Source of the DNA: Eledone cirrhosa
Lineage: Eukaryota
Reading direction: 5' to 3'
DNA: 64,000 nt
NCBI GenBank assembly: GCA_964016885.1
Contig: OZ024741.1
Span: forward strand, 314,898,001-314,962,000
Shown here: positions 1 through 64,000 of the stretch, piece after piece
How the letters are laid out: every line of letters begins with the position of its first letter
How positions within the stretch are numbered: position 1 is the first letter of the stretch
Notes under the pieces: generated by a model
What the model was told of the DNA's origin: nothing
The model's database searches: none
Seen by the model: the letters and a program-made list of their open reading frames with translations, nothing else
Position numbers and translations under genes: made by a program

Positions 1-560
1 CCGTTCATCCATAGAGCTGCCATTAATTCTGCCATGTCTCATCCCGCCTTGGGCTGTCCTAAGTCTACTACAATTCATCTTATTTTGATATATAATTGCA
101 AACGAATCGAATATTAGTATTAATATTCGAAAACCTCAGATTACGTTTATTGTATTCAGCCATGTAGGGCGAATTTTTTTTTTATTTGAATATTGCAAAG
201 CTAGACATAAATCGCTTGTATTTTGTCGTTAAATATAAGAATATCACTAATAATTGTAGTAGAACTGATTCAAGGAAAGATTTCTGATATTTGTGCATGC
301 AATGTTTCTAATTATATTGATTATTATTTTCCATAAGGTCATAAGGCATTGTCAAATTGCTGTTCTGGTTTTACATGAACTTAACATCTCTTTATGTAAT
401 ATACTGTATCAATATTTTATTTAATAGTTGTATGCAGACTGATTCGTTTATCAACACTTTAATCTTATAATTATTGATATGGTATAAAATTGATACCACA
501 TCTAAAATTGTATGTAATTAATGATATCTTCAACATTATCATTTACACTGATATTTTCAG

Positions 561-695
561 AATGCCCAGTAGGAAAGTTTGGTTTATTTTGTCATGGGAT
601 ATGCCATTGTATGCACAACTATTTCTGTGACAAGAGATATGGATATTGTTTAAGTGGATGTGCTGCAGGTTATTTTGGTCGCAACTGCCAAGAAG
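561..695 (+). CDS. EGF-like repeat exon 1 (type A) of a MEGF10/SCARF-like multi-EGF membrane protein
   Basis: ATATTTTCAG acceptor, G|GTATTT donor, 135 nt, phase 1-1; (E)CPVGKFGLFCHGICHCMHNYFCDKRYGYCLSGCAAGYFGRNCQE, 8 Cys in MEGF-type spacing. Confidence 0.93.
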
Positions 696-753
696 GTATT
701 TCCTAAAGATGCTAAGTATTTATTTGAGAACGCAAATATCGTATATATATATA

Positions 754-795
<42 letters not shown>

Positions 796-816
796 TGTAC
801 TTGTGTGTAAGTATGG

Positions 817-862
<46 letters not shown>

Positions 863-899
863 GTGTGTATGTGTGTGTATGTGTATAAATGTGTGTATG

Positions 900-930
<31 letters not shown>

Positions 931-1097
931 ATGTATATGTGTGTGTGCGTGTGTGTGTGTGCATGTATGTTTATCTACTTTTATATTTATTATTTTTCCT
1001 TTACTTCTTCCTTTTCCAGCCTCACTTTCATATATATTATATTATATATTATATTTTTGTTTTTAAAATCCACTGTCAATAAATATACCAGGATTTT

Positions 1098-1156
1098 TTC
1101 ATTCTGATGACTGAAAGCAAATTTTGTTTGCTTTCAAGAAACCACTGGTAAATGAA
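1098..1156 (+). ncRNA. Type I hammerhead ribozyme motif
   Basis: ttcatt-CTGATGA-c tgaaagcaaa/tttgctttca a-GAAA-ccactgg-TA-aatgaa: stem I 6 bp, stem II 10 bp, GUA site. Confidence 0.82.
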
Positions 1157-1920
1157 TTAATTATTTGATGTTGTTTATTACATAACTAATAAGCTCTGTA
1201 ACCTACATAGAACACTCTTTTTTCCTGGAACTTTCCGACGGAATTAATTCTTTTATATATATATATATATATATAATAAGAGAATGCGAAGTAGTTTCAG
1301 ATTTTAAAGTCCTTTAAGGGTGTGATACATATTTCAATGACGACAGAGGCCACCCGCTTCTGTGTACCAAGTGCCGTGACATCATCTGATAGCGTATACA
1401 TAATAAGGTTATGTTCCCGAGGCAATCCAAATTAAATCGACAAGGGAACGGACACAGCGGGGGTTCTTGAATCCTTCGACCGATCCCGTGTGTCTAAATT
1501 CACCCCACCGTTTTCCGCAGGCGCAAGTCCGAAGGAAGTTGAACATCCACTATCCCAAAACCCTACGAAACTCGCCTAGGCATGTCCCCTCACACCACAA
1601 CGAAATAATCTCCCATCCAGGTCGGTAATATGAGACGGTTATAGTTTACTTCTAGTCGCCCAGCCAGTGGCAGTTGAACGAAACCTAGTGGTGGTGGCAG
1701 AGTATGAGTTACAATAGACCTCGATTCTGCCCCTAAATTATGCTTGGACAATATAATTGACCATCACCCGCTAAGAGAATATAAACTTAATTCTAGATTT
1801 TATGATTTCACAGTTGAAATTATGATAAAAAATTAGAAATTAAAAAATTACAAGCTAAATTCTTAAATTGAAGTAAATAAATAAAAAATGTTTTTTTAAA
1901 TATACATATATAGATAAATG

Positions 1921-2100
1921 TGGCACAATGTGGCACAATGCCAGCAATTACACAGTGCATTACTGGTATTTTATTTTATCGACTCCGTAAGGATGAAAGG
2001 CAACGTTAAGCTCGACGGGATTTGAACTCAGAATGGCCGTAACTCTATGCGTCAAAGCATGGGGGTACGGCCTTCTACCGATACTGCCAACCCTCCGCCA
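1921..2100 (-). mobile_element. SINE copy (further copies at about 11783-11956, 13083-13255, 18740-18926, 25115-25252, 27722-27912)
   Basis: Same family as 40999-41179; most copies were carried along with the exon duplications. Confidence 0.85.
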
Positions 2101-2139
<39 letters not shown>

Positions 2140-3326
2140 ACTAATAATTATAAATAGGGAGATGTTTAAATTATAGTAAGAAGTTTTGAAAGGGGGAACA
2201 TATTACAGATATATTAGCGATTTATTGAACGATAGTACCGTACAGCAGAACGGAGGGTAAATTATAGTATGAAAAGTAGTAATTAGGAAAATAATTAGTT
2301 AATAACTTCTTCTATCACATGAATGAAAACAAAACAAAAAGTACAGAGATGCAAAATGAGTGAGGAGACATTTATGAGAAAATATATACGAGGAAGATAA
2401 ACTGAGAAAGGTTCCATCTCAGCGTACTCAATAGGTAATGTAAAATACACTCCCAGAGTATACATATAGTTATTCGCTTCAATAAAACACACGTAAACGG
2501 GTTACTATAGTAGTTCCCAAATTCGAGTTTCTGCCACACTTAATGCAGCAGTAAGGTGCATTGCACCCCCTGTCCGCATATATTTTGCAACAATGCATAA
2601 TCGGGGAATATGGCTTCATCAGCAGTTTTCGCCTAATCAATAATCAATCGATTTGACCGAATTCGACTCCAGTCCGTGCAGGCTATGACTGCTTGTGACG
2701 GCCAAAACAGTAAAGTGATTAGCAACTGGAATCTGAGAGAATGCTGTACCCCGATATGTATATATATATATATTTATATATATATATTTGCGTTTGATTT
2801 CTTTCCGTTCCTACACAAGATTCATGGCCATAGGTAAAGGCTGGTACAAGAAAATCAAATTGAAGAATACGAGTTTGGCTTTTATACCTACCTCCCTTCT
2901 TCTCATCTTGGGATGCTGAAGTTGGCGCAATGTATATATATATAGAGAGAGAGGTAATACCTCCGCAGCGTGGAAAGTTTAACTAGCCCAAGGGTGTATA
3001 ACAGTGGGGATGAGGTATTCCTTTAAATCTTCATCAACACTAATTTACTCCGCCTCCCGACACACCCAAATCTCTTTTATATAAAGTCACAGATCACAAC
3101 ACAACCTGAGATGAGTTTGACAATCCCTAACCGACGAATGCAAGAAAATTGTCTAGGAAATTTAATCAGGAATCTTTCAAATTCTCCCCACCAAAGTTAA
3201 CAAAGAATTTACTAGATCTACAAAACCAAATTGTAAAATTATGATATTATGAAAAAAAGAGGATTCTTTAGAACTACAGGTGAAGACATTCTTTTCCTTT
3301 CTTTCAATATGGCCAACTGTACCAAG

Positions 3327-3381
<55 letters not shown>

Positions 3382-4730
3382 AAAATCAATTAAGCTAGTC
3401 CGGAGGAGACAAAGGTGGTTAGTTACGCAGATTACTAGCCATTATAGAGAGGTTTGTGTGGTCAATGCATATAAGTTGTTAGACTAGCGAGCCATGCAAT
3501 TAAATGTAAAGAGAGATAGCTTAATAGTCGGAATTTCGTAGTGAAGAGACTAATTAACATTCAAATGCACAAATACACACACACACATGAAAACATACAC
3601 ACGCACACGCACACACACGCACACACACACACGTGCTTATTTGTTGTCGTTAAATGTAAGAATATCAGTGATAAATAATGCAGACACCGATAAGTAGTGT
3701 AAAAGTTGTAATATTTTTTTGTGTAATTTAGCAGCTTATATTGATTATTACCTCCATATCAACATCATCCTCATCATCGTTCATTGCCCATCTTCCACGC
3801 TAGAATGGGTAAGATAGGCTATGCCATTGTGAGTGATCAACTTGGGATCCGTGATTCGCTCACATAGAATTCATTTTGGCTTGGTTTCTATGGATGGTTT
3901 CCCATCCTTACGACAAACACATTTACAGTGTGTACTGGGTGCATTTAGCTGTGTCGCCTTCATTCTGTGTCGCCTACATCCTGTGTCGCCTACATTCTGT
4001 GTCGCCTACTTTCTAGTATTGCCTGTGTGCTTCTTGTCGTGTCGCGTACACAACCACTTTACAGTGTGGACTGGGCGCTCGCTTTTGTCATGACACCTAC
4101 ATGACCACAATTGAGTGGGCTGCGCTCTTTAGGCGTGGCTTCCGGGGGATCACTTTATAGAGAAGGTTGAAATTGTGAAGATGCTTGGGGAAATTGGGGA
4201 CGTCATAAGTATAGGGGAGGTTTATGGGATGGTTGGGAGTGTTGTTGCCTACTAGGTATATGCCTGAGCCCGAGAATAATAGAAGTTGAGTTTTCTGTAA
4301 TACATCATAGCACGATAGGTCACAGTCCTGTGTCATCGCCTTAATAGAGCAAAGTCAGCTTTATTACCACATCTCAAGTCTTCCTAGACCGTCCTCCTTA
4401 TGTACTTGCCTATCTAGTTGCAGCGTTGCTGACCTACCAAGATAGGGAAACTCTGAAAAATAACTGCGGCTTCTGAACCTGCAGGTTCGTCGGACACTTG
4501 CAATAATTTTGGATCATATTTTCCCACTGTGGTGTTAGCGTCAAAAAACATCTTCCTCGCTTGTCCTGCTGTTGGCCGTTGTTTTTCTACGTCATCATAA
4601 ATTCTGGCCAATAGTAGTTGTCAGACTGGCCATCGGCTGTCCCTCTGCCTGGCCCGACGCACTTCAATGAATTCATGCTGGGTTTGGTATTTCACAAGTC
4701 CACTCGCGGTCTAACACACACATATACACA

Positions 4731-4815
<85 letters not shown>

Positions 4816-4856
4816 TATATGAAAAATGGCGTGCTCCGTGATTGCAAATGGGTTAC

Positions 4857-5686
4857 ATATGAATAAAATTAGTCCTTCATCAGCGATCTTCCAACCTTCA
4901 TTGGCATTTCCTCGCTTTAAAATCATATACCCTGGTTGGTGCGAGCAATAACTAAAGTTATTGGGACACGTCAAATAGGGTGAAGCGAGCGAGACATGTA
5001 AACAAACATAGATAGTAATGCAACGGAAAGAGAGGAAGGGAAGAGACTAGTCCCTGATATCTATGAACTTAAGTACCGTGAAATCATAGACGAGAGATAA
5101 AGACCATCCGACCTGGGTGAGATGTGAGTGAGAAAAGGGTTTCACGCAGGTCAAACGGGAGGAAGTGGGAGAGAGGAGTAGCAGAGAGTGAGTGAGAGAA
5201 ATTGTGAGGAAGAGGCCAGCTGAGAGAGAGTGACTGGCTATACATCAGGTTGGTGCGAGCAATAACTAAAAAAAGTTATTGACCCTCTTTTTACCCCCTC
5301 TGCCAGTCTCTCTCTCTCTCAGCTGGCCTCTTCCTCACACTTTCACTCACTCACTCTCTGGTACTACCCCTGTTCCTCCCGTTTGACCTGTGTGAAATCC
5401 TTTTCTCACTCACATCTCACCCAGGTCGGTTGATCTTTATCTCTCGTCTATGATTTCACAGAACTTAAGTTCATAGATATCACGGACTTGTTTCTTCTCT
5501 TCCTCTCTTTCCGTTGCATTACCATCTATGTTTGTTTACATGTCTCACTCACTTCACCCTAATTTACGTGTCCCAATAACTTTTTTTTAGTTATTGCTCG
5601 CACCAACCAGAGGTATATGATCTTTAAAGCGAGGAAATGCCAATGAAGGTTGGAAGATCACTGATGAAGGACTAATTTTATTCATA
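4857..5686. repeat. Inverted repeat, about 380-bp arms
   Basis: 4857-5238 is the reverse complement of 5302-5686, with scattered mismatches. Confidence 0.88.
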
Positions 5687-6122
5687 TATTTTAAGGATCG
5701 ATCTACTTTCGTCAAATCGGACCGAGGAAACAATGTTTTCGTCTGTCTTTCCAGTTGCTAATACTATCTATCGGTCGCAACTTCAGGTAAAAGGAGCAAC
5801 GTGAAATAAAGTGTCTTGCTCAAGGACATAACGCATCGCCTGGTCCAGGAATCGAACTCACAATCTCAAGATTGTGAATGCAATTCTCTGACCAATCAGC
5901 CACACGCCTTCATATATATATATATACAACTCACATACACACACACGCACAGAACCATATAACTAATAACATTCGCTTCTACAGACGCCTGCCTACATGC
6001 CCGCGTACATCACCTCTCATACACACACGCGCATACACACCCGCACGCACATACATTCGTACACACACATAAATGTACACACAAACAAGCCCTTACCCTA
6101 CAGTAGGTGCACGTACACACGC

Positions 6123-6157
<35 letters not shown>

Positions 6158-6864
6158 TTGGCTCATATACACTCAAACAAATACGCACCTTATATCTACA
6201 TGCCCACGTACATCTACAAAGATACATACACACATACATATATCTGTCCGTACTCAAATATGATATACTCACAGAGTCATATCAATCTGCACAATGGGTC
6301 ATACAGGGTCATCCATGAAAGGATGCATCTTGTTATACACATGCACAAATATAAACAATGCAACCAAATACATACATCCATACACATACATGCATGTATA
6401 CATACGCACATATAAATAAATAAATAAGTATATGAAAAAGAAATAAATGTATATATATATGCACATACATATGTATATATATATATATACACACACACAC
6501 ATACACATATATATGTACATGCACACACATACATACACATCTATAAAAAAAACTACAACATACAAAAATATACATATAACGTCATACATTAAAAGATGTA
6601 TCTTGTACTAAACATGCACGAATATAAACAGTATAATCATATACATACATCCATACACATTCACATACCATGTACATACATATCTCTCTCTACATACACA
6701 CACATATATATATACACATACGCACACACATATACACACATAAAAAAATATATATACAATATATTAAAATATACATATAACGTCACATAGAGATATATTT
6801 AAAAAAAAGAGAAGAAAGATGGAGGGACGTGTATGCGTATGATATAGTACATATGGGGAATATA

Positions 6865-7333
6865 CATCCGCGATTTAAAGGTCGTGGATGTTGCGCCGAT
6901 GGAGGTGAACTTTATATTGTGGGTGCTAACCACACATTTATATACCAGGCCCTTCGTCAGGCATCTTGTCTGTACGAGGCACTGGGTGCCCGCTCTGCAG
7001 TTACCTGATCTGTCGTTATTTTGTTCACTTCGGACGCCTGGCCCTCGATCTACTAGGGCCCTTCTCCCGATTCTCAGGGTGTTGTTCCGCTGGCACAATG
7101 GGCACGATGGTCCCCCCCCCTTCCGCCACAAGTCCTCTCCTGGCGTTGGATTATATCGCCTTCTGTGGGCGTGGCGGCCTCCGCGGGGCCGGGTTGTAGT
7201 TGTAGGGCCGCCGGTCCCCGTAGGTTTCTCCACGCTCCGATGGATGGTCATTCTGCCGCCGCGGTTGACGGACGATGTTCCCCATCATTACCTCGTTGCT
7301 TTTGGCCATGTATTCGGCCATGTTAGGTGCTGT
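6865..7333 (-). mobile_element. Inverted partial copy of the adjacent PLE
   Basis: GNCRAGTQCLVQTRCLTKGLVYKCVV..SIGATSTTFKSRM; reverse-complement similarity to 7387-7850. Confidence 0.75.
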
Positions 7334-7386
7334 TGAGAAGGAAAACTTCACCGTGTGACGGTTGGAAATCTTGTGGTATTTTGTCA

Positions 7387-8545
7387 ACAGTACCTAACAT
7401 GGCCGACTACATGGCCAAAACCAACGCGGTAAAGATGGGAAACATCGACCGTCAAACGTGGCGGCAGAATGACAGTCCATCGTAGCGTGGAGGAACCTTC
7501 GGGGACCGGCCTTCCAACAACAACCCGGCCCCCGCGGCGGCCGCCACGTCGGCGGAAGGCTATATAATCCAGCGCCAGGAGGGAACGAGTGGCGGGGGGG
7601 GGGGGGAGACCATCGTGCCGGCGGTACAACACCCTGAGAATCAGGAGAGGGGCCTAGCAGATCGAGGGCCAGGCGTCCGAAGTGAACAAAATAAAGACAG
7701 AACATGTAACTGCAGAGCGGGCATCACAGCCCCCTACAGAAAAGATGCCTGACGAAGAGCCTGGTATTTAAATGTCTTGATAGCACCCATAATATAAAGC
7801 ACACATACATCGGCGAAACATCCACGATCTTTAAATCGCGGATGTATAATCCAGACAAACTCTTTCAAGAACCACAGTAAGAGGCACTCTAATAGGCTAG
7901 CGGACCTGGTGTGGGACTTGAAAGACAAAAGCCCTTGACTGGACTATCGTTCGGCACGCGAATGCATACTCGGCTGCAAGTAGTAAGTGTAGCCTATACC
8001 TATACGAGACCATGGAAATAGTCAACCTGAAATCGGAAATGATCATGACCTGCAGACACCAGAGAAGGTGCACACTCTCCGCATGGAATCCACCGGGAAG
8101 CCCAGACTAAGGGCAGGCGGTGGAGCACGCACCGACCAGAGCCACAAAACAGGTTCAAGGGATCAGACACCATAGGCTGATGACAATATATGCCCCGTGG
8201 GGTAAACTAAAACAACCCAAGATGCATACCCGTCTCTGCACGTTACCCTAGGCAAGGTCATCGCCTGAGCCGGGACAGTTTGACCCGGATTCCGCGGTCT
8301 TTCAGTCAAATACCTTACACCTATAGGACAACATACCTCAACCACAGTGACATACTCCAATATGGCCGGGCTAAGCACCCCCATGCATGTGTACCTTTTC
8401 AATCGAGAAAACATATTCTCCACGTGTTCCATTTTGGAACACATATTATTTGTTCTGTATACAGACCCAATTGTGCATCTCATATTCCCCATATGTACTA
8501 TATCATACGCATACACGTCCCTCCTTCTTTCTTCTCTTTTTTAAA
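7387..8545 (+). mobile_element. Decayed Penelope-like (Neptune-type) 3' fragment with GIY-YIG remnant
   Basis: Fragments reading TCNCRAG, CLTKSLVFKC, YIGETSTIFKSRMYN, LVWDLK, MTCRHQR; inverted partial copy at about 6865-7333. Confidence 0.75.
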
Positions 8546-9073
8546 TATATCTATGTGACGTTATATGTATATTTTAATATATTGTATATATATTTTTTTT
8601 TATATGTGCGTATATGTGTATGCGTATGTGTATATATATATATGTGTGTGTATGTACATGGTATGTGAATGTGTATGGATGTATGTATATGAATATACTG
8701 TTTATATTCGTGCATGTTTCGTACAAGATACATCTTTTAATGTATGACGTTACATGTATATTTTAGTATAATGTAGTTTTTTATTGATGTGTATGTATGT
8801 GTGTGCATGTACATATACATGTGTGTGTGTATGTGTGTGTATACATATATGTATGTGTGTATATTTATGTGTGTGAACATATACATGTGTGTTTGGGAGC
8901 GAGTCTGTTATTGTGCCTGTATATACGGACACGTGTATGTACGTGTGTGCGTCTGTGTGTGCGTGTGTATGTGTGAGAGAGCAGATGTACGTGGGCATGT
9001 AGGCAGGCGTCTGTGGACGCGTATGTTGTTAGTTATATGGTTGTGTGCGTATGTGGGTGTATGTGAGTGTGGT

Positions 9074-9153
<80 letters not shown>

Positions 9154-9668
9154 TGTGTGTCTGTGTGTGTGTGTGTGCGCGAGTCGACTTGTGAAATAGC
9201 AAACCCAGCATGAATTCATTGAAGTGTGTCAGGCGGAGGGTCAGCTGATGGCCAGTCTGACAGAAACTATTGGCCAGAATTTATGATGACGTAGAAAAAC
9301 AACAGTCAACAGCAGGACAAGCGAGAGAGATATTTTTTGAGGCTGACGCCACAGTGGGAACATTTGATTCGAAATTATTGCAAGTGTCCGACGAACCTGC
9401 AGGTTCATAATCAAACAGATCCTTACAATGATCGTATCTCGAGCTGTCTGCGGAGAAACAATTGTAACACACAATAAATTCAATGATTTTTCCTTTTATA
9501 TTATATCACACTCTGCTCTGTAAGAACATAGAGTGCTCCTCCGGCATACCACCTATGGAAGCATCTTAGCTACCATCAGAAACACACTCACACACACACA
9601 CACATATATGTTGATTTAAAACTGCACTATCCACAAGTGTTTTTTAACCTTCATATCATGTCTTCCTG

Positions 9669-9735
9669 TTTTATCTGATGAAAACACAAATATTATTGCA
9701 TGATGATATTTGTTTTTGAAATGCGCATAATAAAA
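9669..9735 (+). ncRNA. Minimal type I hammerhead ribozyme (TGCGCA family)
   Basis: ttttat-CTGATGA-stem II-GAAA-tgcgca-TA-ataaaa; palindromic stem III. Confidence 0.8.
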
Positions 9736-9860
9736 TACATGGAACTCTTTTAACCATCTTTTGTTCTTATATATTATATATACTCCAGTCCTACAAACTG
9801 TAGAGTGCTTCTTATCCGATATCTGCATTGCTTTATTGTACTACAATAAAACTCACCTCC

Positions 9861-9894
<34 letters not shown>

Positions 9895-9928
9895 ACGTAA
9901 AATATTAACTTACTTACTTAAATTTTCA

Positions 9929-10008
9929 CTCCAACTAATTAGTTTCTGCAATGGGATAAAGACAGTTACGTAATGAACTGTTGAGAATTTTATTGCGTCA
10001 TCAGGGAG
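9929..10008 (-). ncRNA. Minimal hammerhead motif (CTAATTAG)
   Basis: Minus strand: ctcc-CTGATGA-cgcaat..attgca-GAAA-ctaattag-TT-ggag. Confidence 0.68.
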
Positions 10009-10337
10009 GTCATTCTCAGCCGAGTCTCCAGTTTTTAAAAAAAAATTTTTAACATTTATTTAAAGAAATTTTCTTATTTTACGTCTTATATATTATTGTT
10101 CTGCATTCTCCTGCATTGAACCACCTAGGTACTATGACATAACCTGTGTATTTGCTGGCATTAGCGTACATCTGTGCGCTTATGTTAGTAGATATATTAA
10201 ATTATCTCTATATATATATATATATGTAGATAAATCTACCAAAAGTTTACGGTAGTGTCCAATCCGTATGAAGAACTCAATGTAATCCGGATATCATGAA
10301 AAGAGAAGATACATTCAAAAACTAATTTCGGTGAAAA

Positions 10338-10398
10338 ATAAACGGAAAACATAAACATATATACACATACACACACATACACACATATATACATATAT

Positions 10399-10429
<31 letters not shown>

Positions 10430-10664
10430 CATGCAAATATACATACATACATATATATATACACACACATACACATTTACAAATACATATAATTATTGGG
10501 GGGGGGGGATTAAAATTATTAGTGAGAAATAATAAATATATATAGATTTCTATATATATTTATTATTTCTCACTAATAATTTTAATTCCCCCCCCCCCCA
10601 ATAATTATATGTATTTGTAAATGTGTATGTGTGTGTATATATATATGTATGTATGTATATTTGC

Positions 10665-10722
<58 letters not shown>

Positions 10723-10757
10723 ATATATGTATATATGTGTGTATGTGTGTGTATGTG

Positions 10758-10770
<13 letters not shown>
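10338..10770. repeat. Palindrome centred near 10548
   Basis: G-run/C-run and the flanking microsatellites mirror each other. Confidence 0.8.
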
Positions 10771-10814
<44 letters not shown>

Positions 10815-12225
10815 TATTTTTATATTCTTTTAATTCCCCTCATCTTTAACAGCACTTTTCAACTGCATCTAACTCTTATTTATCATATCTATATGTATTA
10901 GTATAATTTTATCAATATAAATATACCCATCAATTAAATTAATTTATATTCTTTTCATAGATGTATTTATTTTCACTAACACTCTTATCGTAAAACTTTA
11001 GTCTCCTTAGATATTTGCATTGGAATTACTATTTTATAACAACAACTGCTTGTATACCTTTTACTGACCACCTGACCTATTTTCACCCCTAAAATAAGCT
11101 TTAATTACTACTATTTTACAATTCGGCCAATTATTAACTTTCTATTGGTTAATTCTAAACCTCTTACCAAACAGACAGAATATATTAGATCTTTGTTGGT
11201 TTTATTCAATGAACAAATAAAATTATTTCTGAGGTCAGCATAAGACCTATTTTCTTCCCTAAAATAATCCTTCATTCATAATATTCTTTTCCATCCAAAA
11301 CTGAAATCTACCTTCCTCTACCCATAATTTAAGGTTCTTCTACTACTATATTACTATCTTGAACCTTACTATCTCTCTATTGGTCAATTCAAAACCTGTT
11401 CCCAAACAGACCCATTCTATTGAATCTTTGTTTTTTTCAATAAACAAATATCATTATTTCTGAAGACAGCATATATATGTGTAGGTATGTATATTCCCTC
11501 TGATAGTTTGTATAAATATTGTACATAGATCTATAGAATATGCATACCAACTCTAACACACATATATCCTAGAAACGATCGTAAAATGATGACATTTTTT
11601 TTAATATAACGAACTGTTTCTTTGTTTATTCATTGTTTCATTAATTTATATATATATATATATATATATAAATTAAAAATATAACTAAAAATGAGGTTAA
11701 TACCCAGAATCACTAGTGTCTGCAGTTCTGTTTACATGCCAACACATGAGCAAGTATTAGGGGCTCATTCAATATCACTAATAATTGTTTCTATTTTAGG
11801 CACAAGGCCAGCAATTAACCATTACGTTACTGGTACTTTATTTTATCGACCCCGTAAGGATGAAAGGCAAATTAACCTCGGCCTGATTTGAACTCAGATC
11901 GTAAAGGGACGTAACTATGCTGGAAAGCATGTCCGATCCTCTACCGATACTGCCAAAATTATAGTAGAACTGATTCAAGGAAAGGTTTCTGATATTTATG
12001 CATGCAATGTTTCTAATTATATTGATTATTATTTACTATAAGGTCATAAGGCATTGTAAAATTGCTGTTCTGGTTTTACATGAACTTAACATCTCTTTAT
12101 GTAATATACTGTATCAATGTATTATTTAATAGTTGTATGCAGACTGATTCGTTTATCACCACTTTAATCTAATAATTTTTGATATGGTATAAAATTGATG
12201 CCACATTTACAATTGATATTTTCAG

Positions 12226-12360
12226 AATGCCCAGTAGGAAGGTATGGTATAATTTGTCGTGGGACATGCCATTGTATAAACAACATTAACTGCGACAGGG
12301 TAAATGGATCTTGTTCAGATGGATGTGCTGCAGGTTATACTGGTGACAGCTGCGACGAAG
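12226..12360 (+). CDS. EGF-like repeat exon 2 (type B)
   Basis: AG/GT bounded, 135 nt, phase 1-1; (E)CPVGRYGIICRGTCHCINNINCDRVNGSCSDGCAAGYTGDSCDE; absent from the ORF track. Confidence 0.92.
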
Positions 12361-14257
12361 GTATTTCCTAAGGATGCTAAGTATTTACAATATTATATGT
12401 ACATATGTATATATATCTATATATATATATACATATATATATAATAAGAAAATGCAAAGTAGTTTCAGATTTTAAAGTACTTTAATGATAAGGCTGTGAT
12501 ACATATTTCAATGACGCTTTGTGTGCCCAGTACCGTAACATCATCAGACAGCTTTTTACATAATAAGGTTATGTTCCCGAGGCAATCGAAATTGAATCGT
12601 CAAGGGAACGGACAAAGCGGGTGTTCTTGAATCCTTCGCCCGATACCTTGTGAGTCCAAATTCACCCCCACCGGTTTCCGCAGGCGCATGTCCGAAGGAG
12701 TTGACCACCCACTATCCCAAAACTCTACGAAACTCGCCTGAGCAGGTCACCTCACTCCACAACGAAAAACTCACCCCCATCCAGGTCTGTAATATGACAC
12801 GGTTATAGGTTACTTCTAGTCGCGATGCCAGTGGCAGTTGAAGGAAACCTAGTGGTAGTGGCAGACTATGAGTTTCAATAGGCCTCGATTCTGCCCCTAA
12901 ATTATGCTTGGTCAATATAATTGCCCATCACCCGCTAAGAGAATACAAACTTAATTCTAGATCTTATGGTTTCACAGTTGAAATTATGATAGAAAATTAG
13001 AAATTAAAAGATTACAAGCTAAAATCTTAACTTGCAGTAAATAAAAATCAATAAACAAAAAAAATATATATATGTTTATATAATTGTTTCTACTTTTTGG
13101 CGCAGTGCATTACTGGTACTTTATTTTATAGACCCCGTAAGGATGGAAGGCGAAGTTAACCTCGGTGGGGTTTGAACTCAGAATGGCAAGGGCCGTAACT
13201 CTGTGCGTCAAAGAATGGCTGCCGACCCTCTACCGATACTGCCAATCCACCGCAATATATATATATGTATATATGTATATATGTATATATATAGGGAGGT
13301 GTTTAAATTACAGTGAGAGGTTTTGAAAGAGGGATCAATATTACAGATGTATTATCGATTTAGTAGAACGGAGGGTAAATTATAGTATGAAAAGTAGTAA
13401 TTAGCCAAACAATTAGTTAATAACTTCTTCTATCACATGAATGAAAACAAAACAAAACCTACATAGATGCAAAATGAGAGAGGAGACATTTATGAGAAAA
13501 AATATACGAGGAAGATAAACTGAGACGGGTTCGATCTCAGCGTACTCAATAGGTAATGTAAAATAAACTCCCAGAGTATACACATAGTTATTCGCTTCAA
13601 TACAACACACGTAAACGGATAACTATAGTAGTTCCCAAACTCGAGTTTCTTCTCACTTAATGCAGCAGTAAGGTGCACTGCACCCTCTCTCGGAATATAT
13701 TATGCAACAATGCATAATCGGTGCATCCGGTTTCATCAGCAGTTTTCGCCTAATCAATAATCAACAGAATTCGACTCCAGTCCGTGCTGGCTATGACTGC
13801 TTGTGACGACCAAAACAGTAAAGTGATTAGCAACTGGGATCTGATACAATGCTGTACCCAGATATATATATAAATTATTAAAAATGTTAGCTATCGCCGT
13901 ATTTTAACTAAAGAAATTAAAGAAATTATTTAACCTGATAGTGGGGTTAAGAACCCTCTTAGAAATGGAAAAAGATGAGTATTTACGTACATGGGAGTCG
14001 AACCCACATACTTGGTTATCCGGACCACTGTGCTGCCATTTACACCAACACATCACCCGCCTTTTTCCATTCAAATTAGAAGCTATAAACTTAGCGACTC
14101 TAATGTCAAGTAAGAATATTTTCGAAACAGCGAGTGGATTTGAAATTATTAGAAATGTTAGCTATCGCCGTATTTTGACTAAAGAAATTAAAGAAATTAT
14201 TTAGCCTGATAGTGGTGTTAAGAACCCTCGGAGAAATGGAAAAAGATGAGTATTGAC

Positions 14258-14297
<40 letters not shown>

Positions 14298-14301
<4 letters not shown>

Positions 14302-14827
14302 ATACTTTGGGAGGATCATGTTGCCAATAAGAAACACACGCACCAGTTGCTATCACTTCAATTTATGATATATTTATAAATTTATAAATTTACAAATCTA
14401 CAAACTTATAAATTTCTGGTTGGTTGGTTCCACAACCAGATAGTTGTTTATATATAGTCATAGTCCTTTCGTCACACACTCTGTGACCTCTTCAGTGACT
14501 GGGGATTCCTTTCTTTGTTTCTGTGCCTTTCCTTTCTTCTATCCTACGCCATTTTGTTTCTGAAACAAAATGGCGTAGGATAGAAGAAAGGAAAGGCACA
14601 GAAACAAAGAAAGGAATCCCCAGTCACTGAAGAGGTCACAGAGTGTGTGACGAAAGGACTATGACTATATATAAACAACTATCTGGTTGTGGAACCAACC
14701 AACCAGAAATTTATAAGTTTGTAGATTTGTAAATTTATAAATTTATAAATATATAATAAATTGAAGTGAAAGCAACTGGTGCGTGTGTTTCTTATTGGCA
14801 ACATGACCTTCCCAAAGTATGACAATA
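14298..14827. repeat. Near-perfect palindrome centred at 14561 (family also at 44770-45095 and 61190-61650)
   Basis: ..CCATTTTGTTTC t GAAACAAAATGG..; about 260-bp arms. Confidence 0.92.
14622..14666 (+). ncRNA. Minimal hammerhead motif (mirror copy 14456-14500 on minus)
   Basis: agtca-CTGAAGA-g gtcaca/tgtgac-GAAA-ggac-TA-tgact; related copies at 44841-44883 (GAAA mutated) and 61517-61559. Confidence 0.7.
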
Positions 14828-14882
14828 TCGGTTTCAACACACGATTTCAGATAAAGAATCTTGCTAAACAAATTCAGAAACG

Positions 14883-14938
<56 letters not shown>

Positions 14939-14999
14939 AGGTGTATTATTGGTTGTGTCATAAGGTTCAATTAACTTTTGTTAGCAATATCTCCACGCT

Positions 15000-17060
15000 T
15001 TTGTATATCTCCAATTCCATTTATGGGAACAGCTAGATGATGTAAAACGGAATAGTTGTATCAAAATAAAGATCCGAAGACATGGTATAAATTTCCAATC
15101 ATTTTAATCACGACACATGTTTCAATAAGAGATAGATCGATCATGCGGCCATGATGGATTATCACTGAACTCGTCAAGTGAAAATGAATTGTCTTCAAAT
15201 CCTTGATATGAGGGAGAAAATGTAACGATGTTCACCCACTACAGTTTTGCCCCCAAATGAAGATTAAGCAGCCAAAACACGCTGACTGCTATCGTCCTCA
15301 CTTAGGGTCATAAACTAACAAGTTTCTATCTCTCAATAGCTGTAAAAGACGCTGGACGGGTCTAATCTCAACATCAAATATTTAGAATTACAGTCGGTCA
15401 CAGTTAGTGTGAGTGAGTACACACACCGACGCGAGGTCGAAGAAAAAATATATATACAAACCAACATAGTATTCACCGAAAGTTAGTTTACAAAACGACA
15501 AATGTTATATTAGTCAAATCTCCATTTGACGGTGTACATTGGAGAAAATTGGGTCAACCGCAACCATATACACACGCAAGTAAATTCAGTTCAATATTCT
15601 GCTATACGTGTATCGATTGAATTGTAAATAGTGTGTTTTGGTATATACACATCCGTATCGTCTAAAAAAGTGTATGTTTTGGGATATACACATCCACGTG
15701 AAGAGCAAGTAGTCAGCTCATATCGAACTCTGTATGTGCCGTTGTCCCATTGAGAATCTGAGTCGCCAAATCTGTGCGTACAAGCAACCGCCATGTAGGC
15801 CACCAAGAGACTCTGTGTAGGGTTGGGTATTTGAGTTAAGGTGTCAGTATGTGCTTTTCCCGTCAAATGGGCCCCTGGGCTTTTAAGTTATGTGTTTGAG
15901 TAGTGGAGGGGTGTTACCCGACACAGAAATAAAATAAAATAAAATAAAAAAGAATAGCAAAACCCCGAGGGTGTGTGTAAGCCCATTAATGGTGTGTAAG
16001 TAATATTGTCCAATCAGTAACCGTGAGCACTCCATGGTTAGATGATCACGGATCAAAACCTAGTGTAGTGTTCAATTGATAGGATCGTGACCAGTCATAA
16101 CTGTGGGAACTCCGTGTCTAAAGAGACCGGATAGTGTGTAGAGTCATGTATAAAGAGCGTAATCGGTATTAACTGAGTGTGTAATACGTCTAACTATTTA
16201 CTAACCGAGAGAACTCAATGGTTAGGGTATTCTAAAGTAATGGTGAAAGCGCGTAATCGGTCTTAACTGAGTGTGTAATCATTCTAACTATTTACTAACT
16301 AGGTATTCTAAAGTAGTGGTAAATGTGCACTCAGCTGTGAAAACTCCGGGGAAACAAACCGAGTACCGTTTGTAAGTGAGCAAATGATCTAAGCTGTCTA
16401 CTACCTGAGTGTATGATTGTCTGTGTTTTGCTAATTGACAGAACTCTATGGTTAAGGTAAAAAGGGAGGAGTTAGTAGTAGGTTACTTTCCAAATATCCT
16501 GCGGAAGGTTTTCGAGGTTCTATGTTGGCAGTTGCTGAAACAATCCACTCTCCTATTGATTAATAGGAGGCCGCCTCTAATAATATTAAAGGTTTCGGCT
16601 ATATATAAATTACAGACGCCCGTGCTGCTGTTATAAGGCTGAGCTTCCAGACCAATTCAGAAAGCGCAGTTATATTTTTTTAATCTAATCTATTAAAGGT
16701 GATTATACCATCTATCCTTAAATTCAGTAGCAGTTGCTCCATCATACATGAAGGTTCTATCTAAAGTGGAGACCTTACAGTCCTAGACTATGTTTTTGGA
16801 GAGGCATTCCCCAGCCATGGGGCAAGTGGCGGTGTTCCTGAAATTCCATTTTCTGTTATCGACCTGGGTAGTTCCAGAGGAACCACGGTACCTCTGATGT
16901 CGGGTCTCAGTTATTGTCTGCTCTATGGGTAAGTTCCCAGGGGTTGGGGTGACCCGACTCGCCTCACGCGTATGAGACCGTTCATCCATAGAGCTGCCAT
17001 TAGTTCTGCCATGTCTCATCCCGCCTTGGGCTGTCCTAAGTCTACTACAATTCATCTTAT
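15000..17060 (-). mobile_element. Decayed Penelope-like 3' fragment (GIY-YIG remnant plus 3' region)
   Basis: TCPMAGECLSKNIV and PYNSSTGVCNLYIAETFNII..LLINRRVDCFSNCQHR on the minus strand; left boundary approximate. Confidence 0.68.
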
Positions 17061-17538
17061 TTTGATATATAATTGCAAACGAATCGAATATTATTATTAA
17101 TATTCGAAAACCTCAGATTACATTTATTGTATTCAGCTATGTAGGGCGAATTTTTTTTTTTATTTGAATATTGCAAAGCCAGACATAGATCGCTTGTATT
17201 TTGTCGTTAAATATAAGAATATCACTAATAATTGTAGTAGAACTGATTCAAGGAAAGATTTCTGATATTTGTGCATGCAATGTTTCTAATTATATTGATT
17301 ATTATTTTCCATAAGGTCATAAAGCATTGTCAAATTGCTGTTCTGGTTTTACATGAACTTAACATCTCTTTATGTAAAATACTGTATCAATATTTTATTT
17401 AATAGTTGTATGCAGACTGATTCGTTTATCAACACTTTAATCTTATAATTATTGATATGGTATAAAATTGATACCACATCTACAATTGTATGTAATTAAT
17501 GATATCTTCAACATTATCATGTATACTGATATTTTCAG

Positions 17539-17673
17539 AATGCCCAGCAGGAATGTATGGTTTATTTTGTCATGGGATATGCCATTGTATGCACAACTAT
17601 TACTGTGACAAGAAAAATGGATTTTGTTCAAATGGATGTGCTGCTGGTTATATGGGGCCCGACTGCCAACAAG
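17539..17673 (+). CDS. EGF-like repeat exon 3 (type A)
   Basis: AG/GT bounded, 135 nt; (E)CPAGMYGLFCHGICHCMHNYYCDKKNGFCSNGCAAGYMGPDCQQ. Confidence 0.93.
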
Positions 17674-17881
17674 GTATTTCCTAAAGATGCTAAGTATTTA
17701 TTTGAGAACGCAAATATCGTCCCTGGGTGGTGTTTGTTTTTGAGATGCACATAGTAAAATACATGGAACTTTTTTAAGCCTCTTTTAATTTTTCTTATAT
17801 ATACTCCAGTCCAATAAACTGTTGAGTGCTACTTATCCGATATTTGCATTGCTTTATTGTGCGACAATAAAACTCACCTCC

Positions 17882-17931
<50 letters not shown>

Positions 17932-17987
17932 TGAGATTCTACAAGACTAGAACTGTTTCATTCATTAGAAATCATCAGGAATCATCA

Positions 17988-18040
17988 GAGATTCCTGATG
18001 ATTTCTAATGAATGAAACAGTTCTAGTCCTGTAGAATCTC
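17988..18040 (+). ncRNA. Type I hammerhead (TTCTAG-loop family; mirror copy 17933-17983 on minus)
   Basis: gagattc-CTGATGA-tttctaatgaat-GAAA-cag ttctagtc ctg-TA-gaatctc. Confidence 0.8.
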
Positions 18041-18126
18041 ATTTATATTGAAACTGTTATACTCTGCTATGTATTGAGTACCTTACTTACTGTGGTTACC
18101 TCCGATTCAACCCGGAATAACGTAAT

Positions 18127-18203
<77 letters not shown>

Positions 18204-18932
18204 GTGTGTGTATGTATATATTTATATGTATGTATGTGTATGTGTATATATGTGTGTATTGCTTACCACGTGTGTTTGTTTATTTATTTGTGTCCTTTCC
18301 TGTATCGCTGACAAATTAATAATAATTTATATTTTCTTAAGTCTTATTTTTTTTTTTTTTTTTTACATCCACTATCCCAAAACTCTACGAAACTCGCCTA
18401 GGCAGGTCCCCTCACACCACAACGAAATAATCTCCCATCCAGGTCGGTAATATGAGACGGTTATAGTTTACTTCTAGTCGCCCAGCCAGTGGCAGTTGAA
18501 CGAAACCTAGTGGTGGTGGCAGAGTATGAGTTACAATAGACCTCGATTCTGCCCCTAAATTATGCTTGGATAATATAATTGACCATCACCCGCTAAGAGA
18601 ATATAAACTTAATTCTAGATCTTATGGTTTCACAGTTGAAATTATGATAAAAATTAAAAATTAAAAAATTACAAGCTAAATTCTTAAATTGAAGTAAATA
18701 AATAAAAAAACATTTTTTTAAATATATATATAGATAAATGTTTCTACTTTTTGGCACAATGCCAGCAATTACACAGTGCATTACTGGTATTTTATTTAAT
18801 CGACTCCGTAAGGATGAAAGGCAACGTTAACCTCGATGAGATTTGAACTCAGAATGGCAAGGGCCGTAACTCTATGCGTCAAAGCATGGGGGTCCGGCTT
18901 TCTACCGATACTACCAACCCTCCGCCATATAT

Positions 18933-18972
<40 letters not shown>

Positions 18973-19579
18973 CAAATTAATAGGGAGATGTTTAAATTAT
19001 AGTAAGAAGTTTTGAAAGGGGCATCAATATTACAGATATATTAGCGATTTATTGAATGATAGTACCGTACAGCAGAACGGAGGGGAAATTATAGTATGAA
19101 AAGTAGTAATTAGGAAAATAATTAGTTAATAACTTCTTCTATCACATGAATGAAAACAAAACGAAAAGTACAGAGATGCAAAATGAGTGAGGAGACATTT
19201 ATGAGAAAAAATATACGAGGAAGATAAACTGAGAAAGGTTCCATCTCAGCGTACTCAATAGGTAATGTAAAATACACTCCCAGAGTATACACATAGTTAT
19301 TCGCTTCAATAAAACACACGTAAACGGGTAACTATAGTAGTTCCCAAACTCGAGTTTCTGCCACACTTAATGCAGCAGTAAGGTGCACTGCACCCTCTGT
19401 CCGCATATATTTTGCAACAATGCATAATCGGGGAATATGGCTTCATCAGCAGTTTTCGCCTAATCAATAATCAATCGATCGACCGGATTCGACTCCAATC
19501 CGTGCAGGCTATGACTGCTTGTGACGGCCAAAACAGTAAAGTGATTAGCAACTGGGATCTGAGAGAATGCTGTACCCCG

Positions 19580-19630
<51 letters not shown>

Positions 19631-20190
19631 CGTTTGATTTCTTTCCGTTCCTGCACAAGATTCATGGCCATAGGTAAAGGCTGGTACAAGAAAATCAAAT
19701 TGAAGAATACGAGTTTGGCTTTTATACCTACCTCCCTTCTTCTTATCTTGGGATGCTGAAGTTGGCGCAATGTATATATATATAGAGAGAGGTAATACCT
19801 CCGCAGCGTGGAAAATTTAACTAGCCCAAGGGTGTATAAAAGTGGGGATGAGGTATTCCTTTAAATCTTCATCAACACTAGGTTACTCCAACTCCCGACA
19901 CACCCAAATCTCTTTTATATAAAGTCACAGATCACAATACAACCTGAGATGAGTTTGACAATCGCTAACCGACCGACGAATGCGAGAAAGTTCTCTAGGA
20001 AACTTAATCAGGAATCTTTCAAATTCCCCCCACCAAAGTTAACAAAGAATTTACTAGATCTACAAAACCAAATTGTAAAATTATGATATTATGAAAAAAA
20101 GAGGAATCTTTAGAACTACAGGTGAAGTCATTCTTTTCCTTTCTTTCAATATGGCCAACTGTACCAAGGATGTATATATATATATATATA

Positions 20191-22230
20191 TTCGTATCGA
20201 GCATGGAGGGACCACTCTACAAAATTTCATGGCTCCTAGCCAGAATACTCAAACCCATCTTAGACACCTTGCCGGGACACGTTAACAGCTCCGAGGAGGT
20301 GTTGAAGCGCCTGCATCAAATGGATCCCGACACCAGAAGGAATAACAGATATGCCTTCAGCCTTGATGTAGTCGCTCTCTACACCTCGGTCCCGGCACTC
20401 CCGGCCGTCAATATACTAATGGAACGCGTCCAATCCACCGACCTACACTGCTTCGGGCTCACCACCACTGACATCCACCAACTCCTATCCATCGTCGTCG
20501 ACAACACCTACTTCGGATTCCTTGACCAAATATACCAACAAACCTCGGGATTGCCCATGGGATCAAGCCTATCAGGTGTTCTAGCGATCTCCTACATGGA
20601 CGACCTCGAACGCAAGGCACTCAACGCCTGCCACCCCAACGCCGTAGCCTTTTTCTCAAGATACGTGGACGATATACTCATCCTCACATCTTCCCAAGAC
20701 ACGGCGAACAGAATCTATGAGACGTTCAACAACACGTACGAGAACATTGACTTCAGTGTTGAACACCCCAACGATGACGGGTCACTTGCCCTCCTCGACT
20801 TCCGAATCAACATCACGGAACAAGGAGGGATCCACTGCAACTTCTACAGAAAGGCAGTCTGCAGGGACCTATTCGTTCACTACAAGTCCGCCCTCCCTAA
20901 CAGTGCCAAAAGAGGATACATCACGAACGAGATCGCGCGAATCAAAAACAGATGCAGCGATCCCGCGAATGGTGTCACTTATAACAAGCGATTCCTCGAG
21001 GTGCTGGAGACGAACGGGTACCCTACCTCGATCACAGACAGAATAGGAGACACCAGACGCAAGAGACAGAGAAGCACCCAAGGCAAGTGCTTCCTTAAAA
21101 TGCCACACCTGGGCGAGAAAACCACCAACGCTATCCGCTAGGCTATACGGAGGGAGGGCCTCGACATCCACCTGGCCCACTCGGGCCCCTCCCTGCGAAG
21201 ATGCCTCTCCAGGAAACCCGAAAAATCTACTGGCGCATGCTCCCTCAGAGACTGCCCGATACGCCATGCTAACTGTTGCCTACGCACATACGTCGTGTAT
21301 AAGATAGAATGTGACAGGTGCAACCAATACTACATAGGTAGCACAATTCGACCTTTGCACATCCGGATCAAGGAACACACTAAAACCAGGGCCTCGTCTT
21401 TCCGGAAACACATAGACAAATGCGGAAGCAAAGACGGAAGGCCCATTGTCACAATTCTAGCGACTGAAAGAAACGTCGGCACGTTACGTATCAAGGAAGC
21501 GCTTTTTATCAAACGACTGCAACCGCAAATAAACAACCGATCAGAGAGAAGCGAAATGAAATGTCTGGTTTAAGTTAACAAGCGATGGAACAACACACAA
21601 CACACGCACACACACACACGCAAACGAGACAACTACACACACACACGCACACACACACAGTAGCATTCCACCATACGAACATACTACACTGCCAATACAG
21701 ATGAACAAGGCAACAACACCCCCCTCCCACACACACACACACTCAAGCGAGAAAACAACACACGCACACACACACACAGTAACATTTAACAAACAGGCAG
21801 AGAATGGACTGACAGCTAGCGCCATCCCACTCCCACATTCGGCCGCTGACCTCTGTACGACCGACCCCATTTCACGCGCACGCGCGCTCTGCCTAATACC
21901 TCAGATATTCAAAACAACAAACAGCGAAAGACGCGTTCCTGACTTGTCCGACAGACAACCTTTTCCGCCACCCCGGAAAAAAAACCCAGTTGATGGATGT
22001 GAATCCGAAATATATAGGGACTATTAAATCTCTCCCAAGGTAACTCTCTCTTGTGTTGTTATTTTTATTTTATCCTTTATACTCTTCCCTTCATTCTACA
22101 CATCTCACACATCTTATACACATCACGCATCTCAACGTACACCTACCTACATCTCTCTCTCCACCACCGGACCTTGTTACCCGGAGATTTACCCATTTGC
22201 ATTGTCGAGGTTTTCAAACGACTTAAAGAT
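20191..22230 (+). mobile_element. 5'-truncated Penelope-like retroelement, young, inserted in (TA)n
   Basis: RT motifs FSLDVVALYTSV, QTSGLPMGS, RYVDD, LALLDF; GIY-YIG VVYKIEC..YYIGST..RIKEH in the same frame after one TAG; absent at the paralogous (TA)n site near 3330-3376. Confidence 0.93.
20203..21573 (+). pseudogene. PLE reverse transcriptase + GIY-YIG endonuclease with one in-frame stop (21139-21141)
   Basis: ORFs 20122-21141 and 21295-21573 share a frame; the linker is open and contains a Cys cluster (CSLRDCPIRHANCC). Confidence 0.9.
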
Positions 22231-22258
22231 ATTTACATATATATATATATATATATAA

Positions 22259-22336
<78 letters not shown>

Positions 22337-23558
22337 GAAAGCAATTAAGCTAATTCGGAGGAGACAAAGGTGGTTAGTTACGCAGATTACTAGCCATTAT
22401 AGAGAGGTTGGTGTGGTCAATGCATATAAGTTGTTAGACTAGCGAGCCATGCAATTAAATGTAAAGAGAGATAGCTTAATAGTCGGAATTTCGTAGTGAA
22501 GAGACTAATTAACATTCAAATGCACAAATACACACACACACATGAAAACATACACACGCACACGCACACACACGCACACACACACACGTGCTTATTTGTT
22601 GTCGTTAAATGTAAGAATATCAGTGATAAATAATGCAGACACCGATAAGTAGTGTAAAAGTTGTAATATTTGTTTGTGTAATTTTGCAGCTTATATTGAT
22701 TGTTACTTCCATATCAACATCATCCTCATCATCATCGTTCATTGGTCATCTTCCACGCTAGTATGGGTAAGATAGGCTATCCCTTTGTGAGGTATGAGGT
22801 TGGGATCCGTGATTCGCTCATACATAATTCATTTTGGCTTTGTTTCTATGGATAGTTTCCCATCCTTAGATCAAATACATTTACAGTGTGTACTGGGTGC
22901 ATTTTGCTGTGTCGTCTACACAACCACTTTATAGCATTGCCTGGGTGTTTTTTGCCGTGTCGCCTACACAACCACTTTACAGTGTGGACTGGGCACTCGC
23001 TTTTATCATGACATCTACATGACCACTTTTGTGTGGGCTGCGCTGTTTTGGCGTGGCTTCCGTGGGATCCCTTTATAGAGAAGGTTGAACATTGGGGACG
23101 TCGTAAGTATAGGGGAGGTTTATGGGATGGTTGGGAGTGGTGTTGCCTACTAGGTATATGCCTGAGCTCGAGAATAATAGAAGTTGAGTCTTCTGTAATA
23201 CATCATAGCACAAGAGGTCACGGTCCTGTGTCATCGCCTTAGTGAGATGTAATTGAGCAAAGTCAGCTTTATTACTTCATCTCAAGTCTTCCTATGCCGT
23301 CCTCCTTATGTACTTGCTAATCTAGGAGCAGCGTTGCTGACCTACCAAGAGAGGGAAACTCAGAAAAATAACTGCGGCTTCTGAAGCATCCGATGATGTT
23401 GACCAGTTCTCCTTTACACGTAGTGTTTTCGGTGCTCAGAGAGTGGGATTGGTCGAGTGAAAAGGCTTTCCCCACTTAAAAAACCTTCAAAGCCAGGCAT
23501 TTCTTGTTCAAGATCTGTTACAAGCGATTGCAATACTCTTAGCAGAGTTTGCAGCCTT

Positions 23559-23655
<97 letters not shown>

Positions 23656-24273
23656 ATATATATATCTTAAAAAATATAACTAAAAAAAGGGTAATTCCCA
23701 GAATCACTAGTGTTTGCAGTTCAGTTTACATGCTAACACATGAGCAAGAACGAGCGGGTCATTCTAGTGACATGGATTTTAAAAAGAGGCGTGTTTGCAT
23801 AATTGCTAACGAATAGAATATTATTATTAATATTCGAAAAAGTCAGATTACATTTATTGTATTCAGCCATGTAGTGCTAAATTTTTATTATTTTTTGTTT
23901 AAATATTGCAAAGCCAGCCATAAATCGCTCGTATTTTGGCGTTAAGTATAGGAATATGACTAATAATTATAGTAGAACAATTTCAAGGAAAGATTTCTGA
24001 TATTTGTGCATGCAAGGTTTCTAATTATATTGATTATTATTTTCCATAAGGTCATAAGGCAATGTAAAATTGCTGTTCTGGTTTTACATGAACTTAACAT
24101 CTCTTTATGTAATATACTGTATCAATATATTATTTAATAGTTGTATGCAGACTGATTCGTTTATCACCACTTTAATGTTATAATTATTGATATGGTATAC
24201 ATTTGATACCACATCTACAATTGTACGTAATTAATGATATCTTCAACATTATCATGTATACTGATATTTTCAG

Positions 24274-24408
24274 AATGCCCAGTAGGAACGTATGATTTTT
24301 TTTGTAATGGGATATGCCATTGTGTGAACAACACTAACTGTGACAAGGGAAATGGATCTTGTCCAGCTGGGTGTGCTGCAGGATATACTGGTGACAGCTG
24401 CAAACAAG
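24274..24408 (+). CDS. EGF-like repeat exon 4 (type B)
   Basis: AG/GT bounded, 135 nt; (E)CPVGTYDFFCNGICHCVNNTNCDKGNGSCPAGCAAGYTGDSCKQ. Confidence 0.93.
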
Positions 24409-25286
24409 GTATTTCCTAAAGATGCTAAGTATTTACAATATATATATATATATAAGAAAATGCGAAGTAGTTTCGGATTTTAAAGTCTTTTAATGATAAT
24501 GCTGTGATACGTATTTCAATTATGACAGTTGCCACACGCTTCTGTGTGCCCAATGCCTTGACATCATCAGACAACTTTTAACATAATAAGATTATGTTCC
24601 CAAGCCAATCCAAATTGAATCGACAAGGGAATGGACAAAGCAGAGGTTCTTGAATCCTTCGCCCGATCCCTTGTGAGTCCAAATTCACCCCCACTGGTTT
24701 CCGCAGGCGCAAGTCCGAAGGAAGTTGACCATCCACTATCCCAAAACTCTACGAAACTCGCCTAGGCAGGTCCCCTCACACTACAACGAAATAATCTCCC
24801 CCATCCAGGTCTGTAATGTGACACGTTTATAGTTTCCTTATAGTCGCCCTGCCAGTGGCAGTTGACCTAAACCCAGTGCTGGTGGCAGAGTATGAGTTAC
24901 AATAGACCTCGATTCTGCCCCTAAATTATGCTTGGACAATATAATTGACCATCACCCGCTAAGAGAATATAAACTTAATTCTAGATGTTATGGTTTCACA
25001 GTTGAAATTATGATAGAAAATTAGAAATTAAAAAATTACAAGCTAAAATTCTTAAATTGAAGTAAATGATAAAAAAAAAATGTTTTAAATATATATATAT
25101 ATATATATATTTAATAGTTTCTGCTTTATGGCACAATGCCAGCAATTATACAGTGCATTACTGGTACTTTATTTTATCAACTCCGTAAGGATGAAAGGCA
25201 AAGTTAACGTCGGCGGGATTTGAACTCAGAATGGCAAGGGCCGTAACTCTATCATGGCATTTGATGGCGTTTGTATTCTATATATA

Positions 25287-25857
<571 letters not shown>

Positions 25858-26208
25858 CGAATGAGAGTAGGAGACAATAAAAGATACTAGAAATAAATAA
25901 AAATATATATGTAAAATTAGATAGTGATAAATGAATAAAAAAAATCACAATGCTACCTTATAATTACAGGTTAATAAGTTGAGAATAGAAAAGAACTTGA
26001 AGAAATTACAAAACTGATACAAAATTAAAGTGTTTAAGACATCTGCTATAAGTAGTTAGTAAAATGTATTAGGCCAATCCTATCTTAAAATTACAGGGGT
26101 GGGGGAACTGATGCTACCGAGGCCCGATGGGCTGCATCGGGGTAGGCGAAATGGGAAAAGCAGACGAGGAAGAACATATGGGGTGGAAGGAAGTGATAGG
26201 ATGAAACA

Positions 26209-26458
26209 GGGGAAGAAGAAGACAAAGAGGAAAAAAAAGAGATACAACTACCTATGTAAGCTGGGGTTTATCCTAACTTATTCGGCAAGTGTGGGGGTGG
26301 GGGTATCACCCCTTGTATACCCATCCCATAACAACCCAGGTGGGTAGTCAAGGACTGATACCCCCCGCCGCTCACTTGCCGAATAAGTTAGGGGAAACCC
26401 CAGCTTACACAGGTAGTTGTATCTCTTTTCTTTTCCTCTTTGTCTTGTCTTCTTCCCC
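26209..26458. repeat. Inverted repeat, about 100-bp arms
   Basis: 26209-26308 vs 26357-26458. Confidence 0.82.
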
Positions 26459-26861
26459 GTTGTCTCATCATATCACTTTTTTTAATTTGAATATTGCAAA
26501 TCCAGCCATAAATTCCTCGTATTTTGGCGTTAAATATAGGAATATGACTAATAATTATAGTAGAACAATTTCAAGGAAAGATTTCTGATATTTGTGCATG
26601 CAATGTTTCTAATTATATTGATTATTATTTTCCATAAGGTCATAAGGCATTGTAAAATTGCTGTTCTGGTTTTACATGAACTTAACATCTCTTTATGTAA
26701 TATACTGTATCAATATACTATTTAATAGTTGAATTCAGACTGATTCGTTTATCACCACTTTAATCTTATAATTATTGATATGGTATAAAATTGATGCCAC
26801 ATTTACAATTGTATGTAATTAATGATATCTTCAACATTATCATGAATACTGATATTTTCAG

Positions 26862-26996
26862 AATGCGCAGTAGGAGAGTATGGTTTATTTTGTCATGGGA
26901 TATGCCATTGTATGAACATCATTAATTGTGACAAGGTAGATGGATCTTGTTCAGATGGGTGTGCTGTAGGTTATCTTGGTGACAGCTGCCAACAAG
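26862..26996 (+). CDS. EGF-like repeat exon 5 (A/B mosaic-like)
   Basis: AG/GT bounded, 135 nt; (E)CAVGEYGLFCHGICHCMNIINCDKVDGSCSDGCAVGYLGDSCQQ. Confidence 0.92.
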
Positions 26997-27038
26997 GTAT
27001 TTCGTAAAGATGCTAAGTATCTACAATATATATATATT

Positions 27039-27070
<32 letters not shown>

Positions 27071-27921
27071 ATAAGAAAATGCGAAATAGTTTCGGATTTT
27101 AAAGTTCTTTAATGATAATGCTGTGATACATATTTCAATGACGACAGTGGCCACACGCTTCTGTGTGCCCAGTGCCGTCACATCATCAGACAGCTTTTTA
27201 CATAATAAGATTATGTTCCCAAGCCAATCCAAATTGAATCGTCAAGGGAACGGACAAAGCGGGTGTTCTTGAATCCTTGGCTCTGTCCCTTGTGAGTCCA
27301 AATTACCCCCCACTGGTTTCCGCAGGCGCAAGTCCAAAGGAAGTTGACCATCCACTATCCCAAAACTCTACGAACTCGCCTAGGCAGGTCTCCACACACC
27401 ACAACGAAACAACCTCCCTCATCCCGGGGTGTAATATGAGACGGTTATAGTTTACTTCTAGTGGCGCTGCCAGTGGCAGTTGACCGAAACCTAGTGGTGG
27501 TGGCAGAGCATGAGTTACAATAGGCCTCGATACTACCCCTAAATTATCCTTCTACAATATAATTGACCATCACCCGCTAAGAGAATATAAAATTAATTCT
27601 ATATATTATGCTTTCACAGTTGAAATTATTGATATAAAATTAAAAATTTAAAAAATACAAGCTAAAATCTTAACTTGCAGTAAATAAAAATAAATAAAAA
27701 ATATATATATACATATATATATAATTGTTTCTAGTTTTTGGCATAATGTCAGCAAATAACCAGTGCATTACTGGTACTTTATTTTATCGACCTCGTATGG
27801 ATGAAAGGCAAAGTTAACCTCGACGGCATTTGAACTCAGAGTGTCAAGAGCCGTAACTCTATGCGTCAATAAATGGCGTACGACCCTCTATCGAAACTAC
27901 CAATCCACCGCCATCCATACC

Positions 27922-28071
<150 letters not shown>

Positions 28072-28439
28072 AGATTCTACAGGACTAGAACTGTTTCATT
28101 CATTAGAAATCATCAGGAATCTGGGTATCAAAAAATAAATATGGTATTTATAGGTCTCTACAAGTGGTAGGAGAGGGTGGGGAGTGGGATGGGTGCAGGT
28201 CATTGGTTGATAGAAAAGGGAATTCATTAAAAGCTAATTCTACAAAGCTATAGTTAATTTTTATTTTTATTTATATAAATAAATATAAATAAAAAAAAAA
28301 AAAATTAACTATAGCTTTGTAGAATTAGCTTTTAATGAATTCCCTTTTCTATCAACCAATGACCTGCACCCATACCACTCCCCACCCTTTCCTACCACTT
28401 GTAGAGACCTATAAATACCATATTTATTTTTTGATACCC

Positions 28440-28490
28440 AGATTCCTGATGATTTCTAATGAATGAAACAGTTCTAGTCCTGTAGAATCT
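28440..28490 (+). ncRNA. Type I hammerhead (TTCTAG-loop family; mirror copy 28071-28122 on minus)
   Basis: Same core and stems as 17988-18040. Confidence 0.8.
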
Positions 28491-28572
28491 CATCTATATT
28501 AAAACTGTTATACTCTGCTATGTATTGAGTACCTTACTTACTGTGGTTACCTCCGATTCAACCCGGAATAAC

Positions 28573-28661
<89 letters not shown>

Positions 28662-29002
28662 GAGAGAGAGAGAGAGAGAGAGGAGGTGAGTTTTATTGTA
28701 GTACAGTAAAGCAATGCAGATATCGGATAAGAAGCACTCTACAGTTTGTAGGACTGGAGTATAAATAATATATAAGATCAAAAAATGGTTAAAAGAGTTC
28801 CATGTATTCTATTATGCGCATTTCAAAAACAAACATCATCATGCAATAACATTTGCGTTTTCGTCAGATAAAATAGGGAGACATGATATGAAGGTTAAAA
28901 TACACTTGTGAATAGTGCAGTTTTAAATCTATATATATATGATATGTTAATTTAAAACTGCACTATTCACAAGTGTATTTTAACCTTCATATCATGTCTC
29001 CC

Positions 29003-29073
29003 TATTTTATCTGACGAAAACGCAAATGTTATTGCATAATCATATTTGTTTTTGAAATGCGCATAATAAAATA
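29003..29073 (+). ncRNA. Minimal hammerhead (TGCGCA family; mirror copy 28805-28875 on minus)
   Basis: tattttat-CTGACGA-stem II-GAAA-tgcgca-TA-ataaaata. Confidence 0.8.
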
Positions 29074-29082
29074 CATGGAACT

Positions 29083-29235
<153 letters not shown>

Positions 29236-29911
29236 ATAACTAATAACTAGTGAATAGGGAGATGTTTAATTATAGTGAGAAGTTTTGAAAGGACGATCAA
29301 TATTACAGTTTATTGAACGATAGTACCGTACAGTAGAACGGAATGTAAATTATAGTATGAAAAGTAGTAATTAGGCAAATAATTATTTAATATCTTCTTC
29401 TATCACATGAATCAAAACAAAACCAAAAGTACATAGATGCAAAATGAGAGAGGAGACATGAGAAAAAATATACGAGGAAGATAAACTGAGACCGGTTGCA
29501 TCTCAGCGTACTCAATAGATAATGTAAAATACACTCCCAGAGTATAAACAGAGTTATTCACTTCAAGTGGGACAACTCCAGTCTAACCCATGCTAGCGTG
29601 GAAAATGGACGTTAAACGAAGATGATGATGATGATGATGAATACAACACACGTAAACGGATACCTGTAGTAGATACCAAACACGAGTTTCTGCCAAACTT
29701 AATGCAGCAGTAAGGTGCACTGCACACTCTGTCCGCATATATTATGCAACAATGCATAATCGGGGCATATGTCTTCATCACCAGTTTTCGCCTAATCAAT
29801 AATCAATCGATTGACAGAATTCGACTCTAGTTTGTGCTGGCTATGACTGTTTGGGACGGCCAAGACAGTAAAGTGATTAGCAACTGGGATCTGATACAAT
29901 GCTGTCCCCCG

Positions 29912-30003
<92 letters not shown>

Positions 30004-30524
30004 TTGCGTTTGTAATCTTTCCGTTCCTACACAAGATTCATGGTCATAGGTAAAGGCTGGTACAAAAAAATCAAATTGAAGATAGCGAGTTTGGCTTTTT
30101 CACCTACCTCCCTTCTTCTTATCATTGGATGCTGAAGTTGGCGCAATGTATATATATATATAGAGAGAGAAGTAATACCCTCGACAGCGTGGAAAATTTA
30201 AATCGCCCAATGGGGTATAAGTGGGGAGCAGGTATTCCTTTAAATCTTCATCAACACTCCTTCACCGAGTTTGACAATCGCTAACCGACGAATGCGACAG
30301 CATTCTCTAGGAAAGTTAATCAGGAATCTATCCAATTCTCCACATCAAAGTTAACAAAGAACTTATTAGATCACAAAACCAAATTTTAAAATTACGATAT
30401 TATGAATAAAAGAGGATTCTTTAGAACTATAGGTGAAGTCATTATTTCCCTTTATTTTCTAATATAGTCAACTGTACCAAGGACTTCGCACATTTTCCAA
30501 TATATATATATATATATAGGGCGG

Positions 30525-31320
30525 TTAAAATTCCCAATATCCATGGACGAGTTCTCTCCGGCGGTCTCTGTCCCTCATTACCGCTACCATGTCCTGCGCC
30601 TCCAAGAGAACAGTGTCTGTCCTTAGGTCATTAACGTATATCAACCTTGGTCTTCCTCCTCCAATGTGTTCATGCAGGGGCTCCCAGAGGTGTACGGTGT
30701 GCAGTGTCAACTCTGGATGTCGGTGAGCATGTCCAGATAATCCCAGTCTCCTCTGTGCTACTCTCGAGCTGACTTTTGGGAGTCTCCCGTACAGCTCTGA
30801 GTTCTTCATCCTAAGTGTATACTGATTAATATTCAGAGCCATCCTCGGCATTCTCGTGTAGCACCCATCCACCATCTGAGTGAGTTTGTTGATCAGTGTC
30901 CAAGTCTCAGACCGATACAGCACCACATACCCCTTTACTGCAACGAATAGACGGATCTTCATGTCTTTACGAAGGTCCGACTACCACACCAAACTCAAAC
31001 TGTGGCACACCGCCCAGGCTTTGCTCTTCCTCTCGATCACATCATCTTCTGTATTCCCAGTCTTTGCTCCCAGATACAGGAAGTACTCAACCAATTCTAG
31101 CGGCTTCTCGCTTACATTAGTAATCTTCTCCGGCTTCTTAATATTCTCTACCATATACTTCCTCTTAAACTCATTTATTCTAAGCCCCACACTCATCGAC
31201 ACAGTCTCCATCTCCTGCATCAAATCCTCTGCCTCCTTCACTGTTTTTGTCACCAGAACTATGTCGTCGACAAATTCAGCATCCGATATCTTTTTTGCCT
31301 TAATCCTGCTCCTCTGAGCC
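30525..31320 (-). mobile_element. 5'-truncated non-LTR retrotransposon (RTE-like LINE), RT C-terminus
   Basis: EFVDDIVL, GLRIN..KYM, FLYLG, KIRLF..VLYRSETWTL, RRL..GH..R motifs; ends at a (TA)n tract. Confidence 0.85.
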
Positions 31321-31747
31321 AATGTTACAGTAAAAAGCAAGCTAATCCGTAGGAGACAGATGTGAGTAGTTATGCAGATTTCTAACCAGTATAGAGAAGG
31401 ATAATGTGCTCAATGCATAAACGTGTTTAGGCTAGCGAACCATGTTATTAAATGTAAATAGAGATAGCTTAACAATTGTATAATAAGCAGACTAAAATAC
31501 CGTTTTTAAAATGCTGGTGAGAATAACAAAGATTTATGAATACATGTATATATTTGATGGCTGACTATCATGGCAGAGAAAAAAACTTTATAACAGCCAT
31601 TTTATGTGGCTGCTATAAGGTCTTTTCACTTCCAATCTTTTAATATCAATATTCCACGTTTAAAGAAGATTTTTCACTTCGGTGATATAATTTAATTATT
31701 TAATTTATGAATTAATATGTTATGAAGATTTTCTTTTTTTTTTGTAG

Positions 31748-31779
31748 GCTCTGAAGATAATACTGACTCACTTATTTAG
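31748..31779 (+). CDS. Possible alternative terminal exon (secreted isoform)
   Basis: Long poly-T tract plus GTAG acceptor; phase-1 reading (G)SEDNTDSLI*; ATTAAA at about 31839; no independent support. Confidence 0.25.
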
Positions 31780-31896
31780 TAATTTTTGATGGACTAATAT
31801 TGATCTATATTCGATATCCCAGCATGTATGTCCAAACCATTAAATATATACATATATTTATAAATCTTTGTTATTCTCTCCAGCATTTTCAATACG

Positions 31897-32643
<747 letters not shown>

Positions 32644-32669
32644 ATTAACGCAACAGTTAGTTCACCATA

Positions 32670-32710
32670 CCCAGAACAATTGTTTCACCTTATGCGGTTC
32701 TTCAGCTCGG
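32670..32710 (-). ncRNA. Minimal hammerhead motif (CAATTG)
   Basis: Minus strand: ccgag-CTGAAGA-acc gcataa ggt-GAAA-caattg-TT-ctggg; stem I imperfect. Confidence 0.62.
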
Positions 32711-33282
32711 ACTGGTCACGCATAGGTGAAACAATTGTTCTTGGTATGATGAACTAACTGTTGTGTTACTACTTCCACCAACTCGTCCCATGGACTGAGT
32801 GCTCTACCGCTACTTCAGGTTGTCTACCTCTCTCTCTCCCCCTCCCTCTCTCTCTCTCTATCGGAGGTAAAATGATGATGATGATATGATGAATGTCGTA
32901 TAATTGATAGCAGATCAGATATTTTATGTTTACTATAGATTTCGACTTCTAGTCCTATGTTCTTGAAAACTTAAGATATATTCTTCTTCATCCTTTCTAA
33001 TCGGTCTTTTTATGGTTGAGTGGGATACATAGGGCATCATCGTGATATAATCCTCTGCTGAGACCCAGAAAACACTTCTTCATATATCTCACGTGATCGG
33101 TCACCTGCTTTGAGTCACTGGGTCCCATTGTGATATAAAAACTATACGAACAATCTTTTCCCGTCCATTATTAAATCTAATTAGTGTCTTCATTGGCGAA
33201 ACTTGTTTGCTCCCAAATTAATTCCGTATGCCTAAATGCGATGATAAGTGACTTATTTAGTACTACCGGGCATATTGAAGAA

Positions 33283-33815
33283 ATAATTGTTCCTTCATTT
33301 GGCACAAGGCCAGCAATTAACTAGTACATTACTGGTACTTTATTTTATCGACCCCGTATGGATGAAAGGCAAAGTTAACCTCGGCGGGATTTGAACTCAG
33401 AATGGAAAGGGCCGTAACTCTATGTGTCAAAGCATGGTGTCTGACCCTCTACTGATACTGCCAATCCACCGCCCATATTGAAGGAGTAATTGTCTCTACT
33501 TTTGGCATAAGCCAAGCAATTACCCCAGTGTATTACTGGTACTTTATTTTATCGACCCCGTAAGGATGAAAGGCAGAGTTAATCTCGACGGAATTTGAAC
33601 TCAGACCGGAAAGGGCCGTAACTCTACACTGCATAGCATGACGTCCGACACTCTGCAGATACTGCCAATCCCCCAAGAAATAATTGTTTCTACTTTAGGC
33701 ACAAGGCCAGCAATTACACAGTGCATTACAGGTACTTTATTTTATCGACCCCGTAAGGATGAAAGGCAAAGTCAACCTCGGCGAGATTTGAACTCAGATC
33801 GTAAAGGGACGTAAT
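33283..33815 (-). mobile_element. Three tandem copies of the same SINE
   Basis: Three head-to-tail copies of TTTTATCGACCCCGTAAGGATGAAAGGC..GATTTGAACTCAGA. Confidence 0.88.
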
Positions 33816-34019
33816 CCCCCAAGAAATAATGATTACAAATTTCTAATTCGGTGAATTTGGTACTACTTTTACAATGCAATTTGTTAAAACAGTCAGTCAC
33901 GCTGGTTGTTTTCGACCAGTGTTGAAGTCGTATCTTCTATTCAATGTGCATATTATACTATGTAAAATGTTTTTACTTATTACTTCAATGATCAAAGTAA
34001 ATTGCACAATATATCTGAC

Positions 34020-34520
34020 TGTGACGTCAGTGTTGTAATTCGGTTTATGATCCTTCTGTGTTATCCGCGTTTCTGTCGGATGATAGTGTTCAATTCGATT
34101 TCCACATTGCGTCTGGTTACTATCTAATTCATCTCTTCAATTGACCTATCCAGATTTCACTTTAAAGTCTCTTTTTTTATTCTTATTTAATTCCCTATTT
34201 ATGATTTCGGTGGTTCTACTTTATCCATGCTGTATAGGTTATTGGTTTCATCAGCGTTGACAATGTTGTATCCGATTGTTTCAGTTTATTTATCTTTTCC
34301 GAATGTTTACAATGGTGATTTTGTTCTCTGCAGATATATCTAGTGAATGTTTGTTAGAAATGATGATTAAAATTTCCCTCAAATGTGTATTTTGTGGCGT
34401 GATATTGCTAGACTTAAATTGAAACGTCAATACATGCGAATATAAAAGAACATCAAGGAACGGAAATTTTAACTTACATGAGATAACTGGAATTTGGTAG
34501 CGTACAGTCTGTAGTTTAAA
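34020..34520 (-). mobile_element. Possible highly decayed PLE RT remnant
   Basis: Only an FPFLDVLL motif is recognisable. Confidence 0.3.
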
Positions 34521-34578
34521 TTCAAATACACAAACACACACACATATAATCACATACCCCCCACTTAACCCCGCAAAG

Positions 34579-34713
<135 letters not shown>

Positions 34714-34817
34714 CATATATATATATAAGGACGAAGGTGTGGTAGAATACCAAGTCGAGTTCGGTTCTAGCTGACGAAAGGGCCGGAGCTCAGCCATTGG
34801 GCCCCTGTCTCTTTTCC

Positions 34818-34872
<55 letters not shown>

Positions 34873-35038
34873 GCTTAAAATTGGAATGAGAATAAGAAGA
34901 AAGCAGGAACGGGGTGGGGGTGAAGATTTCCCAATCGAAATTGAACATGTTCAGATCGATGTTCTGCCGGTTATATTGGTGACAATTGCCAACGTACATC
35001 ATAAAATTGTTACGTAATTACTATAATTACACGCACAT

Positions 35039-35095
<57 letters not shown>

Positions 35096-35230
35096 AGTGT
35101 GTGTGTGTTTGTGTGTTTGTGTGTGGGTGTATGGAGCTGCGGGTGTGTGCGTGCATGTGTTTGTTTGTGTGTGTGTGTGTGTGTGTGTAATAAGGTGATG
35201 TTTAATATAGAAATCTCATATATATTTCAG

Positions 35231-35365
35231 AATGCCAAATAGGAGAGTTTGGTGTTGCTTGTAAAGGGAAATGCCGTTGTATCAACGACAGAAACTGTGA
35301 CTATCGAGATGGAAGATGTTCAGATGGGTGTGCTTTAGGTTATACTGGTGACAGCTGCCAACAAG
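35231..35365 (+). CDS. EGF-like repeat exon 6
   Basis: TATATTTCAG acceptor, G|GTATAT donor, 135 nt; (E)[44 protein letters not shown]. Confidence 0.92.
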
Positions 35366-35460
35366 GTATATCATAAACTTGTAACGTATTTACTTCACAC
35401 ACACACACACACACACACTCACAGAAATATATATGTGTGTTTGCGTGTGTGTGCGTCTTT

Positions 35461-35540
<80 letters not shown>

Positions 35541-35592
35541 CGTATGTGTGTGCGTATGTATGTGTGTGTAAATATGATGTTTAATATAGAAA

Positions 35593-35643
35593 TCGCTTCT
35601 ACAGGCTAGAATAGTTTCATCCAAAGAAATCATCAGGAAACGA
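35593..35643 (-). ncRNA. Hammerhead motif related to the TTCTAG-loop family
   Basis: Minus strand: tcgtttc-CTGATGA-tttctttggat-GAAA-ctattctagcctg-TA-gaagcga. Confidence 0.62.
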
Positions 35644-35979
35644 CTTATGATTAATTTTGAATGAAATAGTTCTAATAGTTCTAAATGTATGTATATATAT
35701 TCTAAAGAGATTATGCAATAGTGATTCCCTAAACACGACATATGAATTCTTCACGCGTTGTTCACACGTCTCGAAACACCTCTTGCATAACTACAAAGCT
35801 CCGGATTGAATTACAACAACGTCATAATTTTCTTATCAACTAGAAACTTTTCGAACTTTCGCAGTTATCTCCCTTACACCTCTCGCACGCATTTTGGTAT
35901 TGCCTGTGTGAAGTGATCGGTTTCTGCGCATGCGCGTTCGTACGGTTGTCCTTCATGTTCCGTATAACCATGTCCATTA

Positions 35980-36017
35980 CGAGCTGAGGATCCGCTAAGG
36001 TGAAACAATTGTTCTCG
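35980..36017 (+). ncRNA. Minimal hammerhead motif (CAATTG)
   Basis: cgag-CTGAGGA-tccgctaaggt-GAAA-caattg-TT-ctcg. Confidence 0.68.
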
Positions 36018-36098
36018 GTATGGTGAACTAACTCGTCTCATGGACTGAGTGCTCTACCACTACGGATATTACCTTCCAGTGTTCTACCACTATATTGG

Positions 36099-36967
36099 GA
36101 AAACGGTTTTCATTCTTTCTAACACCGGATTCACTAGCGAAAGGTCTGTTTTCTGACTCGCTCATATATTCACACAGCTTATGCTGAAAGAATAACTATG
36201 TTGCTTGTGTTTATTTCCATCTTCGGTTAGCTTCCTCCTGTGTTGTTTACTTGTCTCACTCGCTTTACGCGTTTCTATTGTCCTAATAACTTATTTTAGT
36301 TATTATCGCTCCAACGTGAGGTATATGATTTTTAATGCGATGAAATACCCATGATCGTTTGGTAAATCACTGATGAGGGACTCATTTTATAACATGTTAT
36401 CCATGTGCAACCAGCAGTATTCTTCTCACCCATATATTCATATATTTACCCAAACTGCAATTCTCTGTTTCTCTCTTTCTCTCTTACTGCTCCCTCGTTC
36501 TCTCTGTTTCTCTTACTTTCTTTCGTCCCCTCTGCCATGTCAGTTAACTCTTTCTCTCTAATGACCTCTTCCTCGCACTCCCACTCACTCAGTCCCTGTT
36601 TTTCCCCTCTTTCTTCCTCCCGTTCGCTGGGAAAACGGTTTTCATTCTTTCTAACACCGGATTCACTAGCGAAAGGTCTGTTTTCTGACTCGCTCATATA
36701 TTCACACAGCTTATGCTGAAAGAATAACTATGTTGCTTGTGTTTATTTCCATCTTCGGTTAGCTTCCTCCTGTGTTGTTTACTTGTCTCACTCGCTTTAC
36801 GCGTTTCTATTGTCCTAATAACTTATTTTAGTTATTATCTCTCCAACGTGAGGTATATGATTTTTAATGCGATGAAATACCCATGATCGTTTGGTAAATC
36901 ACTGATGAGGGACTCATTTTATAACATGTTATCCATGTGCAACCATCAGTATTCTTCTCACCCATAT

Positions 36968-36975
<8 letters not shown>
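36099..36975 (+). repeat. Direct tandem duplication, period about 530 bp
   Basis: 36099-36440 nearly identical to 36629-36975 (pseudo-LTR-like arrangement). Confidence 0.85.
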
Positions 36976-37061
<86 letters not shown>

Positions 37062-37067
37062 ATATAC

Positions 37068-37340
37068 GCATGGCTTAGTTGTTCGAGCAGTAGGCTTGCA
37101 ATCGAAAGGTTGTGAGTTCAATTCTCAGACCGGGTGATGTGTTGTTTCCTTGAGCAAGACACTTTATTTCACGTTGCTCCAGTTTACTCAGCTGAAAATG
37201 AGTATCAGCAATAGCTGGAGGTTTAACCCTGCGATGAACTGGCATCCTGTCCAGGTGGATGCCTTTTACTCTCAGTCGTTTCACGCCATGAAACCGCGAT
37301 AAGCCCCGGCCAAATGCGCCTTCTGGCTTAAGACAGACTT
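37068..37340 (+). mobile_element. Second tRNA-derived SINE family (partial minus-strand copy at about 5780-5910)
   Basis: TGGCTTAGTTG A box, GAGTTCAATTC B box, GTTTCCTTGAGCAAGACACTTT core. Confidence 0.75.
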
Positions 37341-37832
37341 TAGACTGGCGGCCTGACCGCCCAGCCAGTGGGATGGCGTCATCGTATGGCTATAACAGCA
37401 CGTGCTGTGACCAGCGGCGCCGAATGGCGCCCAACAGACTGGTCGGTCAACGTGATCAACGTGATATATATAAGGGAGCACTGTCTTGATAACCACCAGA
37501 GTGATAAACGAAAATCGTTCAGATTTACCCGCCCTTACCTCTGTTGGAATCCGCTAGAAGTCTCTTCCTAATCAGTGTCCATTCATACCTGAAGACTTTC
37601 AATTGTTTATTAATATTATACACCAGACCACCGGTCACCCATTGAGTCACGTTCACTTTCAACATGTTTGTTTTTTTTTAAATCATGTTCCTTTAAAAAT
37701 AATTTATAAATGATTAGAATATACACAGACATGTATATAATGTGAAATGAAATTGGAAGGCCCATATATATACGTGTGTGTGTATGTATATATAAAAAAT
37801 ATGTGTGTGTGTATACATATATATATGTGTGC

Positions 37833-37868
<36 letters not shown>

Positions 37869-39086
37869 ATGTCTGTGATCTATATGAACTTGTCAGACAC
37901 ACGCATATATATACACACACATATACACACGCATATACACACACATATATATATATACACAAACTCACATATATATACAACAACACCACCAGCTCCATTA
38001 TCCTTTTTTGTCTCCTCTCCCTCTCTCTATGTCTCTCTTTCAATCTACTCTGTCACAACCACTATCTCTTTCTCTATCTCTCTCTCTTTTTTTTGTGAAG
38101 GTACCCGGAAAACCCCATATCTCGGGACACCGTTGTCCGATTTACGCGAAACTTGTTTTATTCCATTTGTATTTCCATTCCAGGGGCAACTTCCATTCAT
38201 AGTATTTTCCAATTATTGGCTCCTTTTGGCTGCATTACATTACAGACAAGCAAGCAAGCAATCACAGACTTTTAGTAATATATTAGACCACCCGTGACCC
38301 GTATTGTCATGTTCACTTAAAAATAAGTTTTAAATAATTAAAATATAGACAAAATGTATGTAATGTAAAATTACATGGAAAGCCAATAAATATATACGTG
38401 TATGTGTGTGTGTATATGTACGTGTATATGTAAATATATATGTATTTGTGTGTGTGGGTGTCTGTGGCCTATATACACTGGTCACAGACACACACACACA
38501 TACATCCTGTCCTAACACAAGTTATAAGATACATATAACTTAATATTCAGTCACCAAATTCAAGCTAGATTCAGTAATGCTGTATTCTATTCTTTGAAGT
38601 CACCTGTCATAATTTCATTCAACAACACCACCAGCTCTCTCCCTCTCTAATAACCACTACCTGCGTTTGTATTCGCATTTCAATAGGACCTTACTTTCAC
38701 AGTATTTTCCCATTATGCGCTGATTTGCCTATTTATAAAGGTATCCGAAACAAACCCGCGTATCTCCGGAACCCGGGGTCCGATTTACGCGAAAATTGTC
38801 TTTTGATTGTATTAATCACATTTTCACAAAGAAAATATCAAATCATTTTTCAGTAATAGCTATCCAATCACTCCACTTCAAAATTATTTTTTCTATATCT
38901 CTATGGATGCTTGACTGTTTGTTCTGAAAGATGTTTCTGCTTAAAAAGTTGCAATGTTAATGAAAAGTTGGTTTTATTTACAAAAATTTGAAAGAAATTA
39001 TTCTTTATTGTCTTAGTTTTTCCTTTTCCTTTCATTTTCTGACGTCGGAATCAACATTTTCTCATATTTACACTGTTACAGTTTTT

Positions 39087-42000
39087 TCAAAAGAATGTTT
39101 TGATGACAACATTCTTAGTTGACTGGGTATCCTTCAGAAACTCTCTGACATTTTCTTTTCGTTTTCTGCGGCTAAGGGCTACATACAGTTGACCGTGTTG
39201 GAATACAGGTCGTTCCAGATAAACCTAGACGTTTTCCATAGTTTTTCATTGTGCTTTATGAATAGTCATAGCGAAGCACGATTGAACTGGGAATTGGCTT
39301 CGCTGCAAAGGGCTATTCTCACCTTCGGATAGATTAATTCTTATTTCAGGTATCATAACGATCTTATTTCTGAAAGCAGCGGTGTTGCTTCTTACTACTA
39401 TGAGATTGTCGTGCAGTTCTTCCACGATCATGCGTGTTCCATTACAAAGCCTTGGAGGATTCAAGTTTCTCATAAGAATTATTGGTGATCCTTTTTTCAA
39501 TTCCAGGTTATGTGGTGGCAGTCCTGATAGTTTAACCGAATCAAGGAATTCAGTCGGGAAATGAGGGGCATTGGCACCATCACTCGCAGAATTATAGGAT
39601 CGGTACTCTTTTATGGTTCCAGGGAAGCGTCTGATACAGTTGGAATTTATGCTTCTCATCATTTCATTGAGAGGTACTAAGATGCAATTGATCGAAAACA
39701 CTTCAGCTGGATTGTCGAATGAGGGGTAGATCAAATCAATACATTTTGTCATAGTTGTTACTTGGAGAACCATTTCTTTTGGCAAAATAATTTCCTCATT
39801 TTCAGTTTTTCTATCTTATCTTCTCCAATATCCAATAGGAAATGTAAATAGTCTCCTGCTCCCCCACCCAATCGCATGTTTGTCTTCAACTGAAATCTTT
39901 TGAAGCTTCGCCATAAGTAGGATTTTTTAATGCAGGTGTTTTCCACGTCCACTTCATTTCCCCTTTTCACTACCGGAAAAAGCTGACGGAAATCGCCGCA
40001 GCAGATTGTCAAAATTTCACTGAATGTCTCATTGTTGTGAGGTCAACAGCTTCGAAGCTTTCCCTCCGAATTATAGGACACTCATCCCAAACAATCAGCC
40101 GTATTTTGAACCTAGAATGCGCTGTTCTTCCACCAGGCATCAGTGTTGCGGCAATGCTAGATGACGCAACAGCAATAGCCACGTCAGCGTTTCCCCTGAC
40201 TTTTGAAAGAATTAAGTTTATCAGGAATGTCTTTCCTGTTCCACCTGGAGCGTCAATGAAAATCAATGCAGATGTGTTCGTCTCTAAACTGTTACAAACG
40301 AAGTTGTACACGTGTTTTTGTTCACTATTCAATAGAGGCTCCATCACTTCTACAAATCGTCGCTGCTCTTCTCTCCTGTATTGTAATTCATGCAATAACT
40401 CCAAATTTCCAATATCCTGATTAGCAACAATATTATTTGGCCTTGGCAAGTTAAAGTCACTAAGACTTTTGCCCAGGTCGTTAAGTTTGTCTTCAAAATA
40501 CAGAAGACATTGATCATAATGTCTCTCGCTAATCAAAAGGTTAGAGTTCCTGGTAGCCCTTTTTTCTATTTCATGGTAATCCTCAGACAGCGAATGCTTA
40601 AATTGAGCCCATAAAGCACTGGAATTGTCAATTTCCGTATTTGTGAGGAGCACGATGAATAGATCTCTCATGGCTTTGGGAAGCCTTGTTCGCTCAGCAT
40701 CTTCCAGAGTCTGCTGCCAATGATCATCCGATTGAAGCAAACCTTTCTCTCTGCAGGCGTCTTTGAATAATGGCAGGAGTTCTCCATAACACATTTTCAA
40801 TGAGTTGAAGGACACTGGCCCTTTGACGTGATGCAGAAGGAGGATTAAATAATACAGGTCACCACTTCGTGGAGAAACAGTGTATACTCGTCCCAAAACG
40901 TTCACCTCAAAAATCCCTGGATACTGCTCAACTGTTTTCCTCACCTTTCTCCTTTCCCATCTCTTATTACTCCAAGTGGCACATCGGCATAATACAATTG
41001 TTTCTACTTTTGGCACAAGGTCAGCAATTATCCAGTACATTACTGGTACTTTATTTTATCGACCCCATAAGGATGAAAGGCAAAGTTAACCTCGGCGGGA
41101 TTTGAACTCAGAATGGCAAGGGCCGTAACTCTATGCGTCAAAGCATGGCGTCCAACCCTCTACCGATACTGCCAATTCACGGCATAATACAATGTTTTTT
41201 CAAATGGATCGCGATCGCAAAGATCCATGAACTCAGTCAGAGTCGTCTTAACCATGTTATTGTTTACTTTAACAGCAGCATTGACCCGAAAGAAGATTTG
41301 ATTTTCCTCAGGTAGATTGAAGACTTGAAGGTGAACTACGGCCGGTTCTCTCTCAATAATTGGAAATCCAAGTACCAAGGCAACAGCTTCTGAAGGACCG
41401 ATATATCTTCCTGTTAAATACTGTACTGTCTCATCTTCCCTGTTCACTCCAAACATTGCCTGATCACTGCCCTTCATGGTATATTTGATAACGTATGTGA
41501 TCGATTTCACGGAAGAGCACATCTCTACGTTTAGGTGGCAGTTGAACAATTTTAATAGTTTCATATTGTAGGGAACCACAATCGAAGTTATATTTCGGCT
41601 TCCCCTTCCTTCTTGGTCCCTCTCAAATCCTCCCATTCCTGGAGACCGTCTTCTGTACACAGGATAAGAGTCCTCTCCACACAATGTATATTCATTGAAA
41701 ACCTTAGGGTACCGCTTACTGCACGTTCCATCTTTCCAACACGGCAAATTGTTAGAGCAATTCGGCCCGTGAATCATGTGCTTCAGCACCAAATCATGAC
41801 CCTCTGGATCTTTGTTTGGATCTGGTATTTCGGCTTGAACAAATGTATCGTATTCCTGCGGTCTGGGCTTGGCGGCTTCATTGAGCCATAGCAAACGGTG
41901 CACATGAGGAAGACCTCGCTTTTGATATTCGACTGTCAGCACGTAAGCAATGCACTTGCCAGAGATACTTTCTTAACAGTTTCCGCTTCAGGTCAAATAC

Positions 42001-43555
42001 TCTGGCAATTAAATCTGGCCTGTCATGTGGCTTCTGATTCAGGAATAGGTTTTGCCGTATTTCAGGCCAGTTTGGATTGCATGTCATTGTGAGGAAGAAC
42101 GAAGGATTGCCGTACTTCCTGGCATCGCTCCATCATATATCTCGGTCCACTGACAAATGTGGAAGAGAGTATGATTCGTCTGCCAATATTGCTAAAATCG
42201 TCATCATCATTCAATGTGTCAGTAAGCCCTTGTATGTTGTAGATCGCAATGATGTTTGATGCATTCGGATGTATTGCAGTCTATCTACTTCAATCTTCGC
42301 AGCCATGTCAACCAAATATTGCTGAAATAAACGACCGCCTCTGAGAAGTTGGTTGAATTCATTCTCATGGTTCATTATTTGATAGGCATAGAAGCGCATT
42401 GGCGTCAACTTCTTGTTGTTGCTCATTAACAGCTCATGATGCCATCCGTCATCGCCAAAAGGAAAAAATAGAACATACTGCAAACTGTCATAGGACATAT
42501 GGGAATCTGAGATTATTAGCAATTGTCCGCTTTTTTCTTTTAACACAATGTGCCGTGCTTTTGCTTGAAGTTCGGTGCTGTTTTGTATAATAACGGCAAC
42601 TTCGTTTGCAGTTTGTGCATTGAATCTTCTCTCATGTTGCATTGCTTGTCTCCTATCAGGATCAATGATAATCGAAGCTTCGGGAATATTTTTAATTTGT
42701 TCTTTTGCCATTCGAAATGAAACAACGTAAGGGTTATATTGTCTGAGTATTATTTCCAATAATTCAACTATGTCGCGCTGAAAGCCAACGTTATGGAGTA
42801 TCCTGATCCTCAAATCAACACTATCCTGAGGATCCAAGAAGTAAATTTGAAGAAATTTGGGTTGTTCGTTGGGATTAGGGGTTAAGGAACCAATGTAATG
42901 GTGAATTTGACCATGAATAACGATAGAAGGATTCCATCCACTCCTTGAGGAACGAACTTCATCGACCCCAAACATGTCATTTGGAACAGGCAGTTGTATT
43001 GTCTGAGGTCCTTCCTGAACTCGTTTGCCCTAGGTTGATCAGTACTAAATAAACTGTGAAGTTCCTAGGGTAAAGGCTGCAGATTCCCCACCTGACTTTT
43101 TAATCATACAGCCAAAGTTAGCAGTTTCACCATGAAAAAGCATTGCATGACAACAGACACAGATCTTATTCAACTGTCCAACATCAGCTGAGAGGTCACG
43201 TCGTTGAACTGTCCTTGTTCTTTCCCTAATGGTTTGTTGGCAAAGACGTTCAGTTCTCCGACCATCAGATTCATGATCTCTCCTGCTTCTGTCTCTTTCC
43301 CTCTGTCCCGCCAGACGCGCAGCTCTCCGACTATCTGATTCATGATCTCTCCTACTTCTGTCACATTCCCTCTGTTCCGCCAGACGCGCAGCCCTTGCTA
43401 TATCAGTTCTCATCGATCCTTCTATTCGCATGCCTGTTCCGAAAATGTTGGCGTTGACTACTATCTTTCCCACCTTCTTCGGATCTCCTTAGCCGTGCTT
43501 TCTTTCCCCTATCGATAGACCAACCAGATGTTTTCTTTCTTCCTCGTCGAGGCAT
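39087..43555 (-). pseudogene. Helitron Rep/Pif1 helicase, multiple frameshifts, SINE-interrupted
   Basis: GRLFQQYLVD, TCNPNWPEI, RPDLIARVF, VEYQKRGLPHVH (HUH), YVIKYTMKGSD (Y2), DAPGGTGKTF, IVWDE, GDFRQLFPV, QFPV..FAMTIHKAQ, GQLYVALSR. Confidence 0.93.
40999..41179 (-). mobile_element. tRNA-derived SINE (Nin/Deu-like core) inserted in the Helitron
   Basis: Minus-strand A box TGGCAGTATCGG, B box GAGTTCAAATCC, core GCCTTTCATCCTT..GGGGTCGATAAAA; 14-bp TSD CGGCATAATACAAT (40985-40998 and 41180-41193). Confidence 0.9.
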
Positions 43556-45092
43556 TATTTAAGAAAAGAAAATCGTATTCACCTTAGTAAAAATTCCTAT
43601 TACCTCAACAAATATTCTTTTTAAATCATCATTTAGAAATATTTCTAAATAATGAAAATATTGTCTGTTAAACAACTCGTATTTTTCAAATCATATTCAC
43701 TAAAAAAATACTTATTAATAATTAAAATATTCTGTTTAAAGAAAGCTGAAATATATATACTCAGTGTACAAATAATTTGTATTTTTTAAGTCATTTTCAC
43801 TTAAGAATATTTTTTAAATATAGATACTTGAAGTATAAACAATTTGTAGTTTTGAAATCATATTTACTGAGAAATCACTGAAAAATCTTTTTTTAATAAT
43901 TATTAAAAATATTTATCGAATGAGGAAAATAGTTTATGTCGATTTACGTCAAACTTGTTTTATCACCATTTCACGGTTATGTCACTTACAGGGCTATTTT
44001 CCCATTATGCACTGTTTTGGCTATTTACGAAGGTATCCTACACACACGCACACACACACACACATACACACACACACACACACAAATATATATATATATA
44101 TATATATTTATAAAGAATTAGTATATCTACTAACATATATATACAGATGCATACATATGCTAGCAAATATATAGGTTTTGTCTTAGTAACTTTGTGGTTC
44201 AATGCAAGGGGATGCAGAACAATAACATGAAAGACGTAAAATAAGAAAATTATAAAAATTAACTTACTAACTAAAATTTCACTCCAACTAATTAGTTTCA
44301 TAAAGTTAAAACTAGAAATGTAGTGTATAGCATAAGATGTACTGAAGGACAATGTAGAGACAAAAATATAGTGTACATAGGTGAGACAGCTCATAGTGTA
44401 GGGGAACGGATAAATGAACACTGGCGAGACCTTCAAGATAGTAAAAATTATCTGTACTCTACCAACATGCTAAAATAGAATATAAGGGTAAATTAGAGAA
44501 CATAGAAATAAAAATAGAATCTACACACAGAAAAGACGCAATGTTTAGACAAATCACAGAGGCAATAAACATAAAAGAATTACAACCAAAATTAAATAAA
44601 AAATATGAGTGGAACAGCAACATCACAACTTACAATTAAGGACAAAATGAAAACACGCACACACATAGAACAAACAACCAACCGGTAACATGTAAATAAA
44701 CAAATAAATAAACAAATATAAACACACACAGACACCCGGATGTGGCGCATGCGCAGACTGAGCACACAACACACACACAGAAACAAAATGGCGTAGGACA
44801 GAACAAAGGAGAGGCACAAAAACAAAGAAAAGAATCCCCAGTCACTGAAGAGGTCACAGAATGTGTGACAAAAGAACTTTGACAATATATAAACAACTAT
44901 CTGGTTGTGGAACCAACCAACCAACCAGAAATATATAAATTCCTAAATTTATAAATTTATTATAATAAATTGAAGTGAAAGCGATTGGTGCGTGTGTTTC
45001 TTATTGGCAACATGACCCTCCCAAAGTATAACAATATCGGTTTCAACACACGATTTCATATAAAGAATCTTGCTAAACAAATTCAGAAACGA

Positions 45093-45159
<67 letters not shown>

Positions 45160-45194
45160 GTGTGTGTGTGTGTGTGTGTGGAACGTTTTTATTT

Positions 45195-45868
45195 GGCGTT
45201 GTTGAAAAGAGCTGTGGCCTTTGACCTGGCAATAAAAAACTGTAGACAAAATTATTTCTGTAACATGGCACACACACACACAGGTTTGTGTGTGTGTGTA
45301 TGTATATATATGTGTGTGTGTGTGTGTGTCTGTGTATCTATCTATGTTTATATATAAGGGATAAAAATATTGTTTTCTCAGTCACCAAGCTTCTCAATTC
45401 ATTCCTTACTACTTATTTTGCTACGAGGTATATTATTTTGCAAGGTACTATTTTTCCCCTGAGTTTATGATTTCAGAGAAATGTAAGAAATTCTTCATAT
45501 TTTGCATCTTTTGTATTTTGACTTTGCAGTTTGAATTGTAGAATTGTCTATCCACTCAAAATATGGCAACCACTAACAGTGAAATATAGAGTTAAAAAAA
45601 AAAAATCTTTTTCGACTGAGATCAAATGATTTTTTTCATTTCAAAAATATATAATTTGAAATAGCTTGCTTTTGTTTTGGACTGAAACTTTTTTGTATTT
45701 AATTCGTACGAGTATTTTTTCAAGAATCTAAGATAACTTGATTTGGCCCAGTAATCTACTGATATCAAAATCAGTAGTATATTGAAAAATGGAAAAATAG
45801 GGTAGGGGGCGTTTCGTAATTTCGAAGGGCAAAAGGTGGTGTTTGGCCAAAATGGGTTGAGAACATTT
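45195..45868 (-). mobile_element. hAT-like non-autonomous element end, inverted relative to 57035-57825
   Basis: Reverse-complement match to 57035-57825; terminus GGTTGAGAAC resembles hAT/Charlie TIRs. Confidence 0.6.
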
Positions 45869-46273
45869 GATGTTGACCAGTTCTACTTATTGGTGAAATG
45901 CATTCGAAGTTCAGAGAGTGGGATTGGCTCCCTGCAAAGCCCTTCGCCGCTTAAAATAGTTTCAAGCACAGGCATCGCTTGATAAGTGACATTTTTTGCG
46001 TTGCATGGTATTGCTGTCCATAGGCATTGTTGAAAAGCCATGTCCATGATGCACATGCTCAAGTATCAAGCGATGGCATTATTCGATATCGAGTTGCAAC
46101 CATCATATACATATCAATAAAAGCTCGGATACCATATTCCGTTGATTCAGTTTTATTAAACTCCGTTATACATATTTCGCTGAGGATTCTTGCACCATTT
46201 ATATAGGTCATTGAGCGCTTCATTTGATATGGTTCACAATCGGCAGGACATAATGTGCGGTAGCTCCATACTC

Positions 46274-46339
<66 letters not shown>

Positions 46340-46855
46340 TTTATATATATATTAAATTCAAAGGGGTAAATATATATAATTAGACATAGTCACAGATATA
46401 TATATGAGTTTGGCAATCTTTCAGGTGAGGAAATAGTGTACATATTTTATCTAATAGTTCTTCAGACTTACAATTTATATATATATATATATATATATAT
46501 TGAATTATTGTCGTTATGTGTAAGAATATCACTAATAATTTTAGTAGAATTGACTCAAGGAAAGACTTCTGATATTTGTACATGCAATGTTTCTAATTAT
46601 ACTGTTCATTTTTTTCCATGAGTTCATAAGATATTGTAAAATTGCTTTTATGCTTTTACACAGACACAAAACCCCTCTCTATAATATACCGCCGTAGCAA
46701 TATATTATTTAATAGTTGTATTCAGAATCATTTGTTTATCACCACTTTAAACTTATATTTTTTTCTTATTGATATGGTATAAAATTGATATCACAAATAT
46801 ATCTGTATGTAATTACTTATATCTTCAACATTATCTTATATACTGATATTTTCAG

Positions 46856-46987
46856 AATGCCAATTAGGAATGTTTGGTGTTGATTGTAAAGAGACATGCC
46901 ATTGTAAAGGGAATTTTACCTGTGACAAACGATTTGGAATATGTCCAGATGGATGTGCTGAAGGTTATACTGGTCATAATTGTCAAG
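46856..46987 (+). CDS. EGF-like repeat exon 7 (membrane-proximal)
   Basis: AG/GT bounded, 132 nt, phase 1-1; (E)CQLGMFGVDCKETCHCKGNFTCDKRFGICPDGCAEGYTGHNCQ. Confidence 0.92.
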
Positions 46988-47004
46988 GTATGATGGTTCT
47001 TACC

Positions 47005-47071
<67 letters not shown>

Positions 47072-48657
47072 CCATAAACCAAGGTTTTTAAATCATGTCC
47101 ATCATTAATAACGACAATTGTTTCTATACAAATGAGAGACGTGTATTTACGTTTAAACAATTAATCAATCTGTTACAATTAAGAATTATTTGCATCGTAT
47201 TAATCTTCAAATGCATTTATTCGGAAGAGTGACAGAATAAATTATTTCTTCACAAGTAGCAAGATTATAAGCAAGCCATAGAAGAATCAAGAGAACAAAT
47301 GGAAGCAGATAAATGGCAAATAAAGTGAAATATAATTTTAAGGCTTGAGACTTATAGCCATAAATTGTATAGCCATATATAGCACTCTAGAATGCGAAAT
47401 CATTAAACTAAGCATGAAGACTTCTGCAAAAGTAGGCTCATTATTGTTTATTCTTGTTACTCAGAGATAAACGAAAATCTGAATTTGAAATCATTTTCAC
47501 CATGATAGGAACAGCAGTTGTTTTTATAACAGTATGGGATTAATGAATTCAAATATAGCGCTGTTATTACGCCAATGGTGGTGATTTTACCCTTAAGCGA
47601 TCTGCTAAATTTATGTCCGGTGTTACTACGTCAGCATAGCAAATTGCATTACTAATGACTTAGAATAGTACTACTTTTAGTATTATGAGTGTGAATTGCA
47701 GCTGTTGAAAGATATAGTGAACAATTAAGTTGATATAATAGACTTAAACATCCTTAAGTTCACTCATATCATATATATAAACGCAAGCCACTCTCATATA
47801 TCACCATACCAAGAGAGTTAGAGGTGTAATATCTTAGACGGTTAACATAAGACTGTCTGAAGACGAATAGCTTTTAAAAAATACGCACGCATGGATATAT
47901 TCATATATATGTACGCACTTGTTTGTACATCCATTTATGCGTATAATAGAAAGTATTCATCCTGATATATACACCTTTAGTACTTCTTAATAGACTACAC
48001 TGTAACCTATAGATAAGTAACCTAATCTAGAAATTATTTATAACATCATATGATAGGCACTTATTTGAAACACCATTAATGTAATTTAGGATAATAAATT
48101 TAACTGAGAAAATCAGCTAGTTACCTCCCCTTACGCATGAACTCCCCTTACGCATTAACTCCCCTTGGTCACACACACACTTCCGGAATATAATATCATC
48201 TCACAAAACTAAACAACATGATCTATTAATTAAAATTGTACAAGATATGGTTTATAACTTGGTTCTATGCTGAACCATCGTGGATTGTATTATAGACCTG
48301 TACTCTATATATTGCGTTTCATGGATTATGTGAGTGGTGGTGTGCGCGAAGACAGTGGTACTGTTTTGCCTATGTTATAATATGTTTTATAATATGTTTG
48401 ATATTTTTGATATTTTGGTGTTTCTCTACATTCGGCATTGTATATCATACAGGTGTATGCAAAAAAATGATTTAACAATACAGCCCGCATAATACTATCG
48501 ATTGCCTGCTTTAACTGCCTGATCCTACAAGTAACAATCTGCCGCACTCTAATCCTGTATAAATAAGACACGCATGCATTCTACGCGTGAGATTGTTTCA
48601 TACACTGACTTCTCTAAACTTTCCTCTTGCTTTATCTTCATAAACTGCCAATGTTTC

Positions 48658-49226
48658 ATTTTTATTTTTATTTTTATTTTTATTTTTATTTTTATTTTTA
48701 TTTTTATTTTTATTTTTATTTTTATTTTTATTTTTATTTTTATTTTTATTTTTATTTTTATTTTTATTTATTTTTATTTTTATTTTTATTTTTATTTTTA
48801 TTTTTATTTTTATTTTTATTTTTATTTTTATTTTTATTTTTATTTTTATTTTTATTTTTATTTTTATTTTTATTTTTATTTTTATTTTTATTTTTATTAT
48901 TTTTATTTTTATTTTTATTATTTTTATTTTTATTTTTATTTTTATTTTTATTTTTATTTTTATTTTTATTTTTATTTTTATTTTTATTTTTATTTTTATT
49001 TTTATTTTTATTTTTATTTTTATTTTTATTTTTATTTTTATTTTTATTTTTATTTTTATTTTTATTTTTATTTTTATTTTTATTTTTATTTTTATTTTTA
49101 TTTTTATTTTTATTTTTATTTTTATTTTTATTTTTATTTTTATTTTTATTTTTATTTTTATTTTTATTTTTATTTTTATTTTTATTTTTATTTTTATTTT
49201 TATTTTTATTTTTATTTTTATTTTTA
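48658..49226 (+). repeat. (TTTTTA)n hexamer array
   Basis: About 570 bp of nearly pure TTTTTA. Confidence 0.97.
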
Positions 49227-49359
49227 TACTGCTATATCATTATGACGGATGTCATCCTACTGTGGGTCAATATATGCATATGTTTTTATATGTTTTTATA
49301 TTTTTTATATGTCTCTTGTATTGAAAAGGAGGTCAAGTATGTTATAGATCACTAAATAG

Positions 49360-49408
49360 TTGCTCCGAAGAATCCAAACCTCGGTTTGGAGGAAACAATT
49401 GTAAGCAA
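49360..49408 (+). ncRNA. Hammerhead motif with U4C core variant
   Basis: ttgct-CCGAAGA-a tccaaacc/ggtttgga g-GAAA-caattg-TA-agcaa. Confidence 0.65.
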
Positions 49409-49606
49409 ATAAATGATTTAAACTGAACTTTGATTATTGTAATCTCTATATAACTGCTCTGTAAAACAACCGATGTTATTACATTGAGCTATTTATCTTA
49501 CTGGTAATAAGATAGTAATGAATGACTATCTTCCACTATTTGTATAAAAAAGATATATAACCATAAAAGGTTTTATTATATACATAACCATAAATAGTAT
49601 CCTTAA

Positions 49607-49679
<73 letters not shown>

Positions 49680-49681
<2 letters not shown>

Positions 49682-51555
49682 TTAGTTAAGCAAAACAAGA
49701 CCACACATTTCACAAGGAAGACATTATTAAAATATTGTCAACATATTGTAGTTTGATGTAATGAATGTAGACAATAGTAATAATAATAATATTAATAATA
49801 ATAATGTCCGTTTACAATTGTTTCGCTACTCCATATAATATTTCTGGATCAAACGATTATAGATCATTATTGAACTGGTTCAGTTGAAAATAATTAACAT
49901 AGGTAAAAATAGAGCAGCTCATCGGAACTCCAAAAGGAATATAAATTAAAATAAGGTAAGAATGTTACATGAATGTAATGTTCCATATATTGGTATTTCA
50001 CTATGGTGTCCTGGGTATATCTATTGTCTACCATAGTCGAGCAGTATTCTTCTGTCGAGGCTGCATTGTGTGAGATCTGACTATGGGTAACAAGATGGCC
50101 GCCAAAGGACATATTTACCTTACTAATTAGAGGGGGATTTCATGGGAACTAATTCCTCGAGAGATTAGAGATTGTGGGTAGTTTATAGTTAAGAAGTTCT
50201 AATTTTTTTAATTTTTTAATTGAGAGACAATGTAAGGGAAGTAACTTATAATTATCTAAGTTAGCTATAACTATTTAACTTATTAGCTACAAGTAAAAAT
50301 GGGGCTAGATGACTATGTTGTGTCAAATATTCTGTTGGCGAAGGAATTAGCCCTTCGATGTTGACAGCTAATAGTTACCCCCGTTCTATCGTTGATCGGT
50401 AGAGGTCGTGATAGAGTTATGTAATATGCTTCGGTAAGACAGAGGTCACAAGAGTTTCTTCGTCCATTGAACGGTTGGGTCCTAGCCAAGATATCCCATG
50501 TTAGTGTGTGTTTAGTGTTTGTTAATTTAAGGTTTTTAATGAGCCTAGCTAGAGATGTCGAACATCTGTTGTTAGGGTCTCGGAAAGAAAAAGAGTGCGC
50601 GTTATAGCGTACCTTAAAAGGGTTAGAGGTAGAGCCGATATAGGAGCTGGTATGCGAAGCAGTTTTAACCGTGCACCTATAAACTATGTTGGGTGTCAGG
50701 CAATGTCCATTTAGTGGGCATGCATTAGGGTAACACCAGTTGCAGTTACTTCTGCGGTTAGTGATGGTAGGGTTGTTTAACCTAAGCGGATGGTCAATGC
50801 TAGAAGGATTAGATGGGGGGACGTGTGCTACTAGAGTAAGTATTGGTGTAGTTGCGTGGTGTATTTGATGGGGTGGTGGTACCGCGGTGTGAGAATTATA
50901 CTGTCTTAGTTTATGACGGTTACTGAATGCGATGTGGCTAGCTAGGTTAGGTGTTTTGGAAAATGAGATTTTAATGTTATTTGTATTAAAGAGTTTGTAA
51001 TATCTATGGTTGGGGGAAATGTTTAGATAGGATAGAGAAGAAGTGTTTAGGGATATTAGTGGCTAGAGTAGATGAGAATGGGGGGTTAAGCCAGGTGATA
51101 TTTCTAGGCCTATTCCTTCTAGGGGTTCTAGAGGAGTTGGTAGGGGTCTTCATAGGGTTATTATTACCTGGGCATTTGTTATTTGTCATCCCATTGCTCA
51201 TTCCTATTCTAGGGTTGATTTTTAGTTTGCTATTTGGATATTGGTGTATTAAGGTTCCCTGTATAAGTGCTGTTACTGTTAAACTTCCGGCTAATCTGGC
51301 TATATGCTAAGGTATTTCTAGTTCTAGTGTTAAGATTATTATGGCTGTGGTGAAGTGCTGTGTTATGGCATTTAGGCATGTAGTAAATGGACTGTTCATA
51401 ACCAGATTCAGAAAGGGCCTTATTATAATATGCCGCATGGTTTATAAATATCTCCTCATTTGCTGATAGCATGGAGATCCTATACGAGATGGATTTGATT
51501 ACTGCTCTGATGACTGCCGTTGGATGGTTAGAGTGTGGGCTAATATATGTAAGTA
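49680..51555 (-). mobile_element. Penelope-like (Neptune-type) 3' half, decayed
   Basis: SNHP..ISYRISMLS, RNITWLNPPFS, CPLNGHCLTPNIVYRC..YIGSTSNPFKVRY, CDLCLTE, CQHRR; hammerhead motif at its 3' end. Confidence 0.85.
49810..49928 (-). ncRNA. Hammerhead motif at PLE 3' end, U4C variant, long stem II
   Basis: Minus strand: gtt-CCGATGA-gctgctcta..tggagtagc-GAAA-caattg-TA-aac. Confidence 0.6.
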
Positions 51556-51777
51556 ATATATGAAATTTGTGGTCTTGTTTTGCTTAACTAAGAATATTTC
51601 CAGTTATGTGCACCTAACCTCTGCATGAACCCAGCCACCTAGCTGCCTTCCACTGCATATTGCACATTGAGCACATGCCTTTACGCTTTGGCTTCTAACT
51701 AATTCACCAATCTCTCTTCTCCTCTCCTATCTCCCCTCCTATCTCCATCTCTCTCTTTAATATTGGTTACTCTTGAA

Positions 51778-53377
<1,600 letters not shown>

Positions 53378-53455
53378 ATATACACACATACCACATATAT
53401 ATATATACATCAAACACAATATATACATATACATACACACACACACATATATATG

Positions 53456-53515
<60 letters not shown>

Positions 53516-53751
53516 ACATACATACAAATATTTATTTTCTACATACATACATAAATATATATCTATATCTATATCTATATATATATATCATATACACACC
53601 CCATATATATTTTTTTTCTACACATATACCATACATACATGTTATATATACACCATATATATCCTGTACATATACCACACATATATCCCACACATATATC
53701 ATATACATACCCTACATACATATTATATATATCTCCCACATATATACACAC

Positions 53752-53789
<38 letters not shown>

Positions 53790-54419
53790 GTATATATATA
53801 TCCCATAAAAACACATATTTTATAGATACATACACACATACATATACACACACAAATATACATTCACACACACATACATATACATACACACACATATATA
53901 TTCGATATAAACACATTTTATACCTCCTACATATATATATATATTTGTACATATACATATATATATATATATATACACTACATATATATACATGTAAATA
54001 TCTTATACACATATCGACACATACATATATACACATACATACATATGTATATACACATATCTATCTCACACATACGCACGTGCATATATACACACATATA
54101 TAAATATACACACACACATATACACACATACACATAAACATGTACACATATATCTGTATACCTACAGGCACATATATAAAAAAACACATCTATACATACA
54201 TATATCTATACACACATACACTCAAGTGTTTAAGTTCATATATACATTGGTGTGGGGAAGGGGAAATTAATTAAATGTTCTTGTACCTCTGAGGATTTTT
54301 CTTCTCTTCAGCGATCGAATTTTTGAAAGTACGCGTGTCATCAACTATTTTTCTTTTTCAATATGAGATTTCTTTAAAGAAAAGAGAACGGGAGAATCCC
54401 GTTGCTTGAAAACGGAATA

Positions 54420-55500
54420 TCACTTTTTTGTGTTCAGTAGTGGTTTGTATTTTCTAATAAAGAATTCTTCTTTATATTTTCGGAAGTGTTCGTTGTCCGA
54501 CCATATCTTAAATAAGGGGAAACATTGTGAAATTTCCCTTTCCGTATGTTGCGAAGTGTTCACTGCATGTGGTGTTTCTGACAGAGGTGTCTCTAATTGG
54601 TTGTTTATGTACTCAAAATCTGTTATGTAGACCCGTTCCGGTTTCACCAATGTAGTACTCTTTACGTTGTGGGCAGGTTGCAAAGTAAATCAAGTTTTTT
54701 TGTTTAGCAATTCATGTTTGCATTATCTGTGAAAAACTGGTTGATTTTAAAGATTTGTCCACCCTCTTCAATGAGTTCGCAAGTTCCGCATCAGGGTCCC
54801 CGCATTTCTTAACTTGCATTGTTTCATTATTAGACGTCAATTTTGCCTTGGTAAGCCTTTTCTTTGGGTTGGGCGCTTGGCGTCTACTATATATAATGTG
54901 TGCGTCTTTTATGAGTGCATTCATTTTGGGGGACTACTGGAGAATAGGGAGATATTGTTTGGCGGCTTTTACAATGTTGAAGTTCCTTGGATTGTGAGTG
55001 ATGACAAAAGGGATAACTGTTTTTTCCATTCTATTGTGTTGCTTTGTTTTTCTCAGTGTTATTACTGGGATGTTCTTGGCTTTGGAGATGGCTGTGTTGA
55101 TGAGGTTCACCGGATATTCTTGTCGCTTAAGGTCTTTTTTAATTCATATAATGTTTTTTCTTGTAGTGTGGGGTGTATGACTATAGTGCAGATGCGTCTT
55201 GCCATGTTAAAAGGAATGTTCCTTTTGGTATGTGATGGGTGTGCTGAACGGAAATTCAAGTATTGGTGTGTGTCTGTTGGTTTGTAAAATAAGTCCGTTT
55301 TTATATTTTCCCCTTCCTTAATGATAAGGATATCCGGAATCGGTAGCTCCTTTTTATTACATTCCATGGTGAATTTTATTTCTTCGTGAACATTGTTTAT
55401 CTTTGATATAGAAATCTGTAGAAGATATTCTTTATGGATTTGGAAGAGTTGATTCAACTATGCCATTATAAACTCATCAAATAAAACCAGCAGGAGAGTA
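54420..55500 (-). mobile_element. Penelope-like 3' fragment (RT thumb + GIY-YIG), frameshifted
   Basis: IKFTME..LPIPDILI..TDLFYKPTDTHQYLNFRSAHP, RQAPN, LIYFATC..YYIGETG. Confidence 0.87.
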
Positions 55501-55557
55501 TGTTTACGACTGCCTTCTCAAACACCCTTATCTTACAACCTCACCATTTTCTGAGTG

Positions 55558-55588
<31 letters not shown>

Positions 55589-55844
55589 ACGTGAGTGTGT
55601 GTGTATGTATACTTTAATTCCTCCGGACCTTCATCATCATCAACACTCATTAACACCACACGCCACGCCACACCCCAGACACATCAAAATCTCTCTTATA
55701 TATAGTCACACATTTCAACACAACCTGATCTCAGTTTGACAATCGCCACAGACAGACGAATGCGGGAATGTTCTCCAATCCAACTTAACCAGGATTCTCT
55801 AAAATTCTTCCCACCGAAGTTAACAAAGAACTTACTGGATCTAC

Positions 55845-56055
55845 TATTGGTTAGTATTCAGTTTTGCTTTTAAGTTTTACCGGTTGCGCATTTCTAATGC
55901 TTTCCAAAAATAATTTTGAGATAGAGCGCCCATGATGTTTGCTCTAATCTGATTAGAGCAAACATCACGAGCGCTTTATCTCAAAATTATTTTCGAAAAG
56001 CATTAGAAATGCGCAACCGGTAAAACTTAAAACCGAAACTGAATACTAACCAATA
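55845..56055. mobile_element. Hairpin MITE flanked by TA
   Basis: About 105-bp near-perfect inverted arms with a 1-nt loop; TA at both ends (Tc1/mariner-type TSD). Confidence 0.75.
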
Positions 56056-56211
56056 CTTTTACTAATTTTTACTTATTCCTAATTAAACTATTTTTCACTG
56101 GGAACAATTTGTCAGCATTTTCTTTTCCTTTTACTAATATATCATAACTCATGTGTTACACCTCTATTCTTTTAAATATATATATATATATAATATTTTA
56201 CCTTTGAACAG

Positions 56212-56305
56212 AAACACACGGACTCAAACCCGCTTACATGGCGACGATTTTGGTGTTCTTACTTTTCCTGTTAATATCATCTGTGGTTGCACTAGTCATT
56301 TACGG
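56212..56305 (+). CDS. Transmembrane exon of the multi-EGF gene
   Basis: TTTTACCTTTGAACAG acceptor, GG|GTATGT donor; phase-1 entry matches the EGF exons; (E)THGLKPAYMATILVFLLFLLISSVVALVIY(G) contains an uninterrupted hydrophobic run of more than 20 aa. Confidence 0.8.
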
Positions 56306-56593
56306 GTATGTGATTTCTTGTATCAATACAATTGTTATAAGTAATTGGTGAATTTCAATCTGTCTGATGTTTAGATTTAGAGTCAATAAAATTGTATTTT
56401 TATATTTGTATATTGTGTCATTGACCTCCGTATGTTTCAGCGATGAGTTTTCAATATGAAAACTTATTTTCCCAGTTAGGTTGTCGGTGAATATTAATGA
56501 CCAGGTATAATATTAAATGTACTAATTGCAGTGGTTTCACTAATTATTGCCTCATAATTTGACCAGGAGATTTAAAAATTTTCTTTTTGACAG

Positions 56594-56699
56594 AAACATA
56601 GTGATTGTGTTTGATAGGCTAAAACAATTTTTGCCTTCATGTTATTTGAATAGAGATACACCAGGCATAATGTTGGAAACTGTAAAGTATTACATCTAG
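56594..56699 (+). CDS. Candidate terminal (cytoplasmic tail) exon
   Basis: Pyrimidine-rich acceptor TTTTCTTTTTGACAG; open in the phase-2 frame required by the TM exon: (G)NIVIVFDRLKQFLPSCYLNRDTPGIMLETVKYYI*; the other two frames stop within 7 codons. Confidence 0.5.
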
Positions 56700-57034
56700 T
56701 TCTCAATATTGTGAAATTCCTATATATTTCATATCAGTATTTTATTGTTTTGGCTAGAAATATTTTGATTTGCTAATTGCATTTTCTATAACCCATGCAA
56801 AATTAAGTGTCTGTCTTTTTTTTACCGTTACAATTACAAAATGTCACGAGTCAAACGCATACTTATTGAAACAGCTTATAATTGAGTCTAATATGTAGAA
56901 GTCTAATATAGTCACTACTGGTTTAGTTGTAAATACAATGAACACAATGATACAGACCTATATATACGAAGAGAGAGACATATAAGTAAGCTGTAAGTCG
57001 ACAACTTGGTTAGATTTAATATTTAGTTTAGACC

Positions 57035-57825
<791 letters not shown>

Positions 57826-57835
57826 AATTACAACG

Positions 57836-57885
<50 letters not shown>

Positions 57886-58015
57886 TGATACCTTGAGATA
57901 CGAGTGAACCGACATGCGAGTTTTTTGAGATACGATCCATCACTCGCTAATTGTTTGCCTTGTTATACGAGCTGAGTTTTGAGATACGAGCTACGAGCTA
58001 GCGTGTGCCTGAGAG

Positions 58016-58325
58016 GGTGTGCAGAATTAATTTTGCCACTGAATTAATTTCGCACGGTGAACCCCAACCAAAGTTACTCCTGTCGTTTATATCTGTAAAG
58101 TGACTAAAGATTAAAACAAATGTAATATATTTACGGTTAGGGTTAGGGTGAATTAACCCTAACCCTAACCCTAACCATAACCCTATAAAATAACCCTAAC
58201 CCTAACCATAACCGTAAATATATTACATTTGTTTTAGTCACTTTACGGATATAAACGACGGGAGTAACTTTCGTTGGGGTTCACCGGGCAAAATTAATTC
58301 AGTGGCGAAATTAATTCAGTAACCC
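58016..58325. mobile_element. MITE with telomere-like (TAACCC)n core nested in the Tigger
   Basis: About 130-bp inverted arms; 8-bp direct repeat CCTGAGAG at 58008-58015 and 58326-58333. Confidence 0.85.
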
Positions 58326-58437
58326 CCTGAGAGCAGTCAGTCCACGTGCTAACCTTGGCGCGCGAGCATCTCTGTTGCGTTACTGTTGTGATTTTAGTTG
58401 GTTTTGGTTTATTTAGATAAAAATCTTAGTTTCAACC

Positions 58438-59942
58438 ATGAGTCCTAAGAAAGTGAGTGCCAAGAAGACTGGCGAGAAAAAGAAAAGGATGATGTCTATG
58501 GATATTAAGCACGAAATCGCAGAAAAACATGAGCGTGGTGTGCGTGTTATTGACTTGGCAAAGGAGTACGATCGTAGTACTTCTACAATATGTACTATTT
58601 TGAAACAAAAGGATTCAATAAAGGCTATGACACCAGCCAAGGTTGTTAAGATAATTTCTAAGCTCCGGACCTCTATCCATGAAGAGATGGAAAAGTTGCT
58701 GTTGGCGTGGCTGACCGAGAAGCAGCTTGCTGGAGATACCGTAACCGAGACCATCATCTGTGAGAAGGCACAAGTTATTTATGGAGAGTTGGTGCGAGAT
58801 CATCCTCGGACGAGGCATCGGAAGAGTCATTCAAAGCCAGTCGGGGATGGTTTGATAATTTTAAAAAGAGGACTGGCATTCACTCCGTCGTCAGGCATGG
58901 TGAGGCTGCAAACTCAGATTTTAAGGCAGCTGAAGAATATACTTCATTTTTTGGTGAACTGGTAAAAGCCGAAGGTTACATCCCCCAGCAAGTCTTTAAC
59001 TGCGACGAGACAGGGCTATTTTGGAAAAAGATGCCAAGGAGAACGTACATAACAGCAGAGGAGAAGAGCTTGCCAGGCCACAAACCTATGAAGGACAGGT
59101 TGACCCTTGCACTGTGTGCAAATGCGAGTGGCGATTTAAAGATTAAACCGCTGCTCGTATATCACTCGGAAAACCCATGGGCCTTAAAGTGTCGTAAGAT
59201 TCTTAAAGAAAAACTGCAGGTTATGTGGAGGGCAAACCCAAAGGCATGGGTCACCAGGGAGTTTTTTTGCATCTCTTCCGGTGCTGCTTTGAGGTTACGA
59301 AAAACACAAACCTCACCCTTCGAGAGTTCTGGAAAGAATATTACACTATCGTAGCCTGCCCCAAAGTTATAGACATGGCCTGGCAGGGTGTTACATAGAG
59401 GACCTTCAACTCTGCATGGAAGAAGCTGTGGCCCGAGGTTGTGTCCGAAAGGGACTTCGAAGGATTCGAACCCGAACCCGAAGAGTTAGTGGAGGAGGAG
59501 ATCGTGTCCATCGGAAAATCCATGGGCCTGGAATAGGACGAAGGAGACATCAACGACCTCGTCGAAGAGCACAATGAGGAACTGACAACGGAGGAATTAA
59601 AGGAGCTACAGGACCAGCAGCATACAGAGATTTGGCAGGAAATTAATGAGAGGCCAGAGTCAGAGGAGGTAGTAATCCCTTCAAGTGAAATTAAGGAAAT
59701 CTTGGGAATTTGGGAGAAACTTCCAGAAAAACATTTGGGAGAAACATCCAGAAAAAGTTGGAACAAGTCGTGCGTCGGCACTGTTTAACGTCACTTGCCT
59801 CGCTCATTTCAGAAACATTTTAAAAGGGAGGAAGAAACAAACCTCCTTGGACAGGTTTTTAGTGAAACGCCGTCAAAGCGAAGGCGAGGAAAGTGTGGCC
59901 AAAAAGCCAAAAGACAGTGAAGATGATGATGACAGTAACTGA
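58438..59942 (+). pseudogene. Tigger-like transposase (CENP-B-type HTH + DDE), frameshifted and internally deleted
   Basis: MSPKK..KHERGVRVIDLAKEYDRSTSTICTILK, MEKLLLAW, VFNCDETGLFWKKMP..KDRLTLALCANASGD..KPLLVYHSENP, KQTSLDRFL. Confidence 0.9.
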
Positions 59943-60439
59943 AGTACCGTACGGTACGATAAGAAAAAACAAGTTTTTAAAAATAGCAATTAAGTTTAGC
60001 GATTAAGTATAGCATAGTGTGTAAGTTGAATTTAGCAATACAAAATAGCATTAACTGCGTAGTGAGTAAGTCAAGTGAAGAGATAGAGAGCAAAACGGAA
60101 AACATTTACAGCCTCTCCCGCCATTCTCCTCCACCTCTGCCAATCCTCCACCACCGCCAGCTTTTTCGACTCATCTTGAAGGTAAATACACTAAAATAAA
60201 TCCAGTTTATTTCTTTACATTCTCTTTTATTATGTTCTTATTATTTTATTATACATTATTTGTTATTTATAAAGTATATTTTGCTTATTAAAAACACGTA
60301 ACATAAATAAATTGGTATGGTGTAGGGGGGTCAGAACGGATTAATAGCATTTCAGTTAATTTCAATGGGGAAAATTGATTTGAGATGAGAGTAAATTGAG
60401 TTACGAGATCGATCGCGGAAAGAATTAAACTCGTATCTC

Positions 60440-60489
<50 letters not shown>

Positions 60490-60540
60490 TAAAATGAAAC
60501 GAAACTTCATTTCCCACTCTTAGTACGGCTGTTACTTAAA

Positions 60541-61115
60541 TATAAGTATGTATACGTACATACATATATGTATACAGACGTACAGTAGTATGTATACATA
60601 TATACATACATGCACACATATAAATATATATGTATGGATTCACCAAACATTTATTATAATGTTCGGTGTGTTTGTAAACAAACATCCCGTATTAAGCCGT
60701 AGTGTCTAGTAACAATCGTTGCTCGTTTGTTCAACACTGACAAAGGAACGCTGTACTAGTTTCAAGCTTGTTAGCTATCGTCAGCAACGTATACCTTCCT
60801 GCCAGATAGTTGAGCGTCCAAAAGTATATACTTTCCTTATGCATATTAACGGCTGAGTAGCCCAATTTGCATATCGAAACAAACGAAGCTTGAAACTAGT
60901 ACAGCGTTCCTTTGTCAGTGTTGAACAAACGAGCAATGGTGGTTGCTAGAAACTACGGCTTAATACGGGATGTTTGTTTACAAACACACCGAGCATTATA
61001 ATAAATGTTTGGTGAATCCATACGTACATATATATATGTGTGCATGTATGTATATATGTATACATACTACTGTACGTCTGTATACATATATGTATGAACG
61101 TATACATACTTATAT
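60541..61115. repeat. Inverted repeat, about 230-bp arms
   Basis: 60541-60769 vs 60887-61115. Confidence 0.85.
60748..60790 (-). ncRNA. Minimal hammerhead motif (CTAG)
   Basis: Minus strand: acgttg-CTGACGA-t agct aaca agct t-GAAA-ctag-TA-cagcgt. Confidence 0.75.
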
Positions 61116-61660
61116 ATATATGTATATATGTATATGTAGATATGTACATGTATATATGTATATATGTATCTGAAAACGTGCGTTGAAACCGATATTGTTA
61201 TACTTTGGGAGGGTCATGTTGCCAATAAGAAACACACGCACCAGATGCTTCACTTCAATCTATTATAATAAATTTATAAATTTAGGAATTTATAAATTTC
61301 CGGTTGGTTGGTTGGTTCCACAAACAGATGATTGTTTATATATTGACAACGTTCTTTCGTCACACATTCTGTGACCTCTTCAGTGACTGGGGATTCTTTT
61401 CTTTGTTTTTGTGCCTCTCCTTTGTTCTGTCCTACGCCATCTTGTTTTTTTCAAAAAATCAAGATGGCGTAGAACAGAACAAAGGAGAGGCACAAAAACA
61501 AAGAAAAGAATCCCCAGTCACTGAAGAGGTCACAGAATGTGTGACGAAATAACTTTGACAATATATAAACAATCATCTGTTTGTGGAACCAACCAGCCGG
61601 AAATTTTTAAATTCCCAAATTTATAAATTTATTATAATAGATTGGACCCTCCCAAAGTAT

Positions 61661-61729
<69 letters not shown>

Positions 61730-61822
61730 GGAGGTGAGTTTTATTGTAGTACAATAAAGCAATGCAGATATCGGATAAGAAGCACTCTACAGTTTGTAGG
61801 ACTGGAGTATACATAATATAAG

Positions 61823-62142
61823 ATCAAAAGATGGTTAAAGGAGTTCCATGTATTTTATTATGCGCATTTCAAAAACAAACATCATCATGCAATAATATTT
61901 GTGTTTTCATCAGATAAAACAGGAGAACATGATATGAAGGCTAAAAAACACTTGTGGATAGTGCAGTTTTAAATCAACATATATGTTGATTTAAAACTGC
62001 ACTATCCACAAGTGTTTTTTAGCCTTCATATCATGTTCTCCTGTTTTATCTGATGAAAACACAAATATTATTGCATGATGATGTTTGTTTTTGAAATGCG
62101 CATAATAAAATACATGGAACTCCTTTAACCATCTTTTGATCT

Positions 62143-62146
<4 letters not shown>
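61823..62146. repeat. Near-perfect palindrome centred near 61982
   Basis: ..TTTAAATCAACAT a t ATGTTGATTTAAA..; each arm carries a hammerhead. Confidence 0.9.
62044..62110 (+). ncRNA. Minimal hammerhead (TGCGCA family; mirror copy 61853-61919 on minus)
   Basis: ttttat-CTGATGA-stem II-GAAA-tgcgca-TA-ataaaa. Confidence 0.8.
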
Positions 62147-62238
<92 letters not shown>

Positions 62239-62260
62239 ATATGTATATATGTATATGTAC

Positions 62261-62340
<80 letters not shown>

Positions 62341-62350
62341 ATATGTATAT

Positions 62351-62400
<50 letters not shown>

Positions 62401-62422
62401 GTATATATACATATATACATAT

Positions 62423-62516
<94 letters not shown>

Positions 62517-62551
62517 ATATGTATATATGTATATGTACATATATATATATA

Positions 62552-62602
<51 letters not shown>

Positions 62603-62612
62603 ATATGTATAT

Positions 62613-62660
<48 letters not shown>

Positions 62661-62682
62661 GTATATATACATATATACATAT

Positions 62683-62812
<130 letters not shown>

Positions 62813-62813
62813 T

Positions 62814-62855
<42 letters not shown>

Positions 62856-62868
62856 TATATATATATAG

Positions 62869-62954
<86 letters not shown>

Positions 62955-63136
62955 GAAGAGAGAAGGGGAGGGAGAAAGAGAGAGTAAGAAATGTGTGTGT
63001 GTGTGTTTGGTACACGTCTATCTATCTATATATCTATCTCTCCAATAGGGGGCTCAAACATACGGCCCGCAAACTACTTTTCTATGGCCCGTGGTAGAAC
63101 CAATATTTCAGATTCCATTACAACTGGTGAAAAAAA

Positions 63137-63355
63137 GGCGGTGAGCTGCTGGAATCGTTAGCACATCTGGCGAAAGGCTTAGCAGTACCTCTTCCGTGTT
63201 TATGTTCTGAGTTCAAATTCCGCCAGTCTCAACTTTGCCTTTCATCCTTTTGGGGTCGATAAACTAATTACCAGTTGTGAACTGGGATCGATGTAATCGA
63301 CGGGACCCTAAACCCCATATTTCATGCCTTGTGCCTATAGTAGAAATTATTGTAA
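63137..63355 (+). mobile_element. Related tRNA-derived SINE
   Basis: TGGAATCGTTAG..CTGAGTTCAAATTCCGCC..GCCTTTCATCCTTTTGGGGTCGATAAA. Confidence 0.8.
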
Positions 63356-63742
63356 TTGGTGAAAATCATCACCCACCACCACGTTTGGCCCACTGTGCCT
63401 ATCCTACAGGACGTAATGGCCCTTTTATGTCCCTGAGTTTGAGACACCTTTTCTACACACACATACACACACATATATATATATACACTTTACTTTTTTT
63501 CTGTCCCTGGACTACGCCCATGCTGGAGTATCACATTGTTAAGTTATGGGGTCGTCAAGAAACCAACAAGCATTGGTGGAAGGGCAAACGCAAACGCAAA
63601 GACACACAGAGACATATATACATATATGCGACGCGTTTCTTTTAATTTCGGTCTATCAAATCCCCTACGGGGCTTTAGTCGGCCAGGGCAGTGGGACTGA
63701 ACCTGGAAACATGTGGTTGGGAAGCAAGCTTCTTGTCGCACT

Positions 63743-63839
<97 letters not shown>

Positions 63840-64000
63840 ATGAATATAAAATGAAAGTGCTTTTTTTAAAAAAAAGGAATTTATTAGGTATTGACATATG
63901 ATTCTGTAACAGACGGAATACCTATGTATCGCTGCTTGCGTAATCATATAATGTTAGCAAGTATTCGATAGCAAATGTATAATCAGTTGTCACTTCTTCA

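Follow-up and report, generated by a model that had tools for sequence, protein, structure and literature searches.

How cephalopods recognize pathogens, or self, without antibodies is, to our knowledge, an open question. It is raised here by 64,000 nucleotides of Eledone cirrhosa DNA (the window), in which an initial annotation had seen EGF-module exons diverging about six times faster than their own introns. To what gene do these exons belong, and what drives their divergence? The reading that we prefer, with a probability of roughly 0.58, is a single-pass receptor in which amino-acid change in the EGF loops and membrane helix exceeds synonymous and intron change, with recognition and evasion of pathogens as the likely driver. 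Amino acids in its outer repeats and membrane anchor are replaced at 2–6 times the rate at which the adjacent introns change. The fast change in the receptor family is likely the outcome of an arms race with pathogens, and we infer an immune or self/non-self role for the predicted receptor.

The window is predicted to be the middle of the gene. Exons 1 to 4 keep the numbering of the initial annotation and are the fourth to seventh of ten EGF exons. Its features are as follows.

1..560, + strand: intron flank 5′ of exon 1, 98% identical to 16978–17538, used as the neutral yardstick
561..695, + strand: EGF module exon (4th of 10; exon 1), 135 nt, with read support
12226..12360, + strand: EGF module exon (5th of 10; exon 2), 135 nt
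17539..17673, + strand: EGF module exon (6th of 10; exon 3), 135 nt, recent duplicate of 561–695
24274..24408, + strand: EGF module exon (7th of 10; exon 4), 135 nt
26862..26996, + strand: EGF module exon (8th of 10), 135 nt
34932..34993, + strand: dead EGF remnant, the 3′ half of an exon, without acceptor
35231..35365, + strand: EGF module exon (9th of 10), 135 nt
46856..46987, + strand: last EGF exon (10th), 132 nt, not 135
56212..56305, + strand: transmembrane (TM) exon, 94 nt, phase 1 to 2
56306..56723, + strand: intron 3′ of the TM exon, with identity of about 94% across 23 paralogs from two chromosomes

All seven EGF exons in the window are bounded by AG and GT, have phase 1-1 and eight cysteines, and are stop-free. 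The cysteines, splice sites and exon length are thus kept as had been claimed, save for the 132-nt last exon, a type that is also found at the array end in five more paralogs of the same chromosome.

The gene model was built from blocks collinear among up to six paralogs and extends beyond the window on both sides:

C2:314785045 (window −112955), about 113 kb upstream of the window: signal-peptide exon, 64 nt with ATG
window −32974, −20368 and −10914: three EGF exons upstream of the window
window 76513–77014, downstream of the window: first of eight tail exon copies

In this model a signal-peptide exon, ten 8-Cys EGF exons, a TM exon and a low-complexity tail, with phases summing to 2007 nt, encode a putative 668-residue single-pass receptor with a charged tail. 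The signal exon, with a hydrophobic core and phase 1 (judged without SignalP), was found 5′ of 7/7 arrays examined; signal, EGF and TM exons occurred in that order in all three genes tiled on C10, one of which has just 3.4 kb from signal exon to first EGF exon. The single TM helix predicted at 56212–56305 (without TMHMM) has a basic cluster after it, in the tail exon, and the tail continues for 166 low-complexity residues to a stop, its reading frames varying between paralogs. With signal peptide, EGF array and TM exon all found, the MEGF/SCARF-type receptor that had been proposed is borne out as a prediction. The EGF modules gave Pfam matches below cut-off only, a PDB profile match to SCARF1 (8hna, E=0.009) and Atlas matches of 0.90–0.91 to laminin-EGF/PEAR1-like clusters, the matches carrying PF00053 and PF23301. 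An AlphaFold model of one module had low confidence (pLDDT 61.5) and was unused as evidence; a fold search with it returned no match at E≤0.001. No RNA set was among the matches listed for a DNA-rich 3.3-kb query.

Neither a lectin exon nor a phosphatase exon was found in the 394 kb around the gene, in which a private, unshared exon could still lie within the 80-kb first intron. The matches listed for C2:310–316 Mb include only two lectin exons, neither in the window’s gene, and PTP exons were absent from the fetched flanks, the nearest among those listed being 53 Mb distant. A lectin-EGF-phosphatase gene was therefore rejected as the identity of the locus, neither a lectin nor a PTP exon having been found in the gene within this scope. 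Between the signal exon and the first EGF exon there was no shared exon for an EMI domain; of the 166 tail residues, 160 were inspected and contained neither an NPxY nor a YxxL motif.

Faster divergence of the exons than of their own introns was confirmed, and every count matched. Of the 135 nt of exons 1 and 3, 16 differ, which gives 13 amino-acid changes and 2 synonymous codons; their upstream introns, aligned over 559 nt, have 11 mismatches and 1 indel (Fisher p=3.5e-6). Over longer flanks the two units differ by 2.2% upstream (47 mismatches in 2169 aligned nt) and 3.3% downstream (60 in 1835 nt), and the exon/intron ratio of this pair is therefore 3.6–6. The sixfold rate accordingly stands for pair 1/3, the most extreme pair, but not as a general figure, the nonsynonymous/intron ratio averaged over all codons of eight units being 2.2. 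For pair 1/3 alone, pN was 0.141 and pS 0.086, a non-significant difference (p=0.73). Exons 2 and 4 differ at 21 nt (14 amino acids and 3 synonymous codons) and are not a recent pair, their introns having diverged by 6.6%. In the raw-read check, one contig from run X1 equalled 584–720 with 0 differences, with none among the pieces listed for X2 and X3. At 97% likeness, runs X1–X3 left the private part of exon 3 (17605–17659) uncovered, given limited read depth.

Selection on the modules was estimated by joint intron and codon maximum likelihood (ML) on the eight units, using our own code rather than PAML, on 30–43 codons. The synonymous/intron ratio was 0.92 (p=0.83 versus 1), nonsynonymous/intron 2.23 and omega 2.42 (p=0.011), omega falling to a non-significant 1.9 (p=0.13) without 12 CpG-context codons. 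Exon-only models, which leave out the introns, gave omega 2.06 (p=0.035) and 1.93, and M2a versus M1a gave p=0.0017 (p=1e-5 with ten modules, the selected class having omega of about 4). Neutral simulations, slightly biased upwards (median omega 1.26), reached 2.42 in 1/25 runs, and conversion-like simulations in 0/25. The tree-free comparison of N versus S gave p=0.16, with S/intron at 2.4 (p=0.05); the raw fourfold divergence of the window’s modules was 0.126 versus 0.034 for the proximal intron. Diversifying selection, as had been proposed, is thus supported by omega of 2.4, the exon-only models and the simulations, and we regard the signal in these module alignments as moderate. Acceleration was absent in most modules elsewhere: 13 recent copies in a neighbouring gene evolve at about the intron rate, as do four repeat types of a giant array, and nonsynonymous/intron was 1.0 for the terminal EGF exon.

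Unexpectedly, the most accelerated part was the TM helix, ahead of the EGF exons. Across 253 pairs from 23 genes, pN of the TM exon was 0.36, with 0.064 at fourfold sites and 0.061–0.066 in the intron. Omega was 3.44 in 16 genes (p=6e-9) and 3.54 in 11 gap-free genes, and the signal survived CpG-codon removal (3.79, p=2e-4). Synonymous sites changed 1.7–1.9 times as fast as the intron (p about 0.04), so that intron homogenisation or conversion may have some share in the result. Our conclusions on this exon rest on ML, with counting methods given alongside: Nei-Gojobori pS was 0.19, and the tree-free comparison gave p=0.36 for N versus S, with S at four times the intron; both look inflated by multi-hit codons, because fourfold sites stand at 0.064.

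The signal exon evolves at the intron rate (omega 1.4, p=0.4), as do dead exons (6/132 and 4/135, versus 13/285 and 14/285 in introns). Exon-focused gene conversion, the other driver that had been put forward, was not supported in the window’s gene, since the synonymous rate equals the intron rate, no recombination was detected among units (PHI-like p=0.86) and most exon 1/3 differences are missing from the pool of 126 other fetched exons. Templated conversion was likewise undetected with that pool, the genome holding at least 288 module copies.

About 30–35 paralogs lie in two clusters, with lectin-bearing and lectin+phosphatase relatives beside them, and many modules of the family are nearly identical, both inside one gene and from gene to gene. 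The size of this family, its many unaccelerated modules and the lead of the window’s TM exon over the EGF exons are observations beyond the initial annotation. The TM exon and the intron after it are homologous to a lectin-EGF-phosphatase receptor gene at C2:257.5 Mb, the intron being still alignable. The family would have arisen from lectin-EGF-TM-phosphatase receptor stock through loss of lectin and phosphatase exons; its symmetric phase 1-1 exons would duplicate together with their introns, so that module number would vary freely among genes. The signal, TM or tail of the family was absent from 129/129 database proteins fetched (weak evidence), and a lectin exon of the cluster, used as query, had no homolog among 40 candidates. 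A description of the cephalopod cluster was not found in the titles and abstract openings searched, a scope mostly outside subscription journals; supplementary or genome-paper gene tables may hold one.

With the lectin domain missing, the EGF modules themselves would bind ligand. Module 561–695 has eight F/Y/W, the most among 90 intact modules, and module 17539–17673 has six; neither has an N-glycan sequon. Such gain of aromatic residues and loss of sequons in modules 4 and 6 would be expected of an exposed binding face. Lacking both a catalytic tail and a tyrosine motif, the receptor would need to tether, to engulf or to signal through a partner met in the membrane. Selection on the helix would then mirror contact with such a partner, in paralog-specific pairing, or alternatively evasion of a pathogen protein that is active within the membrane, the case described for tetherin and Vpu.

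The same receptor under the same positive selection might instead have an endogenous ligand and serve as a code for self/non-self, gametes or cell identity; paralogs would then diverge against cross-pairing, and the TM helix would set which paralogs dimerise. This would suit a fastest exon that encodes a TM helix, untouched by extracellular microbes, the many isoforms possible through symmetric exons, and selection measured between paralogs. We nevertheless hold it to be unlikely: the sole molluscan look-alikes with phenotype data are, in the accounts of them, tied to parasite resistance (PMC12297450, PMC13712769), and the many near-identical modules would make a poor identity code.

Two further accounts would dispense with positive selection. 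Were the contrast to come from the introns, with conversion or constraint keeping flanks alike and exons holding older divergence under relaxed selection, one could explain why raw synonymous divergence of the window’s modules exceeds that of the proximal intron, why TM synonymous/intron is 1.7–1.9 and why the TM intron can still be aligned with that of the distant phosphatase gene. It predicts omega of at most 1, however, where exon-only models gave 2.06 and 1.93 and the TM exon 3.4–3.8; conversion-like simulations gave omega 1.0 with synonymous/intron of about 2.1, and units 1 and 3 cluster together upstream, within the exon and downstream (PHI-like p=0.86), with flank identity spanning over 2 kb, repeats included. 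Already disfavoured, this account seems to us improbable. The arrays could also be mostly non-functional exons drifting neutrally, or exons that mutate faster locally through CpG methylation or higher GC, a very improbable reading despite the broken state of 22/56 modules along 200 kb of the giant array, the EGF omega that is non-significant without CpG codons and the shifting tail frames. Against it, the eight units carry at least 53 nonsynonymous changes, yet 10/10 modules of the window’s gene retain eight cysteines, splice sites and frame; the signal exon, like the dead exons, changes at the intron rate, and TM exons are hydrophobic and in frame in 23/25 parsed loci, their signal surviving CpG removal.

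A pathogen-driven receptor thus remains our preferred reading, and the locus is a concrete candidate for cephalopod recognition: a large, young, clustered receptor family in which positive selection has been measured and whose signal and dead exons are built-in controls. It is unusual for a membrane helix to be under strong positive selection across paralogs, and this points to an intramembrane contact that can be tested. A bolder version, which we consider distinctly unlikely as a whole, is an octopod variable-receptor system of about 30–35 lectin-less, phosphatase-less receptors, with specificity in the EGF loops and in a selected helix that chooses its partner (a paralog, the ancestral phosphatase receptor or a pathogen’s membrane antagonist), and with symmetric-exon skipping and arrays of up to at least 57 modules per gene giving a combinatorial, Dscam-like repertoire.

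Vertebrate SCARF1/MEGF10/PEAR1, insect Draper and Drosophila Eater/Nimrod are phagocytic or scavenger receptors; class F scavenger receptors take up dying cells, microbes or modified lipoprotein after binding them. SCARF1/MEGF10/PEAR1 and Draper share with the window’s gene 8-Cys MEGF-type repeats and a single TM, but the vertebrate proteins and Draper are encoded by few genes rather than by tandem paralogs, and MEGF10/Draper/CED-1 have an N-terminal EMI domain and cytoplasmic NPxY/YxxL motifs that the window’s gene lacks as far as inspected. The best protein matches (57–59% module identity) were MEGF/galactose-binding-domain receptor tyrosine phosphatases (Biomphalaria sudanica SudRes1, PMC12297450; Octopus P0001, P0002, P0009 and P0015), which have in common with the window’s gene the 135-nt exon, the acceptor context and a homologous 94-nt TM exon with its following intron. 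They have two alternating module types where the window’s gene has one, and SudRes1 (subgroup 1C) carries F-type lectin and PTP domains, for which neither exon was found at the locus. In snake-venom PLA2 genes, introns are reported as more conserved than coding exons save the signal-peptide exon, with KA close to or above KS (PMC7285919). The likeness to venom genes that had been drawn therefore stands for the exon, intron and signal-exon pattern and for KA/KS above 1, but not for toxin nature, PLA2 being a secreted toxin made in a gland and the window’s gene, with its in-frame TM exon, predicted to be membrane-bound. Tetherin, an unrelated protein, also has positive selection inside its membrane helix, attributed to HIV-1 Vpu (PMC2633611), there between species in one gene and here between paralogs.

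Closest in build are the snail SCARF-like receptors of subgroup 1A in the LG5R schistosome-resistance region (PMC13712769), described as having a signal peptide, an EGF/MEGF-type ectodomain, one TM and a small, domain-free, lectin-less cytosolic part, as in the window’s gene; both sets are clustered beside lectin-bearing and lectin+phosphatase relatives. The snail receptors belong to another mollusc class and are linked to resistance, whereas the window’s gene is known from sequence and the likeness is one of architecture; the section on the snail genes (PMC13712769) gives neither exon-versus-intron rates nor TM selection. The octopod family likely arose separately, because its TM exon and intron tie it to a phosphatase receptor of its own genome. 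The shared build suggests that molluscs may repeatedly strip lectin-EGF-phosphatase receptors into fast-evolving variants.

The window carries seven EGF exons, each encoding one 44-residue, 8-Cys module in phase 1-1, the seventh being 132 nt long. Exons 1–4 and other elements of the window are as follows.

Features of the window (window coordinates, forward strand)
561–695: EGF exon 1
12226–12360: EGF exon 2
17539–17673: EGF exon 3
24274–24408: EGF exon 4
48654–49227: (TTTTAT)97 array
54291–55400: old insertion-like block, at the same position in three paralogs (about 77% identity); a possible marker for dating
56212–56305: transmembrane (TM) exon
58154–58217: short, degenerate TAACCC array
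58940–59080: apparent fragment of a pogo/Tigger-like transposase

The genome bearing the window is 3.0 Gb in size, and the best protein matches were Octopus lectin–EGF–phosphatase receptors. A search of 394 kb around the window turned up neither a lectin nor a phosphatase exon, and the phosphatase orthologues were located at 257 and 261 Mb on the chromosome bearing the window (C2). When six paralogs were compared beyond their terminal 132-nt exon, the downstream DNA proved to contain collinear blocks with the 94-nt TM exon and a tail exon; comparison of upstream DNA revealed a 64-nt signal-peptide exon at window coordinate −112955, with three further EGF exons upstream of the window. Phases are consistent throughout (64 + 9 × 135 + 132 + 94 + 502 = 2007 nt), giving a predicted spliced product of 668 residues with a signal peptide, EGF modules, TM and tail. 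Exon order was identical in three genes tiled on another chromosome (C10); from the signal exon to the first EGF exon, the one stretch in common is the initial 2.2 kb of intron. The K/D/S/G-rich tail is a 12-bp repeat, 55–166 residues long where read, and its reading frame varies among paralogs.

Beyond the window, the tail exon and its acceptor occur in eight tandem copies (window coordinates 76513–98450), with possible tails of 166, 33, 213, 33, 213, 152, 66 and 66 residues; some copies are acidic–basic and some arginine-rich through frameshift, and the acceptor is altered in the last two. Further on (105656–109171), 3.5 kb of non-coding DNA, about 86–90% identical in up to five paralogs, is likely 3′ untranslated. 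A second, dead signal exon, lacking a donor, lies 16 kb upstream of the intact copy (C2:314768645).

The TM exon diverged by 27.6% versus 6.3% for its own intron, and exceeded the intron in 251 of 253 (non-independent) pairs from 23 genes; 30 loci were fetched and 25 parsed, two of these without an open exon. Fourfold sites differed at 6.4%, with pN 0.36. Maximum-likelihood (ML) estimates of omega were 3.44 for a set of 16 genes from these 23 (p=6e-9) and 3.54 for the 11 genes free of gaps; leaving out CpG codons gave 3.79 (p=2e-4).

The initial annotation had reported EGF exons diverging about six times faster than their own introns; this observation is real and extends further than first noticed. 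Its counts were exact, both for exons 1 and 3 (16 nt, 13 amino acids, 2 synonymous codons; intron 11/559; p=3.5e-6) and for exons 2 and 4 (21 nt, 14 amino acids, 3 synonymous codons). The flanks of units 1 and 3 are alike over 2.2 kb upstream (47/2169 mismatches) and 1.8 kb downstream (60/1835). As a check on assembly error, one contig from read run X1 matched exon 1 with 0 differences; the private part of exon 3 was without coverage, at this depth, in three runs from the same sample. Exons 1 and 3 encode eight and six aromatic residues, respectively (mode of 90 intact modules, two), and no glycan sequon.

For these exons we wrote a joint model in which introns follow HKY and codons an MG94-type scheme that uses the base frequencies of the introns, both on a common tree. 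Across eight window-type units, ML gave a synonymous/intron ratio of 0.92, a nonsynonymous/intron ratio of 2.23 and omega 2.42 (p=0.011); exon-only ML gave omega 2.06 (p=0.035) and an M2a versus M1a comparison p=0.0017, while for all ten modules p=1e-5, with a selected class of omega about 4 and no Cys among flagged sites. Counting against selection were omega without CpG codons (p=0.13), a tree-free comparison of N with S (p=0.16) and raw divergence at fourfold sites (0.126 versus 0.034), and statistical support from the EGF exons alone is moderate. Acceleration is patchy, with none in 13 recent module copies within the next gene or in four repeat types of the giant EGF-exon array upstream on C2.

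We favour, at a probability of roughly 0.6, an arms race acting on a family of recognition receptors. If spliced and expressed as predicted, the EGF loops would form the ligand-binding surface, and reach and avidity would depend on the array of modules; as the tail is not catalytic, the decisive contact, whether to a partner or to an antagonist from a pathogen, would fall to the helix. The driver might instead be an endogenous identity code, which we consider unlikely. Less probable still is intron homogenisation: TM synonymous sites run at 1.7–1.9 times the intron rate (p about 0.04), so homogenisation may contribute partly to the TM exon/intron contrast, but alone it would not yield omega above 1, and conversion-like simulations returned omega 1.0 with synonymous/intron 2.1. 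Exon-focused conversion, offered in the initial annotation, found no favour: a PHI-like test gave no sign of recombination (p=0.86), and other fetched exons lacked most exon 1/3 differences. Neutral or hypermutable exons seem very improbable; neutral simulations reached omega ≥2.42 in 1 of 25 (median 1.26), and both signal exons (13 loci parsed of 30 fetched) and dead exons evolved at the intron rate.

A tight pattern identified at least 288 module copies in the genome (control, 0).

TM-exon matches among those listed (best 40 of 42 candidates)
C2:310.4–315.6 Mb: 16
C10:25.9–27.3 Mb: 20
Small contig: 1
Lectin-bearing genes elsewhere on C2: 3

Of the 16 C2-cluster matches, one is part of a lectin gene, and an open exon is missing from two. 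Together with the signal-exon matches (best 40 of 55 candidates), these counts put the family at about 30–35 genes. Three features tie the phosphatase receptor at C2:257.5 Mb to it: a TM exon of 94 nt whose acceptor is identical to the family’s, a downstream intron that can be aligned, and EGF exons that carry the family’s acceptor. This shows descent of both from a common stock. We infer that lectin and phosphatase were lost in the family, not gained in the phosphatase form, because the long form is widespread across molluscs.

Signal exons outnumber TM exons among the matches listed at C2:310.3–310.95 Mb (reverse strand), with partial duplications or alternative first exons as candidate explanations. 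Many near-identical F-type lectin exons occur in separate clusters (C20 3.5–5.3 Mb, C27 13–15 Mb, C16 and C23), and about seven additional lectin genes at C2:230–233 Mb.

At C2:313089053–314007772 (forward strand), a signal exon at one end and a TM exon at the other enclose about 920 kb, in which no further signal or TM exon appeared among the matches listed or in a 200-kb tile. The first 510 kb hold at least 57 modules, and the whole is possibly a single gene whose EGF exons number far above 50. A higher-order repeat of about 23 kb with 6–7 modules (C2:313440001–313640000) duplicates intact and dead exons jointly; 34 of 56 module matches there are intact, and splicing would have to skip the dead exons. 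The neighbouring gene (C2:314528333–314622185) has 13 near-identical modules with a period of about 7 kb.

In the literature searched, we found no description of the cephalopod cluster, nor of the octopod expansion, descent from phosphatase stock or a selected membrane helix. The present receptor falls outside the phosphatase receptor family and also outside MEGF10/Draper. The receptor type itself is already known, in snails: subgroup 1A of the LG5R SCARF-like receptors has a build equal to that of the present family, and the LG5R region is associated with schistosome resistance (PMC13712769). SudRes1 matches the lectin–phosphatase form (PMC12297450). Equal to the family’s rate pattern is that of venom PLA2 genes (PMC7285919), and tetherin offers a reported precedent for selection on a TM segment (PMC2633611).
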